Part shown: positions 1-64,000 of the stretch, in pieces
Layout: the number at the start of each line of letters is the position of its first letter
How positions within the stretch are numbered: position 1 is the stretch's first letter
Origin: Abditibacteriaceae bacterium
Lineage (GTDB): Bacteria; Armatimonadota; Abditibacteriia; Abditibacteriales; Abditibacteriaceae
NCBI GenBank assembly: GCA_965277285.1
Contig: OZ255721.1
Coordinates: 3,713,651 to 3,777,650, forward strand
Direction of reading: 5' to 3'
DNA: 64,000 nucleotides
Notes under the pieces: model-generated
The model's database searches: none
What the model was told of the DNA's origin: nothing
Seen by the model: only the letters and a program-made list of their open reading frames with translations
Translations under genes and position numbers: made by a program

Positions 1-2
1 AA

Positions 3-1355
3 TTATCCGTTGTCGTTAGTCATTCGTCGTGCCAGGAAATCGGTGGCGATTTCGCCGCGCCGGAAATATTCGTTGGCCAAAATCTTTTCGTGAAACGACA
101 ATGTTGTCGGCACGCCCTGCATACGCGTTTCGCCCAGAGCGCGCTCCATTTTCGCAATCGCTTCGTCGCGCGTCGGCGCATACACCAAAATCTTCGCCAA
201 GAGCGAATCGTAATACGGCGGCACTTTGTAGCCGCTGCGCACATGAGAATCGACGCGCACGCCGAAACCGCCCGGCGGATCGAAATACTCAATCGTTCCG
301 CTCGACGGCGCGAAATTGCGCGTCGGGTCTTCCGCCGTCAAACGTACTTCAATGGCGTGACCTTTCAGCTCGACATCTTTTTGCGAAAATCCCAGCGTTT
401 CGCCTGCCGCGATGCGCAATTGTTCCTTGATCAAATCCAGCCCGCAAACCAGTTCTGTCACGGGATGTTCGACCTGAATGCGCGTGTTCATTTCCATGAA
501 AAAGAACTCGCCGGTTTTCGAGACCAGAAACTCAATCGTTCCCGCGTTTTGATAACCGACGGCTTTGGCGCCACGAACCGCAGCTTCGCCCAGCGCTTTT
601 CGAGTACTCGATGGAATGAAAATGCAGGGCGATTCTTCGAGCATTTTCTGGTGACGCGCGGTTTGCACGCTGCAATCGCGTTCGCCCAAATGCACGACGT
701 GACCGTGTTCGTCCGCCAAAATCTGCACTTCGATGTGGCGCGGCTCGATCAGATACTTTTCGAGATAAACCTCGCCGTTAGCAAATGCGGCTTCGGCTTC
801 GGCCTTGGCGGTGGCGATTTGCGAGGACATTTCGCCTTCTTCCTTGACCACGCGCATTCCCTTGCCGCCGCCGCCCGCGCTCGCCTTAATGATGACTGGA
901 TAACCGACTTTGCGCGCGAAATCGAGCGCCTCGCGTTCGTCTTTCAAGGCGCTGGTGCCAGGAATAATCGGTACGCGCGCTTCTTTCATTTTGTCGCGCG
1001 CACTGGCTTTGTTGCCCATCGCGTCAATCACAGCCGGACTTGGCCCGATGAATTTGATGCCGACGCGCTCGCAAATCTCGGCGAAACTGGAGTTTTCCGC
1101 CAGAAAACCGTAACCCGGATGAATCGCTTCGGCTCCGGTAATAGCAGCCGCCGACACGATGTTGGCGATGTTGAGATACGATTCTTTGGCCGGGCCAGGC
1201 CCAACGCAAACCGCTTGATCGGCGAGCTTGACATGAAGCGAATCGGCGTCCGCCTGCGAATAAACTGCGACAGTTTGGATGCCCATTTCGCGGCAAGTGC
1301 GAATGATGCGCACGGCGATTTCACCACGATTGGCAATAAGGATTTTAGAAAACAT
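3..1355 (-). CDS. accC: Acetyl-CoA carboxylase biotin carboxylase subunit
   Basis: Starts MFSKILIANRGEIAVRIIRTCREMGI and has the ATP-grasp motifs of biotin carboxylases. Full length, about 450 aa. The start is taken at the conserved N-terminus rather than the longest ORF. Confidence 0.95.
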   Translation of the reverse strand: MFSKILIANRGEIAVRIIRTCREMGIQTVAVYSQADADSLHVKLADQAVCVGPGPAKESYLNIANIVSAAAITGAEAIHPGYGFLAENSSFAEICERVGIKFIGPSPAVIDAMGNKASARDKMKEARVPIIPGTSALKDEREALDFARKVGYPVIIKASAGGGGKGMRVVKEEGEMSSQIATAKAEAEAAFANGEVYLEKYLIEPRHIEVQILADEHGHVVHLGERDCSVQTARHQKMLEESPCIFIPSSTRKALGEAAVRGAKAVGYQNAGTIEFLVSKTGEFFFMEMNTRIQVEHPVTELVCGLDLIKEQLRIAAGETLGFSQKDVELKGHAIEVRLTAEDPTRNFAPSSGTIEYFDPPGGFGVRVDSHVRSGYKVPPYYDSLLAKILVYAPTRDEAIAKMERALGETRMQGVPTTLSFHEKILANEYFRRGEIATDFLARRMTNDNG

Positions 1356-1384
1356 TCTGGGAATAAACGGGAAATTGAACTCTT

Positions 1385-1455
1385 GTAGGGACGCAGATTT
1401 CTGCGTCCGTTGTGTGCAAGTGTGAATCAACGGACGCAGAAATCTGCGTCCCTAC
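1385..1455. repeat. Long hairpin with 28-bp perfect stems; each arm is itself partly palindromic
   Basis: GTAGGGACGCAGATTTCTGCGTCCGTTG (1385-1412) pairs with CAACGGACGCAGAAATCTGCGTCCCTAC (1428-1455). It lies between the accC start and the stop of the upstream gene. Confidence 0.85.
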
Positions 1456-1478
1456 GGGCGCGTAAATATTTACGGCAA

Positions 1479-2036
1479 CTAATTGACACTTGATGGATCA
1501 GGCGGCGCGTTTCCAGTACTCGATCCGACGCCGGGCACGCGGCTCAAGTCAACGCCATCGACAGTTGTTCCCGCCGAGCCTGGCGCTCCTTTCAAACCGC
1601 CGGTCGGCGAAGACACGCGTCCGGTTTGCGGGTCGTAGTTCAGAGGTTGCCTGGAAACCGAATCGACCCACATTTCGGCGGGATAACCTTTGCCATAGGA
1701 ACTATTTTTCAGTTCGTCCAGCGAGGCGGGCGGTTTGCCATTGTTGTCGTTTTTATACATCTCGACGGCCTGCTGAATCTGCATGATGTTGGACGTGGTA
1801 TCGACATCTTCACCTTTGTTCATGCTTTGCTTGAGCACCGAAGGCTGCGTTTCTCCGTTCGGGCCGCTGCGTTTTCCCAGATACAACATATAGAGGCCAA
1901 TCAAAATCAGCACGACGACCAGCAAAGCGATCAACGTTTGTCCGCTGCGCCGTGTCGTGCGGTTCGCCGTCGTGCGACTTTGCACTACGCGACTTTGAAC
2001 TTTGCGGCTTTTCGAGTACTCGAATTGCGATTTCAT
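1479..2036 (-). CDS. Membrane-anchored pilin/pseudopilin-like protein (GspG-like), non-canonical N-terminus
   Basis: GGAGGA RBS upstream of the ATG at 2036. N-terminal SGQTLIALLVVVLILIGL resembles a degenerate prepilin G/FTLIE helix. IQQAVEMYKNDNNGKPPASLDEL and DSVSRQPLNYDP resemble the GspG core. Function is inferred. Confidence 0.45.
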   Translation of the reverse strand: MKSQFEYSKSRKVQSRVVQSRTTANRTTRRSGQTLIALLVVVLILIGLYMLYLGKRSGPNGETQPSVLKQSMNKGEDVDTTSNIMQIQQAVEMYKNDNNGKPPASLDELKNSSYGKGYPAEMWVDSVSRQPLNYDPQTGRVSSPTGGLKGAPGSAGTTVDGVDLSRVPGVGSSTGNAPPDPSSVN

Positions 2037-2051
2037 GCGAGTTCCTCCGTT

Positions 2052-2540
2052 TCACTCTTCGACTTCAATCATCAACAAGGGTTGGCCATATTCGACGCCC
2101 TGACCATCTTCGGCCAAGATTTCCATCACGCTTCCTGCAGCGGGCGCCGTGACATCGGTGGGAATCTTCAATGATTCCACGGTGCCGACGACTTGACCTG
2201 AACGCACTGTATCGCCAATTTGCAGTGGCGGCGCGGCGGGACGAAATAACCCGACGGCGCTCGCTGTCACGGCGACGAGAGGTCGCACGGTTTCTTCGAC
2301 ACTTTGGGCTGTGTCTTCGCTCAGGATTTCGGCAAGCGTTGTCAGCGTCGCGTTTTCTGGCGCTGAGGCAAGCGAGATTGGAGCATTAGGAATTTGAAAA
2401 CTGGGAGGAGCCACTGCGCCGCGCACCACGATGCGCACGGGCGCGTCGTTTTCGCCCGCTGTTTGAAGCGCGATTTCGTGCAAACCCGTTTCGTTGAGCA
2501 AACGCGCCAGGTCGCGCACGGCTTCGGTTGAAAATTGCAT
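2052..2540 (-). CDS. accB: Biotin carboxyl carrier protein of acetyl-CoA carboxylase
   Basis: The C-terminal biotinyl domain GDTVRSGQVVGTVESLKIPTDVTAPAAGSVMEILAEDGQGVEYGQPLLMIE aligns with E. coli BCCP. The attachment motif is ESLKI rather than EAMKM. Confidence 0.85.
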   Translation of the reverse strand: MQFSTEAVRDLARLLNETGLHEIALQTAGENDAPVRIVVRGAVAPPSFQIPNAPISLASAPENATLTTLAEILSEDTAQSVEETVRPLVAVTASAVGLFRPAAPPLQIGDTVRSGQVVGTVESLKIPTDVTAPAAGSVMEILAEDGQGVEYGQPLLMIEVEE

Positions 2541-2656
2541 GGCACGCGAGTATATCACTCCAAAACTGCGATGACTCTCCAAACTTTGTATCGAGTACTC
2601 GAAATTGCTTCCAATCCGCGTTTAATAGTCCCGTTGACGCGTTATACTGCGCCTTT

Positions 2657-4186
2657 ATGCAGCCGCCTTTTTCGACTGATTCGCCTTTTCCTTCGACACC
2701 TTCCAATGCGTCTTTGTCGGATGCGCCACAACCTTCCGGTGATGAAACTTCACGCCCATTTTTCGCAACGCAGGACGCGACGGATAGAATTGCGCCCACT
2801 GCGACGCCAAACGCTTCCAGCGCCAGCGGTTTTCAAAGTGCGAACGAACAAAATTTAGCGCCTCGTGCGACATTGCCCGCCGTGCAATTTGAGCCAATTC
2901 GCATCGCGCCACCGCTTAATGCCGCGTCTTTAACGGCGCCGCCCATTGGTGAAAAAACGGCGGTTCCAGCGACAACGGTCAGCGCGCCACCTTGTTATTC
3001 GCCGCGCGCAGCATCGCCCGCTACGCCAACTGTTGTTCCGCCGCGCTCAAACACGCTGGGATTTTTGCATACGTTGTTGTTGGGCGGCGTTCTGGCGTGC
3101 ACTCTGGTTGGTTTGGGAACTTTGATCGGCGCGCGTCATGGTGGCGCTGCAGAGACTTCGAGTACTGGAATTGAGGAAAATGGTGGCGTTGCGACGGCGG
3201 ATTTAGTGAACCAGAGCGCGATTGAAAGCGCGATTCAAAAAGTCGGGCCAGCCGTAATGAACGTGGACACGACTTTCGGCGGCAGCGGCAATAAAGAATT
3301 TTTGCCCGATCCCGGCACGTCCAGTCGCCCGATTCAAGGTAAAGGCACCGGCTTCGTCATTGATTCGGCCAAAGGCTTGATGCTGACCAACGCACACGTC
3401 GTCGCCGATGCGCAGAAAATTCAGGTCACAACGCGCGACGGACAAAAATACACAGGTCGCATCGTCGGCGTGGATCGCCAATCGGACATCGCGGTTGTCG
3501 CCTTGTCCGCCAAGGGCTTGCCCGAAGTGAAACTGGCGCCGATGAAAAATGCCAAAGACGTTCAAATTGGTCAATGGGCGATTGCCATTGGAAACCCTTT
3601 CGCGCAGGCGAATACAGTTACGGTCGGCGTGATTTCCGCCACAGGGCGCACCATTCCGGTGCCGGACGAGAAAAACGGCGGCACTTTTCAACTGACCGAT
3701 ATGCTGCAAACCGATGCGGCGATTAATCCAGGCAACAGCGGCGGCCCTTTGTGCAACATCAAGGGCGAAGTTGTCGGCATCAACACGGCGATTTACGGCA
3801 TCGGAACGGGTCTGGGTTTTTCGATTCCCATCAACAAAGCGTATGCCGTGGCGCAGGAAATCATCAAGCACGGCAGCGTGCAGCGCGCTTACGTCGGCTT
3901 GCAATTGCAGGCAATTACAGCCGCGACCAAGCAGGAATACGGTTTGAAAGATATGCAGGGCGCGCTGGTGCAAGATGCCGTGACCGATTCGCCCGCCGCC
4001 AAAGCCGGCTTCCAGGCGGGCGACATCATTCGCAAAATCAACGGCCAAAACATGACCAATACGGCGCAAGTCCAGGCGACGATTCAGCAGCAAAAAGTCG
4101 GCGCGACTGTCACAATCGAAATTTTACGCAACGGTACCACGCCTAAAACCCTGACCTTGAAAACCGCCGCGCAATCCGGCGCTTAA
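2657..4186 (+). CDS. HtrA/DegP-family serine protease with C-terminal PDZ domain
   Basis: Catalytic triad contexts LTNAHVV, DIAV and GNSGGPL. PDZ-like C-terminus. Pro/Ala/Ser-rich N-terminus followed by one TM helix. Start chosen at MQPPF, divergent from accB. Confidence 0.9.
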   Translation: MQPPFSTDSPFPSTPSNASLSDAPQPSGDETSRPFFATQDATDRIAPTATPNASSASGFQSANEQNLAPRATLPAVQFEPIRIAPPLNAASLTAPPIGEKTAVPATTVSAPPCYSPRAASPATPTVVPPRSNTLGFLHTLLLGGVLACTLVGLGTLIGARHGGAAETSSTGIEENGGVATADLVNQSAIESAIQKVGPAVMNVDTTFGGSGNKEFLPDPGTSSRPIQGKGTGFVIDSAKGLMLTNAHVVADAQKIQVTTRDGQKYTGRIVGVDRQSDIAVVALSAKGLPEVKLAPMKNAKDVQIGQWAIAIGNPFAQANTVTVGVISATGRTIPVPDEKNGGTFQLTDMLQTDAAINPGNSGGPLCNIKGEVVGINTAIYGIGTGLGFSIPINKAYAVAQEIIKHGSVQRAYVGLQLQAITAATKQEYGLKDMQGALVQDAVTDSPAAKAGFQAGDIIRKINGQNMTNTAQVQATIQQQKVGATVTIEILRNGTTPKTLTLKTAAQSGA

Positions 4187-4256
4187 CGAACCCCAAGCGT
4201 CCTACGGGGCTGACATAACTGCCGCTACAGCCCAGCGTTTACGCTTGGGGTTCGTT
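4185..4256. repeat. REP/MITE-like hairpin repeat, family R1 (copy A)
   Basis: AACGAACCCCAAGCGT...ACGCTTGGGGTTCGTT. It begins at the stop codon of the protease gene. Confidence 0.85.
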
Positions 4257-4366
4257 AAATTGGCGCAACTTCGCTCATGCTCCGAACGCAAACCTTTCCG
4301 ATGCCAGGCACGCGCGCTCGTGCTCACGTCGGTTCGACGGCGCGCCGCATACAGCGTTTGCAGGGA

Positions 4367-4879
4367 ATGCCAGTCGCCGAGCGCATTTTAGGCGTCGATC
4401 CCGGATTGCACATCACCGGCTACGGCGTGATTGAACTCGTGATGCGCAATCGAGTACTCGAACCTCAACTCGTCGAAGGCGGAACCGTGCGCGCCCGCGA
4501 CAGCGATCCGTTTCCGCTGCGCTTGCAAACTTTGTTCGATGGCTTGAGCGAAGTGCTGCGCGAACATAATCCCGATGTTGTGGTCATCGAAGAACTCTTT
4601 TCGACGTATGCGCATCCGCGCAGCGCCTTGTTAATGGCGCACGCGCGCGGCGTTCTGATGCTGGCGGCGCAACTGCAAAATGTTCCGGTTCACGGTTTTA
4701 CGCCCAACGAAGTCAAGCAAGTCGTGACAGGAAACGGGCACGCCACCAAATCGAACGTTCAGGCGGCTGTCAAAACGCGTTTGAAATTGAACGCCGCGCC
4801 GCATCCGCCGGACGTAGCTGACGCTTTAGCAATTGCGTTGTGCTTCGCCGCGCGCCAAAACCTCGATTCCAAATTGTGA
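4367..4879 (+). CDS. ruvC: Crossover junction endodeoxyribonuclease RuvC
   Basis: ILGVDPGLHITGYGVIE, VVIEELF and a C-terminal DVADALAIALC motif. Start chosen just before the conserved N-terminus. Confidence 0.9.
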   Translation: MPVAERILGVDPGLHITGYGVIELVMRNRVLEPQLVEGGTVRARDSDPFPLRLQTLFDGLSEVLREHNPDVVVIEELFSTYAHPRSALLMAHARGVLMLAAQLQNVPVHGFTPNEVKQVVTGNGHATKSNVQAAVKTRLKLNAAPHPPDVADALAIALCFAARQNLDSKL

Positions 4880-4966
4880 AGTTCGAGTACTCGCTTCGCT
4901 TCGGGTTCGTTATGTGCGTTTTCTTGTGAATCTTTTCACGGAATCTGTTAAAGTTGCTGTAGTCTG

Positions 4967-5476
4967 ATGCGAAAACAGCGAGAACATCGTTTTGAAAGGC
5001 GCGTGACGAAGGTTCATCCCCTGTTGCGTTTGCTGGTTCTCGCCTTGATCTGGTTGCAGGTCGTCGCACCAATGTGGCACGTTTGCGCGCTGGGCGGCAA
5101 TTCATGCGAACATTCCGCGACTTCTACTGCGACTTCTGCCGCGACCGCGAACTTGAAAAACATCGCGGACGATGACGATGACGATCATTGTCACGATTCA
5201 AAGCTTTGCCGCTGTCCTGAACATCAACGTCTGGATGCGAGTAAGAATCAGGTTCAACAAAGCACTGGCGTCGCGTCGGTTTCTGCCGTTTCTGTCGACT
5301 GTGCGGTGACGTGTTTAGCGCGTTTGTTGTCAGTTACGCCGTCGCGTTTGTCGGCCTCGTTCACCTTTACGCCACTTTTCGCGCCGCGCACTTTCCTCGC
5401 GCCGCGCACTTTTTCCCTTCGTTCGGTTTCGTCTTTACCGCAGCCACCGGCGCGCGGCCCTCCACTTTTGGTTTGA
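4967..5476 (+). CDS. Hypothetical membrane protein, Cys/His-rich (DUF2946-like?)
   Basis: One N-terminal TM helix followed by HVCALGGNSCEH and DDDDDDHCHDSKLCRCPEH. Weak call. Confidence 0.35.
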   Translation: MRKQREHRFERRVTKVHPLLRLLVLALIWLQVVAPMWHVCALGGNSCEHSATSTATSAATANLKNIADDDDDDHCHDSKLCRCPEHQRLDASKNQVQQSTGVASVSAVSVDCAVTCLARLLSVTPSRLSASFTFTPLFAPRTFLAPRTFSLRSVSSLPQPPARGPPLLV

Positions 5477-5525
5477 TGTTTCGCCCTTATCGCAACCATC
5501 AAATTCAACAATTTGCGGAGATTTT

Positions 5526-6113
5526 ATGAAACGATTTTCTATCGTTCTTTCGGCGACGGCTTTTCTGGCTGTGGCGTCGGTTAGCAGTTTCGCGTCGCCA
5601 TTCCAAAATGTGCAGCATCGTCATTCGAGTACTCGATTGGCGTCAAAACCCCAGGCGCCACAACTGTGGGCGCACAATCAACCACTTGTCAATTCGACGA
5701 TTCTCATCGACAAATTCACGCTGGACAAAACCGGCTGGGTGATGTCGCATTTGCAAGGCAAAAACGGTCAGCCTGGAACGATGGCGGGCGTGACTGGCCC
5801 GTTTGCGCCCGGAACCTATCGCAACGTGCGCATCAAACTCAATGGCCTCATCAAAGCGGGCGATAAAGTGTGGCCGATGCTGCATTATGACAGCGGCTCC
5901 CAAAAAGGCGTTTTCGAGCCAACGCGGGATCATCACGTCGAAGTTAATGGCAAAGTCGTGACGCGTCAGATCACGATTACAGCGATCAAAGGCACGCCTC
6001 CCAAAGCGGGCGCGCTGATGACGATGCCGCCGCGCGACATGATGAGCGATATGCCAATGAGCGGCATGACGATGAACCATTCCAGGCCGAACAAAGCGGC
6101 TGCATCGCGCTGA
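5526..6113 (+). CDS. Secreted protein with Met-rich C-terminal tail
   Basis: Signal peptide MKRFSIVLSATAFLAVASVSSFA. C-terminus MTMPPRDMMSDMPMSGMTMNH resembles Met-rich Cu(I)-binding tails. Confidence 0.6.
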   Translation: MKRFSIVLSATAFLAVASVSSFASPFQNVQHRHSSTRLASKPQAPQLWAHNQPLVNSTILIDKFTLDKTGWVMSHLQGKNGQPGTMAGVTGPFAPGTYRNVRIKLNGLIKAGDKVWPMLHYDSGSQKGVFEPTRDHHVEVNGKVVTRQITITAIKGTPPKAGALMTMPPRDMMSDMPMSGMTMNHSRPNKAAASR

Positions 6114-6198
6114 ACCTTGAAAATAAGGCGAGACGCGCCGTTTCATCGCAATCGAGTACTCGATGTGATGAGGCGGCGCGTCTTGTGGAGGAATTCAA

Positions 6199-7113
6199 AT
6201 GAAGAAGATTTTACTCGTCGCATTGCTGTGCGGCCTGAGCCTGGTTTTTGCCCCATCGCGCGTTTGGGCGTGCGCGTGCGGCTGCGGCGTTTTCGATGTG
6301 GGAACGGGTTCGATGTTCCCAACCGGCGCCGGCACGACGGTTTACTTCGATTACGATTACTTGAACCAAACGCGCAACTGGAGCGGTTCGTCGTCGGCGC
6401 CCGCGGCCAACAACGATGACAAACAAATCCGCACCGATTTTTTCAGCCTGGGCGTGCAGCACATGTTCAACCGAAAAAACGGTTTCATGCTGGAAGTGCC
6501 ATATTGGAACCGCCAATTCAAGACCGCCGACTCGGGCACAGTCGAAACGTTCAACCACTCGAGTTTGGGCGACATTCGCCTCAAAGGCATTTACACCGGC
6601 TTTTCGCCCGATATGTCCAGCGGCCTGACTTATGGCGTCAAACTGCCAACCGGCGATTCCAAATACGCGGGTTTCGATTCCGACACAGAAATCGGAACTG
6701 GCAGCACAGATTTGCTTTTGGGCGGTTATCACAACGCGAAGTTTGCCAACAGCAATTGGGGCTGGTTCGTCAATGGCGAACTGGAGCAACCAGTTGCGCA
6801 CAAAAACGGCTACAATCCGGGCGCCGAAATCAACGCGGTCGCGGGCGCTTACTATCATCAGTGGAACGTCGGTAAAACGCCGGTCGTGCCGTTGCTGCAA
6901 ATTATCGGCTCGGTTCGCGGCAAAGATAGCGGTGCTTTGAGCAACGCTTCCGACAGCGGTTATCAACGTGTTTTGTTCGCGCCCGGCCTGGAAGTCCATC
7001 TGGCGGGCGCGCGTATTTTCGCCGAAGTCGGCTTGCCGATTTATCAGCACGTCAACGGCAATCAATTGACGGCGAAAACTTTGTTCAAAGTCACCGTCAG
7101 TCACGATTTTTGA
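6199..7113 (+). CDS. Putative outer-membrane beta-barrel protein
   Basis: Signal peptide followed by a CACGCG motif. Alternating aromatic/Gly-rich beta-strand pattern with a C-terminal aromatic residue (SHDF). Confidence 0.6.
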   Translation: MKKILLVALLCGLSLVFAPSRVWACACGCGVFDVGTGSMFPTGAGTTVYFDYDYLNQTRNWSGSSSAPAANNDDKQIRTDFFSLGVQHMFNRKNGFMLEVPYWNRQFKTADSGTVETFNHSSLGDIRLKGIYTGFSPDMSSGLTYGVKLPTGDSKYAGFDSDTEIGTGSTDLLLGGYHNAKFANSNWGWFVNGELEQPVAHKNGYNPGAEINAVAGAYYHQWNVGKTPVVPLLQIIGSVRGKDSGALSNASDSGYQRVLFAPGLEVHLAGARIFAEVGLPIYQHVNGNQLTAKTLFKVTVSHDF

Positions 7114-7151
7114 GAATCTGTTTGAAAAGTCTGCAATGTGTGAAGAAGTGG

Positions 7152-7253
7152 TAGTTTGTCATTCTGACGGGCGCCCTCTGGGCAGTGCGAAGAATCTAAC
7201 TGAACATAGATTCTTCGCACTGCCCAGAGGGCGCCCGTCAGAATGACAAACTA
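7152..7253. repeat. Hairpin repeat family R2, perfect 47-bp stems with an 8-nt loop
   Basis: TAGTTTGTCATTCTGACGGGCGCCCTCTGGGCAGTGCGAAGAATCTA (7152-7198) is the exact reverse complement of 7207-7253. Confidence 0.9.
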
Positions 7254-7352
7254 TGAGTTTCAGGGCGTTTCTCGGACTTTGTGAACTCTTTTTCAGAACG
7301 AAGTCCGTGTCCTACTTCTTTCTCGAACACACTTTTCGTTGGAGGAACATTT

Positions 7353-7865
7353 ATGCGCAAATTCTGGATGGTTTTGGCCGCGTGCGTCCTGCTTTCGAGT
7401 ACTCGAAAAGCTGTTTTGGCTTCCGCGAAAGTAGGAAACGCGGCGCCCTCACTTGTCGCGCGCGAATTGGACGGCAGCACGTTCGATTTGAGCGCGTTCA
7501 AAGGCAAAGTCGTGATTGTGAACTTTTGGGCGACGTGGTGTCCGCCATGTCGTGCGGAAATGCCCGCACTTTCGGCGTTTTATGCGAAATATCACGCGCA
7601 AGGTTTGGCAATGATCGCTCTGAGCGCCGACCGCAGGCAAGATCGCGGCGACGTGAAAAAAGTGATGCGTAACTTCACCTTTCCTGCTGCGATGCTGACT
7701 GAGGCCAAAACCAACAACTTCGGCGATCCCGACAGTTTGCCGACCACTTACGTCATTGATGCGGCGGGAAAAGTGCGCGCCGTTTTCAGCGGCAAAACAA
7801 CGGTGACAACGCAAAGTTTGAACGAAGTCGTTTTGCCTTTGCTACCGCAATCGTCAGTAAAGTAA
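7353..7865 (+). CDS. TlpA/ResA-family thiol:disulfide oxidoreductase (thioredoxin fold)
   Basis: WATWCPPCRAEMP active site, signal/anchor MRKFWMVLAACVLLSS, and a GGAGGA RBS before the ATG at 7353. Confidence 0.85.
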   Translation: MRKFWMVLAACVLLSSTRKAVLASAKVGNAAPSLVARELDGSTFDLSAFKGKVVIVNFWATWCPPCRAEMPALSAFYAKYHAQGLAMIALSADRRQDRGDVKKVMRNFTFPAAMLTEAKTNNFGDPDSLPTTYVIDAAGKVRAVFSGKTTVTTQSLNEVVLPLLPQSSVK

Positions 7866-7976
7866 AATTCGCCTTCAGCGGAGCCGCGCCAAAATCCCGA
7901 GTAAGGACTTTGGCGCGTCTGCTTTTCGAGTACTCGATGTCGGTAAACAACTTCCTAAAACGATAAACTTCAAAGC

Positions 7977-9398
7977 GTGACTTCCCGCGACATCGCCCCG
8001 CAAAATCTCATTGTTCCCGCGTTTTCTGCCGACGAAGAAGACGAAGCGCGCCCGATTTCGGCGCTTCATGCCTTTGGCGCGCAGCCTCAATTCGACCGTC
8101 ACGCGCGGCTGGAAGGCAAAAGCGATACGCGCCGTCGTCGCAAACTCAAAGAAATCGCCAAAACTTTGCCGCGTTCGCCTGGCGTTTATTTCTTTTACGG
8201 CATCAACAATCGCTTGCTTTACATCGGCAAAGCCAAGTGTTTGCGCGAACGCGTCGGCTCATACTTCGGCGAAACTTCTTTGCGACGCCCGCCCAAGTTG
8301 CGTCGTTTATTGGCTGAAATCAAGCGTTTGGAACACGAAGAATGCGGCAGCGAATTGGAAGCCCTTTTGGTTGAACGCCGCCTCATCGCCGAACGCTTGC
8401 CGATTTTAAATCGCCAACATAAACGTTTCAAGGTTTATCCGTATTTGTTGTTGTCGCGCGAAACCTTTCCGCGATTGACTCTCACGCGCGCCGAACCAAT
8501 GGAAGGCGAGCGCGCCGACGACTTTTCTTTTATGTCACCGCAATCGCGTTCGACATCGTTGCCGCTGGAAAACGCGCCGCACGCTGGTGAACTTCCCGGA
8601 CTTTATCTTGGCCCGTTTACTTCGCCGCGCTCGGCGTTCTGGACGTTTGAAGCTGTCCGCAACTTGTTTCCGCTGCGCTCGTGCGAAGGCGCCATTATGC
8701 CGGACGAAAAGGCGCGCAGTTGCTTTTATCACGAGATTAAACGTTGTCTAGGGCCGTGCGTTGGCGCCGTAGAGACCATCGAGTACTCGAAAGTCTGCGC
8801 CGATTTAGTTGCGCTCTTGCAAACTGGCAACGCGCCGCAATTAGACGCGATGCGCGCGCGAATGCAACAGTTTTCCGACGACTGGCGCTTTGAAGAAGCC
8901 GCGCAACTCAAAGAACAATTGCAGGCGATTGAAGCCGTCGCCAAACGTTTGCAACGCTTGCAACGAATGCGCGAAAAGAACAACGTCGTGATCGTGCAAA
9001 ACGCGCGCAACGTTGCGGAACCGGAAAATGCGACTGGAACAAATCCGGATTCTGTCAGGTCGAACGCTGCATCGAGTACGCGAAATGCCAGCGTTTTCTT
9101 AATTCAAGGCGGCGTGGTGCGGCGTCATATCGTTGTGCGCAATTGGAATCAGGACGAGAAAATCTTGCGCCGCGCGATTGCAGATATTTACGACAATCCG
9201 CCGCCGGTCGCCGATTACACCGCGAAAACTGAACTCGACGAAATGATGATTTTGGATCGCTGGCTCAAAAGCAATGGCGAAAGTTCGTGCTGCATTTGGA
9301 TGAACGCCAAAACGTCGCGGCAGTGGACAAGCAACGTTTTGCGCGGCGTGCAACGTTGGATGAATGCGGACAACGCAAGGGAAAACGATGAACAATAA
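7977..9398 (+). CDS. UvrC N-terminal-half homologue (GIY-YIG nuclease + Cys motif + UVR domain), Cho-like
   Basis: GVYFFYGINNRLLYIGKAKCLRERVGSYF (GIY-YIG), RSCEG...CFYHEIKRCLGPCVG, and WRFEEAAQLKEQLQAIE (UVR). No C-terminal endonuclease/HhH region was recognised. GTG start is uncertain. Confidence 0.7.
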   Translation: MTSRDIAPQNLIVPAFSADEEDEARPISALHAFGAQPQFDRHARLEGKSDTRRRRKLKEIAKTLPRSPGVYFFYGINNRLLYIGKAKCLRERVGSYFGETSLRRPPKLRRLLAEIKRLEHEECGSELEALLVERRLIAERLPILNRQHKRFKVYPYLLLSRETFPRLTLTRAEPMEGERADDFSFMSPQSRSTSLPLENAPHAGELPGLYLGPFTSPRSAFWTFEAVRNLFPLRSCEGAIMPDEKARSCFYHEIKRCLGPCVGAVETIEYSKVCADLVALLQTGNAPQLDAMRARMQQFSDDWRFEEAAQLKEQLQAIEAVAKRLQRLQRMREKNNVVIVQNARNVAEPENATGTNPDSVRSNAASSTRNASVFLIQGGVVRRHIVVRNWNQDEKILRRAIADIYDNPPPVADYTAKTELDEMMILDRWLKSNGESSCCIWMNAKTSRQWTSNVLRGVQRWMNADNARENDEQ

Positions 9399-10686
9399 CA
9401 GCAGGAAAATCGGGATTGTTGTGAGTGCGTTGTGTGCGACTGTTGGTTTGAGCTTTTGTAAAAACGGCGTGGCGCAGAACAATGCGAGCGCGCCGCGAAA
9501 CACTATGAACACTTCACATGCGGAAACGGTTTGGACGCCGACAAACGAAGATCGCCAAGTGGGCGATGCGATGAACGGCTTTGGTTTCCGCGTTTTGCAA
9601 AAGTTGGACGCACAAAAAGCGTCCGGCGCGAACGTGCTGTTTTCGCCTCTCAGCATTTCGACGGCGTTGACTTTGGTCGAGCAGGGCGCCGCGGGTCAAA
9701 CACGAAGCGAAATGGAAAAGTTGCTGCAACCCGCCGGTCTTTCCGCGCAAAATGTTCTGGCTTCGACAGTGGCTTTGACGCGTGGCTGGCAAACGGCGGA
9801 CAGCAAAGTTCAGGTCGACATCGCCAATTCGTTGTGGATGGATCGCAAATTCACGCTCAAATCCGCGTTTGCTGATGCCGCGCAGAAGAATTTTGATGCG
9901 CAAATTTCTGGACTTGACTTCTCATCGCCTTCTGCCGCAAAAACCATCAACGATTGGATTAGCGGCAAGACCGAAGGCAAAATTACCGCGATGGTTTCGC
10001 CCGACGCTTTGCGCGCGGCGATGTTGGTCGTCGCCAACGCGGTTTATTTCCACGGCGATTGGAGCACGGCTTTCGACAAGAAAAACACGCGCGACGCCGA
10101 CTTTCATTTGACTGCCGACAAAACAATCCGCGTCCCGATGATGTCGCTGCCCGCCGTGAAAAAGTATTCGTATGCGAAAACAAGCGATGCGGCGCTGCTC
10201 GCTTTACCTTACGGAAAAGGCAACTTGAGCATGGTTTTTCTCTTGCCCGATCAAGGCGTGCCGCTTTCGCAAATTGTGGCGCGCTGCGACAACGCGCAAT
10301 GGAAAACGTGGATGACGATGATGAAAGCGCAGGACGGGATTATTAAAATCCCGCGTTTTACGTTGAAAGACGATTTTATTTTGAATAAAATGTTGCAGCA
10401 GTTGGGGCTGAAGACGGCTTTTTCAAGGAACGCTAATTTTTCCGCGATGACTTTGGTGCCGGGCGTCTTCATCAGCCAGGTCAAACACCAAGCGTGGATG
10501 CAAGTGGATGAAATTGGAACCGAAGCCGCCGCTGTCACAACCATAAGGATGAGATCGAGCGCCATTTTAATACCCGAAAATCCGCCCTTTCAATTCATCG
10601 CCGACCGCCCGTTTCTGGCGGCGATTCGGGATAATCGCAGCGGCAATTTGCTGTTTGTGGCCGAAGTCAATCAACCGACTTCGTGA
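9388..10686 (+). CDS. Serpin (serine protease inhibitor) with signal/lipoprotein-like N-terminus
   Basis: FSPLSISTALTLV, NAVYFHGDW, the inhibitory-type hinge GTEAAAVTT and FIADRPFL. Start at MNNNSRK with an AGGGA RBS. Confidence 0.9.
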   Translation: MNNNSRKIGIVVSALCATVGLSFCKNGVAQNNASAPRNTMNTSHAETVWTPTNEDRQVGDAMNGFGFRVLQKLDAQKASGANVLFSPLSISTALTLVEQGAAGQTRSEMEKLLQPAGLSAQNVLASTVALTRGWQTADSKVQVDIANSLWMDRKFTLKSAFADAAQKNFDAQISGLDFSSPSAAKTINDWISGKTEGKITAMVSPDALRAAMLVVANAVYFHGDWSTAFDKKNTRDADFHLTADKTIRVPMMSLPAVKKYSYAKTSDAALLALPYGKGNLSMVFLLPDQGVPLSQIVARCDNAQWKTWMTMMKAQDGIIKIPRFTLKDDFILNKMLQQLGLKTAFSRNANFSAMTLVPGVFISQVKHQAWMQVDEIGTEAAAVTTIRMRSSAILIPENPPFQFIADRPFLAAIRDNRSGNLLFVAEVNQPTS

Positions 10687-10731
10687 AACAATTATCGAGT
10701 ACTCGAACTGGCGCGAAAGTTATTCAGAAAC

Positions 10732-11685
10732 TTACTCAATTGGTTTGAGATTCGCTTCAATAGCGGCGCGTTGTGACTCAAGAAACGGCGGCAACGCGAC
10801 TTTTTCGCCCAATGTCGCGGCATCTTCATCGACGGCGAAACCTGGTCCGTCGGTGGCGATTTCAAACAAAATGTCGTTCGGTTCGCGGAAATACAAGCTG
10901 CGGAAATAATAACGATCCACTTCGCCGCTGCTGCGAATGCCCAGACTTTGCAAACGCTCGTTCCACGCGTGATATTGGTCGTCATTGGGCGTGCGAAAAG
11001 CGATGTGATGCACGCCGCCCGCGCCCAATCGCGCCAAAGGCAAACCTGGCTGAACAGCGACATGAAGTTCAGCGGACGCGCCAGCTTCGCCCATTTCGTA
11101 GACGTGAATCGTGTGACTGGCGTTGTCAGGATGCGCATATTCGCGCGCGTGCCGCATTTCGAGTACTCGAACCAGCACGGTATCGGTCGGCTTGAGGTCG
11201 GGAACGCTCATCACGACTGGGCCCAGACCGCGAATTTGATGTTCCGCAGGAACCGGACTTTTGTCCCACGTCTTGCCGCTTTCACTGACGCCGCCGTCGT
11301 CCATGAGCGACAATCGCTGGCCTTCGCGGTCTTCAAAATCAAGTGTTAAACGATTGTCGCGCTCCACAATGTCATGCGCCTGCACGCCTTGTTCCGCAAA
11401 ACGCTGCTTCCACCAATCAAGTGTTTCGCGCCCTCGAACGCGCAAACTGGTGCGCGTCAGGCTGTGCGCGCCGCGTTTTTCGCGTGGCATTGCCCAATCG
11501 AAAAACGTCAAATCGGTGCCAGGACTGCCCAGCGCATCGGCGTAGAAAAGGTGATACGCGCTTACATCGTCCTGATTGACGCTGCGCTTGACCAGGCGCA
11601 TTCCCAAGGTTTGCGTATAGAAGCGATAGTTTTCGCGCACGTCCGCCGTCACCGCAGTCACATGATGAATTCCCGTCAATTGCAT
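10732..11685 (-). CDS. Two-domain VOC-family ring-cleaving dioxygenase (MhqO-like)
   Basis: [40 protein letters not shown] is a typical N-terminus, and a second VOC repeat contains [16 protein letters not shown]. Confidence 0.85.
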
Positions 11686-11781
11686 GATAATTCTCCGCTG
11701 TGCTTTGTTAAACAAGGTCGCTGCTGATTGATGATGCCCGAGGTTGAACGAATGGGCTACAATCGGTTGCAACTTTCCCCG

Positions 11782-12504
11782 TCAGCTTTTCACCGCGCCA
11801 AAGGCCGCGAAAACCGAGTTCTTATGTAGAACTTCGACTTGCGTAAATCCGACCTGGCGTAGCAAATCAATCTGCCACAACAACGGACGCGGCGTGTCTT
11901 CTTTTTCGATGTACGCGAAAACCTGTTCGCGGTATTCATCGTTTTTCAGTTCGCGCAAATAATCTCCGTAACGCGTCCACATCATTGCATGAAGCGCAGG
12001 AACGGAATGCGTCACCAAATCGGAAATCCACAAACTGCCGCCCGGTTTGAGTACTCGATGAAACTTGGCGAAGACTTCGCGCCATTCGCTTTCTTCGCGC
12101 AGATGATGCAAAACCGCCGCTGCCGTGATGATGTCGAAATGGTCGTCTTCCAATTCGAGTGCGCGAATATCGCTTTGATGCGTGACGATTTTACCGCGCG
12201 TTTTCTCGCGTAAACGCTGCATCGCGCGATCCAGCATCGGGCGCGAAAGGTCAACTAAATCGAAACTTAAGTCGGGAAAGTGTTCCAGCAGTTTCATGCT
12301 GTAATTGCCCGCGCCACAGCCGACATCGAGTACTCGAAGCGCGTTTGGCGTCGTCGCTTTGGCGGCTTGCACGATCAAATCGAGCACCAGCGGCGCGTCC
12401 ATTGTCGCACTTTGTCCAGTTTCCAGATTAGAAAAACGCTCGACATCATTGTCGAAACGCTGCCGTATTTCTTCGATAGTGGATTTTTGCTTCATGGTGT
12501 TCAT
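11782..12504 (-). CDS. Class I SAM-dependent methyltransferase
   Basis: VLDVGCGAGNYS (motif I) and DIITAAAVLHHL. Confidence 0.85.
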   Translation of the reverse strand: MNTMKQKSTIEEIRQRFDNDVERFSNLETGQSATMDAPLVLDLIVQAAKATTPNALRVLDVGCGAGNYSMKLLEHFPDLSFDLVDLSRPMLDRAMQRLREKTRGKIVTHQSDIRALELEDDHFDIITAAAVLHHLREESEWREVFAKFHRVLKPGGSLWISDLVTHSVPALHAMMWTRYGDYLRELKNDEYREQVFAYIEKEDTPRPLLWQIDLLRQVGFTQVEVLHKNSVFAAFGAVKS

Positions 12505-12518
12505 GATCCTGTAACCAA

Positions 12519-12578
12519 TGGTGCGGGTCTACCATAGGCCTGCGAATAAACTCGCAGGCCTATGGTAGACCCGCACCA
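12519..12578. repeat. Hairpin with perfect 27-bp stems and a 6-nt loop
   Basis: TGGTGCGGGTCTACCATAGGCCTGCGA / TCGCAGGCCTATGGTAGACCCGCACCA. It is directly adjacent to R1 copy B. Confidence 0.9.
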
Positions 12579-12585
12579 CTCATTT

Positions 12586-12664
12586 AACAATGAACCCGAA
12601 GCGTAAGCGACGGGCTGAAGTAACTGCTACACCAGCCCGTCGCTTACGCTCCGGGTTCGTTGTT
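12586..12664. repeat. REP/MITE-like hairpin repeat, family R1 (copy B)
   Basis: AACAATGAACCCGAAGCGTAAGCGACGGGCTG...CAGCCCGTCGCTTACGCTCCGGGTTCGTTGTT. It abuts the stop of the oxidoreductase gene. Confidence 0.85.
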
Positions 12665-14081
12665 AAATCAACTTTCCCAGCGTCCACTGGACGCTTTTCG
12701 ATTTCAACAAGTCTTGATACGAGGTGTTTCCAGCGCGATGCGCGATTTCTGAAAGCGTCGGGTAGACGTGAATCGCTTCGCCAAATTCTTCAATGAGCGC
12801 GCCATCGCGCACGGCGGGGAGAAAGTTATGAATCAGTTCGCCCGCATTCGCGCCAACGATGTGTGCGCCTAAAACGCGATTATTGGGACTGCAAACGACT
12901 TTGAGAAAACCATCCGTTTCGCCTTCGATAATCGCGCGATCCAACGTTTTGAAACTTTGACGATAAATCTTCGGATGCGCGTACTCGACTCGCGCCTGCT
13001 CTTCGGTCAATCCCAGATGGGCGACCTCAGGGTCGAGAAACGTCGTCCATGGCACGATGCGCGCGTCCCATTTGGCTTTGAGCGGCAAGAGCGCATTTTG
13101 CACCGCGATTTTCGCCTGCGCTTCCGCGACGTGCGTGAACAACAAGCCGCCAACGCAATCGCCGCACGCCCAGATATTGGAAACCGTTGTCCGCAAATGA
13201 TGGTCGACAACCAATCCCTGAGAATCATTTTGAACGCCGATTTCGTGCGCGTTCAAACTCGACGTATCGACCGTTTTCCCCGCCGCGACGAGGATTTTGC
13301 TGCCTTCGACGCGTTGAGTTTGTCCGTCTTTCTCGAACTCGATCCAAGCGCGATCTTCGCCGCGACCGGCGCAAACGGCTTTCGCACCGAGATGAACCAC
13401 AACGCCGCTGTTTTCGAGTACTCGATGCGCCGCAGCGGAAACTTCTGCGTCTTCTTTGGGCAGCAAACGTTCGTCTTGTTGCAAAATCGTGACTTTGGTG
13501 CCAAAGCGCGCGAAGGCTTGCGCCATTTCGCAACCGACGGCGCCGCCGCCCAAAATAATCATCGAGCGCGGCAAGTTCGGCAAATTGTAAACATCGGCGT
13601 AAGTCAGAAATCCGGCTTCGCGCAAGCCTTCCAGTTCGGGGATTTTCGGCGAGCTGCCCGTCGCCAGAATAAACTTTTTAGCGGCAATCATTTGCTCGCC
13701 GTCTTTGCCGACAACGCGCAAAGTGTTCGCATCAACGAACGACGCTTCGCCTTGCACGACTTGCAAATCGGCTTTCTTCAATTCTTCGCGCTCGAGTTTT
13801 TTGATTTCGTCGCGCACGTCCTGGATGCGCAACTTGACAGCGTTCCAGACGAGTTTCGGCTTTTCGATGTGAACGCCAAACTCTTCCGAACGCTTGATTA
13901 AGTCGAAGACGCGCGCGCTTTTGATCAGCGTTTTCGATGGCACGCAGCCTGTCCAAAGACATTCACCGCCGATGCGTTCGCGCTCAATCAAAACCACATT
14001 CGCGCCCAGACTTTTCGCGCCGACAGCGGCGACTAATCCACCCGTTCCGGCACCGATAACGGCTAAATCGAAAGTTTGCAT
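12663..14081 (-). CDS. Pyridine nucleotide-disulfide oxidoreductase (dihydrolipoyl dehydrogenase / mercuric-reductase-like)
   Basis: FDLAVIGAGTGGLVAA (FAD binding), redox-active GGECLWTGCVPSK, and a C-terminal dimerisation-domain HxxxxE-type motif (HVYPTLSE). Confidence 0.9.
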   Translation of the reverse strand: MQTFDLAVIGAGTGGLVAAVGAKSLGANVVLIERERIGGECLWTGCVPSKTLIKSARVFDLIKRSEEFGVHIEKPKLVWNAVKLRIQDVRDEIKKLEREELKKADLQVVQGEASFVDANTLRVVGKDGEQMIAAKKFILATGSSPKIPELEGLREAGFLTYADVYNLPNLPRSMIILGGGAVGCEMAQAFARFGTKVTILQQDERLLPKEDAEVSAAAHRVLENSGVVVHLGAKAVCAGRGEDRAWIEFEKDGQTQRVEGSKILVAAGKTVDTSSLNAHEIGVQNDSQGLVVDHHLRTTVSNIWACGDCVGGLLFTHVAEAQAKIAVQNALLPLKAKWDARIVPWTTFLDPEVAHLGLTEEQARVEYAHPKIYRQSFKTLDRAIIEGETDGFLKVVCSPNNRVLGAHIVGANAGELIHNFLPAVRDGALIEEFGEAIHVYPTLSEIAHRAGNTSYQDLLKSKSVQWTLGKLI

Positions 14082-14086
14082 AAAGA

Positions 14087-14425
14087 TTATCGTCTTGGTA
14101 AAACGCGAAAAGATGCTTCCAAGGGAGTGTCCCATCGAATCAAACGTACAGAAAAAAGTGTAAGATGTTGCGCGGAGTAGGAAAAGTGGAGTGCGCCGAG
14201 TTCCTCAAATTGTATGATTTGTTCGTCTGTGAGAATGTCGTAACACATTCTCTGCAAAACGTTTTTACGAACAACTTCATATTGCGATAACTCGTTCATT
14301 TGATAAGAACCGTGAGACCGTCCGTAAGGCGGTTTGCCATTTTCCAAATACAACTCGCACCAGCCTTCTGCCAACGCAGTTTGTAGCAATTCATCAATGT
14401 GAACTTCTTCCAATGGCTCTTTCAT
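14087..14425 (-). CDS. Small protein resembling the N-terminal domain of PilT-type ATPases (no ATPase core)
   Basis: IDELLQTALAEGWCELYLENGKPP...LQRMCYDILTDEQIIQFEELGALHFSYS parallels the PilT N-terminus (..GASDLHL...ALIYDIMNDKQRKDFEE..DFSF). About 112 aa and visibly AT-richer than its neighbours. Confidence 0.4.
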   Translation of the reverse strand: MKEPLEEVHIDELLQTALAEGWCELYLENGKPPYGRSHGSYQMNELSQYEVVRKNVLQRMCYDILTDEQIIQFEELGALHFSYSAQHLTLFSVRLIRWDTPLEASFRVLPRR

Positions 14426-14432
14426 ATTGACC

Positions 14433-15569
14433 TTAAAACGTGCCGCTGAACGGTTTATCGTAACCTGTCAATTCAACGTAACCTTGCCCAACGTTTCGAC
14501 CATTATCGAGTACTCGAACGCTGCCTTCCCAATAAGCGATTCCCGTCGAACGCGCCGTGACAAGCTCCTGATTGGAAACCGTCGGTTCGATCGTCAGGTC
14601 GAGTTTGGCGCGTGGAACATGAACGCGCCACTTTGCGGGATAATTGGCGCCGCTCGTCGGGCTTTGCCAGGTCGCTAAAGGTTGAAAAGAAAAGTCGCGC
14701 AAACTCAGACTTTGAGATCGTCCGTTTTGGTTGATAAGCGTTCCTGAGGAAAATGGATCGGTTCCACCACCGCGCAAGCGCATTCGATAAAGCATCAATT
14801 CGCGCCCGTCGTTGAGTTGTATGGCGAACCAATCCCAGCCGATTTGATTTGCAGCCAACTGATTGGAGCCGAACTCGTGATCGAACCAGCTTTGGCCTTC
14901 GACCGATAAAACCTCGTCGCCGATTTGCAAAGTGCCGCGCGTTTTCAATCGCGTAAATGAATAATAATGCGAAGCGTGACCCAAACCTTGCGCCTTCTGC
15001 GAAACGCCATTACGCCCGTGAATAACTAAGGGCTTGAGCAGAGTTTGCGTCAAATCGAGCGCGAATGTTTGATCGTTTGTCGAAGTCGCATTGCTTTGTC
15101 CACGCGCGTGCAGCTTTTGGTTTTTCGCTTGAAATTGCAAATCCCAATCGCCGATCCAGATGTGCGCGTTTCGCGTACTCGAATTCGCCGTGCTCGTTCC
15201 GGCAATTCCCGCCGCGCCGCGACTGATTCGGTCGGTGAAGAAAAAGCGCTGTCCATTTTCATCGGTGACAGCAAAATGCGCGAAAACCACGTCTCGCGTT
15301 GCCCAGTGCGAAGTTCGTCCCGTTAGTTTTGGCAAAAGTGCCTGGCGAAACCACGTCAATTGATAACCGAAACGCCGCCCGTTTTGGTCGCGCAAATGGC
15401 CAGTGTAATACCACCATTCGGTCGAGTATTCGGGATGCGCGCCGTGATCGCGCGGGAAATTGAACGTGTAACCAGGCAACGCCAGTTTGTAAGGGCTTTG
15501 AAGTTGTGGTGCGGCGTTCAAAGGTTGAAGCAGCGCAAAAGTTGCCAGGAAATAGAAGAATTTTTTCAT
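14433..15569 (-). CDS. AttH/CrtC-like lipocalin-fold secreted protein
   Basis: Signal peptide MKKFFYFLATFALLQPLNA. HPEYSTEWWYYTGHL and GYQLTWFR are typical of the AttH / hydroxyneurosporene synthase-like family. Confidence 0.8.
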   Translation of the reverse strand: MKKFFYFLATFALLQPLNAAPQLQSPYKLALPGYTFNFPRDHGAHPEYSTEWWYYTGHLRDQNGRRFGYQLTWFRQALLPKLTGRTSHWATRDVVFAHFAVTDENGQRFFFTDRISRGAAGIAGTSTANSSTRNAHIWIGDWDLQFQAKNQKLHARGQSNATSTNDQTFALDLTQTLLKPLVIHGRNGVSQKAQGLGHASHYYSFTRLKTRGTLQIGDEVLSVEGQSWFDHEFGSNQLAANQIGWDWFAIQLNDGRELMLYRMRLRGGGTDPFSSGTLINQNGRSQSLSLRDFSFQPLATWQSPTSGANYPAKWRVHVPRAKLDLTIEPTVSNQELVTARSTGIAYWEGSVRVLDNGRNVGQGYVELTGYDKPFSGTF

Positions 15570-15644
15570 AGTGCGAACGTACGGGCGAGGCATGCCTCAC
15601 CCGTACAACAACACGGACAAATACCGCCAATCGAGTACTCGAAC

Positions 15645-16919
15645 TTAACGACGAAAACCAACGATGTCGTCGCTGCCGCTCATCGTAGCCAGAGATTCCG
15701 GGTCTTTGGCACGCTTGAGGTGCGCGCGAAGTTCCTCGACTTGCGCCATCACAGCCGTTGCGAAATGTTCGTCCAAAATCGTTGCGCCCTCTTGCGCGCG
15801 TGAAAGTGCCGCCGAGGTGAAGACTTCTTTCAAATAAGCGGGCGTGAAGCCGTCGGTTTTTTCGCCGACTTGAGCCGACAACGCTTCGCGGTCAAGAGAA
15901 TCGGCGATGCGCTGACTCATCTGCGTGCGCGACAAGATGCGACGACAGTATTCGATACGTTCGGCTTTTTTGGGCAAGCCGATATGAAACACGCGGTCGA
16001 AACGCGAAGGACGTTTGAGAAGTGCTTCGTCAATTTTGCCCGGATGATTGGAACTGGCGATGACGAGAAGTCCATCGTTGCTTGCAAAACCATCCATTTC
16101 ATTGAGGAAAACGGTGCGATTTTGATCGTTGACCAATCCGTCAATGTCTTCAAAGGCCAGAATGCACGGCGAAAGTTTGCGCGCTCGCTCAAAAATCGCT
16201 TGAATGGCTTCTTCGTGATTGCGAATATGCAAGTCGCGCACATAAAGAAAGGGCAAAGTGGGCAGCGAGGACGCGATGGCTTTGCAAACCATTGTCTTGC
16301 CGGTTCCGGGCGGCCCGACCATCAAAATGCCGCGACGCCAGGCGAATCCAAAATCGTGAAAAACTTCGCGCTGCGCGAAAAAGCCTTCGACTGCCGCGCG
16401 CAAACTGCGAAAATCGTCCGGCGCCAAAACGACATCGTCCCACGTCACCTTGCCGATTTCGCCGTCCAAATCGGGCGCTTTTCCCCAGCCTTGCGCGTAA
16501 CGCAAACAACGGCCTTGCGGACGAATCGAGTACTCGTGAACCGCCGCAAACAACGCGTGCAAAGCCTTTACATCATCGCCAAAACCGATGACGTAACAGC
16601 TCTCGAAGCGCGCGGGAGCGAAAATCAATTCGATGGCCGCGCCCTGCCATTGCAAGCTGTACCATCCGAAATAAGGCAAGACAATTTCATCGCTGTAATC
16701 GCTGCGGCCTTCGAGCAACGAGCGAAAATCGGTTGTTTGCTCGCGCAGAAAGCGCAGCGAAGTTTCGCCGTCGAGCCACTGCATCAACGTATTGGCGCGC
16801 GGACAACGATGGCGAACGAGCCGTAACAGCGTGTCTTCCGCGTTGCCATCCGCGCTTTGAGTGCGCAACGCGGCGTTCATCGCCACGTCACGCCATTTTT
16901 CTTCAAGAGGAGTGTTCAT
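15645..16919 (-). CDS. AAA+ ATPase (classic clade) with an unrecognised N-terminal domain of about 200 aa
   Basis: Walker A GPPGTGKT, Walker B ILAFEDIDG, and the second region of homology SSNHPGKIDEALLKRPSRFDR. Start is uncertain. Confidence 0.8.
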   Translation of the reverse strand: MNTPLEEKWRDVAMNAALRTQSADGNAEDTLLRLVRHRCPRANTLMQWLDGETSLRFLREQTTDFRSLLEGRSDYSDEIVLPYFGWYSLQWQGAAIELIFAPARFESCYVIGFGDDVKALHALFAAVHEYSIRPQGRCLRYAQGWGKAPDLDGEIGKVTWDDVVLAPDDFRSLRAAVEGFFAQREVFHDFGFAWRRGILMVGPPGTGKTMVCKAIASSLPTLPFLYVRDLHIRNHEEAIQAIFERARKLSPCILAFEDIDGLVNDQNRTVFLNEMDGFASNDGLLVIASSNHPGKIDEALLKRPSRFDRVFHIGLPKKAERIEYCRRILSRTQMSQRIADSLDREALSAQVGEKTDGFTPAYLKEVFTSAALSRAQEGATILDEHFATAVMAQVEELRAHLKRAKDPESLATMSGSDDIVGFRR

Positions 16920-17187
16920 CTGTTTTCTTTCTCGCGGGCAAACGACAACAATCGCGCGAAATCGCCGAAACGAAATCGTCAAAGGTTATTTTGTCGTGGC
17001 CGAATTTGGTTTGTGGGAGCAGGAAGAAGCGCGTCAGCAGGCCAGAAAACGGCACCATAGAAAGCTGCGCGAAGAAACATCGAGCCGAAACCCGAAAGAT
17101 CGCAAGACACGATTAGAGCGATGAGAGGAAGAAGACGAACATAAGATTGCTGATTATAACAAATCGAGTACTCGATTGTGCAAGTCA

Positions 17188-17272
17188 AAGAACCCTGAGC
17201 GTAAGCGACGGGTGAAAAGTAACAATGTCATGTCGCTGATACTTCACCCGTCGCTCACGCTCAGGGTTCTTT
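17188..17272. repeat. REP/MITE-like hairpin repeat, family R1 (copy C)
   Basis: AAAGAACCCTGAGCGTAAGCGACGGGTGAA...TTCACCCGTCGCTCACGCTCAGGGTTCTTT. Confidence 0.85.
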
Positions 17273-17275
17273 GTG

Positions 17276-19948
17276 TCACTCGACCTGCAGCGCGTCCGCG
17301 ATAATTCTGCGGCTGGCGGCGAACGATGGCCAGATACCGGCGCCGACAGCGGCCGCAATCGACAAAACGAGCGCGACCAGCAGCGTTTGCGGCGAAGTTG
17401 TCCAGCCGATGCTCCAACCGAAAAACTGGCGATTGATGACGTGAATCAGTTGCCACGCGAGGCACAAACCTGCCGCGACGCCTAAAACCCAGGCGAAAAA
17501 CCCGATGAGAGCGAATTCGATAAAGGTCATTTTACGAATTTGCGCAGCGGAAGCGCCCAGCGCGCGCAACGTCGCCAGTTCGCGTCCGCGTTCCAAAAGC
17601 AGCGCAATCAACGTATCGAAAATGCCAATCGCCGCCACGATAATGGCGATGAGTTGCAAGGCGTAAGTGACGGCAAAAGTTTGGTCGAAGGTTGTGAACA
17701 CCGAATCGCGCAATTGCTGATTGGGAAAAATCATCAACTGATAGCGCGCCGAAAAACGCTTTTGCAAATCGTCCTGCACGATTCGAGTCCTCGATTTGTC
17801 CTTGAAATATAAAGCCACGCCGTCAATTTGATTGTCGTGCCAATACTTTCGATAAAGCGCGTTCGGCAGATAAACCACGCACGCTTCAGGATTGTAATCG
17901 CTGAAAACGCCCGCAATCGGCAAGCGCAATGTTCCGCTGGGAGACGGCAAAACCAATTGATCGCCAACGCCTGGCCCAACCAGATTCTTAAAACGTTCGG
18001 AAACTAAAACCGCGCGTCCATCCACAAAATCCTGGCGCGCCTGTGTTTCGCCGTTGCGTGTCTGCAAAAAGCGCAATGCGGGACGACCTTGCACCAGCGT
18101 CGGCAATTCGTTGGCATTGACCGAAACCGGCTGATTGTTGACCGTAATGTGGAAAATGCGCACCACATCGGAACTGGCGACTTGCGGCAAAGCGCGCGCA
18201 TAACGCACGACTTCGGGCGGCAAACCGGAACCCGAATCGCCGCTGAAACCATTGGCGGGCGCGATGTATAAATCGGCGCTAATGGTTGAATTGACCCAGC
18301 CTTCGACAGCGGCGCGAAAACTCCTGACCATCGTCGAAAGCCCGATAGACATCGCCAAACTCAACATCAAAGCGGCGATCACCAGACTGCTGCGATTGAT
18401 GGCGCGTTGCAAATAAGTTCCCGCCAGCGTGCCTTCGATGCCGAAGAAAGTTCCCGCGAAACGTTGCGCCATTTTGCCGCCGAAAAGTGTCCACAGCGGC
18501 GTCATCAAGGCGAAGCCGCCCAGCGTAAAAAACGACGAGGCGAAACCGGCGAACAAACTCCGTGTCGCAATGAAAGGCAAGCACAAAACGAACGCGACGC
18601 CCAAAAACCCAACGCCGACAAGCGCCAAAGGCAACGCCCAGCGCGTCGTCGCATGGTGCAACGTGACGCGTTGCAATGCTTGGCGCGGCGACGTTCCGGC
18701 GGCTTCGAGCGCGGCGGGCAACGAAGCGCCGATTGACAACAGCGTTCCGCCCAGCGGCGCGCTCCACCACAACCAGGTTGGAACCGTCAATTGCTGCGCG
18801 TGAACCGTGATGTAAAGCTGCGAAACCGTCGTGCTGACGGCCTTCAAGGTGTAATGCGCCAGGCCCAAACCCAGGGCGAAACCGGCGACCGAACCGACGA
18901 TACCAATCAAGGCGGCTTCGAGGAGAAAAGTACGCAAAATCTGCGAACGACTGGCGCCCAAAGCACGCAACGTTCCTATTTCGCTGCGTCTTCGCACAAC
19001 CGCTGTCGCAATCGCGTTGTAGATGAGAAAGGCGCCGACGAACAGCGAAATGCACGATAAAGCAGAAAGATTGAGTTGAAAAGCGCGCAACAAATCGGCG
19101 ACTTGGCTTGAACGTTGTGCGGGTCGCTGCACAATCGCGTCCGGCGGAACGAGTACTCGAATCGCGCGCGAAACCGCGTCAATTTTGTCTTCGTTGACAA
19201 TTAAATCGATCTGCGAAAGCCTGCCGATTTGACCGAAGTTTTCCTGCGCCGCGGCAATGTCCATCAAGGCGAAATCGCCGCCGAAGGCTTGTCCCGACGC
19301 GGCGGAATCGAGCAGACTGACGATGTGGAAGCGGGAGCGTTTAGCGCCGCTGTAAACTTCAATCGTGTCGCCAATTTTCAAGTTGTGACGCTTTGCCAAT
19401 GTCGAACTAATGGCAATCGCGTGCGGATCGAGCAGAAATTGAAACAATTGCTTCGCTTGATTTCCGCCCAAGGCTGAAGGCGGCGTTGCCAAATCGCGGA
19501 AACCGGCTTCGGAAAACAAATCGACGCCTAAAATCAAGAGCGAAGTTTGCAAAGTCGGCGAATAAAGCGTGCGTTGAACCAGCGGCGCCTGCGCCTTGAG
19601 ATTGTCGCGGATAATGGGATTGCGCGTCGTCGCTAATTGCGCGAAAACACTTTCCGGCAAACCGTTCTGGCTGCCGCGAATTTGCAAATTGCTTTTGCCC
19701 GTTACGGCATCGAGCGAAGCCGAAAAGCTGGCCAAAACCGAATTGTTGGCGACCGCAATCGAGACGAAAACCGCCAAACCCAAAGCGACGCCGAGACAGG
19801 ACAGGAAAAACGCGCCGCGATGTCGCAGCCAATAGCGCGCGGACAGAAAACGAAAAAGAAGAAGCACGCCAGTACAAGGTTTGAAAACCGGCAACGTTCC
19901 GTTCGAGTAGTGAAATCGAGTACTCGACGAATTTATGTTAAACATCAC
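17276..19948 (-). CDS. FtsX/MacB-like ABC transporter permease, duplicated (two FtsX modules)
   Basis: About 890 aa with two repeats of TM helix, large extracytoplasmic domain and three TM helices, plus conserved LRALGAS motifs (twice). No adjacent ATPase gene. Confidence 0.85.
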   Translation of the reverse strand: MMFNINSSSTRFHYSNGTLPVFKPCTGVLLLFRFLSARYWLRHRGAFFLSCLGVALGLAVFVSIAVANNSVLASFSASLDAVTGKSNLQIRGSQNGLPESVFAQLATTRNPIIRDNLKAQAPLVQRTLYSPTLQTSLLILGVDLFSEAGFRDLATPPSALGGNQAKQLFQFLLDPHAIAISSTLAKRHNLKIGDTIEVYSGAKRSRFHIVSLLDSAASGQAFGGDFALMDIAAAQENFGQIGRLSQIDLIVNEDKIDAVSRAIRVLVPPDAIVQRPAQRSSQVADLLRAFQLNLSALSCISLFVGAFLIYNAIATAVVRRRSEIGTLRALGASRSQILRTFLLEAALIGIVGSVAGFALGLGLAHYTLKAVSTTVSQLYITVHAQQLTVPTWLWWSAPLGGTLLSIGASLPAALEAAGTSPRQALQRVTLHHATTRWALPLALVGVGFLGVAFVLCLPFIATRSLFAGFASSFFTLGGFALMTPLWTLFGGKMAQRFAGTFFGIEGTLAGTYLQRAINRSSLVIAALMLSLAMSIGLSTMVRSFRAAVEGWVNSTISADLYIAPANGFSGDSGSGLPPEVVRYARALPQVASSDVVRIFHITVNNQPVSVNANELPTLVQGRPALRFLQTRNGETQARQDFVDGRAVLVSERFKNLVGPGVGDQLVLPSPSGTLRLPIAGVFSDYNPEACVVYLPNALYRKYWHDNQIDGVALYFKDKSRTRIVQDDLQKRFSARYQLMIFPNQQLRDSVFTTFDQTFAVTYALQLIAIIVAAIGIFDTLIALLLERGRELATLRALGASAAQIRKMTFIEFALIGFFAWVLGVAAGLCLAWQLIHVINRQFFGWSIGWTTSPQTLLVALVLSIAAAVGAGIWPSFAASRRIIADALQVE

Positions 19949-20001
19949 AAACTATGAAAATTGAAAATCAAAAGATTGTGTATCAGGAAAAAGGTCGCTA
20001 A

Positions 20002-20421
20002 GTGTGCTTGCCTTGCCGCAAGGTTTGGAGCAAGAGTACTTTTTACAGGCGCAAACCTCTTTCAGACCAAGAATCGCTGGTTATCGTAGAAGCGACTTGC
20101 GGACTGCCAAGCCGTTTTCTGGCGGCGCGTTGGAAGCGTGAAAATAAAAAGATGAAAGTTGTGCGAGACTTCGTTTGTCCGCAGTGCCGAAGCGCATTGA
20201 GACAAGTCAGTTCCAAATTCAAAGCGCCGCGCCGCAACGATCATCGTTCATGGAAGAAAGTTCATGCCTGGTTTTTGAAACAACGTCCGCAAATTGCAAC
20301 AATGACGTGGGATGATGAACTCAAAAGCCAACACTCAAACGCAAAACGAAAGAACTTAAATCAGCCGAATTGGAACATATTATCTCGGGAAAGCGATGGA
20401 ACGATACGTCCCGATTATTAG
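20002..20421 (+). CDS. Hypothetical small basic protein with a CxxC pair
   Basis: ORF only. VCPQCRSAL motif. AT-richer than the surroundings. The true start may be the ATG at 20152. Confidence 0.25.
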   Translation: MCLPCRKVWSKSTFYRRKPLSDQESLVIVEATCGLPSRFLAARWKRENKKMKVVRDFVCPQCRSALRQVSSKFKAPRRNDHRSWKKVHAWFLKQRPQIATMTWDDELKSQHSNAKRKNLNQPNWNILSRESDGTIRPDY

Positions 20422-20484
20422 TAGTTTTTATTCAAATCGAGTACTCGAATGCGCGCAGGCGAAAGTTGCAGTAAAATCGCGGCA

Positions 20485-21297
20485 ATGTCTAATACTTCAA
20501 CCTTCGTTCTTCCTTTTGATCCTGCGCACGCCGTCGCCATTGTGCAGGAAGCGGCGCTTTTGTCCTTGACATTGCGCGGCAAATACACGCCTGACGTGAA
20601 AGCCGACAACACTTTGGTGACTGAAGCCGACCGCCAACTCGAACAATTTTTGCGCGAAGGTTTGGGTCAACTCGCGCCCAGTTTTTCGTTTTTAGGCGAA
20701 GAAGGCGGGCTTGATGGCGACCCGAACGCGCCCTGCTGGGTGATCGATCCGATTGATGGCACAACGAACTTTGTGCGCGGCCTTCCTTTGTGGTGCATTT
20801 CGGTCGGCGCGGTTTATCAGGGCGAGGCGATTTTCGGTTGCATCGCCGTCCCGCCGCAAAACGAAATGTTGTGGGCGGCAACCGGTCATGGCGCGTGGCT
20901 GCAATTGGAATCGAGTACTCAATCGCCGCCGCCCGCGATTCAATTGCGCGTTTTCGACAGCGAAACGTTGATGCAGGAGGACCTCATCGCGTGCAACACG
21001 ACGGTGGAAAGCGCGGTCAATTTCGCGGGCGTGCCGTGCAGATTGCGCAATCTGGGAACGCTGGCCTATCATTTGGTCGCTTTAGCGCGCGGCAGCCTGG
21101 TCGCTTCAATTGCGCGCCAGCATCAACTTTATGACATTGCGGGTGGCGTTTGCATTTGCGAAGAAGCGGGCTGCATCGCGCGCTATTTAGACGGAACCGC
21201 GTGGCAAGCCGAAGTCGTATCGAAGCGCGAAATGCGGCCTCTGATCGTGGCGCCGCCGCAAATCATGGCGCAATTGTTGACGGGTTTACAAAAATAA
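20485..21297 (+). CDS. Inositol monophosphatase family protein
   Basis: FLGEEGG and WVIDPIDGTTNF motifs. Confidence 0.85.
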   Translation: MSNTSTFVLPFDPAHAVAIVQEAALLSLTLRGKYTPDVKADNTLVTEADRQLEQFLREGLGQLAPSFSFLGEEGGLDGDPNAPCWVIDPIDGTTNFVRGLPLWCISVGAVYQGEAIFGCIAVPPQNEMLWAATGHGAWLQLESSTQSPPPAIQLRVFDSETLMQEDLIACNTTVESAVNFAGVPCRLRNLGTLAYHLVALARGSLVASIARQHQLYDIAGGVCICEEAGCIARYLDGTAWQAEVVSKREMRPLIVAPPQIMAQLLTGLQK

Positions 21298-21337
21298 TTC
21301 ACCGCGAAGAGCGCGAAAAAAAGAAAAGGAATCGTCA

Positions 21338-21417
21338 TAATCCTTTGTCATTCTGAGCGGAGCGAAGAATCTAACTCCAGCCAGATTCTTCGCTCCACTC
21401 AGAATGACAAAGGATTA
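21338..21417. repeat. Hairpin repeat family R2 (second copy, 35-bp stems, 1 mismatch)
   Basis: TAATCCTTTGTCATTCTGAGCGGAGCGAAGAATCT / AGATTCTTCGCTCCACTCAGAATGACAAAGGATTA. It shares TTGTCATTCTGA...GCGAAGAATCT with 7152-7253. Confidence 0.85.
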
Positions 21418-21481
21418 CTTTCGAGTACTCGATTCTTCTATTTCTTCGCGTCCTTCGCGGTGAATCCAAAAGGAAACGAAA

Positions 21482-21775
21482 ATGGTTGAACATTTGGTAT
21501 GGTTCAAGCTGAAAGAAGGCATTACGCAGGACGAAAAAGCGACTTTGATGCAATCGTTGCGCGACTTGAAAGATCAAGTCCCCGACATTTTGCATTTGGC
21601 GGTCGGCGAAGATTTTAGTGGACGCTCGCGCGGCTTTGGAATCGGCTTGGTCGTGCGTTTTCCCAATCGTCAGGCGTTGGAAATCTACGGGCCGCATCCC
21701 AGTCATCAAGCGTTTATTGAAAAATGCCGTCATTTGTGGGTGGACGTGCAAGCCCTCGATTTTGAAAGCGATTGA
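21482..21775 (+). CDS. Dabb (stress-responsive alpha/beta barrel) domain protein
   Basis: MVEHLVWFKLKEG...GLVVRFPNRQALEIYGPHPSHQAF, about 97 aa. Confidence 0.85.
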   Translation: MVEHLVWFKLKEGITQDEKATLMQSLRDLKDQVPDILHLAVGEDFSGRSRGFGIGLVVRFPNRQALEIYGPHPSHQAFIEKCRHLWVDVQALDFESD

Positions 21776-21889
21776 AGAAGTAGCCGCAAAGAGCACAGAG
21801 GACACAAAGAAGAGAGAATCGAGTACTCGAAACCTTCGAGGTTCCAGCACTTTTTCTCAGACTCTTTGTGTCCTTTGTGCTCTCTGTGG

Positions 21890-22273
21890 CTATTTCCCTT
21901 CGATCAGGTTTTCAGTGGCGCGTTCGCGGGCTTTGGCCTGGCGTGCCAATCCGCCCATGGTGGCGATCTCCCGGCGTTTTTCAGGCGAAAGATTTTGGGC
22001 GCGATTGAGACCGCCTTTGCGCGAACCAAGCGTACTCATCACGCTGGCGGCTTTGCGGCGCTCGCGCTTTTTGCTGCCGCCGCTTTTCAAAATACGCGCC
22101 GCTTCCCGAATTTCAGCTTTAACTTCGTCCTGAGCCTCGTTCTGAACCGCATCGTGGCTGGAGCGCGAACTTTGTGCGATTGTAGCAGACGCTTTTGGCT
22201 CAACGACTTTGGCCGATTGCGCCGCCTTTTTTGACGTTTTCTTCTTGGTCGTTTTTTCGTTTTTCGCTTTCAT
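21890..22273 (-). CDS. Small basic protein with KGG-like repeats
   Basis: RKGGLNRAQNLSPEKRREIATMGGLARQA resembles the KGG stress-protein repeat. Lys-rich N-terminus. Confidence 0.5.
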   Translation of the reverse strand: MKAKNEKTTKKKTSKKAAQSAKVVEPKASATIAQSSRSSHDAVQNEAQDEVKAEIREAARILKSGGSKKRERRKAASVMSTLGSRKGGLNRAQNLSPEKRREIATMGGLARQAKARERATENLIEGK

Positions 22274-22472
22274 GGGCGCAAGTATGACAAGCGTCTTAAA
22301 AAGGGACAACTTCGGGAAAGAAAGACACTTGTAAGAGTTCGACCATTGTCACGAAATTAGAATTACGCGCCATCCTCGTGCGAGGGAACAGCAGCCAATG
22401 TGGAATATGACATTCATCGCGCGCAGTCAGTTAAAATCTGTGCAGCAATTTTCGATGGACTTCAATTATCCC

Positions 22473-23840
22473 ATGAACCGCTTTCGAGTACTCATTTCCC
22501 TCTTCGCCGCTTCCGCTGTAGCACTTTCTCCGTTGCAAGCGCGCGTACCTCGTTGGAAATCATCTGCGTGGAAACCGCCGGTCGCCGCCGTCGCGCCAAT
22601 TCCGACAATTCCCATTTTGACGATTTTGCCGCCTGCCGCGCCGCGCTTCAAACCCTTGGCAGTTCCAGCGATTGTGCGTGCTCCGGCGTGGATTGTGGTC
22701 GATGTCGATTCGGGGCGCGTGCTCGAAAGTTTCAATCCGCACAAAAGGATGTTTCCCGCTTCGACCACCAAAACCATGATGGCGTTGACGGCGCTGACTT
22801 ACGGTCATTTGGACGATCTGGTGACAATCGGCCCCAATCCGCCCAAAACTGGCGAACAAAGCGCCAACTTGATGCAAGGCGAACATTTCATTTTGCGCGA
22901 TTTGTTGCGCGCTGCCTTGATTAAATCGGCCAACGATGCGTGCGTCGCAGTCGCGGAAGGCGTGGCGGGAACGGTTCCCAATTTCGTCCGCCTGATGAAC
23001 GCCAAGTCCAAGGAAATCGGCGCGCGCGATTCGCATTGGATGAATCCGCACGGCTTGCACGATCCACAGCATTACACGACGCCGTATGACCTGGCGCAAA
23101 TCGCGCGCGCCGATATGCGTTATGCTTTCTTCAACGACACCATCAAAACGCGCGTGACGAGCATTCACGGAAATTGGAAAATCGGGACCTATCGAGTACT
23201 CGAAAACAAGAATCGCCTGTTGTGGGAATGGCAGCAATGCGACGGCGTGAAAACCGGCTACACTCGACAGGCTGGGCGCTGCCTGGTCGCGTCCGCCACG
23301 CAAAACGTGCGCGATGCCGATGGCGCAGTTCGTCCCTGGCGCTTGATCGCGGTCGTGATGCACTCGCCCGACAGTTGGGGCGAAAGCGCCAATTTGCTGA
23401 TCAATGCGTTCAAGAACTTCCGCCCGACATCGGTTGTAAAAGAAGATCAAACCTTCGCGCCGATCGATGTGCAAAATGGCGCGGGACAAGTGCAGCCGAT
23501 TGCGACGCGCGCCGTGGAAGTGCCTTTGAAGGCGGGCGAAAGCGTCTCGAACAAGCTGCGTTTTTTGAAATTGCAGGCGCCGGTTCATCGCGGTCAGCGC
23601 GTCGGCGAACTCGAAGTGTGGAGCGGCTTGCACCCAATTGCGCGCGTGCCGCTGATGGCGCAAAGCGACGTTCCCGTTTCGGTTATCGCCAGCATCGTGC
23701 CCAATACGCCGCTGGCGCCATCCAACAAAACTTTATTGATCGGCGTGGCCGGAGTCGGCGCGCTCGGTCTGGCGCTGCTTCTGATGCGTCGAACCCGCGA
23801 ATCCGCGAGGCCCAATCATGTCCAAAAAAGAACCCATTGA
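22473..23840 (+). CDS. D-alanyl-D-alanine carboxypeptidase (peptidase S11, PBP5/6-like)
   Basis: SxxK (ASTTK), SxN (SAND) and KTG (KTGYT) motifs, a signal peptide and a C-terminal TM anchor. Confidence 0.9.
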   Translation: MNRFRVLISLFAASAVALSPLQARVPRWKSSAWKPPVAAVAPIPTIPILTILPPAAPRFKPLAVPAIVRAPAWIVVDVDSGRVLESFNPHKRMFPASTTKTMMALTALTYGHLDDLVTIGPNPPKTGEQSANLMQGEHFILRDLLRAALIKSANDACVAVAEGVAGTVPNFVRLMNAKSKEIGARDSHWMNPHGLHDPQHYTTPYDLAQIARADMRYAFFNDTIKTRVTSIHGNWKIGTYRVLENKNRLLWEWQQCDGVKTGYTRQAGRCLVASATQNVRDADGAVRPWRLIAVVMHSPDSWGESANLLINAFKNFRPTSVVKEDQTFAPIDVQNGAGQVQPIATRAVEVPLKAGESVSNKLRFLKLQAPVHRGQRVGELEVWSGLHPIARVPLMAQSDVPVSVIASIVPNTPLAPSNKTLLIGVAGVGALGLALLLMRRTRESARPNHVQKRTH

Positions 23841-25500
23841 AAACTCCGTTGAACCTTCCCTTGAACCGCAAACGACCGTTGAAAAAACGCGCCTTTCGCT
23901 CGCCGAAGCGCAAAAATTTCTGCATGAAGACGTTGAAATTGAACCTATCACGGAAGCGGAACTTGATGAACCCGAAGACAGTTTCGAGTACTCGAATGAC
24001 GATGCGGCTGACGAAACTTCAACGCCGGAACCTTCGCCAAACGCCGAACGCTTGCATAAATTGATCGCGCGCGCGGGAATTGCCAGCCGTCGCGGAGCCG
24101 AAGAAATCGTGGCGCAGGGTCGCGTCATGGTAAACGGAAAAGTCGTGACGGAGACCGGCAGCAAAGCCGATCCGTCGCGCGACCGCATCGTGGTCGATGG
24201 CCAGCCGTTGCACGTTCCAACCACGACAACTGTGGTCTTGATGAACAAACCTTTGGGCGTCGTTTCGACCAAGAAAGACCCGGAAGGTCGCACCACCGTA
24301 ACACATCTTTTGCCCGACAAGTACAAGACTTTGCACCCAATTGGACGGCTCGATTACGATACGTCAGGCGTTCTTTTCCTGACCGATGACGGCTCATTGA
24401 CGCAACTTTTGACGCATCCTTCGCACGGCGTCGAGAAAGTTTATTGGGCGCGCGTTCGCGGAACCGTTTCGGTGCAAACCTTGAAGACTTTGGAAGCGGG
24501 TATTTATCTGCAAGACGGCAAAACGGCGCCGTGCAAAGCGCGCGTGCGGGCGCAAACCGAAAACAACGCGCTGGTGCAAATCACTTTACGCGAAGGCCGC
24601 AATCGTCAGGTGCGCAGAATGTTAGACGCCGTTGGTCATCAGGTGCGCGCGTTGCGTCGCGTTCGTGTGGCCAGTTTTGCGCTCGATGGTTTGCTGCCCG
24701 GCGAGTTTCGCGTACTGCTTCCTGGCGAAGTTCATGCTTTGCGCAAAGCTGCGGAAACCAAAGCGAAGTCGAAACCGGCGACCAAGCCTGTTCGTACAAC
24801 CGCACGTCCTGAGAGCCGAAGCGACAGCAGAACCGAACCTACGACATCAAAACCGCTCGCCTCCTCGCGCGTTGCGCCAAAACGTGATGCGCCGAACGGT
24901 TTCAAAACTTCATCGCGCGAAATGGAACGTTCCACCGAACGTTTTGCCGAACGTGCTGCAACCTCAAATCGTTCGGCTGCGCCCAATCGTTCAGTTGCGC
25001 CTCGCGCTTCGATGAACGAACGCGCGGCTTCGGGCGAGCGGTTTTCTTCGAGTGCGCTGACGCAGCGTTTGGCGCGACAAGAACGTTCTGAACAACGTTC
25101 CGAACGCGGACAACGCACTGAGCAAGCGCATCCTTTGGCGCGACGCGTGGCGCAAAGTTTTGATCAGGCGCCGCAACGTTCTGCGGAAAACTTCGCGTCT
25201 TCAGCCAAGGCGGGAAAACAGGCCAAGCCAACGCGCCCGCCCAAAGCTGCACGCGTTTTCGCTGCAACGACGGCTCAGGCTGCAAAAGCCTCACGCATCG
25301 CGGCTGAAAAGCCAAGAACGTCGGCAAGATCTGCTGCGACTTCTAAATCGCCTGCGGCCAAACCATTTACGTCAAGCGCGAACGGAGCCAGGCCGAACAC
25401 GTCTGCGCGCGCCAAACCTGCGCCTCAAGCCTCTCAATCGAAACCTGTGGCGCGTCGTGGCGACCGTCCATGGGGACAGAAAACGCGCAAGCGAGCTTAA
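23818..25500 (+). CDS. rluB: RluB-family 23S rRNA pseudouridine synthase with long disordered N- and C-terminal extensions
   Basis: S4 domain (ERLHKLIARAGIASRRGAEEIVAQGRVMVNG) and catalytic GRLDYDTSGVLFLTDDG. A basic low-complexity tail of about 260 aa. Confidence 0.85.
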   Translation: MSKKEPIENSVEPSLEPQTTVEKTRLSLAEAQKFLHEDVEIEPITEAELDEPEDSFEYSNDDAADETSTPEPSPNAERLHKLIARAGIASRRGAEEIVAQGRVMVNGKVVTETGSKADPSRDRIVVDGQPLHVPTTTTVVLMNKPLGVVSTKKDPEGRTTVTHLLPDKYKTLHPIGRLDYDTSGVLFLTDDGSLTQLLTHPSHGVEKVYWARVRGTVSVQTLKTLEAGIYLQDGKTAPCKARVRAQTENNALVQITLREGRNRQVRRMLDAVGHQVRALRRVRVASFALDGLLPGEFRVLLPGEVHALRKAAETKAKSKPATKPVRTTARPESRSDSRTEPTTSKPLASSRVAPKRDAPNGFKTSSREMERSTERFAERAATSNRSAAPNRSVAPRASMNERAASGERFSSSALTQRLARQERSEQRSERGQRTEQAHPLARRVAQSFDQAPQRSAENFASSAKAGKQAKPTRPPKAARVFAATTAQAAKASRIAAEKPRTSARSAATSKSPAAKPFTSSANGARPNTSARAKPAPQASQSKPVARRGDRPWGQKTRKRA

Positions 25501-25511
25501 CATTCGGGTTC

Positions 25512-25605
25512 GTAGGGGCGACCCTTGTGGTCGCCCTTGTCCTTTGCTGTGCCCAGAGTGCGGCGGTCATACGTGCCTTCGGGCGACCACAAGGGTCGCC
25601 CCTAC
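25512..25605. repeat. Hairpin with perfect 25-bp stems and a 44-nt loop
   Basis: GTAGGGGCGACCCTTGTGGTCGCCC (25512-25536) / GGGCGACCACAAGGGTCGCCCCTAC (25581-25605), just after the rluB stop. Confidence 0.9.
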
Positions 25606-25646
25606 CTGCAAATAAACGGTTTCGAGTACTCGATGTTATTTGAACT

Positions 25647-27377
25647 ATGAAAGTTTTCGCGTCCGCTCAACGTCGCCTGGCGCTTGGCGCTTTCCTGCTT
25701 GTGTTGCTGACCGGCGTGTGGCTTTTCTTGTGGAGAAAACCGCTGGGGCGCGACAATTGGTTCGTCACGCCGAGCGCGCATTTGTGGCCGCTCGATACGT
25801 GGTTGTTGCCCCTGGGAACGTTGCTGTTGTGCGGCGGTTTCGCGGCGATGTCAGCCTATGATCGCTTTCGTCGCGCCAAATCTCGACGCGAAGAAAAAAC
25901 CTCGTTGCGCATGAGTTTGAGCGGCTTAGTTTTGCTCGCCGTCGTTTTACCGTGGACACTATTGGGGCCGCGCAAGATTTCTGGTGTTTATCTGGTTTCC
26001 GCGACGTGGAGCGACATTTCCAATCAGTATTTTTCGACTGCGTATCGCATCGAAAATGCGCGCGATTTTACGAAAAATTACGCATTGCAGCAGCAAGATT
26101 ATGACATCGTAAAATCGCACGTTGCGACGCATCCGCCGGGCGCGGTTTTGTTTTATTACGGCGCGCTCAAGATTTACCAGAATATTCCTTTTGTTCATGC
26201 GGCGTTTTCAACGATTGCGCCCGGCATCACCGCTGCCAGCACACCAAGCGTAACGCAGACCATTCGCGGCCAGTTGGCGCGTTCTCACGCCAGCGATGCG
26301 AATGCGCGCCCGTTCCAAGATGACGCCGTAGGAAGTGCGATTTGGTGCGCCTTTTTGCTGTCGCTCAGCGTTGGCCTGACGGTTCCCGCCGTTTACAAAC
26401 TCGCGGCAGGCGAATCGAGTACTCGAGATGGCGCTTCAACTAACGATGCAGTAGAGATTTCAGGAAACGAGGCGTTGTCTAAAGATGCGCTGGCAAAAGA
26501 CGAAGAAAGAGCGCGCGAAAGTCGCGGTTTGCTGGGCGCCGCGTTGTTCGCTCTCGCGCCGACCACAATTTTGTTCACCTTCACATTAGATGCGCTGATG
26601 GCGTGCTTATTAGCTTGGTCGTTGGTCTTAATCGCGCGGCGCGTGACAAGTGGAACAAACGCTGGAATCGGTTCGGCGACTGCGAGCGGCGTTCTCATCG
26701 GCTTGGCGAGTTTTCTGTCGTTTGGCGCGCTGGCGATTTGGGGATTGTTGGTTTTCGCGCTGGCGATTGGTTTCGGGTGGCGCTCGTTTTTGACGACGCC
26801 GCAATTGGTTTTGACCGATTTGTTGAGCCGTCGCAAACCCGCTGTGCATCACCCAATTTCCGATTTGTTCTGGATTGCCTTGGGATTCGTCGGAATATGG
26901 TTTGTCTTGTGCTTGATTTTTCCGATGCAGCCGCAGGCGATTTACAATCGAGCGATGCAAGCACATCACGCTGCAACGTTGACTTCGCGCAGTCACGCGG
27001 GTTGGGCGGTTTTGAACCTCGTTTTCTTTGCCTTATTTTGTGGCTGGGCGCTCACAATAACGGTATGGTGCGGCGCATGGATGCAACTTCGCAACTGGCG
27101 CGCGCATCAAATCCTCAACTGGAACGCAGCGCGCGTCTTGGGCGTTGCAACTTTGCTGTTGTGCGTGGCGCTGTCGCTGTCGGGCAGCGTGCGCGGCGAA
27201 ACCGAACGCTTGTGGTTTTTCCTGGTGCCGCCACTTTGTGCGTTCGCCGCGAACTCACCGGAAATCGAGTACTCGAATGCGGGAAAAGGCCGCTTCTTTC
27301 TGTTTTTAATCGGCCTGCAAACGTTGCAAACCTTGATGATGGCGGCAACTCTGGCGCCTTTAATTCGCGCTTATTAG
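25647..27377 (+). CDS. Polytopic integral membrane protein, function unknown
   Basis: At least 10 hydrophobic segments across 576 aa. No diagnostic motif recognised. Confidence 0.7.
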   Translation: MKVFASAQRRLALGAFLLVLLTGVWLFLWRKPLGRDNWFVTPSAHLWPLDTWLLPLGTLLLCGGFAAMSAYDRFRRAKSRREEKTSLRMSLSGLVLLAVVLPWTLLGPRKISGVYLVSATWSDISNQYFSTAYRIENARDFTKNYALQQQDYDIVKSHVATHPPGAVLFYYGALKIYQNIPFVHAAFSTIAPGITAASTPSVTQTIRGQLARSHASDANARPFQDDAVGSAIWCAFLLSLSVGLTVPAVYKLAAGESSTRDGASTNDAVEISGNEALSKDALAKDEERARESRGLLGAALFALAPTTILFTFTLDALMACLLAWSLVLIARRVTSGTNAGIGSATASGVLIGLASFLSFGALAIWGLLVFALAIGFGWRSFLTTPQLVLTDLLSRRKPAVHHPISDLFWIALGFVGIWFVLCLIFPMQPQAIYNRAMQAHHAATLTSRSHAGWAVLNLVFFALFCGWALTITVWCGAWMQLRNWRAHQILNWNAARVLGVATLLLCVALSLSGSVRGETERLWFFLVPPLCAFAANSPEIEYSNAGKGRFFLFLIGLQTLQTLMMAATLAPLIRAY

Positions 27378-27379
27378 AC

Positions 27380-28282
27380 ATGAACATCACACTTTATAAC
27401 GCCGCGCGCGAAGACGCTTTATGGCGCGACATGAATCATTTTGGTCGCTTCCTCGTTCGCGGAAAAGACGCCGCGCCATTGTTGCATCACCTGACGACCA
27501 ACGACATCAAAGGCTTGAAAGTTGGACAAAGTTGCGAAGCTGCTCTCATCAACAGCAAAGCGCGAATGCTCGATTTGCTTTCGATTTTTCGCCGCGAAAA
27601 CGATTTTCTGGTTGTCACTTCGCCCAATCGCCGCGAAATGTTCGCGCCGCATTTGCGCGCTTTCGTTTTGTATCGGCAAGATGTAGAAATCGAAGATATT
27701 TCTGAACGCGGCGCGTTGTTCGGATTGTTCGGAGCGCAGCCAAATCGAGTACTCGATAATGAAAACGCATCGTTTTTGGTCGCGCCGACAACACGTTTGC
27801 CGCTCAACGGCGTTCTGCTGGAAAGCGATGCGCGCGACGAATTGACGCAATTTGTTCAACAAAGCGGCGTCAGTTTGTGCGACAACGAAACCTATAACGT
27901 TTTGCGCGTGGAGAGCGGCGTTCCCACGACCGGATTGGAATTGACCGAAGCTGTCAATCCTTGGGAAGCCGGTTTGAACGATACGATTTCGCTCAACAAA
28001 GGTTGCTACAACGGTCAGGAAATCGTGGCGCGCTTGAACACTTATCAGAAAGTGAAACGCAGTCTGCGCGGCCTGAAATTGTCGGGCGACGAAACGATTT
28101 CAATCAAGCTGAAAGCGGATGGAAAAGAAGCCGGTTTTATCAGCAGCCGCGTCGTTTCGCCACGTTTTGGCGCGATTGCTCTGGCGTATGTGCGCGGCGA
28201 TTTCGTGGAAACAGAAACCCAGTTGCAAGTCGAAGATTCATCCCAAACTGCCGTTGTCTGCGACTTGCCGTTCACAAATTAG
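27380..28282 (+). CDS. ygfZ: YgfZ/GcvT-like folate-binding protein
   Basis: KGCYNGQEIVARL signature and a GcvT-like N-terminus. Start at MNITLY, 3 nt after the upstream stop. The longer track ORF from 26603 overlaps the previous gene out of frame. Confidence 0.8.
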   Translation: MNITLYNAAREDALWRDMNHFGRFLVRGKDAAPLLHHLTTNDIKGLKVGQSCEAALINSKARMLDLLSIFRRENDFLVVTSPNRREMFAPHLRAFVLYRQDVEIEDISERGALFGLFGAQPNRVLDNENASFLVAPTTRLPLNGVLLESDARDELTQFVQQSGVSLCDNETYNVLRVESGVPTTGLELTEAVNPWEAGLNDTISLNKGCYNGQEIVARLNTYQKVKRSLRGLKLSGDETISIKLKADGKEAGFISSRVVSPRFGAIALAYVRGDFVETETQLQVEDSSQTAVVCDLPFTN

Positions 28283-28328
28283 TCACATTTCGAGTACTCA
28301 ATTTCGGATTGTAAAGTTGAGGAGATTT

Positions 28329-28946
28329 ATGATGACGATTTCACGAATTGTGTATGAATTGACGACGAAGAAGACGTTGCTCGCGTTGGCTGCGGGCTTG
28401 TTGCTGACGACCGTTGGCGACGTAAATGTGGCAGCCGCGCGCAAGGCGTCAAGTGAAACGGCTTCAGGTGCGCGTTATGTTGCGCCCGATGGCAGCTACT
28501 CTTTTGTACCGCCGCTAGGCTTTCGTTTCAATGCACAACTCGCGGCAAAAACCAAAATAAACCGTGTAAGCGGTGTGGACAAAACGGTAGACGGAGTGTG
28601 GGATGGCCCCAACGGTAGCCGTATAGCCTCGAGTTCCTATCCGGTGAAGAGAACTCCGGCGATGGACGCGAAGATGCTGGACAGCTCCAAAAAATCTTTC
28701 ACGGACTTTTACCATGGCAAGATTCTTTTGGCGCGGTTGCTGGCGAAAGGCAAAGACCTTACGACAGTCGTGATCGGCCAATACGTTTTCCGTTCCGGCA
28801 ACACCCCAATTCCCAGCCATGTCGTGGCCTTCGCTACAGCGCACGGGAACAGGAGCTACGGTTTCGTCTGCGTCATGCGCAGCAGCGACTTCAAGCGCAT
28901 TGGCGCGGAGTTCAACCAATCTATGGCAACGGTGCGTTTAAAGTAA
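28329..28946 (+). CDS. Hypothetical secreted protein
   Basis: GAGGAG RBS and a signal-like segment LLALAAGLLLTTVGDVNVAAA. Confidence 0.6.
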   Translation: MMTISRIVYELTTKKTLLALAAGLLLTTVGDVNVAAARKASSETASGARYVAPDGSYSFVPPLGFRFNAQLAAKTKINRVSGVDKTVDGVWDGPNGSRIASSSYPVKRTPAMDAKMLDSSKKSFTDFYHGKILLARLLAKGKDLTTVVIGQYVFRSGNTPIPSHVVAFATAHGNRSYGFVCVMRSSDFKRIGAEFNQSMATVRLK

Positions 28947-28994
28947 ACACGACATCAAAGAACTTGTTTCGCGTACTCGAAATCCTTACTGCTC

Positions 28995-30185
28995 ATGACG
29001 AACGATTTTTTCGATGCTGCTTTGACGCCCGAAAACGACAACGTGGCTTCGCGCGCGCAACGCTTGATCGCCGAACTCAAAGCGAAGAAAGAAGCCGAAG
29101 CTTCGCCACCTTTGCAAACAGCGGCGCCGCGCGCTCGTTCATCGCGTCCCGGAGCAAAGGCGCGCGACATGAACAAGCGGATTCGTGATCTGGTGCGCGA
29201 GCAAGAAAACGCGCTTTATACAACATCTGTAACAACGTCCGCCAAGTCATCAGACCCGGAATCGAGTACTCGATCTGCGTCTTCATCAACTTCATCGTGG
29301 GAAGAAATTGCCGATGAAGTCGCGGTTTCGCAAGTTGGGCACACGCGTGGTTTGGCGACAGGCGCTATGCGAGGTGCTTCGGTTGGAAGTGCGAAAACAG
29401 AAGTTGCCGCGCCACGTTGGTTGGCTGAACCTGCGGCTCCACGCGCGATTTTGTGTCCACCTTTTGCGCCTGATATTCCTTTGCACCAAGCTCTCCAAGG
29501 TGAAGAAAAAAACTGCGAAGTTAATGGCGCGCATTATCTGGTTTCGCGCGCTGCCAGAGATTACGATGCAGCGTTCGCTGATTTATCGCAACGCTTGCAT
29601 CAAGTACTCGAAAGCGAAAGTTTTCCGGTTCTTAGCGGCGCCAATGTCGAAGATTTGTTGTTCGTCGATATTGAAACGACTGGACTTTCGTCGTCCGTTC
29701 CACTCTTCCTGATCGGCGCTTTGCGCATGGACGGCGAACCGCGATTGGACTTGTTCCTTGCGCGCGATTTGCCCGAAGAACGCGCGTTGCTGGCGGCATT
29801 TAATCAACTCGCAGAAGGGAAAACGTTGGTTACTTTCAACGGCAAATCGTTCGATTGGCCATATATCGAAGGTCGCAGCCGCGCGCATCGTTTAACGCCA
29901 GCGAAGCCGCATGCGCACTTCGATTTGCTACATCACGCGCGACGAAACTGGAAGCACAATTTGCCCGATTGCAAGTTGCAAACGCTCGAGCTTTATTTGT
30001 GTGGACGCACGCGCGTCGATGATGTCGCAGGCCGCGAAATCCCGCGCACTTACCACGAATTCGCGCGCACGCATGCCGAAAACCAGACCGGCGCGCACCT
30101 GATGTCGCCGATTTTACATCACAACGCGCTCGACATTTTGACGATGGCCGAACTCTTGTGCGTGATGACCGAGAAGCAAAAATGA
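28995..30185 (+). CDS. RNase H-like (YprB/PolB-exonuclease-like) domain protein with a disordered N-terminal half
   Basis: LLFVDIETTGLSSSVPLFLIGAL and LVTFNGKSFDWPYIEGR are typical of the RNase_H_2 (YprB) family. Confidence 0.75.
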   Translation: MTNDFFDAALTPENDNVASRAQRLIAELKAKKEAEASPPLQTAAPRARSSRPGAKARDMNKRIRDLVREQENALYTTSVTTSAKSSDPESSTRSASSSTSSWEEIADEVAVSQVGHTRGLATGAMRGASVGSAKTEVAAPRWLAEPAAPRAILCPPFAPDIPLHQALQGEEKNCEVNGAHYLVSRAARDYDAAFADLSQRLHQVLESESFPVLSGANVEDLLFVDIETTGLSSSVPLFLIGALRMDGEPRLDLFLARDLPEERALLAAFNQLAEGKTLVTFNGKSFDWPYIEGRSRAHRLTPAKPHAHFDLLHHARRNWKHNLPDCKLQTLELYLCGRTRVDDVAGREIPRTYHEFARTHAENQTGAHLMSPILHHNALDILTMAELLCVMTEKQK

Positions 30186-31141
30186 CGCTTTCTTTTGATG
30201 ACGTTTTAACCTCGCATAATCTGCAACTCAAGCGCACAAAAACGCGCGTTTTGCAACTCAACATCGGCAAAAAATGCAACCAGACCTGCGCGCATTGTCA
30301 TGTCAATGCTGGGCCGAATCGCACCGAAGAAATGTCGCGCGAAACGATAAATCGAGTACTCGAATGGCTCCAAAATACGGATATTTCTACCGTTGATATC
30401 ACCGGCGGCGCGCCCGAACTCAATCCACACTTTCGCTATCTGGTCCAACAATTGAAAAGTTTTGCGCGCCCGATTCACGTCATGGACAGATGCAATCTGA
30501 CGATTTTATTTGAGCCGAACCAAGGCGACTTAGCCGAGTTTTTAGCGCATCATCAGGTTGAAATCATCGCATCGTTGCCGTGTTACAGTTTGGAAAACGT
30601 TGATAAACAAAGGGGAAATGGTGTTTTCGACAAGAGTATTGCGGCGTTGCAAAAGCTGAACGCGCTGGGTTATGGAACTGATTCTGCTTTGTCGTTGAAC
30701 TTGGTTTACAATCCCGTTGGCGCCTTTTTGCCAGGCGCACAAAACGAACTCGAAGCAGCATATAAAGACGAGTTGAGGAAGCATTTTGGGATCGTGTTCA
30801 ACAACCTTTATGCTTTGACCAATATGCCGATTGCGCGTTTTGCGAACTTCTTGAAACTGACGAATCAGAACGAAGAATATGCCAGCTTGCTCATTCAATC
30901 GTTTAACGTAGGCGCTGTCGAAGGTTTGATGTGCCGCGATACGATCAATGTCGGTTGGCGCGGCGAAGTTTACGACTGCGATTTCAATGGAATGCTGGGT
31001 TTGCAATGGAAAAATGGCAAACCTTTGTTCTTGTGGGATATTGAACCGCAAAATGTCGCAGGACGCGCGGTTGCAACGGGCGCACATTGTTTTGGTTGCA
31101 CGGCGGGCGCGGGTTCAAGCTGCGGCGGCGCGACTGTTTAG
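30182..31141 (+). CDS. Radical SAM protein with C-terminal Cys-rich domain (ArsS-like)
   Basis: CNQTCAHCH (CxxxCxxC), TGGAPELNP and C-terminal DCDFNG...HCFGCTAGAGSSCGG. The ATGA start/stop overlaps the upstream gene. Confidence 0.8.
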   Translation: MTLSFDDVLTSHNLQLKRTKTRVLQLNIGKKCNQTCAHCHVNAGPNRTEEMSRETINRVLEWLQNTDISTVDITGGAPELNPHFRYLVQQLKSFARPIHVMDRCNLTILFEPNQGDLAEFLAHHQVEIIASLPCYSLENVDKQRGNGVFDKSIAALQKLNALGYGTDSALSLNLVYNPVGAFLPGAQNELEAAYKDELRKHFGIVFNNLYALTNMPIARFANFLKLTNQNEEYASLLIQSFNVGAVEGLMCRDTINVGWRGEVYDCDFNGMLGLQWKNGKPLFLWDIEPQNVAGRAVATGAHCFGCTAGAGSSCGGATV

Positions 31142-31254
31142 AGAGTGTTCTGGAAGCGGAACACGGAGGCTTCGCCCACACAGATTGAACGGATGAACAC
31201 GGATCGGATCAAACCAGACGACATCTATGTTCCTTCGTGTCCAAAGGCCGCGTC

Positions 31255-31480
31255 ATGATTTTTCGCTCGCGTTTGCGCGAAGAACATCATTTCGAGTACT
31301 CGAAAGTGGCTGAAGAAACCGAGCGTTTGGCTCGCGCGCTGCCAAGTTTTGTTCAAGACTTTTGCGGCGCCGGATGGCGAGCGATGTTCGGTGGTCGAGT
31401 ATTGGGAATTGCACAACGCGTGGGCACAACATCCGCACCATCGCACGACGCAAAAGTTGGGACGCGAAAAGTTCTACAGT
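31255..31480 (+). pseudogene. Possible frameshifted ABM (antibiotic biosynthesis monooxygenase-like) domain gene
   Basis: Frame 1 reads MIFRSRLREEHHFEYSKVAEETERLARALPSF. After a shift near 31340-31350, a second frame reads TFAAPDGERCSVVEYWELHNAWAQHPHH, which is the ABM pattern (..E.W.s..A...H..s.H). Confidence 0.35.
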
Positions 31481-31558
31481 GATTCTTCAATTTCTGTGGC
31501 GCAAGTTATACGCAGCCGCACTTTTATCTACATACAAGATCAATTTTTAGGAGACCGA

Positions 31559-32212
31559 ATGTCCGAATCGAATGTCGTACACGAAGATGTCAAAGCGAAT
31601 CGCCAGGCCGCGCACGAGATTGACGCGACGTTTCTCAATCGCTGGTCGCCTTATGCGTTTTCGTCCGAACCGGTGGACGAAGAAGCCTTGATGAGCGCCC
31701 TTGAAGCGGCGCGTTGGGCGGCCAGTTCTTACAACGAACAGCCGTGGCGTTTTCTCATCGCGCGCAGCCCCGAAGATCACCAGAAATTCGTTGATTTTCT
31801 GCTGCCACAAAACCAGGCATGGGCGAAAAATGCGCCGGTTTTGTTGGTCGTTGTGACTAAGAAAACCTTCAGCCACAACGGTCAACCAAACGGTTGCCAT
31901 CAATATGACGCAGGCACCGCATCCGGTTATTTGACATTTCAACTGACGCGAAATGGCCTGCATTCGCACGGCATGGCCGGTTTCGATAAGGAAATGGCGC
32001 GCGCAAGTTTGGGCATTCCAAGCGATTTTGAACCGATGGCGGTTTACGCGATTGGACATCACGGTGATAAGTCGCAGTTGCCCGAAGCCATGCAGCAACG
32101 CGATTCCCCGAGCAGTCGCCGACCTTTGAGCGAAAGCGTCATGGAAGGCCATTTTATCGAGCCGAAAGAAGAGAAAGCTGAAGCCGATACCATCACACCG
32201 GATGTGAAATGA
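31559..32212 (+). CDS. Nitroreductase family protein
   Basis: LNRWSPYAFSSEPV...EAARWAASSYNEQPWRFLIA, with an AGGAGA RBS. Confidence 0.85.
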   Translation: MSESNVVHEDVKANRQAAHEIDATFLNRWSPYAFSSEPVDEEALMSALEAARWAASSYNEQPWRFLIARSPEDHQKFVDFLLPQNQAWAKNAPVLLVVVTKKTFSHNGQPNGCHQYDAGTASGYLTFQLTRNGLHSHGMAGFDKEMARASLGIPSDFEPMAVYAIGHHGDKSQLPEAMQQRDSPSSRRPLSESVMEGHFIEPKEEKAEADTITPDVK

Positions 32213-33087
32213 CGACTTTCAATCGAGTACTCGTTACCGGCGCCAACGGCCAACTGGCGCAAGCGATCCTTCGTTTCGCGCCCGAAAAATCGGACTGTAT
32301 CGGCTTGACACGAACTCAACTCGATATTTGCGACCGCGAACACGTCGCGCGCGTTTTCGACGAAGTGAAACCAAACCTCGTGATCAACGGTGCGGCGTAT
32401 AACTTGGTCGATAAAGCCGAAAGCGATGGGCAGGGCGACGCTTTGCGTGTCAATGCGCAGGGCGTCGCCGCGCTTGCCGAAGCCTGCAAAAAAGCCGACG
32501 TTCCACTGGTGCATTTCTCGACCGATTTCGTCTTCGATGGCGAAAAGCGAACTCCTTACACCGAAACTGATTGCCCGCGTCCTTTGGGCGTTTATGCAGC
32601 TTCCAAACTGGCCGGCGAACACATCGCGCTGTCATCGAGTACTCGAAACCTGGCGATTCGTGTGTGCCGCGTCTTCGGCCCGCTTGAACACGGCGGCAGC
32701 ACGCAAAAACCGGCGGGAAATTTCCCGTTGTTGATGATGAAACTGGGCCGCGAGCGCGACAAACTGCGCGTCGTCAACGACCAGATCGGAACGCCGTCAC
32801 ACACGCACGACCTGGCGAAAGCTTTATGGCAATTGGTTCAAAACGAGCAAGCTGGACTGTTTCACCTGTCAAACGCCGGAGAAGTCGCCTTCGATGAATA
32901 CGCGCGCGAAGTGTTTCGCTTGGCGAACATCAACTGCGAAGTCGAATCCATTTCCAGTCAGGAATACGGCGCGCCTGCACGTCGGCCTTTGTATTCGACC
33001 TTGAGCAACGACAAAGCTCATTCTGTTGGCGTCACGCCATTGCGCCATTGGAAAGACGCGTTGCGCGAATTTGTCGAAAGTTCGTAA
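32209..33087 (+). CDS. rfbD: dTDP-4-dehydrorhamnose reductase
   Basis: RVLVTGANGQLAQ, YAASKLAGE and a RmlD-like C-terminus. Confidence 0.85.
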   Translation: MTTFNRVLVTGANGQLAQAILRFAPEKSDCIGLTRTQLDICDREHVARVFDEVKPNLVINGAAYNLVDKAESDGQGDALRVNAQGVAALAEACKKADVPLVHFSTDFVFDGEKRTPYTETDCPRPLGVYAASKLAGEHIALSSSTRNLAIRVCRVFGPLEHGGSTQKPAGNFPLLMMKLGRERDKLRVVNDQIGTPSHTHDLAKALWQLVQNEQAGLFHLSNAGEVAFDEYAREVFRLANINCEVESISSQEYGAPARRPLYSTLSNDKAHSVGVTPLRHWKDALREFVESS

Positions 33088-33432
33088 AGGAGAAGCAATT
33101 GGTCAACACTCTTGCTTCTTCTTTATTTGGCATCTAAATCTCGTCTGGTTTTTGGGAGAAAGAGATAAAGTTCCATAGCCTTCCACGGCGAGGTGATTGG
33201 ATCAAACTCCGAAACAAAGAAATGGGCGACTACTTTGCCTTTCAAGTTAAGCAAGTCACTCATCAAGAAGAGGGCTTACCAGAACTCATGCTTGATGTTC
33301 TAAAATGCAGTGAAACGGAATACTAATTGTTTGAAGAAAAAGAGCTTGATGAGTATGTTACGTCGTATGTAGCAGAAGGATGGATGCTGAAGTCTCGCAA
33401 TGAAAACAGACTTTATCAAAACCATAGTCAGT

Positions 33433-33482
33433 AAACTAAAAAGTGCACCAATCGAGTACTCGATTGGTGCACTTTTTAGTTT
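33433..33482. terminator. Perfect 50-bp palindrome centred on TCGAGTACTCGA
   Basis: AAACTAAAAAGTGCACCAATCGAGT|ACTCGATTGGTGCACTTTTTAGTTT, verified base by base. It lies immediately 3' of the minus-strand gene ending at 33487. Confidence 0.85.
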
Positions 33483-33486
33483 GATG

Positions 33487-33936
33487 TCAGCTTTCTTCAC
33501 TGCGCATTTGCACATCATCAACGGTGCCGTAAATATCGCCGTTATCGCTAATGACCAAAGCGTCGTTCGCAATTAAAACCGGCAGTTGCGATAGGCCTTG
33601 CAAAAATTGCGTTAGCTTGTCGCCCGAAGTCGCCAAGGCTTCTTCGCGGCAATAAACCACAATCAGTTGATGCTCGAAGTGCGAAGCGACGCGTCCGCGC
33701 AGAAATCCATCGTAATCGGGTTCATCGTCAAGAATATGCTCATAACCGCGCGGCGTGTTCTTCAGATGCGAATCGCGCGCGTTATGAAGTTTGCCGTCCG
33801 GATAAATCCAGAACACGAAATCGGGATCACGGTGCGTGAACTCTTTGATCGCGTTGCGACGCCTGCGAAACTTTTCCGCCAGAAACGGAAAAGTTTCAGC
33901 CGCTTCTTCGCGCGCCATAGAGCCAATTGAGATCAT
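33487..33936 (-). CDS. Hypothetical protein
   Basis: ORF 3 nt downstream of the ThuA-like gene, so probably co-transcribed. No motif recognised. Confidence 0.6.
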   Translation of the reverse strand: MISIGSMAREEAAETFPFLAEKFRRRRNAIKEFTHRDPDFVFWIYPDGKLHNARDSHLKNTPRGYEHILDDEPDYDGFLRGRVASHFEHQLIVVYCREEALATSGDKLTQFLQGLSQLPVLIANDALVISDNGDIYGTVDDVQMRSEES

Positions 33937-33939
33937 GAT

Positions 33940-34710
33940 TTACGAACGTCGAGCGCACCACAAAACGGCGTTGTGCAGAACTTTTTGCACGTTTTCGTTG
34001 TGGTATGTGCCAACAGTTTCGTGGCCTGGACGGAAATAGAAAACGCGACCAACGCCTTCGCCTTGATTAGCGCCCATGCCTTTGCCGGACGTGAACTCTT
34101 CGTCAATGCCTTTGCCAACCGTGACCGTGAAACCGCACGGGAAATATTCGCCGCCATGCGGGAAATACGATTGAAAAACCAAGGTTTGAAATGGCGGTGC
34201 GCCAAAAGGCGAACCATACATTTCTTCTTTGTCCAACACAAAATCTTCGATGCCTTGCGCAATCGGATGACGCGGCGCGCAAACCGTGACTTCTTCGGCT
34301 TCAAAACCTTCGATTTCTCGCCATCCGCCTTTAAGATGACCCGTCGCGCCAAGCACTTGACGGTACGTTTTCGAGTAATGTCCCGAATGCAAGGGCATAA
34401 ATCCCAATCCGTTCTCGTGGACAGCGCGACGCACGAGTTCAGCGGTTTCGTCCGTCACTTCGCCGTGACGTTGGTGGCCCCACCAGAGCAGCACGTCAGT
34501 GTTGGCCAGCGCTTCTTCTGTAATACCTTGCGAAGCGTCATCAAGATTCGCGGTGGTAGCCACGATCTGACCGGCGCCCAGTTTGTTCAAGGCATCGGCG
34601 ATAGCACCGTTTAGGCTGTTCGGATAAAGTTCTTTGGAAGCGTGCGAGGGATGTTCATCCCAGACGAGGACGCGTACAGGCGCGAAAGCAACATTAGACA
34701 TAGTTGGCAT
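33940..34710 (-). CDS. ThuA-like (trehalose utilisation) domain protein
   Basis: VRVLVWDEHPSHASKELYPNSLNGAIADAL is a typical ThuA N-terminus. Confidence 0.8.
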   Translation of the reverse strand: MPTMSNVAFAPVRVLVWDEHPSHASKELYPNSLNGAIADALNKLGAGQIVATTANLDDASQGITEEALANTDVLLWWGHQRHGEVTDETAELVRRAVHENGLGFMPLHSGHYSKTYRQVLGATGHLKGGWREIEGFEAEEVTVCAPRHPIAQGIEDFVLDKEEMYGSPFGAPPFQTLVFQSYFPHGGEYFPCGFTVTVGKGIDEEFTSGKGMGANQGEGVGRVFYFRPGHETVGTYHNENVQKVLHNAVLWCARRS

Positions 34711-34791
34711 CTCCTAAAGGTTTGAACGCAGTTTAATCGAGTACTCGATTTGCGAACACAAAAATATTTCTAAAAAGTTTTCTGAAAAGCC

Positions 34792-34820
34792 TTGACGCAC
34801 CCCGGCAAAGTCCCTATAAT
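34792..34820 (+). promoter_or_regulatory. rRNA promoter P1 (sigma70-type)
   Basis: TTGACG (34792-34797), 17-bp spacer, TATAAT (34815-34820). Preceded by TTTTCTGAAAAGCC, which is repeated at P2. Confidence 0.75.
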
Positions 34821-35024
34821 CTTCTCTTGTCCGATGATGCGATTCGCTCTTCTTTGTGAAGACATCGCAAAAACGAGACGGAACCTTGACGAACATTCGA
34901 CGTTTGTAACTTCACCAAGCAGTTACTCCTCAGCCGCAAACTACTGAAGCCAAATCCCAGCAACGGGTCAAGTTCATTCAGCAAGTGCTTCAAAAAAAGT
35001 TGAAAAACTTTTTTCTGAAAAGCC

Positions 35025-35053
35025 TTGACACGCTCTGAAGAGTCCGGTAGAAT
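35025..35053 (+). promoter_or_regulatory. rRNA promoter P2 (sigma70-type)
   Basis: TTGACA (35025-35030), 17-bp spacer, TAGAAT (35048-35053). Same upstream TTTTCTGAAAAGCC block as P1. Confidence 0.7.
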
Positions 35054-35111
35054 TACTCCTTGCCTGTCACGAAGAACGCTTCAAAAACAAGCGTAAAACG
35101 AGATGCGGCGC

Positions 35112-35140
35112 GCTCTTTGAAAACTGAATAGTGTTTTACG
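35112..35140 (+). promoter_or_regulatory. BoxA-like element and 5' half of the 16S processing stem
   Basis: GCTCTTTGAAAA matches the boxA consensus GCTCTTTAACAA at 10 of 12 positions. TGAAAACTGAATAGTGTTTTACG (35118-35140) is complementary to 36939-36961. Confidence 0.65.
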
Positions 35141-35310
35141 AACAAAAAAGCCAGTGTTGTTTTTGTTGCTTTATTGAGCAATGAAAACAATGCAAAAATT
35201 GATGTGCGAGCTTCAGGTCATTAAAGTCTTCTTTTACTTTCGAGTAATTGAAGCAACTCCAAAACTGCTGACGATTTTAACTTCGGTTGAATGAATCACC
35301 TTTTTCTTAT

Positions 35311-36831
<1,521 letters not shown>

Positions 36832-36938
36832 TGGAGCAACTTCAAGTAATGCCCAAGACTTCGGTCTTTCGCATGAACGACATCAGCTCAGAATCTTCTC
36901 AAACATCAAGGGCTTCTCGTTCTGACCTGAGCGAGAAT

Positions 36939-36961
36939 CGCAAAACATTATTCAGTTTTCA
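36939..36961 (+). promoter_or_regulatory. 3' half of the 16S processing (RNase III-type) stem
   Basis: CGCAAAACATTATTCAGTTTTCA pairs with 35118-35140 with 2 mismatches or wobbles. Confidence 0.65.
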
Positions 36962-36981
36962 GTGTGCGAGTCGCACACAAA

Positions 36982-37021
36982 CATAAAGCCGCTTATCGAG
37001 TACTCGATAAGCGGCTTTATG
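36982..37021. terminator. Perfect 40-bp palindrome centred on TCGAGTACTCGA, downstream of the 16S gene
   Basis: CATAAAGCCGCTTATCGAGT|ACTCGATAAGCGGCTTTATG, verified base by base. It lies 150 nt after the 16S 3' end. Confidence 0.8.
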
Positions 37022-37025
37022 CGTT

Positions 37026-37891
37026 ATGATTGAAATTATGATTCGATTCAAAACTGCCTTGCTTGTCCTATGCGTTTTTCTTTCATGCGGCTTGTTTTCT
37101 TCTAAGCCGATGGCAAGGGCGGCAGTTGGTGAATCTCCACGGCCGCCATACCAAGAGCCGTATCGAGAAGAATTGCGTTCACCCAATGGACGATGGGCGT
37201 TGAGTTCTCCGCCTGCTTACAATTCGCCAGCGGCCTTATTGGTTTGGAGCGTTCGCAGCAGGAAATTGTTGAAGAAAATTTCGTTTCCTTGGAGTTACCT
37301 AACACCATTGGCTTATTCGCGTTCAGGTCGTTTTTTGCGACCAGCGGGGAAACTGGCTCGCAAGATCGTATTTATTCACAGGTTTGGGGTGCGCGGACGT
37401 GGCGCTCCATTCTTTCTCTAGAAGATTCAGTGAGTGACTCGAGTGAAGAAGCTTATCTTGGACGTTTTTCCGATGATGGCAAGGTTTTGACAACAGTCAA
37501 TTACAACCACATTGAAAAGTGGAAGTTGCGGGATGGAAAGCGTTTCAAAACGATTCCTTTAGAATTCGCTGCAACGGACGAAGATGGTATAGAAGCAAAA
37601 ATATCGACGAGTGGTTCGTTGTTGTTGATGGCAACAGGTTTTCGTATCGCATTGATGGAAACGAGCGATGGCAAAGTTTTGCAACAATTCAATCGGCATA
37701 CATATAACAATTCCCTGACTCTTTCGCCCGATGAAAAACTGGTGGCGGAAACGGATTTCAAAAATCGTCTGCGCGTCTGGGAAACGCGAACCGGCAAAAC
37801 TTTGTGGGAACTGAGTCCAAACGACGCGACTACGGTTTTTAGCGACAACTCGCAGCGCCTCAAGTTTTTACTTGGAAGGAAAAGGCCGTGA
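37026..37891 (+). pseudogene. WD40/beta-propeller-like lipoprotein gene interrupted by a frameshift at a T6 run
   Basis: ORF 37026-37421 has a signal peptide with FLSC lipobox, SPNGRWA and LAYSRSGRF. ORF 37193-37891 in another frame continues ATSGETGSQDRIYSQVW...LRVWETRTGKTLWEL. The frames join at TTTTTT (37331-37336), and one extra T would restore a single ORF. Confidence 0.5.
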
Positions 37892-37969
37892 GGAATGCGC
37901 GAACCGGCGCTGTCGTTCCTCAATCGAGTACTCGATAATCGGCTTTTTGCGTTGAGCTATCTTCGCTTG

Positions 37970-38464
37970 TCAGGTTTCTACGTTGTCTTCCTCCTGCTCC
38001 CGTAACAATTCGAGCAATTGGCTGGCGAACGTTTTTGTTTCTGCGTCTTTCTGCGGATGAGCAATAATAGCATGGATCAGCGGAAGAAGTTTTTCTATTT
38101 CTTGTGCGAGAAGCGCACTCACTTTTGTTCGATAACTGTTTGAATCTTCTATGTACTCGTATCCAGGTTCTGGCGAGAAGCAAGTGCCGAGTTCCATCAA
38201 TGCGTTGAGAACACCAACTTGTGACGAATTGCTACCGTCTGTGAGAATCTCACTGAGAAAAGTAAACGTATGGAGAACCGCTGGATAGTACGTTCCCGCG
38301 TGATTATTGCCAACCGCAGATAAAAAGTCCATGTAAGCATCGTGCCAACCCGATTCGTAATTGCAAGCAGCTAACTTGAGTAACGAATTTGGAATAGCGT
38401 CCGCTTTGTTCCATTCTGGTTGAGAGAGCAGCGCCCATTGAATTGTGTCCAAGGTTTCAAGCAT
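37970..38464 (-). CDS. Hypothetical all-helical protein
   Basis: ORF starting at MLETLD. AT-richer than the core genes. No motif recognised. Confidence 0.5.
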   Translation of the reverse strand: MLETLDTIQWALLSQPEWNKADAIPNSLLKLAACNYESGWHDAYMDFLSAVGNNHAGTYYPAVLHTFTFLSEILTDGSNSSQVGVLNALMELGTCFSPEPGYEYIEDSNSYRTKVSALLAQEIEKLLPLIHAIIAHPQKDAETKTFASQLLELLREQEEDNVET

Positions 38465-38513
38465 GAGCGGAGTTTTACCTAATCCCTGACACAGAAAATG
38501 TTGTAGGCGGAAC

Positions 38514-38551
38514 TGTCGTTGTGCAATTGAGTACTCGATTGCACAACGACA
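38514..38551. terminator. 38-bp palindrome (one T.G mismatch) centred on TTGAGTACTCGA
   Basis: TGTCGTTGTGCAATTGAGT|ACTCGATTGCACAACGACA, between two minus-strand genes. Confidence 0.75.
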
Positions 38552-38561
38552 ATTAATCTTT

Positions 38562-39440
38562 TCAGAAAGCGGCTGCAAATTCCTTTGCAAAATCTTCCAG
38601 CTTGACTTTGCCCATAACTACTGAATTTTGCAGCCTATAATCCTGTTGCAATAGGCCGCTGTGAATACTGGCGCCCATTTCAACAAAGAGGGCGGCAATT
38701 TCTGCTGGCAGACCGTGCTGTTCCATACCGCTTTGCATTTGCTCATCGGTGAAAGTCATCCATTGTAAATCCGGCTTGCCAATGGCCGCACCTAAGATGT
38801 GAGCTGCCTCGTTAGCCGTATATTCGCCGCTTGCTACGTAACGCACGTTCTGGCCAGTCGAGGGAGTTGTTAATTCTTCGGCAGCGACGGCGGCAATGTC
38901 TGTGGGGGCAACCATCAGAATCTTGTCGTCACCGCCATAATTTGCGCCAATAAAGCCCTGCCCTTTGATCATATCGGCAAAGTTGAGAAGATTGGTGTAG
39001 AAGTAGGCCGGGCGCAGATGCGTGATGGCGACTTCTGGCAACTCGTTCAAAATGCCTTCGACATCGTGAGCGCCGAGAATTGGGCCTGTGCCTTTGTCTA
39101 AATGAGCGCCAATGCTGCTGAGATGAACCACGCGCTTTAAGCCCGCCCGTTGGATTGCCTGCGCATAGCTGTTGCCGATGCTCCGGTAATACGCTCTCGG
39201 ATCGGGCACGGAAAAGTTCGGCGGCGTCATCGCATATACGGCATCGGCGCCGGAGAAGGTGGACGCCAGGAAATCTGCGTCTTCCACGGAGCCAATGGCA
39301 GCGGTGGCGCCCAGGGCTTCGATGTCTTTTTGCTTTTCCGCCTTGCTGCTGATCACCGTAACCGTATGACCTTTTTGCACTAATTCTTGTGTCAATGGCT
39401 TGCTGATGTTTCCCAGCGAACCTGTTACTATAATTTTCAT
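38562..39440 (-). CDS. NmrA-like NAD(P)H-binding oxidoreductase
   Basis: MKIIVTGSLGNISKPLTQELVQKGHTVTVISS (Rossmann GxxGxxG variant). Confidence 0.85.
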   Translation of the reverse strand: MKIIVTGSLGNISKPLTQELVQKGHTVTVISSKAEKQKDIEALGATAAIGSVEDADFLASTFSGADAVYAMTPPNFSVPDPRAYYRSIGNSYAQAIQRAGLKRVVHLSSIGAHLDKGTGPILGAHDVEGILNELPEVAITHLRPAYFYTNLLNFADMIKGQGFIGANYGGDDKILMVAPTDIAAVAAEELTTPSTGQNVRYVASGEYTANEAAHILGAAIGKPDLQWMTFTDEQMQSGMEQHGLPAEIAALFVEMGASIHSGLLQQDYRLQNSVVMGKVKLEDFAKEFAAAF

Positions 39441-39515
39441 CGGTAGTTCCTTTTGTTTGCAAAAGTTTCGTTTTCTGTCTTTATCGCAACCCTCCTTTAG
39501 CATACCTTAGCGAAC

Positions 39516-39539
39516 CGATTATCGAGTACTCGATAATCG
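39516..39539. repeat. 24-bp perfect palindrome centred on TCGAGTACTCGA in a divergent promoter region
   Basis: CGATTATCGAGT|ACTCGATAATCG, between the divergent starts at 39440 and 39584. Confidence 0.85.
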
Positions 39540-39583
39540 ATTTTGCGCGTTTGTCACTCACATCAGATGTAAAATAAACATCT

Positions 39584-40906
39584 ATGACAAAGGTTTCGGT
39601 GCGTCGCAAGATTTCGTTGACGAAGACGGATTGGTTGGCGGCTCTGGTGGGCGGCGTTGGTGGCTTTCTCGGGTTTATCGTTGCCAGTATTGCGATGAGT
39701 CCTTTTTTTGCAGAATCGGGATTGCACTTTAGAAGTCTGGGGCAGGCGTTGCTTTATGCTTCTATGTTGTCGATGGTTTCGGGCGCAGTTCTTAGTTGCG
39801 TCATTTTGGCGTTTGATAACACGCAAAGTTTGCGCGGAAAATGGCATCGTGATTTATTGCGAGGCTTGCCGTTATTTGCCACTTTCGGATTCCTGAGCGG
39901 CGGCGTTGGTCAGTTGGTTTTTTCGCTGATACCGCTGACGCGCGCCGGAGCGTGGATTTTGATCGGCACCAGCATCGGCGTTGGCATCGGCTTGCTGCGG
40001 CGCGACAAAGTACAGGCCAAGCAAGGTGCGCTGGGCGGCGCGCTGGGCGGTCTCATCGGCGGCGTGCTGGTCGATGTGATTATGCGTTTTTCCTTTACTG
40101 AAGGCGCGCTCGCCTGGGGAACGTTGTTCGGCATCATCATTATTGGCGCGTTGATCGCTTTGGTGATGCGATTGGTGCAAAGCGCGTTCAGGGAAGCGTG
40201 GCTGGTCGGCGTTTCGACCGGGCCGTATGAAGGCAAAACCTATCCCTTGAACACCGAACGCGTGACGGTCGGGCGCTCGGAGGGGAACAATATCTCGCTT
40301 TATCGCGCGTCCGAGTTGCAAATGCAAAGTGGCGCGCTGGTTTTTCAAAATGGGAAATGGTCGTGGCAGGGCGAACCTGTCGAAATCAACGGGCAAAGGC
40401 AGACCAATGTCGAATTGCAAGCGGAAGATTCGCTGCGTTTCGGCGGCACGACTTTCCGTTTCAAACTGCGCTCTGGAGAACCATCAACAGCGCGGCAATT
40501 GCCCGATGTCGCCCCGATTCCTACAATTGCTCCGGCGTTTGCGCCTCAATCAACCGCGAATGTTGTTCCTCCGATGCCGATGCGTTCATCGAATAGTTCC
40601 ATAAATGCAAACAATCCGGTGTGGATTTTTAGCGGTTCAGATTATCTGACGAGAACCTTGACTTCGCCGATGCAACTGCGTTTGGGACGCGCGCCGCACA
40701 ACGACATCGTGCTGGAAGACATCAGCGCTTCGGGCGAACACGCTTTGATTGAAGCGCAGGGCGATTTCGTCAAAGTGACCGATTTAGGTTCGACGAACGG
40801 AACTTTCATCAACGACCGCAAACTACGCAGCGGCGTAGCGACCTTGTTGCGCGAAGGCGACCAATTGCTGATCGGACGCCTTCAGTACACGATTCGGCGC
40901 CAATGA
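39584..40906 (+). CDS. Membrane protein with two C-terminal FHA domains
   Basis: Several N-terminal TM helices. FHA 1 contains VTVGRSEGNNISL. FHA 2 contains LRLGRAPHNDIVLEDISASGEHALI...DLGSTNGTFIN. Confidence 0.85.
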   Translation: MTKVSVRRKISLTKTDWLAALVGGVGGFLGFIVASIAMSPFFAESGLHFRSLGQALLYASMLSMVSGAVLSCVILAFDNTQSLRGKWHRDLLRGLPLFATFGFLSGGVGQLVFSLIPLTRAGAWILIGTSIGVGIGLLRRDKVQAKQGALGGALGGLIGGVLVDVIMRFSFTEGALAWGTLFGIIIIGALIALVMRLVQSAFREAWLVGVSTGPYEGKTYPLNTERVTVGRSEGNNISLYRASELQMQSGALVFQNGKWSWQGEPVEINGQRQTNVELQAEDSLRFGGTTFRFKLRSGEPSTARQLPDVAPIPTIAPAFAPQSTANVVPPMPMRSSNSSINANNPVWIFSGSDYLTRTLTSPMQLRLGRAPHNDIVLEDISASGEHALIEAQGDFVKVTDLGSTNGTFINDRKLRSGVATLLREGDQLLIGRLQYTIRRQ

Positions 40907-41043
40907 CTAAACGCCAATCGAGTACTCGATACTCAACTTTTGAAGGGCGTGAGCAAAGCGCGCCGGAACGTTCTGACATGCGGGACGTTGGCTTTGCGGT
41001 TCGTAAAACTTAAGCAAGATTTTTCTTATTTCATTTCTTCTGA

Positions 41044-42309
41044 ATGCTCTTTTTTCAACGCTTCGCACGGCCTCGATTTGCTCGACTTTTCCATTGCAGT
41101 TTTCTTCTGTTAATTTTCGGTTCGGTTTTTTCTCCCGTTCACGCCGATTCTTCAACGACAAATTTGGCGAATGCAGTTTCTTCGACCGTAACTTCGCAAG
41201 AGTTTTCGCTGCCCAGTCAGTCGCCGAGCGGTGACGCTGTTGATGATCGCATCTGGTTTACCTGGTACGAACCGGCGGACGTGCAGGCAAATGGGCAAAG
41301 CCGCATTCCTGCTGTTATATTGCTGCACTATCTGGGCACGACCAACAACCGCGAAATGGAAAAATTCGGGCGTTACCTCGCCGGACGTGGCATCGCAGCC
41401 GCCGTGATGACGCTGCCATTTCACATGAAGCGCTTGCCGCCTGGCGATAGCGCCGCGCGACATTATTTTGCGTCCAGCCCCGATGTCGGCGTGCAGGCAT
41501 TCCGTCAGGCGTCTTCCGATGTTTCAACGGTTATAACGTGGATGTTGTGTCATCCTGAAATCGACCCACAGCGCGTTGGCATTGCGGGAATTAGTTTAGG
41601 CGCGATTGTGACGCACCTGGCGATGGGGCAAGACGAACGCTTGAGCGCTGGTGTCGCCATGCTGGGCGCGGGCGACTTGCCGGAAATTTATCGTCACAGC
41701 GTTGTCGGACGCTTGTTTTTCCACACCAACCCCAAACTCCTCAATGCCGCAGCCATCGCCAAAGTGCGCGAAATCGATCCTTTGACTTATGCGAATCGCA
41801 ATCGGCCTCGTCATGTGTTGATGATTGAGGCGGCGCGCGATTCGTTCATTCCACGTCGTGCGGCAGAAAATACCTGGAATGCGCTTGGTCGTCCGCCGAT
41901 TCAGTGGATCGACACCAATCATCCGGCGCTGTCGCTGGTGCCAAGTCAAGCGATGCGAACCACGACCGCTTACCTCGAAAGTGTGTGGAATGGTTCTGCG
42001 AACGATTCCAACGGCGCATCGAGTACTCGAAACGATTTGCAAAATGTGCCGAAACTGCGCGTCCCAACGATTACGACCGGCGTCATTTTTGGGCTGGATT
42101 CTGTCGTTACACCCGCTGTTCAATGGCAGGCTTTTTCGCTGGGAACGCGCAACCACATAGCGCTGCTACACGCTGATCTGGGATTGAGCGGGCGCGGCCC
42201 ATTTGTCGGTTTGGCCGCGACGGTCAATGAATACGCCGATATTGGGCTGGGGCGCCGCTTCGCCGGACACGACATCAAACCTTACGTTTCGCTGCACATC
42301 GCGTTTTGA
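41044..42309 (+). CDS. Secreted alpha/beta hydrolase
   Basis: Signal peptide, GISLGA nucleophile elbow (GxSxG), and dienelactone hydrolase/peptidase S9-like layout. Confidence 0.8.
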   Translation: MLFFQRFARPRFARLFHCSFLLLIFGSVFSPVHADSSTTNLANAVSSTVTSQEFSLPSQSPSGDAVDDRIWFTWYEPADVQANGQSRIPAVILLHYLGTTNNREMEKFGRYLAGRGIAAAVMTLPFHMKRLPPGDSAARHYFASSPDVGVQAFRQASSDVSTVITWMLCHPEIDPQRVGIAGISLGAIVTHLAMGQDERLSAGVAMLGAGDLPEIYRHSVVGRLFFHTNPKLLNAAAIAKVREIDPLTYANRNRPRHVLMIEAARDSFIPRRAAENTWNALGRPPIQWIDTNHPALSLVPSQAMRTTTAYLESVWNGSANDSNGASSTRNDLQNVPKLRVPTITTGVIFGLDSVVTPAVQWQAFSLGTRNHIALLHADLGLSGRGPFVGLAATVNEYADIGLGRRFAGHDIKPYVSLHIAF

Positions 42310-42310
42310 A

Positions 42311-42400
42311 GAAGAACCGCCAAGACGCCAAGAGAAAGAGACGTTGAGTACTCGATCTAAAACTCTTTCTCTTGGCGTTCTTGGCGTCTTGGCGGTTCTT
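42311..42400. repeat. Imperfect long hairpin with a near-copy of the 12-mer in its loop
   Basis: GAAGAACCGCCAAGACGCCAAGAGAAAGAG ... CTCTTTCTCTTGGCGTTCTTGGCGTCTTGGCGGTTCTT. The loop contains TTGAGTACTCGA (42344). Confidence 0.8.
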
Positions 42401-44170
42401 TTATTTCGCGGCTTTTCGCGTTTTTCGCGGGCTGCTTTTAGGCGCCGCACCGTTTCGAGTACTCGATGTGTCGCCAACTCCATTCAAAAGTTCGCGGGCG
42501 TGGCGCAGGTTGGCTTCGCTTTCGTGACCCATCATGCGCGCCATTTCCCGCACGCGATCTTCGCCTTCCATTGGAATCACACTGACGCGCGTTTGCTCCT
42601 CGTCACTTTCCTTGAGCACGCGATATTGATGATCGGCGCGCCGCGCGATTTGCGGCAAGTGCGTCACGCAAAACACCTGGAAACCGCGCGCCAATTCGCG
42701 CATTTTTTCGCCAACGGCTTCGGCTGTGACGCCGCCGATTCCCGTGTCCACTTCGTCGAAAATGAGAACCGGAATCACGCCGCTTGCGGGTTCGTCGTTG
42801 GTGGGCGCGAACAAAGCCGAGCGCAGCGACAACATAACGCGCGAGATTTCGCCGCCCGACGCGATGCGCGCCAGAGGACGCAAAGGCGTGCCAGGATTGG
42901 CGGAAAACAAAAACTCGACCTTGTCAACTCCATCGGCAGAACCGCTTTCGTCGCGCTCGAAGCCGACTTGAAAGCGCGTTTTCTCCATCGCCAAAGTCTT
43001 GAGATGCGCGACGACGCCATCCTCAAAACTCTTCGCCAAAGTCTTGCGCGACTGCGACAACTTTTCGGATTCCGTCTCGAATTTCTGGTGCAGTTTGTCG
43101 GCTTCACCGCGCAAAAGTTCGAGTTCGCCTTCGGAAATGTTCAAGCCGGAAAGCTCTTCTTCAATCCGCGCGCGATATTCGAGTACTCGATCCAGGCTGT
43201 CGCCATATTTGCGCTTCAAGCGGTTCAATCGCTGCAAGCGCGCTTCGATTTCATCCAATCGCAAAGGATCGGCGTCAAGCGAATCGGCGTAAGCGCGCGC
43301 CTGCGCCGCCGCATCTTCTATCTCATAGATTGCGCTTTGCAATTCTGCTGTCCATTCACTAACGCTGCCGTCCACGTTTTCGATTTCACGCGCCGCTTTG
43401 AGTGCGAAATTAAGCAATGTTGTGGCGCCCGCTTCTTCGCCGCCCAGCAATGCGTCGCGGCAACGGGCCGCTGCGTCGCGCAGTTTTTCGGCGTTCATCA
43501 AGCGCGCACGTTCGTCCTGCAATTGTTCGTCTTCGCCTTTTTCCGGCGCGATGCCGTCAATTTCCTGCGCTTGAAAACTCAACATATCCAAACGCTGCGC
43601 GCGGTTTTGCTCGCTGGAAGACAGTTCGTGCAAGCGTTTCTGGCTGGCGCGCCAATTCGAGTACTCGATTCGGACTTTTTCGCGCAGATTCTGATGTTCT
43701 TTGTCGCCAAACTGGTCGAGAAACCCCCGATGCGTTTCGGGTCGCAACAAAACCTGATGATCGTGCTGGCCGTGCAAATCGACCAGCAAATTGCCCAGAT
43801 CACGTAATGTCGAGGCATTCGCCAATTGTCCATTAATACGAATGCGGCTGCGCCCATCGCTGGAAACTTCGCGCGCGATGACGAGTTCTGGGTCATCTGC
43901 AGGAAAATCGTTGTCGCGCAAAAATTGGTGTGCCAAAGGCGCGCGAGAAAGGTCGAAAGCGCCTTCGACACGCGCGCGACGAACGCCGTTGTCTTCGATT
44001 TTGCCGACCTGATCGGACGTCGAACGCTCGCCGACGAGCAAGCCCAGCGCGTGAATCAGGATCGATTTTCCGGCGCCCGTTTCGCCTGTCAGGACGTTGA
44101 GGCCAGCGCCAAATTGCACTTCGGCGCGTTCGATGAGCGCCAGATTTTGAATGCGAAGTTCAAGCAGCAT
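42401..44170 (-). CDS. recN: DNA repair protein RecN
   Basis: MLLELRIQNLALIERAEVQFGAGLNVLTGETGAGKSIL, an SMC-like coiled coil, and C-terminal LIFDEVDTGIGG. Confidence 0.92.
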   Translation of the reverse strand: MLLELRIQNLALIERAEVQFGAGLNVLTGETGAGKSILIHALGLLVGERSTSDQVGKIEDNGVRRARVEGAFDLSRAPLAHQFLRDNDFPADDPELVIAREVSSDGRSRIRINGQLANASTLRDLGNLLVDLHGQHDHQVLLRPETHRGFLDQFGDKEHQNLREKVRIEYSNWRASQKRLHELSSSEQNRAQRLDMLSFQAQEIDGIAPEKGEDEQLQDERARLMNAEKLRDAAARCRDALLGGEEAGATTLLNFALKAAREIENVDGSVSEWTAELQSAIYEIEDAAAQARAYADSLDADPLRLDEIEARLQRLNRLKRKYGDSLDRVLEYRARIEEELSGLNISEGELELLRGEADKLHQKFETESEKLSQSRKTLAKSFEDGVVAHLKTLAMEKTRFQVGFERDESGSADGVDKVEFLFSANPGTPLRPLARIASGGEISRVMLSLRSALFAPTNDEPASGVIPVLIFDEVDTGIGGVTAEAVGEKMRELARGFQVFCVTHLPQIARRADHQYRVLKESDEEQTRVSVIPMEGEDRVREMARMMGHESEANLRHARELLNGVGDTSSTRNGAAPKSSPRKTRKAAK

Positions 44171-44193
44171 AACAAACTTTATTTGACACCAGC

Positions 44194-45387
44194 TTACCGT
44201 ATTAACGAGATGCGGAAGAGGCAAACGGTGAAGGCACAGAATAAAAAAATGGAGCGTGTTCGCAGGGATGCAGCCATCACGATAAGCGCACCCAAAATAT
44301 AAATTTCGGAAAAGGCGCGGATGAAATGGATATCGCGTATCAATACTTCATTGCTGAGCGAGACGAAGAGCAAGGCGCAGAGAAACCAGGCCCACTTGAT
44401 TTCGCGCGAAATTGTTGAACGCCGTTGTTGCCAAGAAACAGCAAGAACGAAGAACAGACAAAGCCATAATTCAGGCGTGGTGATCTCGATACGTCCCTGA
44501 GACACGAACGGGGAGAAGAGCACAGGCAGAAGTGTTTGAAACGGCAGGCCCAGGTTATGCCCACCTACCCGAACAGGGAAAACACCCCACACATTTTTCA
44601 AGATGATCTGAACCGCCGCATAAACGGCCAGTGGGGCGAACAAAGTAAGTTTTTGAGGATTAAGCGCGCGCCGTTTGAGGATATCAGGGGCATTCAGAGA
44701 CAGGACTGCTGCAAAGATAATCGGGAGTGAGGTTTCCTTCGCCAGAACTGAGAGCGAAAGGACGAGAGAAGCCGCAATCCAGCGCTGACGTTGTACAAGA
44801 TATAAACCCAGCAAGACGCAGGCGATCTCGACAATTTCCGTCAAATCGCTGAGGAAAGAAAACATAAAGCCAAGATGCATAATGCATAAAACGCCCCAGA
44901 ACGCGTGTTTCCCCAACTCCTTAGCCCAGCATCCGCCAAGAAAACCGATCAAGCAAAAAGCCAGGACGTTGATTCCAATGAGAACGAGAGGAAGAGCCGC
45001 AGCTTGTCCGAAGGAAAGACACCAGGCCAGTAAAGGATAAAGAATACGCTGCTGACGATACGGCGGATTATCCAGAGTAATGCCATAAGCCGTTCGAGTA
45101 CTCGAAAATGGATTAAGCGCCAGGCGATAATAAAATTGCCCATCATTACCAGCAGCCTTGGGAGCGATCGGAAAGCTCTCACCTAAAACGTTCTTGTCTG
45201 ACCAAAGTGAACCGGCGACAATGAACTGGCGCGCATCCATGTTGCGGCGTGAAAAAACCCACCCCCCTAATAAAAATGCGAATAGGAGAGCAATGAACGC
45301 TGGCAGCAAAGGTGTATTAAGTTTGTGAAGCAAAGCGGCATCGCGGCTACTACGTTTGGCGATTGCGGCATTGGAACTGTTTGTCAT
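44194..45387 (-). CDS. Polytopic membrane protein adjacent to a GT2 gene (possible glycan-related)
   Basis: At least 9 hydrophobic segments. The functional suggestion rests on gene neighbourhood only. Confidence 0.65.
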   Translation of the reverse strand: MTNSSNAAIAKRSSRDAALLHKLNTPLLPAFIALLFAFLLGGWVFSRRNMDARQFIVAGSLWSDKNVLGESFPIAPKAAGNDGQFYYRLALNPFSSTRTAYGITLDNPPYRQQRILYPLLAWCLSFGQAAALPLVLIGINVLAFCLIGFLGGCWAKELGKHAFWGVLCIMHLGFMFSFLSDLTEIVEIACVLLGLYLVQRQRWIAASLVLSLSVLAKETSLPIIFAAVLSLNAPDILKRRALNPQKLTLFAPLAVYAAVQIILKNVWGVFPVRVGGHNLGLPFQTLLPVLFSPFVSQGRIEITTPELWLCLFFVLAVSWQQRRSTISREIKWAWFLCALLFVSLSNEVLIRDIHFIRAFSEIYILGALIVMAASLRTRSIFLFCAFTVCLFRISLIR

Positions 45388-45414
45388 GGCGTGTTATCTT
45401 TGCGCAACGCTTCT

Positions 45415-46122
45415 TCATTTTGTGTGACTGTCAATCGCTCTTGAGGTGTTGTATTTAAGGATGCACCAGACTGCACGCACGCCGTCGCGCCAGCCGATTT
45501 TCTTCCCTTCTTTATAATTTCTTCCGTGATAAGAAATGCCGATCTCGTAAATGCGACATTCCATTTGCGCGACCTTGGCGGTGATTTCCGGTTCAAATCC
45601 GAAACGCTCTTCTTCAATTGTGATGCTTTGAATAATCTCGCGGCGAAACGCTTTGTAACACGTTTCCATGTCGGTCAGGTTGAGATTGGTGAAAGCGTTG
45701 GATAACGTTGTCAGAAAACGATTCCCCAGAAAATGCCAGAAAAACAGCACTCGATGAGGCCCGTCTCCCGTGAAGCGCGAACCATAAACTACATCCGCGT
45801 CACCCTCTAAAAACGGTTGAAGTAGCTTCGCATACTCGCGCGGATCATATTCCAAATCGGCGTCTTGAATCAAAACGATATCGCCCTGCGCCTGCGCGAT
45901 TCCCGTGCGAAGCGCTGCGCCTTTGCCGCGATTTTGTTGATGCAGGAAAGCGCGCACATTGGGAAGTTTGACCAAGTCCTGCAGCTTGTCGCGCGTGCCA
46001 TCGGTTGAGCCGTCATCGACAAGAATAATTTCTGTGTCGAAAGGCGTCGCGCGAATACGTCGCACAATCTCTTCCACCGTTTGAACTTCATTATAAACCG
46101 GCACTATCACCGAAACTTTCAC
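45415..46122 (-). CDS. Family 2 glycosyltransferase (polyprenol-phosphate sugar transferase-like)
   Basis: [21 protein letters not shown] and [11 protein letters not shown] motifs. Confidence 0.9.
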
Positions 46123-46304
46123 GCGCAGCCTTTTAATTGATTTCGCAAATTTTCAATACTCGAAAGCACCGTTCAACACTTTTCTCTATTGTCTAACGGC
46201 ATAGCCTACAAGTCGTTCGATCGCGACGGAGTATATAATCTTTGTTACGTCTCTATTGCAGAACTTCGCCATCATTCCTGTTTTTATCTCGCTCCAGTGT
46301 TCCG

Positions 46305-46640
46305 TCATCTTTCGGGATCAGTGATATTGACCCAGCGTCCCCACTCGGAAACTTTCGGCGACGCTTTCAGCGTGATGCCGAATGTGTGCAAAGCGGCTAA
46401 AACACTGTTGAGAGAATCAACTGTGAAACCTGGCATCGTCGCGCCTGCCGCTTTGGATTCGCCTGGCGCGCCAGCTTTTGCCGGATAAATTTCGAGAACG
46501 TAATGTTGCAAATCACAGGAAAAATGCACTGGGCCGGAACCGTGTTGTTCTTGAACGAAGACGCAGCCGAGAGCGCGATAAAACCGCAAAGTCGCTTCGA
46601 TGTCGGCGGCGCGCAAGACGAGCAAAGAAAGCGAAAGCAT
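46305..46640 (-). CDS. VOC/glyoxalase-family small protein
   Basis: LSLLVLRAADIEATLRFYRALG is a typical VOC N-terminus. 111 aa. Confidence 0.75.
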   Translation of the reverse strand: MLSLSLLVLRAADIEATLRFYRALGCVFVQEQHGSGPVHFSCDLQHYVLEIYPAKAGAPGESKAAGATMPGFTVDSLNSVLAALHTFGITLKASPKVSEWGRWVNITDPER

Positions 46641-46685
46641 TTTTATATCGAGTACTCGAAGCTGTAATGGTCTGTTATCAACCCA

Positions 46686-46756
46686 CAGAACCCCAAGCGT
46701 GAGCGCGGGGCTGAACTTACAGTTACTTTAGCCCCGCGCTCACGCTTGGGGTTCTG
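46686..46756. repeat. REP/MITE-like hairpin repeat, family R1 (copy D)
   Basis: CAGAACCCCAAGCGTGAGCGCGGGGCT...AGCCCCGCGCTCACGCTTGGGGTTCTG. Confidence 0.85.
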
Positions 46757-46763
46757 CAAAAAC

Positions 46764-47678
46764 TCAATGTCCCCAGCGCATTTTTTCGCGCAGGCGGGCG
46801 TAAAAGCTGTCGTTGGGTGAGCGCAAAAGGCGCGTGACAATGGGAGCGCGACGGATGCGCACGCGGTCGCCGCTTTTGAGTTGAACGCCGACTTGTCCAT
46901 CGACTGTCAGCATCGCTTCGATTTCCGCATTGGACACTTCTTCTCCGCGCCATTGCGCCAGAACTTCAATTGTTTCGTGAGCGCCGACAACCAGAGGCCG
47001 TTGAGTTAAAGAATGCGCGCAAATTGGACAAATCAGGAAAATGGGCGCGTCCGGCGTTGTAATCGGGCCGCCAGCGGAAAGCGCGTAAGCCGTCGAGCCG
47101 GTTGGCGTGGAAATCACCAGGCCATCGGAGCGCACTTCGGCGACCAGTTCGCCCTCGACATAAATCGAAAGTTCGAGGATGCGCGCCAACGCGCTTTTGG
47201 CGACAACGGCATCGTTTAAGCCGATGATGCGCTCGCTGGTTGGCGCGTCCAGGCCAGCTGTAGGTTTTCCCGTACTGAAAGGCGCGCCTTCGCGCAGAAC
47301 TTGCGCTTCCAACATGGTGCGCTCTTCCACCAGAAATTCGTCGCGCAAAAGCTGCTCGAAGGCCGTGTCCAAATCTTCCGGCCTGACGGTGGAAAGAAAC
47401 CCCAGGCGTCCCAAATCGACGGCTAAAATTGGTGTTCCGTGAGGTGCCGCAGCGCGCGCCGCTGACAGAACGCCGCCATCGCCGGACAAGACGACGACGG
47501 CTTCGCAGCGCGCGACTTTGTCGTCATCGCCCGCTAAATCGGCACGATTGATGGACGCCGCGCATGATTCTTCAATGCACACGCGCAATCCGCGCGCTTC
47601 GGCGAGTTGCACTAATCGCGCGGCCAGTTCCCACGCTTGAGGCTTGAACGGCGCCGCGAAAATTCCAATTGAACGCAT
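46764..47678 (-). CDS. nadK: NAD+ kinase
   Basis: GDGGVLSAAR, NDAVV and STPTGSTAYALSAGGP motifs. Confidence 0.92.
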   Translation of the reverse strand: MRSIGIFAAPFKPQAWELAARLVQLAEARGLRVCIEESCAASINRADLAGDDDKVARCEAVVVLSGDGGVLSAARAAAPHGTPILAVDLGRLGFLSTVRPEDLDTAFEQLLRDEFLVEERTMLEAQVLREGAPFSTGKPTAGLDAPTSERIIGLNDAVVAKSALARILELSIYVEGELVAEVRSDGLVISTPTGSTAYALSAGGPITTPDAPIFLICPICAHSLTQRPLVVGAHETIEVLAQWRGEEVSNAEIEAMLTVDGQVGVQLKSGDRVRIRRAPIVTRLLRSPNDSFYARLREKMRWGH

Positions 47679-47771
47679 GAGAGAAAGGATGAAGGATGAG
47701 AGATGAAGGATGAAATCGAGTACTCGAACGCCGTTACTCGTCCCTCATTCCTTCCACCACGTGCCTTGCTA

Positions 47772-49586
47772 TTATCCGACGACGGTTGTCGCTAAAAGGC
47801 GGTCGCGGTTGTTTTTGGCGTCGGTGTAATCAGGTTGAAGTTCGATGGCGCGCTTGTAAGCGGCGAGCGCTGCCGGTTTGTTTTTCATCGCTTCGAGCAC
47901 AACACCCCGATTATTATACGCGACTGAGTTCTTCGGGTCGCGCGCGATGATCGCGTCGTAAACTTTCAATGCCTCATCGTATTCGTGCGTATTGTAAAGC
48001 GCCAAACCGAGATTGATCTGCGCCGCGAGGTTGTTCGGGTTTTGCTTGAGCAAATCGCGGTATTGCTGCGCGGCATCGGCGAAGGCACCACTTTTGAGAT
48101 AGTTTTCTGCCAGGGCCGCGCGCGCTGCCGCCAATCGTGTCGTCAAGTCAGTGCGCCGCGCGACATCCGAAGGCGCTTCGCCTTTCGATCCAAGCGCTGG
48201 TAAAGCACGAATTTGGCGAGTGGCAACGCCGATCATCACGCGCCATTGCGCTGCAGCGCCGGGCAAATCGGCTTTCTGCGTCAAGGCCAGAGCCAGGTTG
48301 TTGCGCGCGTCAATTGAATCGGCGTCGCCTTTCAGAGCTGTTTGGAATTGTGCAATCGCGTCGTCCAAACGGTTGCGTTTGAGATAAATGCGCCCGACGT
48401 TGTTGGCAATCGAAGGATCGTCCGGCTGAATTTCCGCGGCTTGCGCGTAAGTTTTCAAGGCGTCGTCGAAACGCGCGCCGTAATCATACGATAAAGCTAA
48501 ATTGAACAAGCCGTTGAAATCCTTCGGCTGCAACGCGACGCCTTGCGCCAGCATTTTCTGTGCTTCAACCCAGCGCTTTTTCTGCAACAAAATCGTGCCC
48601 AGTTGCAGGTAAGCGGGCGCCGCCTGCGGATTCAAAGCCATCGCCTGGCGTAACGCCAACGCCGCCGCATCGGTGCGACCTTTGACGGTGCCCGCCGGGT
48701 CGGAGCGCAGCAAAACTGTTCCCAAATGCAAGGGATACGCATAGTTTTTCGCGTCGAGCGTTTGCGCCTGCCGATAATTTTCAATTGCTTTCGCCCAATT
48801 CGCCGCGCCTTCGTAGGCTTGTCCCAGACCGTCGTACAGCGTCGCATCTTTGGGCGATTGCGCGATCAGTTGCGCGAAATGCGGAACCGCATCGCTTTCC
48901 TTGCCGCGCGCCAGCAGCGCAAACGCGAGATTGTAGCGCGCATCGTTGTAAGCCGGATCGAGTTCGACCGCGCGACTATAAGCTGTCAGTGCACTCGAGT
49001 ACTCGTTCTTATTCCACAACGCCAGACCGATATAATTTTGAACTTGCGCGTGCGCGTGCGCATCGAGTTGAACACCCAGACTTTCCGCCGCATTGAGTGT
49101 TGTCAGCGCGTCGGCGGTGCGGTTTTGCAGCAAATACGTGTAGCCCAGCAGCATTTGCGACATCGCATCGTCCGGCGCCAATTTGGTCGCGTGTTCCAAG
49201 TAGGCCGCCGCTTCCGGCAAATTGTTCTTCTTGATCGCCGCCAAACCGTTGTTGTAGGCGCGCGTCACTTCGCGCATTTTTTCGCCCGTATCGTCCGGCG
49301 TCGGCGTCGCGGCGGGTGTTGCGTTTGGCGTCGCCGTCGGTGTTGCGACAGGCGTTGGCATCGCTTGTGGCGTGACTGTTATCGGTCCAGTAGTCGAATT
49401 AGGCGTCGCCGTCGCAATAGGCGTGGCTGCTGCTGTTGGCGTTGCCGTCGCAACTGGAGTCGGCGTGGCGGTTGGTGTGGCGCTTGGCGTCGCCATCGGC
49501 ATTGCAGTCTGAGCGTGCAAGGCGCCGCTTAAAGCGAGAAGGGCGAGCGGCGCGGAGAGGAATCGCGGGAAGGTCAAAGTTTTCAT
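47772..49586 (-). CDS. Secreted TPR-repeat protein with Thr/Pro/Ala-rich linker
   Basis: Signal peptide, a (ATPT)n-type linker, then more than 10 TPR-like repeats (AxxxYxxALxxxP). Confidence 0.85.
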   Translation of the reverse strand: MKTLTFPRFLSAPLALLALSGALHAQTAMPMATPSATPTATPTPVATATPTAAATPIATATPNSTTGPITVTPQAMPTPVATPTATPNATPAATPTPDDTGEKMREVTRAYNNGLAAIKKNNLPEAAAYLEHATKLAPDDAMSQMLLGYTYLLQNRTADALTTLNAAESLGVQLDAHAHAQVQNYIGLALWNKNEYSSALTAYSRAVELDPAYNDARYNLAFALLARGKESDAVPHFAQLIAQSPKDATLYDGLGQAYEGAANWAKAIENYRQAQTLDAKNYAYPLHLGTVLLRSDPAGTVKGRTDAAALALRQAMALNPQAAPAYLQLGTILLQKKRWVEAQKMLAQGVALQPKDFNGLFNLALSYDYGARFDDALKTYAQAAEIQPDDPSIANNVGRIYLKRNRLDDAIAQFQTALKGDADSIDARNNLALALTQKADLPGAAAQWRVMIGVATRQIRALPALGSKGEAPSDVARRTDLTTRLAAARAALAENYLKSGAFADAAQQYRDLLKQNPNNLAAQINLGLALYNTHEYDEALKVYDAIIARDPKNSVAYNNRGVVLEAMKNKPAALAAYKRAIELQPDYTDAKNNRDRLLATTVVG

Positions 49587-49588
49587 AA

Positions 49589-51553
49589 TCAGGCGGACGA
49601 TGCTTGGACGACGGGTTGTTTTTTGGACGTTTTGACGGCGGGCGCGGGCAAATGGCGGCGCATCGTATAAAGCAAACCGTCTTTGTCCAATCCCAGTTCA
49701 CGGCGCTGGATTTTCGGATGCGCGTGATGAATAAACTCATCGGGAATACCGACCAATGTCACGCCGACTTCGTGCAAGCCTTCGCGCTGCAACAATTCGA
49801 GTATTGCACTGCCAAAACCGCCTTGCACGGCGTTTTCTTCAATCGTCATCAAGTGACCCGAGCGGCGCGCGACTTCGCAAATCAATTCTTCGTCCAAAGG
49901 CTTGACAAAGCGCGCATTGACGACGCCAACTTTGCGACCTTCTTCTCTTAACACATCCGCCGCTTGCAGCGCGACATTGACGCAATGTCCAATGGCGATA
50001 ATGCCTAATTCAAGGTGGCCTTCTTCGCCGCGCAAAATCTCGCCTTTGCCAATTTGCATCGGTTCGAGCGGCGCATCCAAAGCCACGCCGACGCCATTTC
50101 CGCGCGGATAACGAACCGCTGCCGGGCCGTTCAGATTGACGCAGGTCGCCAGCATTTGCCGCAGTTCGGCTTCGTCTTTGGGCGCCATCACCGTCATGTG
50201 CGGAATGTGGCGCAGGTAGCTCAAGTCGAAAACGCCCTGATGCGTCGCGCCATCTTCGCCGACAATGCCGCCTCTATCCAGCGCGAACGTGACCGGCAAA
50301 CCTTCGCGCACCTGACACACATCGTGAATGATCTGGTCGTAAGCGCGCTGCATAAACGTCGAATAAATGGCGACAACCGGACGCAAACCGCCCAACGCCA
50401 GCCCGCTCGCAAACGTCACGGCGTGTTCTTCGATCATGCCGACATCGAAGCCGCGCGTCGGGAACTTCTCGATAAATTTGTCAATGCCAGTTCCGCCTGG
50501 CATCGCGGCTGTGATAGCAACGATGCGGTCATCTTTTTCGGCGAGTTCAATTAATGTATCGGAAAAAACCTGCGTATAAGACGGCGGCGCGGGCACGTTT
50601 TGAGTACTCGATTCATCTTTGGGCAGCACTTTGAAATCGGCGGGCGACGCGGCGTGCCACTTAATTTGGCCTCCAGCAGCTTCGGCTTTTTCGTAACCTT
50701 TGCCCTTCGTTGTGACGGCGTGAATGAGAACAGGGCCACCTATCGCACGCGCTGTTTTAAGCGCTTCGACCAGTTCCGGCAGCGAATGGCCGTTAATCGG
50801 GCCGAGATAATGGTAGCCCAATTCTTCAAACCAAAGCCCGGGAACCACCATCGAGCGCACGCTGGCGCGCATCTTTTGTCCCGCCTCGATGACAAGCTCG
50901 CCGCCCGGCAATCTCTTGAACACTTCTTCCAAACTTTGGCGCGTGTGACGATAAACCGGATCGGTGCGCACGCGACGAAGATAACGCGCCAGACTGGAAT
51001 AATTGTGCGAAATTCCCATCTCGTTATCGTTCAGCAAAACGATCAAATCGCTGCCCAGATGTCCAGCCTGATGCAAGCCCTCCAACGCTAAACCGCCGAC
51101 GAGCGAACCATCGCCAATGACGGCGACAACAGTTTCATCGGTGCCTTTCTTGCCGCGCAGGTCGCGCGCGACAGCGTAACCGAGAGCAGCAGAAATCGAA
51201 GTCGAGCCGTGGCCAGGATTGGTCGTATCGTGCTCGCTTTCCTCGACGCGCGGAAAGGGCGCGATGCCTTTGTGCTGGCGCAAGGTGGGAAATTGGTCGC
51301 GGCGTCCGGTCAGGATTTTGTGCGCATACGCTTGATAACCGACATCCCAGACGATTTTGTCTTTGGGCGAATCGAGCACATAGTGCAGCGCGACGCACAG
51401 TTCGACGGCGCCCAGAGGCCCACCAAAATGTCCGCCGTTTTCCGAAATGGTATGAATAATGTGGCGGCGCAGCTCGGCGGAAACGTCGGGAAGTTGGCTC
51501 ATGTTGAGGCGCTTCAAATCCGTCGGGCTGTTGATATGTTCCAAAAGTGCCAT
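49589..51553 (-). CDS. dxs: 1-deoxy-D-xylulose-5-phosphate synthase
   Basis: GGHFGGPLGAVEL, GDGSLVGGLALEGL (TPP motif) and HQGVFDLSYLR. Confidence 0.95.
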   Translation of the reverse strand: MALLEHINSPTDLKRLNMSQLPDVSAELRRHIIHTISENGGHFGGPLGAVELCVALHYVLDSPKDKIVWDVGYQAYAHKILTGRRDQFPTLRQHKGIAPFPRVEESEHDTTNPGHGSTSISAALGYAVARDLRGKKGTDETVVAVIGDGSLVGGLALEGLHQAGHLGSDLIVLLNDNEMGISHNYSSLARYLRRVRTDPVYRHTRQSLEEVFKRLPGGELVIEAGQKMRASVRSMVVPGLWFEELGYHYLGPINGHSLPELVEALKTARAIGGPVLIHAVTTKGKGYEKAEAAGGQIKWHAASPADFKVLPKDESSTQNVPAPPSYTQVFSDTLIELAEKDDRIVAITAAMPGGTGIDKFIEKFPTRGFDVGMIEEHAVTFASGLALGGLRPVVAIYSTFMQRAYDQIIHDVCQVREGLPVTFALDRGGIVGEDGATHQGVFDLSYLRHIPHMTVMAPKDEAELRQMLATCVNLNGPAAVRYPRGNGVGVALDAPLEPMQIGKGEILRGEEGHLELGIIAIGHCVNVALQAADVLREEGRKVGVVNARFVKPLDEELICEVARRSGHLMTIEENAVQGGFGSAILELLQREGLHEVGVTLVGIPDEFIHHAHPKIQRRELGLDKDGLLYTMRRHLPAPAVKTSKKQPVVQASSA

Positions 51554-51645
51554 TGTTGCTCCAAGGGTAAAACCGCTGCATCGAGTACTCGAAATCAAGT
51601 TTCGTGGTGCCGCATGAATGCTTTCGTTTGTCGAAAGATGAATAA

Positions 51646-51710
51646 CGAACCCGAAGCGTGAGCGAGGGAGATAGATTTGAATAATCTCCCTCGCTCACGC
51701 TTCGGGTTCG
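51646..51710. repeat. REP/MITE-like hairpin repeat, family R1 (copy E)
   Basis: CGAACCCGAAGCGTGAGCGAGGGAGAT...ATCTCCCTCGCTCACGCTTCGGGTTCG. Confidence 0.85.
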
Positions 51711-51727
51711 CCGGCTTAAACGGATTG

Positions 51728-52630
51728 CTACTTTTTTCTTTCCACCACAAAGTGCGCTAACTGACGCAGCGCGTCGGCTTCCGTGCCGAAAATCGTTAAA
51801 GCATCCAATGCGGCGTTCGAGGATTCGCGCGCCATTCGCTGTGCGCGTTCCAAACCGAAAATGCCGGTCGCGGTAATTTTTCCATTCGCGCTGTCAGACG
51901 AGGCTTTGCCAGTTTGATTCGGATCGCCAGTCACGTCCAAAACATCGTCCGCGATTTGAAAAGCGCGCCCCAGATGCGCACCGTAACTTCTTAAAGCCGC
52001 GATTTGTAACACGCTTCCGCCGCCGACTGTGGCACCAATTTCCGATGAAGCACGAATCAAGGCGCCCGTTTTCAAAGCGTGCATTTGCAGCAATTCTTCG
52101 CCGCTGACGCTTTCGACTTGCGCGTTCGACCACGCGATGTCGGTCGCTTGGCCGCCGACCATTCCGGCTTCACCTGATGCGTGCGCCAAAAGTCGAATCA
52201 CGTCGCGGATGTTGACCGCAGGCCAATCGCCGTTGGAGAGAGTTTCAAAAGCGAGAGTTAAAAGCGCGTCGCCTGCTAAAATCGCGGTCGCTTCGCCGAA
52301 TTGTTTGTGACAACTTGGTCGTCCGCGCCGCGTATCGGCGTTGTCCATCGCGGGCAAATCGTCGTGAACCAGGGAATAGGCGTGAATCATTTCCAGCGCG
52401 CACGCGGCGGGAAGTGCGTTGGAACTTTCGTAGTTTGCACCGCCAACAACATGGGCGCATTCGACGACAAGATGCGCACGCAAACGCTTGCCATTGCCCA
52501 GAACAGCGTAACGCATGGCACGACGCAACCCGTTGCGACCTTCATCGAGAGTGGAATCTTCGCGTTCGAGTACTCGATCCAGCGCGGCTTCGATGAACGA
52601 CGGCTGACAACACCAGCGAATCTCATTCAT
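51728..52630 (-). CDS. ispA: Polyprenyl (farnesyl/geranylgeranyl) diphosphate synthase
   Basis: First DDxxD motif (LVHDDLPAMDNADTRRG) and second (FQIADDVLD). The start overlaps the xseB stop (ATGAATGA). Confidence 0.9.
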   Translation of the reverse strand: MNEIRWCCQPSFIEAALDRVLEREDSTLDEGRNGLRRAMRYAVLGNGKRLRAHLVVECAHVVGGANYESSNALPAACALEMIHAYSLVHDDLPAMDNADTRRGRPSCHKQFGEATAILAGDALLTLAFETLSNGDWPAVNIRDVIRLLAHASGEAGMVGGQATDIAWSNAQVESVSGEELLQMHALKTGALIRASSEIGATVGGGSVLQIAALRSYGAHLGRAFQIADDVLDVTGDPNQTGKASSDSANGKITATGIFGLERAQRMARESSNAALDALTIFGTEADALRQLAHFVVERKK

Positions 52631-52949
52631 CGCCGCTTTCCTCGTCCGCATTTTCTTCGTCTTCGTCATCGTTCCAATTCAAACGCGCGGCAACCAATTC
52701 GCCGTCTTCAGTGGCGACCAATTGTTCCAACGTCGCTTCGGCGCGCGACAACGTTTCGTCGCACAAATTGGCGAGCGCAACGCCGCGCTGCAACAATTGC
52801 AACGATTCTTCAAGCGAAATGCGCCCCGCTTCGAGTTGCTCAACAACGCCGTCCAACTCGCGCAAGGCGTCTTCAAACGATAAATCGGACACTTCAGGAT
52901 TTTGTGGCGCGACGTGATTTGCTTTCATCTTCAATTGCATAAACGACAT
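52623..52949 (-). CDS. xseB: Exodeoxyribonuclease VII small subunit
   Basis: LSFEDALRELDGVVEQLEAGRISLEESLQLLQRG. Acidic C-terminal tail. The start could instead be the internal Met at 52928. Confidence 0.85.
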   Translation of the reverse strand: MSFMQLKMKANHVAPQNPEVSDLSFEDALRELDGVVEQLEAGRISLEESLQLLQRGVALANLCDETLSRAEATLEQLVATEDGELVAARLNWNDDEDEENADEESGDE

Positions 52950-52955
52950 TTTCTT

Positions 52956-53040
52956 AACGAACCCGAAGCGTAAGCGACGGGCTTCATGGTAGTTTCATGT
53001 AACTGCTACTCAAGCCCGTCGCTTACGCTTCGGGTTCGTT
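52956..53040. repeat. REP/MITE-like hairpin repeat, family R1 (copy F)
   Basis: AACGAACCCGAAGCGTAAGCGACGGGCTT...AAGCCCGTCGCTTACGCTTCGGGTTCGTT. It fills the xseA-xseB spacer and contains the xseA stop codon. Confidence 0.9.
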
Positions 53041-54264
53041 AGTCAACTTTTCTCCCAACCGCGCGCTTAACTTTCCGTCGCGCAGAGTAATCGTTACATC
53101 GCGTTCTTCGATTTGCGCGACGCTTGAAACCAAACGTCCGCTTTGCGTTTGGGAAACCAGCGCGTAGCCACGTTCGAGTACTCGTTTCGGGTCAAGCGCC
53201 GAAAGCTGAGCGCGCCGCGTTTGCACAATTTGCGCTTCTATTTTAACACGTTGCCGGACGATTTCGCGTGATTTTCGGCGTTGCGAAAGAACGCGCTCGC
53301 GCAACGGCTGCAATCTTTCGCGCGGATGCGTCAAGACGCGGCGCGAACGTAAACTGTCCAAACGGTGACGCGCCAGTTGAACGTCACCGCTAACGGCGTT
53401 CGCCATGCGTTCGCGCAACGATTGAACGCCCGCGCGCACTTCGCGTTGATTGGGCACGACCAATTCGGCGGCGGCGCTCGGCGTTGGAGCGCGCAAATCG
53501 GCGACGAAATCCAAAATCGTGAAATCGGTTTCATGTCCGACAGCCGAAACCAAAGGTTTGGGGAAGTTGGCCGCTGTGCGCGCCAGAGTCTCGTCGTTGA
53601 ACGCCCACAAATCTTCGGCTGAACCGCCGCCGCGCCCGATAATCACGACATCCAAGTCCTCGACCGAAGCCGCCCAATTCAAGGCGCGCACCAGGTCATC
53701 CGCGGCACCAAAACCTTGCACCGCGCTGGGAATAAACAGAACGTGCGCCAGCGGCCAGCGACGACGCAAAATCGTCAACATATCTTGAATGACGGCGCCG
53801 CTGGGAGACGTAATCAGGCCGATGCGCTTAGGCAAAACCGGCAAAGGCCGCTTGCGCGATTCATCGAAAAGCCCGTCGGCTGCGAGTTCGGTTTTCAGTT
53901 TCTCGAAGGCTTCGTAAAGCGCGCCTTGTCCGGCGAAGCGCAAGGTTTCGACGATAAACGAGACTTCGCCGCGCGGCGTGTAGAACTCGATGTGGCCTGT
54001 GGCAATCACGCGGTCGCCGTCTTTGGGGCGAAAGCTCAAGTTCGCCACGCTTTTGCGCCAGATGACGCCGCGAACCTGCGCCGCATCGTCTTTCAAAGTG
54101 AAATAACAATGACCGGAACCGTAGCTTTTGAAACCGGAAATCTCGCCTTCGACCGCGATGTCGGACAAAATCGCATCGCTTTCGAGCACGCGTTTGATCT
54201 GCCACGACAATTCGCCAACAGTCAGCGCGCCGTTGTCATCGTCTTGTGTAAAAAGGGAAAGCAC
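53023..54264 (-). CDS. xseA: Exodeoxyribonuclease VII large subunit
   Basis: N-terminal OB fold (VEGEISGFKSYGSGHCYFTLKD), catalytic core (ITSPSGAVIQD, RGGGSAEDLWAFN). Confidence 0.92.
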   Translation of the reverse strand: MLSLFTQDDDNGALTVGELSWQIKRVLESDAILSDIAVEGEISGFKSYGSGHCYFTLKDDAAQVRGVIWRKSVANLSFRPKDGDRVIATGHIEFYTPRGEVSFIVETLRFAGQGALYEAFEKLKTELAADGLFDESRKRPLPVLPKRIGLITSPSGAVIQDMLTILRRRWPLAHVLFIPSAVQGFGAADDLVRALNWAASVEDLDVVIIGRGGGSAEDLWAFNDETLARTAANFPKPLVSAVGHETDFTILDFVADLRAPTPSAAAELVVPNQREVRAGVQSLRERMANAVSGDVQLARHRLDSLRSRRVLTHPRERLQPLRERVLSQRRKSREIVRQRVKIEAQIVQTRRAQLSALDPKRVLERGYALVSQTQSGRLVSSVAQIEERDVTITLRDGKLSARLGEKLTNEPEA

Positions 54265-54504
54265 GACAAGAAGTTAAACCGCGATGAAGCGAAACGGCAA
54301 CTGCGATGAGGACTTGAGTACTCGAAATGCCAAAACACCCGATTTTCTGTTTCGAGTGTTTTGCTTTGTCATCATCAATCGTTGACTGACTTCACATCAG
54401 TCGCCGCTTTGACTTTTTACGGAACCTCACTTAGCTTCGTCGAAATATGTTGCATGAATATCCGAACAGAGTGCAGAATATCCGTTGTTACGTCTTGTTC
54501 GTAA

Positions 54505-55197
54505 CTATACTACCGCGTGCATCGTATTATTTCTCCACAGCTTCTTGATTTGCTGCAATTCGCGGGTAGCCAATCGAAGAGAATGTTCGTCGTTGTTCCA
54601 ATTCGATGCTTGCAACTTTGTCTTATCTTTTAATACGTTATCGCAGGCTTCCAAATAACCGCCCCAATCACGAGGCTCAGAGGCACTTGTATTAAGTGAG
54701 TTCCATAGGGCTTTGAGAGCAACTTCGAGCGTACGCATCAAGTGAAAAACACAGGCTGTGTAGCGCCCCATCGCGTAGCAGTTGCCAGCTTCTTGAACGT
54801 CAAAACACGCAGACGGAAACTTGTCGTACACCTCATCGCCAAATAGCTTTTCTCGTTCATAGTATGCAGCTTTTTCTGTTGGCATGAACAAGAAACGGCG
54901 CTGCTGAAGCTCTGCACTGGTAGCTTCATCAAACCAACGAATATCCTCTTCTATGTCCCTAAGAGTTCCATTTTCTAAATCTCCCAGCATCTTTGTCAAG
55001 ACTATGACTGCTGTTGTTAATTCTGCTTCTTTGCACAAAGTCAACAAGGAAGGGAGGAGCCTCTTTAATGCCAACCTATCGTCTGGAAGTAATTTGGCAT
55101 TGGCACCTCTTGCGTTTATAGTTTCGCCAATCACGTCTTTTGACAATTGGAGAACACGGTTGATGACTACGAAATTACGCACATTGTATTCAATCAT
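54505..55197 (-). CDS. Hypothetical protein with HEPN/DUF4145-like features (C-terminal Rx4H)
   Basis: FDVQEAGNCYAMGRYTACVFHLMRTLEVALKAL (HEPN-like helices) and C-terminal KKLWRNNTMH (R-x4-H). AT-rich and isolated. Confidence 0.45.
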   Translation of the reverse strand: MIEYNVRNFVVINRVLQLSKDVIGETINARGANAKLLPDDRLALKRLLPSLLTLCKEAELTTAVIVLTKMLGDLENGTLRDIEEDIRWFDEATSAELQQRRFLFMPTEKAAYYEREKLFGDEVYDKFPSACFDVQEAGNCYAMGRYTACVFHLMRTLEVALKALWNSLNTSASEPRDWGGYLEACDNVLKDKTKLQASNWNNDEHSLRLATRELQQIKKLWRNNTMHAVV

Positions 55198-55295
55198 GTT
55201 TCACAAGCTCGCTATTTGAAATGGTTCGGGATTCCATGCATCCGAACTAACATAGTTTGTCTTTTTCCAAGCAAAGCCTCAAGTACTCGATTGGC

Positions 55296-55324
55296 TTGAC
55301 AAACCTCGCAAAACCCGTCATAAT
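55296..55324 (+). promoter_or_regulatory. Sigma70-type promoter upstream of fusA
   Basis: TTGACA (55296-55301), 17-bp spacer, CATAAT (55319-55324). A near-copy of the 12-mer (55279-55290) sits just upstream. Confidence 0.65.
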
Positions 55325-55365
55325 TTGCACGTTTGAACGCAAATTAAGATCGAAAAGAAACCAGA

Positions 55366-55522
55366 CCGCAAGCGAAAACGGCAATGAAGAACGACGACGA
55401 AGACGATGAAGGCGAAGGATTGAACGGTTGATGGAACTCGCATGAGTCCACCTGACCTGTTCACCTTTTCTCGCATCTAATTCTCGTCGCACTTCGTTTC
55501 CGCTTTTCGCTTGCGGTTTTTT
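55366..55522 (+). ncRNA. Structured leader / candidate attenuator or small RNA ending in a U-run
   Basis: CCGCAAGCGAAAA (55366-55378) is perfectly complementary to TTTTCGCTTGCGG (55504-55516), which is followed by TTTTTT (55517-55522). Inner segments pair imperfectly. It encloses a 15-codon acidic ORF (55384-55431, MKNDDEDDEGEGLNG). Confidence 0.35.
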
Positions 55523-55632
55523 GTGTCTTTTTCACTCGGCGTTGCATCCAAACACCAACTTGAACGTCAAGGTAAGACGTTCATCTCAACGTTCACAATC
55601 CCCATTCGTGGGTCATTTCTGGAGACAAAATC

Positions 55633-57777
<2,145 letters not shown>

Positions 57778-57801
57778 GCCTTTGAACGTGTTGTAGTAAA
57801 G

Positions 57802-57835
57802 CAGCGGCGCTATCGAGTACTCGATAGCGCCGCTG
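57802..57835. terminator. Perfect 34-bp palindrome centred on TCGAGTACTCGA between convergent genes
   Basis: CAGCGGCGCTATCGAGT|ACTCGATAGCGCCGCTG, verified base by base. It lies 25 nt after the fusA stop. Confidence 0.85.
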
Positions 57836-57887
57836 TTCTGGTTTGTGTCAAGGGATTTCGGCACTTTTACGAACCGTGAACTCAATT

Positions 57888-58442
57888 TTAGTCATGCCTG
57901 TATGTAAGAATTACGACGCCTGAACTGAATATCTTCGTGTCAATCAACTTCAAAGGGAAGGTTTCGCTCGACTCCTTGAAGAGTTTCTTTCCGCTGCCGA
58001 AAATAATTGGATGTACCCAAATTCGATATTCATCAATCAGTTCACGTTGCATCAAAAAGTTAACAAGCTCGCTGCTGCCATAAATTAAAATATCTTGACC
58101 GGTCTGTTCTTTCAGCTTGAAAACTTCTTCCTCAATATTGTCTTGGATTAGGTTTGCGTTCCAATATAACTTCTTCAAAGTTGTCGAAACAACATATTTA
58201 GGCAAGCTATTCATTCGGTTTGCAAAACCTTCTTCATGCGTCATTGGAGGCCAAGCCGCTCCCAGAAGAAGATCATCAACAAAGCCTTCGTACGTAACAC
58301 GTCCCAGAAGAAGAGCATCGCTGGTAAAAAGTTGGTCGTTAGCGTACTTCACCATTTCGTCGTTCCAGAATGGCGTTGTCCAGAAAGGCGCTTCCATTAC
58401 ACCATCCAGCGTCACGTAAATTGATGCAATTATCTTTCTCAT
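57888..58442 (-). CDS. Dihydrofolate reductase-like (RibD C-terminal domain) family protein
   Basis: MRKIIASIYVTLDGVMEAP...LLLGRVTYEGF...ILIYGSSELV. AT-richer than the core genes. Confidence 0.8.
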   Translation of the reverse strand: MRKIIASIYVTLDGVMEAPFWTTPFWNDEMVKYANDQLFTSDALLLGRVTYEGFVDDLLLGAAWPPMTHEEGFANRMNSLPKYVVSTTLKKLYWNANLIQDNIEEEVFKLKEQTGQDILIYGSSELVNFLMQRELIDEYRIWVHPIIFGSGKKLFKESSETFPLKLIDTKIFSSGVVILTYRHD

Positions 58443-58487
58443 TTGTTCCTTCCGCTTGAGACGATTTGCGGCACTTCACTATTGCTA

Positions 58488-58937
58488 TCAAGTGTCGTAT
58501 TCGCCGCTGTCCCAAGGCTCATAAAAAGCTATGTAGTCGCCAGGCTCGGCTGTAATCCACCAATCTTCAGAGTCTTCGTCAGGTGGATATGGAACTAAGC
58601 CGAAAATTATGCCATCGTGTTCGATTTGGAACGGCTGAACTTCTATTCTCTGATATTCAACAGGGCCAATTTCTTCGATGCGCCGCGCGCAGATTTGTTC
58701 CGCGGCCTTGTAGGTCGATTCGCTACGCGTCCCTAAAGCATCAATCTTTGCTTCCAAAAAACTACCTTCCAGATTGAAAAGGTAAAGCGCAACGTAATCT
58801 TGCCCTATTTTACCGTCGATTGCTGGAACAAATGGCGTAGTAACGAAAAACTGTTTTCCATCGAAAGTGCGTCCGACATGAGTCGCATGGTGGTTGTCGT
58901 GATTTATGGCGATAAGTGTTGGCGATTCGTTATTCAT
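58488..58937 (-). CDS. Hypothetical protein
   Basis: ORF starting at MNNESPTL. AT-rich. No motif recognised. Confidence 0.5.
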   Translation of the reverse strand: MNNESPTLIAINHDNHHATHVGRTFDGKQFFVTTPFVPAIDGKIGQDYVALYLFNLEGSFLEAKIDALGTRSESTYKAAEQICARRIEEIGPVEYQRIEVQPFQIEHDGIIFGLVPYPPDEDSEDWWITAEPGDYIAFYEPWDSGEYDT

Positions 58938-59019
58938 AAGTTCCTCTACAACTTTACCAACGCTGCGATAGTATACGCGCCTGCGAAACCTGCGCTTTGA
59001 ACTGCGAGTGGAACTTGCG

Positions 59020-60534
59020 TTATGGCGTGGTTCGAGTACTCGATTGTGGCTTGGTTTTGGTAGTCTCTTTGTTGCGGATGTAGAGCCAGACATATTGGAG
59101 GCGCGTTTCCGAACGGAGCTTAAGGAGATGATAGCCACGAATGTGAGAGCGCGAAACAATGGCGGCGAAACGGCGTTGTTGCAGCGCGCGTTCCAGCAGC
59201 GCGTGCAGAGGCGAACGAGTGTCGTATTGCACGGGATCGTTGAAAAACGGCGTGCGATGGGCAGCGTAAATCAAGTCGACAAACAAGCCGAAACATGGGT
59301 CGCGTGGCGCGCTATTTTGCTCAATAGCCGCAACGATGCGTCGTAAATAAGGCAATGAAGCCCAGCGGAATTGTTCGCCCTGCCACATTCTCAGTGTCGG
59401 CAAGGTTGCGCAAAGCGTAAGAGTAGCAAGACAAAAACCATAACGCAGGCGCCAGACGCGTTTCGCTTCATCCGCCAGGCGCGGCCACGAAGCCGCCGCC
59501 ACAATCGACAAATATGCTGACGCTTCCAGCCAATAATTCAAATCGGCACCAGCGCGCGATACTGTGACGAACGCCACCAAAAATGCCGCCATTGCCGACC
59601 ATCGCAACGTTGCCAGGATGTTTTTTGCTCGTGTCGAACGCAATGGCACGCTCGCCGATGCGCGCCGCTCTTTGTACCAGGCGACGGCCACGAGCAACAC
59701 AGCGAGGATTGTCGCGGGTGAACCGCTCAGCAAAAGCGCGAGTTGCCCTTTTGCATTGTCGAAACTCTTAGGCGCGGTATTCGCCATTGTCCATTGTTGC
59801 CACCAAAAGCCGCCATCTGAAGTGAAGTTCAACGCCCAAACGATTCCCGCAAACAAACCGATGGTGCCCAGCAAAAAGAAGCGTAATTCGTGTTGCGCTT
59901 TGAACTGGTGACAAAGCCACAAGATCGTGAAGAAAGAGAGCAACGTCGTTAAACGCGTCAAAACGGCGCCAACTGTCAAAACAGCGCAAATCGTTATGCC
60001 GCATAAACGCCATTTTTGCGTCACGTGCGCGTCATCGAGTACTCGAACTGCGATACAAATGGCGCTCAGGCCAAACGCCAAAGCCAGAAAGTCGGGACGC
60101 TGAACTCCGACCCAGTAAAGAACAGGCAATTGTGACCAAAAGAAGGCGACAGATAAGAGCGCGAATCGTTTACGTCGCGTCAAAGCGTGCGTCAGCCAGG
60201 CGATGCAAACCGCGCAAATGAGTAAAGCGACAAGCGCAATAGCGCGCCCCGATTGAAATTGCAGCCCGAATATGCGCAGTCCCGCGCCGAACAGTAAATA
60301 ACTAATGGGGCCATAAGGCGACATCGTGTAAGGCGGGTTTTCAATTAGGTGAAAAGAATACGGGTTGGTGCCATGCGCTATCAAGAGCGATGGCGCCCAC
60401 ATTCCACCTTCGTAACATCCTGCATCAAAGGGAAAAAGCCAGCGCGAAATTCCCAAACTCAACGCCGAAAGCAGCGATAAAGCCGTGACCAGGCTCGTCA
60501 AACGCGCCGCTTTGGAAGAAGATCGAAATATCAC
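59020..60534 (-). CDS. Polytopic membrane protein (possible GT-C-type glycosyltransferase)
   Basis: At least 10 TM segments across 504 aa. The N-terminal layout resembles ArnT/PMT-like proteins. Weak functional call. Confidence 0.6.
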   Translation of the reverse strand: MIFRSSSKAARLTSLVTALSLLSALSLGISRWLFPFDAGCYEGGMWAPSLLIAHGTNPYSFHLIENPPYTMSPYGPISYLLFGAGLRIFGLQFQSGRAIALVALLICAVCIAWLTHALTRRKRFALLSVAFFWSQLPVLYWVGVQRPDFLALAFGLSAICIAVRVLDDAHVTQKWRLCGITICAVLTVGAVLTRLTTLLSFFTILWLCHQFKAQHELRFFLLGTIGLFAGIVWALNFTSDGGFWWQQWTMANTAPKSFDNAKGQLALLLSGSPATILAVLLVAVAWYKERRASASVPLRSTRAKNILATLRWSAMAAFLVAFVTVSRAGADLNYWLEASAYLSIVAAASWPRLADEAKRVWRLRYGFCLATLTLCATLPTLRMWQGEQFRWASLPYLRRIVAAIEQNSAPRDPCFGLFVDLIYAAHRTPFFNDPVQYDTRSPLHALLERALQQRRFAAIVSRSHIRGYHLLKLRSETRLQYVWLYIRNKETTKTKPQSSTRTTP

Positions 60535-60549
60535 GAGGAAAATTTGTAC

Positions 60550-61179
60550 TCAATCATCGCTGTTGGTGAGTGCTTGCAGCAAATTTACCATCGCCGCCAC
60601 TGCGCGTGCGCGATGCGAAACCTGCGCTTTAACTTCGGGTGGCACTTGCGCCATCGTGCGATTCAAGTACTCGATTGGTGCTTGTGTGGCTTCCGTAATC
60701 TCGAAAATTGGATCGTAGCCGAAACCGTTTTCGCCGCGCGGCTGGAGAGCGATGCGACCTTCGCAAGTCGCTTCAGTTTCGAGAACGCGACCATCAGGAA
60801 AAGCGACACAAATTGCGCAACGATAGCGCGCGGTGCGGTCTTCGCTTCGAGTACTCGATTGGTCGGTGCGAGCGAGCAGGGCGCGCGTTCGGTCTTCGTC
60901 GCTGCCTTCAATCCAGCGCGCACTGCGCACGCCAGGTTCGCCATTTAACACATCGACTTCGATTCCCGAATCGTCCGCCAACGCCGTCATTCCAGTTTGG
61001 AGCGCGCAACTTTCAGCTTTAATGCGTGCGTTTTCTCGCATCGTCAATCCGGTTTCTTCCGGCATTTCGACAGTGGGAAAATCACGCAACGACGTGATTT
61101 CGAGGTTGGGAACATCGCGCAGCATTGCGGAGATTTCTTCGATTTTGTGCGCGTTGCCGGTGGCGAGAAGAAGAATCAT
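60550..61179 (-). CDS. rdgB: dITP/XTP pyrophosphatase (RdgB/HAM1 family)
   Basis: ILLLATGNAHKIEE, GENGFGYDPIF. Confidence 0.9.
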   Translation of the reverse strand: MILLLATGNAHKIEEISAMLRDVPNLEITSLRDFPTVEMPEETGLTMRENARIKAESCALQTGMTALADDSGIEVDVLNGEPGVRSARWIEGSDEDRTRALLARTDQSSTRSEDRTARYRCAICVAFPDGRVLETEATCEGRIALQPRGENGFGYDPIFEITEATQAPIEYLNRTMAQVPPEVKAQVSHRARAVAAMVNLLQALTNSDD

Positions 61180-61283
61180 GGTTCGAGTACTCGATTGAAG
61201 GAATGGCCACAAAAAGCACGAAAGACACAAAAACCGCCAATAAACGTCTTCGCTAAACCTTTGTGCTTCTTTGTGGCTATTTC

Positions 61284-62585
61284 TTATGAAAAGCTCTTTA
61301 ATCGCGTGATGGCTTCATTCAGCGGCAAGGTTTCCTGAGCACTCGAACTCATGTCTTTGAGCGCGATTGTTCCCGCTGCAATTTCGTCATCGCCCAAAAG
61401 CAACGTAAAGCGCGCGTTCTGGCGATTGGCTTCGCGCATTTGCGCCCGCATGCTGCGCCCGACGAAATCGCAGTCGCACGAAATGCCCGACGCGCGCAAT
61501 TGATGCAAAATCTGCACACCCCGTTCGCGCGCCGCATCGCCCAACGCCACCAAAAAAGCGGTTGGCGGAACGGCTTGCGCTTCTTCGATTTGCGAGGCTT
61601 CGCGCACCAATAAAAGACGTTCGATGCCGCTGCCAAAGCCGATGCCAGGCGTTGCAGTTCCGCCCAATTCTTCGACTAAACCATCGTAGCGACCGCCACC
61701 CAAAACCGTGCTTTGCGCGCCCAGTTTGTCGGAGACGAATTCAAAAGCGGTGCGCGTGTAATAATCGAAGCCGCGCACCAAAGCATGATCGACTTCGTAG
61801 GCGATTCCCAACGCGTCCAAATGCGAACACAAGCGCGTGAAATGAGTACTCGATTCCTCGTCGTTTTCTCGAATGTGATCCAGCAATCGCGGCGCGTCCG
61901 CAATCCGTGCACGATCTCGTTCGTCTTTAGAATCGAAGATGCGCAAAGGGTTCAAATCCAAACGCTTCTGTGAATCTTCGCTGAGATTATTTCGCTGCGG
62001 CTCCAGATGTTCGCGCAGTTTCTGGATGTAAGCGGCGCGACTTTGCGGCGTTCCCAGTGTGTTCAAATGCAGAACCGTTTCGATTCCCAAAGCCTGCAAA
62101 AAGTCATTGGCAAGCGCCAGCACTTCGGCATCCGATTCGGGAGAAGCAGCGCCCAAAAGTTCGATTCCACATTGGTGATGCTGGCGATAACGACCGGCTT
62201 GTGGCGCTTCGTAACGGAAAATCGGCACGATGTAAAACAGCTTCGTGACTGGCCCGTTCTGGTTCAAGTGATGTTCGAGATAAGCGCGCACAACGGGCGC
62301 GGTTCCCTCGGCGCGTAAGGTGTAACTTTGCTCGTCGGGCGCGACGAACGAATACATTTGCTTGGTGACCAGAACATCGCTCGATTCTCCGGCTGTGCGC
62401 GCAAAGAGTTCGGTGTGTTCAAAAAGCGGCGTGCGGATTTCGCCGTAGCCGTAGCGCGCGCAAATGGCGCGAAAGGTTTCTTCGACCAGTCGCCAGCGCG
62501 AAATATCCTGTGGCAAAATGTCATGCGTGCCGCGCGGCGCCTGGAAACTGCGTTTCGTGGTTTTTTCAGTGTTATCAGGATTCAT
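61284..62585 (-). CDS. hisS: Histidine--tRNA ligase
   Basis: PRGTHDILP, FRYEAPQAGRYRQHHQ (motif 2), GGGRYDGL (motif 3), and an anticodon-binding C-terminus. Confidence 0.92.
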   Translation of the reverse strand: MNPDNTEKTTKRSFQAPRGTHDILPQDISRWRLVEETFRAICARYGYGEIRTPLFEHTELFARTAGESSDVLVTKQMYSFVAPDEQSYTLRAEGTAPVVRAYLEHHLNQNGPVTKLFYIVPIFRYEAPQAGRYRQHHQCGIELLGAASPESDAEVLALANDFLQALGIETVLHLNTLGTPQSRAAYIQKLREHLEPQRNNLSEDSQKRLDLNPLRIFDSKDERDRARIADAPRLLDHIRENDEESSTHFTRLCSHLDALGIAYEVDHALVRGFDYYTRTAFEFVSDKLGAQSTVLGGGRYDGLVEELGGTATPGIGFGSGIERLLLVREASQIEEAQAVPPTAFLVALGDAARERGVQILHQLRASGISCDCDFVGRSMRAQMREANRQNARFTLLLGDDEIAAGTIALKDMSSSAQETLPLNEAITRLKSFS

Positions 62586-62680
62586 AAGCGCGCGCAGTTT
62601 AGCAATTTTGCGACAACGGGCGCGGTATAAACGTGATTTCGAGTACTCGAATCCCACTTTCACGGGCGTGCTGACGAGAA

Positions 62681-63166
62681 TTATTCCGCCATTTCACAAT
62701 CTACAAATACTTGCTTTGGACGAACTTTGAGCAACACAACCAACGCACGGCGTTGCATCGGAACGGCCTCATGCCCGAGAGAACCGTGATCCACCAAAAG
62801 ACTTTGCTTGAGTTGGTAAAGGTCAAATGCACCCGTGCCTTCATTCAAAACAACGGCGCGGACCAGAAAAGGCGTTTTTCCTGGCACCGCTTTGAAACTT
62901 GTTCCAACGAAGGCTTTGGCCTGCGCAGATGAAAGCGGAACAATCGGGCTTCGTGTGAGCAAAGTTATCGCTCTGGGCAACATCGTGCTCAAAACGACAT
63001 GAAAATCTTTGACGGGTGTCGCAGGTGAAACGTAAAAATTGATGTTCGACGGCGCGGGACGATACCAGGAATCCTTTGTCGTCCAGGAAGGGGAAGACGT
63101 TTGTCTCGCGCATCCTGCAAGCAATGCAACGGACGCAAAGAAACAAACGGCGATTAAGAATTTCAT
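62681..63166 (-). CDS. Hypothetical lipoprotein
   Basis: MKFLIAVCFFASVALLAGC lipobox. Confidence 0.6.
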   Translation of the reverse strand: MKFLIAVCFFASVALLAGCARQTSSPSWTTKDSWYRPAPSNINFYVSPATPVKDFHVVLSTMLPRAITLLTRSPIVPLSSAQAKAFVGTSFKAVPGKTPFLVRAVVLNEGTGAFDLYQLKQSLLVDHGSLGHEAVPMQRRALVVLLKVRPKQVFVDCEMAE

Positions 63167-63351
63167 GGTCAATCTCATTTTAACCAAGTTTTCGTAACGT
63201 TATAGAGCGTGACAAAAGCGCGAGTGTTGCGTTGTTGCAAGGCCCAAAGTGCAAGCTGAAAAATAACTGAAATATGGTCGGGAAGGGCCTTGTGAAAAGT
63301 TGCACAATCAGGCAAAATGAAAGTTGCAGTTTCAATTTGTCGTTTTTTCTT

Positions 63352-64000
63352 ATGAGTCGTTTGCGTTTCAGGCGTTTTGCGTGGGGTGTTGTGGGCGCGA
63401 CGCTGCTCGTCGTTTTGTGGGGCGCTTATGTGCGCGCCAGTTTGTCGGGCGATGGTTGCGGCGCGCATTGGCCGAGTTGCGGCACGACGATTATTCCTCA
63501 TCCGCAGCAAACCAAAACGATGGTCGAATTGTCGCATCGCCTGACCAGTTTGTTCCTCATCCTCTCGACCTTGGGTTTGATGGTTTGCTCGTTTTTCGTT
63601 TATCCTAAGGGCGACATCGTGCGCAAAGGCGCCGTCTGGTCATTTGCGCTGGTGATGAGCGAAGCGTTTGTCGGCGCTGGCTTGGTGTTGTTCAGCCTGG
63701 TGGCGCGCAATCCTTCGGTTTATCGCGCCGTAGCGATGTGTTCGCACTTGATCGTGACGTTGTTCTTGGTCGCGTCGATGACACTGACGGCGTGGTGGGC
63801 TTCGGGCGGTGCGCGTTTGCGCTTACGAAATCAAGGCGAACTGGGTTTTGCTTTTGGCGCGTCGTTTGTTTCGGTGATTGTCGTAGCGATTACGGGTTCG
63901 TTGTCGGCGCTGGGCGATACGTTGTATCCGGCGAAGAACCTGATGGAAGGAATGCAGCAGGACTTCGCGCCGACGGCTTCGTATCTTTTGCAACATCGGC
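63352..64000 (+). CDS. COX15/CtaA-family heme A synthase-like membrane protein (partial, runs off the window)
   Basis: Translated by hand: MSRLRFRRFAWGVVGATLLVVLWGAYVRASLSGDGCGAHWPSCG...ELSHRLTS.... It is absent from the ORF track because there is no stop codon inside the window. Confidence 0.7.
   Translation, partial: MSRLRFRRFAWGVVGATLLVVLWGAYVRASLSGDGCGAHWPSCGTTIIPHPQQTKTMVELSHRLTSLFLILSTLGLMVCSFFVYPKGDIVRKGAVWSFALVMSEAFVGAGLVLFSLVARNPSVYRAVAMCSHLIVTLFLVASMTLTAWWASGGARLRLRNQGELGFAFGASFVSVIVVAITGSLSALGDTLYPAKNLMEGMQQDFAPTASYLLQHR

What the first reader, a model, noticed from the sequence alone, without database searches (positions are those of the whole stretch)
600..62650. Hyper-abundant 12-bp perfect palindrome TCGAGTACTCGA, a HIP1-like or uptake-sequence-like genomic word
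**What the sequence shows.** I count 52 exact copies of TCGAGTACTCGA and 22 copies with a single mismatch. In 6 of the 22 the 10-bp core CGAGTACTCG is intact and only an outer base differs.
- For a 12-mer in 64 kb the chance expectation is about 64000/4^12 = 0.004 exact copies, so the excess is more than 10^4-fold.
- Density is about one exact copy per 1.2 kb, similar to Neisseria DUS, Haemophilus USS or cyanobacterial HIP1.
- The flanking bases are almost always A or T (WTCGAGTACTCGAW) in a roughly 55% GC background.
- About 29 exact copies lie inside confidently called CDS and about 23 lie in the small intergenic fraction.
- There are none in the 16S gene.
- The word contains a ScaI site (AGTACT) and two TaqI sites (TCGA).

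**Interpretation (inference).** No repeat-associated gene such as a transposase accompanies the copies, so this is a short sequence word maintained genome-wide rather than a mobile element. Candidate roles are:
- a DNA uptake signal
- a target of a methyltransferase or restriction-like system
- a binding site for a nucleoid or repair protein
- a product of biased repair, as has been discussed for HIP1

I do not know of a described element with this sequence.
Basis: partly seen in the sequence, partly recalled or inferred. Interest (0 to 1): 0.88.

Follow-up and report, generated by a model that had tools for sequence, protein, structure and literature searches.

The report
Lineage-specific highly iterated 16-bp palindrome
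An uncultured group of Abditibacteriaceae bacteria has written one perfect palindrome (core TCGAGTACTCGA) into its chromosome about once per kilobase, even re-coding conserved proteins to do so, which makes it a new and evolutionarily young counterpart of DNA uptake sequences and the cyanobacterial HIP1 word.

Summary
In detail: 52 exact and 22 one-mismatch copies in 64 kb, against 0 expected.

**What it is**
- The word is the core of a 14-16 bp palindrome, aW-TCGAGTACTCGA-Wt.
- The window comes from an uncultured Abditibacteriaceae lineage.
- The word occurs at about 1 per kb in a related MAG and in about 93 metagenome contigs (531 copies in 531 kb).
- It is absent from the sister MAG, from Abditibacterium loci and from 75 other loci.

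**How copies behave**
- Copies arise by point substitution, not insertion. Changes are synonymous at conserved R-V-L-D/E peptides (EF-G, XseA) and amino-acid-changing elsewhere.
- Copies diverge about 13 times less than their flanks.
- Spacing is far too regular: CV 0.58, with no pair closer than 336 bp.
- 31 of 43 intergenic spacers hold exactly one copy.
- A prophage and a restriction-modification/IS island lack the word.
- An AT/GC modulation of about 11 bp runs to about 60 bp either side of the dyad.

**Interpretation**
- This is a maintained recognition site for a symmetric, lineage-specific DNA-binding protein. It is not a mobile element.
- Most likely (about 0.4) it is a self-DNA tag for natural transformation, like USS, DUS or HIP1.
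- The main rival (about 0.3) is an array of sites for a DNA-wrapping protein such as gyrase.
- The protein that reads the word is unidentified.

The parts
600..611 (.). exact copy, in biotin carboxylase ORF (3-1430 -), read as S-S-T-R
2012..2023 (.). exact copy, codon 4 of ORF 1479-2036 (-); probably 5' untranslated
2591..2602 (.). exact copy, codon 21 of HtrA-like protease ORF (2528-4186 +), S-S-T-R
4450..4461 (.). exact copy in ruvC (4277-4879 +), R-V-L-E
5625..5636 (.). exact copy in DUF7282 ORF (5526-6113 +), S-S-T-R
6152..6163 (.). exact copy, intergenic (tandem genes)
7395..7406 (.). exact copy in redoxin ORF (7281-7865 +), S-S-T-R
7926..7937 (.). exact copy, intergenic
8779..8790 (.). 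exact copy in GIY-YIG/UVR ORF (7977-9398 +), I-E-Y-S-K; exact also in relative L297
10695..10706 (.). exact copy, convergent intergenic spacer (serpin / glyoxalase-family)
11159..11170 (.). exact copy in glyoxalase-family ORF (10732-11772 -), R-V-L-E
12326..12337 (.). exact copy in SAM methyltransferase ORF (11782-12504 -), R-V-L-D
13414..13425 (.). exact copy in dihydrolipoamide-dehydrogenase-like ORF (12663-14135 -), R-V-L-E
14506..14517 (.). exact copy in CrtC-like ORF (14433-15593 -), R-V-L-D
15631..15642 (.). exact copy, intergenic, 2 bp after a stop codon
17164..17175 (.). exact copy, intergenic
19916..19927 (.). exact copy at codon 7 of MacB/FtsX ORF (17276-19948 -), preceded by a half copy TTCGAGTA at 19902-19909
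20437..20448 (.). exact copy, intergenic, abuts ATG of ORF 20449-21297
21421..21432 (.). exact copy, intergenic; kept (1 mismatch) in L250 although flanks are 38% identical
21819..21830 (.). exact copy, convergent intergenic spacer; exact in L250
23192..23203 (.). exact copy in D-Ala-D-Ala carboxypeptidase ORF (22398-23840 +), R-V-L-E
23984..23995 (.). exact copy in pseudouridine synthase ORF (23818-25500 +), F-E-Y-S-N
25622..25633 (.). exact copy, intergenic
26415..26426 (.). exact copy in ORF 25647-27377 (+), S-S-T-R
27265..27276 (.). exact copy in ORF 25647-27377 (+), I-E-Y-S-N
27745..27756 (.). exact copy, in 741-bp stretch without a called gene
29262..29273 (.). exact copy in RNase_H_2-family ORF (28995-30185 +), S-S-T-R
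30352..30363 (.). exact copy in radical-SAM/DUF3641 ORF (30158-31141 +), R-V-L-E
31292..31303 (.). exact copy, intergenic
32635..32646 (.). exact copy in rmlD (32209-33087 +), S-S-T-R
33452..33463 (.). exact copy at the apex of a 20-pair hairpin
33436..33479 (.). 44-nt perfect hairpin with A-run/T-run on either side (bidirectional terminator-like), convergent spacer
34737..34748 (.). exact copy, divergent spacer, 44 bp upstream of promoter-like site before 16S
36996..37007 (.). exact copy at the apex of an 18-pair hairpin, 166 bp after the 16S gene
36982..37021 (.). 40-nt hairpin built round the word
37924..37935 (.). exact copy, convergent intergenic spacer
39522..39533 (.). exact copy, divergent intergenic spacer
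40918..40929 (.). exact copy, intergenic, 11 bp after stop of FHA-domain ORF
42019..42030 (.). exact copy in hydrolase ORF (41044-42309 +), S-S-T-R
42455..42466 (.). exact copy in recN (42401-44224 -), S-S-T-R in non-conserved C-terminus
43179..43190 (.). exact copy in recN, D-R-V-L-E where relatives have E-R-V-I-A / E-E-I-L-A (no indel)
43657..43668 (.). exact copy in recN, I-E-Y-S-N where relatives have E-K-Y-L-K / E-A-F-R-I (no indel)
45094..45105 (.). exact copy in ORF 44194-45387 (-), S-S-T-R
46648..46659 (.). exact copy, intergenic
47716..47727 (.). exact copy, intergenic
51581..51592 (.). exact copy at codon 2 of the dxs ORF, upstream of the conserved part; exact copy also in L001
52566..52577 (.). 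exact copy in polyprenyl synthetase ORF (51728-52669 -), R-V-L-E; exact at the same codons in L001, absent in L002/L004/L005
55965..55976 (.). exact copy in fusA (EF-G), encodes the universally conserved R-V-L-D of [10 protein letters not shown] with minor codons CGA GTA CTC
57813..57824 (.). exact copy, convergent spacer, hairpin apex; in L237 the stem differs by compensatory changes
59032..59043 (.). exact copy in ORF 59020-60534 (-), S-S-T-R
60035..60046 (.). exact copy in ORF 59020-60534 (-), R-V-L-D
60847..60858 (.). exact copy in Ham1/RdgB ORF (60550-61230 -), S-S-T-R
61183..61194 (.). exact copy at codon 12 of ORF 60550-61230 (-)
62639..62650 (.). exact copy at codon 4 of hisS ORF (61284-62663 -)
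1512..1523 (.). 1-mismatch copy TCCAGTACTCGA
3158..3169 (.). 1-mismatch copy TCGAGTACTGGA
4883..4894 (.). 1-mismatch copy TCGAGTACTCGC (outer base)
9072..9083 (.). 1-mismatch copy TCGAGTACGCGA; exact in relative L297
12047..12058 (.). 1-mismatch copy TTGAGTACTCGA (CpG transition)
15171..15182 (.). 1-mismatch copy TCGCGTACTCGA
16526..16537 (.). 1-mismatch copy TCGAGTACTCGT (outer base)
17783..17794 (.). 1-mismatch copy TCGAGTCCTCGA
19149..19160 (.). 1-mismatch copy ACGAGTACTCGA (outer base); same variant in L250
20911..20922 (.). 1-mismatch copy TCGAGTACTCAA (CpG transition); same variant in L250
28290..28301 (.). 1-mismatch copy TCGAGTACTCAA (CpG transition)
28969..28980 (.). 1-mismatch copy TCGCGTACTCGA, intergenic
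29600..29611 (.). 1-mismatch copy TCAAGTACTCGA (CpG transition)
32223..32234 (.). 1-mismatch copy TCGAGTACTCGT (outer base)
38527..38538 (.). 1-mismatch copy TTGAGTACTCGA at the apex of a 17-pair hairpin (38514-38551)
42344..42355 (.). 1-mismatch copy TTGAGTACTCGA, convergent spacer
48995..49006 (.). 1-mismatch copy TCGAGTACTCGT in TPR ORF, N-E-Y-S-S
50600..50611 (.). 1-mismatch copy TTGAGTACTCGA in dxs; L001 has a different 1-mismatch variant at the same codons
53174..53185 (.). 1-mismatch copy TCGAGTACTCGT in xseA at conserved R-V-L-E; exact in L001; relatives use CGG GTG TTA GAG / CGC GTT TTG GAA
54314..54325 (.). 1-mismatch copy TTGAGTACTCGA, intergenic
55279..55290 (.). 1-mismatch copy TCAAGTACTCGA, divergent spacer
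60663..60674 (.). 1-mismatch copy TCAAGTACTCGA

Best explanation
The 12-mer is the core of a 14-16 bp perfect palindrome, aW-TCGAGTACTCGA-Wt. One genus-level lineage of uncultured Abditibacteriaceae carries it about once per kilobase across its chromosome.

**Shown**
- Copies are not inserted. They are written into existing sequence by point substitutions.
  - Where the protein already reads R-V-L-D/E, the change is synonymous and uses minor codons.
  - Elsewhere the change alters amino acids.
- Existing copies are then held almost invariant.
- Placement is least-cost and spaced: one copy in most intergenic spacers, extra copies inside long genes, and never two close together.

**Inferred**
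- The word is the recognition site of a lineage-specific, two-fold symmetric (dimeric) DNA-binding protein.
- The action of that protein favours any roughly 1-kb DNA segment that carries a copy.
- The most likely action is recognition of self DNA during natural transformation, at the uptake step, the recombination step, or both.
- Copies would then spread by biased uptake and recombination (molecular drive) plus selection, as for Haemophilus USS, Neisseria DUS and, on recent evidence, cyanobacterial HIP1.
- The helically phased AT tracts on both sides would help the DNA fold at the word.
- The reader protein, competence of the organism, and any methylation of the word have not been shown.
For: **Genome-wide and lineage-specific**
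- 52 copies in the 64-kb window and 12 in 12 kb of the related MAG L001.
- 531 copies in 531 kb across 102 metagenome stretches found with a two-copy probe. About 93 of these are of the same GC content and density class.
- No match with up to 2 mismatches in the sister MAG L002. Chance-level matches in L005. No exact copy in L002-L080.

**Directional pressure on every position**
- After removing duplicate contexts, copies with 0, 1, 2 and 3 mismatches number 542, 140, 68 and 184. Chance expects 0.03, 1.2, 20 and 197.
- Nested sub-words are not enriched outside the word: TCGA O/E 0.98, AGTACT O/E 1.14.

**Origin by substitution**
- Codon alignments of recN, xseA, the polyprenyl synthetase gene and dxs show no indel at the copies.
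- The EF-G copy encodes the universally conserved R-V-L-D.
- 12 of 15 R-V-L-[DE] peptides in the window are encoded CGA-GTA-CTC, although these codons make up 11%, 6% and 14% of their families.
- The peptides SSTR, RVL[DE] and [IF]EYS occur 17, 15 and 7 times. My rough estimate from amino-acid composition is about 0.4, 1 and 0.2 (for the counts).

**Maintenance**
- 14 of 15 non-ascertained sites are identical between relatives that are 88-98% identical (P = 5e-5).
- Divergence is 0.6% in the word against 7.1% in its flanks (Fisher P = 8e-5).
- About 14 of 19 sites are shared at about 78-89% identity, even where intergenic flanks are only 38-60% identical.

**Spacing**
- CV is 0.58 against 1.03 under random placement, and the minimum spacing is 336 bp.
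- P = 2.5e-4 even under a null that allows at most one copy per spacer.
- 31 of 43 spacers hold exactly one copy and none holds two.

**Missing from recently acquired DNA**
- A 6.9-kb prophage stretch with a terminase gene lacks the word.
- A 3.6-kb Type I restriction-modification plus IS200-like island lacks it.

**Agreement with published USS, DUS and HIP1 properties**
- About 1 per kb; under-represented in new DNA, rRNA and constrained coding sequence; highly conserved in permissive places; used in terminators; spacing matches recombination tracts; AT tracts aid uptake (PMC7811141, PMC2397512, PMC2817400).
- HIP1 is conserved by selection (PMC5861425).
- HIP1 raises transformation up to 100-fold when methylated (bioRxiv 10.1101/2024.09.10.611283).
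Against: - No competence or type IV pilus gene, and no reader protein, has been seen.
  - tblastn with E. coli ComEC, DprA, HofQ, HofB, HofC, PpdD, HofM and YggR found nothing in about 0.6 Mb of lineage DNA.
  - That sample is at most about 10-15% of a genome (my estimate), so the negative result is nearly uninformative.
- Every established uptake sequence is asymmetric and is read by a monomeric pilin-type receptor. A perfect 16-bp palindrome points instead to a dimeric reader of the transcription-factor, nucleoid-protein or nuclease type.
- The phased AT/GC signal runs about 60 bp on both sides. That is far beyond the 30-bp USS and looks more like DNA wrapped on a protein.
- Nothing is known about transformation in Abditibacteriota.
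Confidence: 0.4

Rival explanations
1. Array of sites for a DNA-wrapping chromosomal machine. The word would be the dyad of a roughly 120-130 bp protein-DNA complex. This could be a hard-wired strong site for DNA gyrase or another type IIA topoisomerase, cutting TCGA^GTAC^TCGA with a 4-bp stagger. It could instead be a site for a lineage-specific nucleoid protein. One such site per spacer, or per kilobase, would manage transcription-induced supercoiling or fold the nucleoid.
For: **Phased flanks**
- An AT/GC modulation with a period of 10.75-11.25 bp is phase-locked to the word. It is present at both coding and intergenic copies and is strongest from 18 to 61 bp from the dyad.
- Its power is 0.0068. 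The maximum in 400 size-matched controls with similar flanks is 0.0051, and their 99th percentile is 0.0036.
- The profile is reproducible between independent halves of the data (r = 0.81) and at 1-mismatch copies (r = 0.80).

**Resemblance to the E. coli gyrase motif**
- That motif is symmetric, 130 bp long, and has flanks with a 10.75-bp period from 17 to 63/66 bp (PMC6379681).
- AT maxima here lie at about 16, 27.5, 37.5, 48 and 61 bp from the dyad. In the published consensus they lie at 19, 29.5, 38.5, 49.5 and 61.5 bp.
- The central GTAC gives +1G/+4C.

**Distribution**
- Density falls from convergent to tandem to divergent spacers: 4.2, 2.9 and 1.8 copies per kb (P = 0.004). Gyrase sites are also enriched downstream of genes.
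- E. coli REP/BIME-2 repeats are gyrase sites (PMC6379681).
- HIP1 periodicity has been read as a nucleoid-structure signal (PMC5861425).
- A perfect palindrome suits a two-fold symmetric enzyme.
Against: - The core violates the two preferences reported as constant across bacterial gyrases and topo IV. These are -4G/+8C and -2A/+6T; here the bases are T/A and G/C (PMC12324340).
- Known gyrase recognition is degenerate and works by indirect readout. There is no precedent for an invariant 12-14 bp word.
- Gyrase is universal, yet the sister species lacks the word, so a lineage-specific adaptor would still be needed.
- Phase agreement with the E. coli motif is only approximate. The best shift is -2 bp and r is 0.26 at zero shift. 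Roughly 45% of random phases would do as well.
- The genome has a weak general 11-bp periodicity of its own.
- A per-site benefit large enough to change amino acids in conserved proteins is hard to see for one of several thousand redundant sites.
Confidence: 0.3
2. By-product of methylation-linked biased repair, following the Elhai model for HIP1. A methyltransferase would modify a sub-site of the word. A very-short-patch type repair system would keep converting near-matches into the word, and the word itself would have no function.
For: - One-mismatch variants concentrate at the outer positions, as reported for HIP1 (PMC4390886). Counts by half-site position 1 to 6 are 73, 33, 20, 5, 3 and 6.
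- 42 of the 67 variants in core positions 2-6 are transitions at the CpG: C-to-T 31 times and G-to-A 11 times.
- A Vsr mismatch endonuclease gene exists in the lineage at L216 3274-3654 (PF03852, E = 6e-29).
- The word contains TCGA twice, plus GTAC and AGTACT.
Against: - T:G repair can push only one position per half-site. It cannot raise a 12-14 bp word more than 10,000-fold from random sequence.
- There is no nested series of enriched sub-words outside the word.
- Repair does not predict the over-regular spacing or the one-copy-per-spacer rule.
- It does not predict the phased flanks.
- The Vsr gene sits next to a low-GC HNH/AspBHI-N-like nuclease gene, so it looks like part of a defence island.
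- No m5C methyltransferase was found with an E. coli Dcm query in about 0.6 Mb.
Confidence: 0.06
3. Function at the RNA or transcription level. The word would serve as the apex of intrinsic terminators or of mRNA-stabilising hairpins, or as an RNA processing signal.
For: - The only three long hairpins in 30-50 kb (20, 18 and 17 pairs) all have the word at their apex. All other terminator-like hits are at chance level, 30 found against 33 expected.
- Stem sequences co-vary between species at 57813.
- Convergent spacers are the most densely occupied.
Against: - Only about 3% of 543 copies have 6 bp or more of perfect extra stem.
- About half of all copies lie inside genes, in all three frames, and were created by substitution.
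- Divergent, promoter-only spacers are also occupied.
- The bare 12-mer would give only a 4-bp stem with a GUAC loop.
Confidence: 0.05
4. Miniature mobile element, such as a REP/REPIN spread by a RAYT transposase or a MITE, or alternatively an assembly or adaptor artefact.
For: - It is an abundant palindromic repeat enriched in spacers: 3.0 copies per kb intergenic against 0.56 per kb genic.
- One weak IS200-like Y1 transposase gene is present in the lineage at L218 3406-3924 (E = 3e-6).
Against: - There are no indels at coding copies relative to orthologues.
- The unit is only 12-16 bp, with no conserved sequence beyond position +/-2.
- The window contains no transposase.
- The IS200-like gene lies in the one island that lacks the word.
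- The word is present in independent assemblies at orthologous sites and inside conserved codons.
Confidence: 0.02

Closest known systems
DNA uptake sequences: Haemophilus/Pasteurellaceae USS and Neisseriaceae DUS
   Same: - A core of about 10-12 bp at about 1 per kb.
- Present in genes in all frames as well as in spacers.
- Arises by point change and reshapes peptide content.
- Highly conserved, yet placed in permissive positions.
- Rare in newly acquired DNA and in rRNA.
- Used in terminator hairpins.
- AT-rich, helically phased flanks (USS).
- Lineage-specific 'dialects'.
- Sources: PMC7811141, PMC2397512, PMC2817400.
   Different: - This word is a perfect palindrome, whereas USS and DUS are asymmetric.
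- A single copy, not an inverted pair, forms the hairpin apex.
- No close pairs occur. In H. influenzae 23% of USS lie within 100 bp of another (PMC7811141).
- Phased flanks are present on both sides, out to about 60 bp.
- The phylum is Abditibacteriota, where competence is unknown.
- No receptor or competence genes have been seen.
HIP1 (GCGATCGC) and alternate highly iterated palindromes of cyanobacteria
   Same: - A hyper-abundant perfect palindrome, found both in and between genes.
- Conserved beyond neutral expectation (PMC5861425).
- One-base deviations concentrate at the outermost positions (PMC4390886).
- Contains potential methyltransferase sub-sites.
- Its function is debated between nucleoid structure and transformation (bioRxiv 10.1101/2024.09.10.611283; 10.64898/2026.06.24.733823).
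   Different: - 12-16 bp rather than 8 bp, with an unrelated sequence.
- Enrichment of more than 10,000-fold, against 15-300-fold for HIP1.
- Restricted to a genus-level clade rather than a phylum.
- No enrichment of nested sub-words.
- Cognate methyltransferases have not been identified.
- Strong short-range regularity of spacing.
Gyrase binding motif, strong gyrase sites (Mu SGS) and REP/BIME-2 gyrase sites of E. coli
   Same: - Two-fold symmetry about a 4-bp centre beginning with G and ending with C.
- Flanks with a GC/AT period of about 10.75-11 bp, spanning about 120-130 bp, roughly in phase with the E. coli motif.
- Enrichment in spacers, especially downstream of genes.
   Different: - The gyrase motif is degenerate, whereas this word is invariant.
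- -4G/+8C and -2A/+6T are not met.
- REP elements are strictly intergenic and are inserted.
SlmA-binding site (SBS) GTGAGTACTCAC of E. coli, and other 12-16 bp palindromic chromosome-organising sites (Noc NBS, parS, matS)
   Same: - A 12-bp palindrome with the identical central 8-mer GAGTACTC (PMC3020112).
- Read by a dimeric helix-turn-helix protein and scattered over the chromosome.
   Different: - The outer two bases on each side differ.
- SBS, NBS, parS and matS number tens per genome and are regionally restricted (my own knowledge). This word would number thousands at 1 per kb.
- No SlmA-like gene was looked for or found.

Membership tests
DNA uptake sequence (USS/DUS) | Short word hyper-abundant genome-wide, about 1 per kb | tested here: met
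   52 copies in 64 kb, and 531 in 531 kb of lineage contigs.
DNA uptake sequence (USS/DUS) | Competent cells preferentially take up DNA carrying the word | not testable with these tools
   Needs uptake or transformation assays on a culture or enrichment.
DNA uptake sequence (USS/DUS) | Competence machinery (ComEC, ComEA, DprA, type IV pilus/secretin) with a sequence-specific receptor in the genome | tested here: inconclusive
   tblastn with the E. coli homologues found none in about 0.6 Mb, roughly 10-15% of a genome at most (my estimate).
DNA uptake sequence (USS/DUS) | Copies arise by point change, are conserved, and are rare in recently acquired DNA | tested here: met
   The prophage and the restriction-modification island are free of the word.
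DNA uptake sequence (USS/DUS) | Asymmetric motif, often in inverted pairs | tested here: not met
   Perfect palindrome. No two copies are closer than 336 bp (111 bp when 1-mismatch copies are included).
HIP1-type highly iterated palindrome | Perfect palindrome, hyper-abundant in genes and in spacers | tested here: met
HIP1-type highly iterated palindrome | Sequence GCGATCGC (or a GC-rich 8-mer alternate) in cyanobacteria | tested here: not met
   The word is TCGAGTACTCGA and the organism is Abditibacteriaceae.
HIP1-type highly iterated palindrome | Conservation beyond neutral expectation | tested here: met
   0.6% divergence in the word against 7.1% in flanks; 14 of 15 sites identical.
HIP1-type highly iterated palindrome | One-base deviations biased to the outermost positions | tested here: met
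   73 of 140 deviations fall at half-site position 1.
HIP1-type highly iterated palindrome | Cognate orphan methyltransferases that modify sub-sites of the word | tested here: inconclusive
   Only a Type I-like N6 methyltransferase, in a word-free island, and a Vsr gene were found. E. coli Dcm and Dam queries gave no hit in the sample.
REP/REPIN/MITE mobile palindromes | Confined to intergenic DNA and spread by insertion | tested here: not met
   About half of the copies are in ORFs, and no indels are seen relative to orthologues.
REP/REPIN/MITE mobile palindromes | Associated RAYT or transposase flanked by the repeat | tested here: not met
   None in the window. The one IS200-like gene (L218) lies in a 3.6-kb stretch free of the word.
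Gyrase (type IIA topoisomerase) site | Symmetric motif with GC/AT flanks of 10-11 bp period spanning about 120-130 bp | tested here: met
   Period 10.75-11.25 bp, extending to about 61 bp from the dyad, and exceeding all 400 controls.
Gyrase (type IIA topoisomerase) site | Core preferences -4G/+8C, -2A/+6T and +1G/+4C | tested here: not met
   Only +1G/+4C fits. Position -4 is T and -2 is G (against the sequence).
Gyrase (type IIA topoisomerase) site | Cleavage or binding by gyrase | not testable with these tools
   Needs Topo-seq or in vitro cleavage.
SlmA-binding site | Consensus GTGAGTACTCAC bound by a TetR-family SlmA protein; tens of sites per genome | tested here: not met
   Only the central 8 of 12 bases match, and density is 1 per kb.

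The most novel reading that the evidence does not exclude
The word is not an uptake tag. It is the dyad of a roughly 120-bp wrapped nucleoprotein complex repeated several thousand times. In that reading, supercoil management or nucleoid folding is hard-wired by one invariant palindrome. The palindrome would be a strong site for gyrase (possibly with a lineage-specific adaptor) or for a new nucleoid protein. It would be placed once per spacer or per kilobase, and it would have evolved recently enough that a sister species lacks it.
Probability: 0.25. Interest if true: 0.9.

Novelty: new variant of a known kind. Interest (0 to 1): 0.72.

Why it matters
- **Few such words are known.** To my knowledge only three kinds of genome-wide words that also invade coding sequence are well known: USS, DUS and HIP1. 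All are old and are fixed across whole families or a phylum, so their origin cannot be watched.
- **This one is young.**
  - It is present in species that share about 80-90% nucleotide identity.
  - It is absent from a sister MAG whose Dxs protein is 82% identical.
  - A simple comparison of gene presence and absence between the two could therefore name the reader protein.
- **It is unusual in form.**
  - It is the longest and most strongly enriched palindromic example I know of.
  - It lies in a phylum that, to my knowledge, has one cultured species.
- **Its features are directly testable.** It combines features linked to uptake sequences (density, conservation, recoding of proteins, absence from a prophage) with a gyrase-like phased flank. 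This makes the long-standing question of whether such words serve transformation or chromosome structure testable in one system.
- **Practical uses.** The word is a near-perfect binning and host-assignment marker for this lineage in metagenomes. It is also a candidate sequence for making the lineage genetically tractable.

Tried and rejected
1. **Source genome.** Exact-protein look-ups of two window proteins found no record. The source genome is unidentified beyond family level.
3. **Viral contigs, two-copy probe.** It gave 0 hits. No phage with host-like density is in IMG/VR, although phages of this lineage are probably barely sampled.
5. **Unconverted R-V-L-[DE] codons.**
   - I tested whether they lie nearer to another copy: 8 of 9 within 300 bp, against 12% for converted ones.
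   - I rejected this as evidence. A random genomic position is within 300 bp of a copy about 65% of the time (my estimate). The loci were also ascertained on 452-482 bp pairs, and three of the nine are the same orthologous site.
6. **Methyltransferase motif screen.** A regular-expression screen of 1629 ORFs gave five candidates. Only one is a DNA methyltransferase, and it is in a word-free island.
7. **Vsr lead.** The gene is real but sits beside a low-GC HNH nuclease gene, so its link to the word is weak.
8. **Phase match to the E. coli gyrase consensus.** It is only approximate: best shift -2 bp, r = 0.26 at zero shift.
9. **Flawed control.** One flank-matched control (SSSSNAAT) was contaminated by its own fixed positions. 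It was redone with a clean range.
10. **Sister loci.** They were searched for a replacement word and none was found. The repeated 12-mers in L005 are three copies of one terminator hairpin, and those in L002 are a local tandem repeat.
11. **Off-target hits of the two-copy probe.**
    - About nine stretches hit by the probe are unrelated.
    - L204, L251 and L265 are high-GC tandem repeats in which the word encodes E-Y-S; L222 is another high-GC contig.
    - L220, L239 and L275 are low-GC duplicated segments.

Full report
**1.

The window has 52 exact copies of TCGAGTACTCGA, from 600-611 to 62639-62650. One hundred dinucleotide-preserving shuffles gave none. There are 22 one-mismatch and 9 two-mismatch copies. 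In six of the one-mismatch copies only an outer base differs. The base before the word is A or T in 52/52 copies, and the base after it in 50/52. The 16S gene at 35306-36830 has no copy, but only about one would be expected there.

I called genes from ORFs with a codon-usage score, and Pfam supported most of them. On these copies lie in ORFs and 20 in spacers. Six of the 32 lie within the first 21 codons of ORFs taken from the most upstream start codon, so a split near 26/26 is likely. All of the roughly 55 ORFs are ordinary housekeeping genes. Examples are accC, htrA, ruvC, lpd, recN, dxs, xseA, xseB, fusA and hisS. None is a transposase.

**2. Whose genome, and how widespread**

- The closest relatives of the window's Dxs protein are Abditibacteriaceae MAGs: 90% (L001), 82% (L002) and about 70% (Abditibacterium spp., L003-L005).
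- The word occurs 12 times in the 12 kb of L001. It does not occur at all in L002-L080. L002 has no match even with two mismatches, and L005 has one at chance level.
- I searched the metagenome collection with a probe that demands two copies 440-470 bp apart. It found 102 stretches.
  - About 93 have 50-60% GC and roughly one copy per kb.
  - In total there are 531 copies in 531 kb.
  - The rest are unrelated, for example high-GC tandem protein repeats in which the word encodes E-Y-S.
- Overlaps with the window are 80-91% identical. The carriers are therefore several species of one clade.
- I found no paper that mentions the word as a genomic repeat.

**3. Anatomy of the word**

- *Consensus.* Pooling 543 distinct copies, the consensus is a 16-bp palindrome, aA-TCGAGTACTCGA-Tt. 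Position -1 is A in 65% of half-sites, T in 31% and G or C in 4%. Position -2 is A or T in 66%.
- *Mismatch classes.* Copies with 0, 1, 2 and 3 mismatches number 542, 140, 68 and 184. Chance expects 0.03, 1.2, 20 and 197.
- *One-mismatch variants.* They fall mostly at the outermost base (73 of 140). Next come the CpG positions, with C-to-T 31 times and G-to-A 11 times. The central AGTACT almost never varies.
- *Sub-words.* Outside the word its sub-words are not enriched: TCGA O/E 0.98, AGTACT O/E 1.14, GTAC O/E 0.54. The lineage strongly avoids many other 6-bp palindromes.
- *Flank constraint.* CTCGAG is rare in the sister loci, 0 observed against 25 expected. This may explain why C is excluded at position -1.

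**4. Where copies sit**

- *Reading frames.* Coding copies use all three frames: S-S-T-R 15 times, R-V-L-E/D 11 times and (I/F)-E-Y-S 6 times.
- *Density.* It is 3.0 per kb in spacers and 0.56 per kb in genes.
- *Spacer occupancy.* Of 43 spacers, 31 hold exactly one copy with at most one mismatch, and none holds two. All six convergent spacers are occupied.
- *Spacer type.* In the pooled contigs density falls from convergent (4.2 per kb) to tandem (2.9) to divergent (1.8) spacers, P = 0.004.
- *Spacing.*
  - It is much too regular: CV 0.58 against 1.03 for random placement within the gene and spacer classes.
  - No two copies are closer than 336 bp, where about 14 closer pairs would be expected.
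  - P = 2.5e-4 even if at most one copy per spacer is imposed.
- *Hairpins.* A minority of copies, about 3%, form the apex of long perfect hairpins. The only three convincing terminator-like hairpins between 30 and 50 kb are of this kind.

**5. How copies arise and persist**

I made codon alignments with relatives that lack the word. They show substitution without indels.
- In xseA the conserved R-V-L-E is CGG GTG TTA GAG or CGC GTT TTG GAA in relatives. It is CGA GTA CTC GAA here and in L001.
- In recN, E-K-Y-L-K became I-E-Y-S-N and E-R-V-I-A became D-R-V-L-E.
- The EF-G copy encodes the universally conserved R-V-L-D of [10 protein letters not shown].

The effect on coding is large.
- Twelve of the 15 R-V-L-[DE] peptides in the window use CGA-GTA-CTC. 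These codons make up only 11%, 6% and 14% of their families.
- The peptides SSTR, RVL[DE] and [IF]EYS occur 17, 15 and 7 times. My rough estimate from amino-acid composition is about 0.4, 1 and 0.2 (for the counts).
- The word has therefore changed both codon choice and protein sequence.

Once made, copies are kept.
- Between relatives that are 88-98% identical, 14 of 15 sites outside the ascertained pairs are identical (P = 5e-5).
- The word diverges 0.6% against 7.1% for its flanks (P = 8e-5).
- At about 78-89% identity, about 14 of 19 sites are still shared. These include spacer copies whose flanks are only 38-60% identical. There are also a few lineage-specific gains.

**6. Where it is missing**

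There are only two long stretches free of the word in about 0.55 Mb.
- One is a 6.9-kb run of small co-directional genes that includes a terminase large subunit, so it is a prophage.
- The other is a 3.6-kb island with a Type I-like methyltransferase, a specificity subunit and an IS200-like gene.

**7.

AT content is modulated with a period of about 11 bp, phase-locked to the word on both sides.
- AT peaks lie about 6.5, 16, 27.5, 37.5, 48 and 61 bp from the dyad, with GC peaks between them. The signal fades beyond about 61 bp.
- It is present at coding copies, where it is stronger, and at spacer copies.
- It exceeds all 400 size-matched control sets with similar immediate flanks.
- It reproduces between independent halves of the data (r = 0.81) and at one-mismatch copies (r = 0.80).
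- The genome has a weak general 11-bp periodicity, about eight times weaker in power.
- Inference: the DNA around each copy is bent or wrapped symmetrically over about 120 bp.

**8. What it most likely is**

Shown:
- The word is not mobile and is not an artefact.
- All 12-14 positions are under directional pressure.
- Copies are made by substitution and then maintained.
- Placement is least-cost and self-avoiding.
- Recently acquired DNA lacks the word.
- The trait is confined to one young clade.

Inferred:
- These properties call for a lineage-specific protein that reads the double-stranded word symmetrically.
- They also call for a process that rewards each roughly 1-kb segment for having one copy.

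*Best explanation.* The best-precedented process of that kind is natural transformation with a self-DNA tag.
- USS and DUS show the same density, conservation in permissive places, recoding of proteins, absence from new DNA, use in terminators and a link between spacing and recombination tracts (PMC7811141, PMC2397512, PMC2817400).
- HIP1 is now reported to raise transformation strongly when methylated (bioRxiv 10.1101/2024.09.10.611283; see also 10.64898/2026.06.24.733823).
- Symmetric phased bending would suit folding of the DNA at the word as a loop is pulled through a secretin pore, the uptake model described in PMC7811141.
- I give this explanation 0.4.

*Main rival (0.3).* The word could mark an array of sites for a DNA-wrapping chromosomal protein.
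- The flank signal matches the published E. coli gyrase motif in symmetry, period (10.75 bp) and extent (to 63-66 bp). It matches roughly in phase.
- The central GTAC fits cleavage before G.
- However, the core violates the -4G/+8C and -2A/+6T preferences reported as constant among bacterial type IIA enzymes.
- Gyrase recognition is otherwise degenerate.
- A universal enzyme does not explain why the sister species lacks the word.

*Weaker rivals.*
- Pure biased repair (0.06) cannot push more than one position per half-site and predicts neither the spacing nor the phased flanks. A Vsr gene does exist in the lineage, but it lies beside a low-GC HNH nuclease gene. The excess of CpG transitions among variants may still mean that the CpG is methylated.
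- A purely RNA-level or terminator role (0.05) fits only about 3% of copies.
- A mobile element or an artefact (0.02) fails the insertion test.

**9. Relation to known systems**

- The word works most like a USS or DUS, and it looks most like a HIP. It is a member of neither family by sequence, taxon or, for USS and DUS, symmetry.
- It shares the central 8-mer GAGTACTC with the SlmA-binding site GTGAGTACTCAC (PMC3020112). I treat this as a coincidence that merely shows dimeric helix-turn-helix proteins can read such a core.
- Competence genes were not found in the 0.6 Mb sampled. That sample is too small to count against the uptake reading.

**10. Verdict**

This is a real, strongly non-random and apparently undescribed highly iterated palindrome. 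It is a new variant of the USS/DUS/HIP class, in a barely studied phylum, and young enough for comparative genomics to identify its reader. The mechanism is inferred, not shown.

Noticed in passing
window 35306-36830 (and 34792-34820, 35025-35053): A complete 16S rRNA gene stands alone. There is no 23S, 5S or tRNA gene anywhere in the 64 kb, so the rRNA genes are unlinked. Two strong promoter-like sites lie upstream: TTGACG-17-TATAAT and TTGACA-17-TAGAAT.
   Followed up: partly
window and lineage loci L001, L201-L302 (pooled, word masked): Many 6-bp palindromes are strongly avoided: CGGCCG O/E 0.05, CACGTG 0.05, TTCGAA 0.06, TCGCGA 0.07, TCCGGA 0.10, CGATCG 0.12 and GTGCAC 0.13. CTAG has O/E 0.09. 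This suggests heavy exposure to restriction-modification systems in a genome that at the same time over-uses one long palindrome.
   Followed up: partly
L216 3274-3654 and 3918-4647: A Vsr very-short-patch mismatch endonuclease gene (PF03852, E = 6e-29) sits just after nuoG, nuoH and nuoI. It is followed by a low-GC (0.42) ORF with an HNH domain and a weak N-terminal match to AspBHI, which may be a modification-dependent nuclease. No cytosine methyltransferase lies next to it.
   Followed up: partly
L218 1-3924: An island with a Type I-like N6 methyltransferase, a specificity subunit and a weak IS200-like Y1 transposase. It is free of the word for 3.6 kb.
   Followed up: partly
L252 6320-13196: A 6.9-kb stretch free of the word, made of small co-directional overlapping genes that include a terminase large subunit (phrog_2, E = 5e-44). 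It is a prophage or phage fragment in a host-like contig. In the adjoining 1-6.3 kb, three of the four copies sit directly before ATG start codons.
   Followed up: partly
L005 3714, 4446, 5994: The Abditibacterium sp. chromosome has three copies of one bidirectional terminator hairpin within 2.3 kb: AAAAAAGCACGCGA-loop-TCGCGTGCTTTTTT. This is a different, local repeat and not a genome-wide word.
   Followed up: no
window 19902-19927: TTCGAGTA-gtgaaa-TCGAGTACTCGA is a half copy followed 6 bp later by a full copy. The relative L250 has the full copy at the position of the half copy. This is the only sign of an indel or slippage event at a copy.
   Followed up: no
window 7977-9398: A 473-aa ORF with weak GIY-YIG nuclease and UvrB/UvrC-motif matches (E about 1e-4) and no other domain. 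It carries one exact and one 1-mismatch copy.
   Followed up: no
L204, L251, L265 (metagenome): Unrelated high-GC contigs hit by the two-copy probe. They carry tandem protein repeats in which (F/L)-E-Y-S-(T/I/K) is encoded by the same 12-mer, followed by D-G in L204 and L251. Each copy is followed by similar sequence, and the flanks are not A or T.
   Followed up: partly
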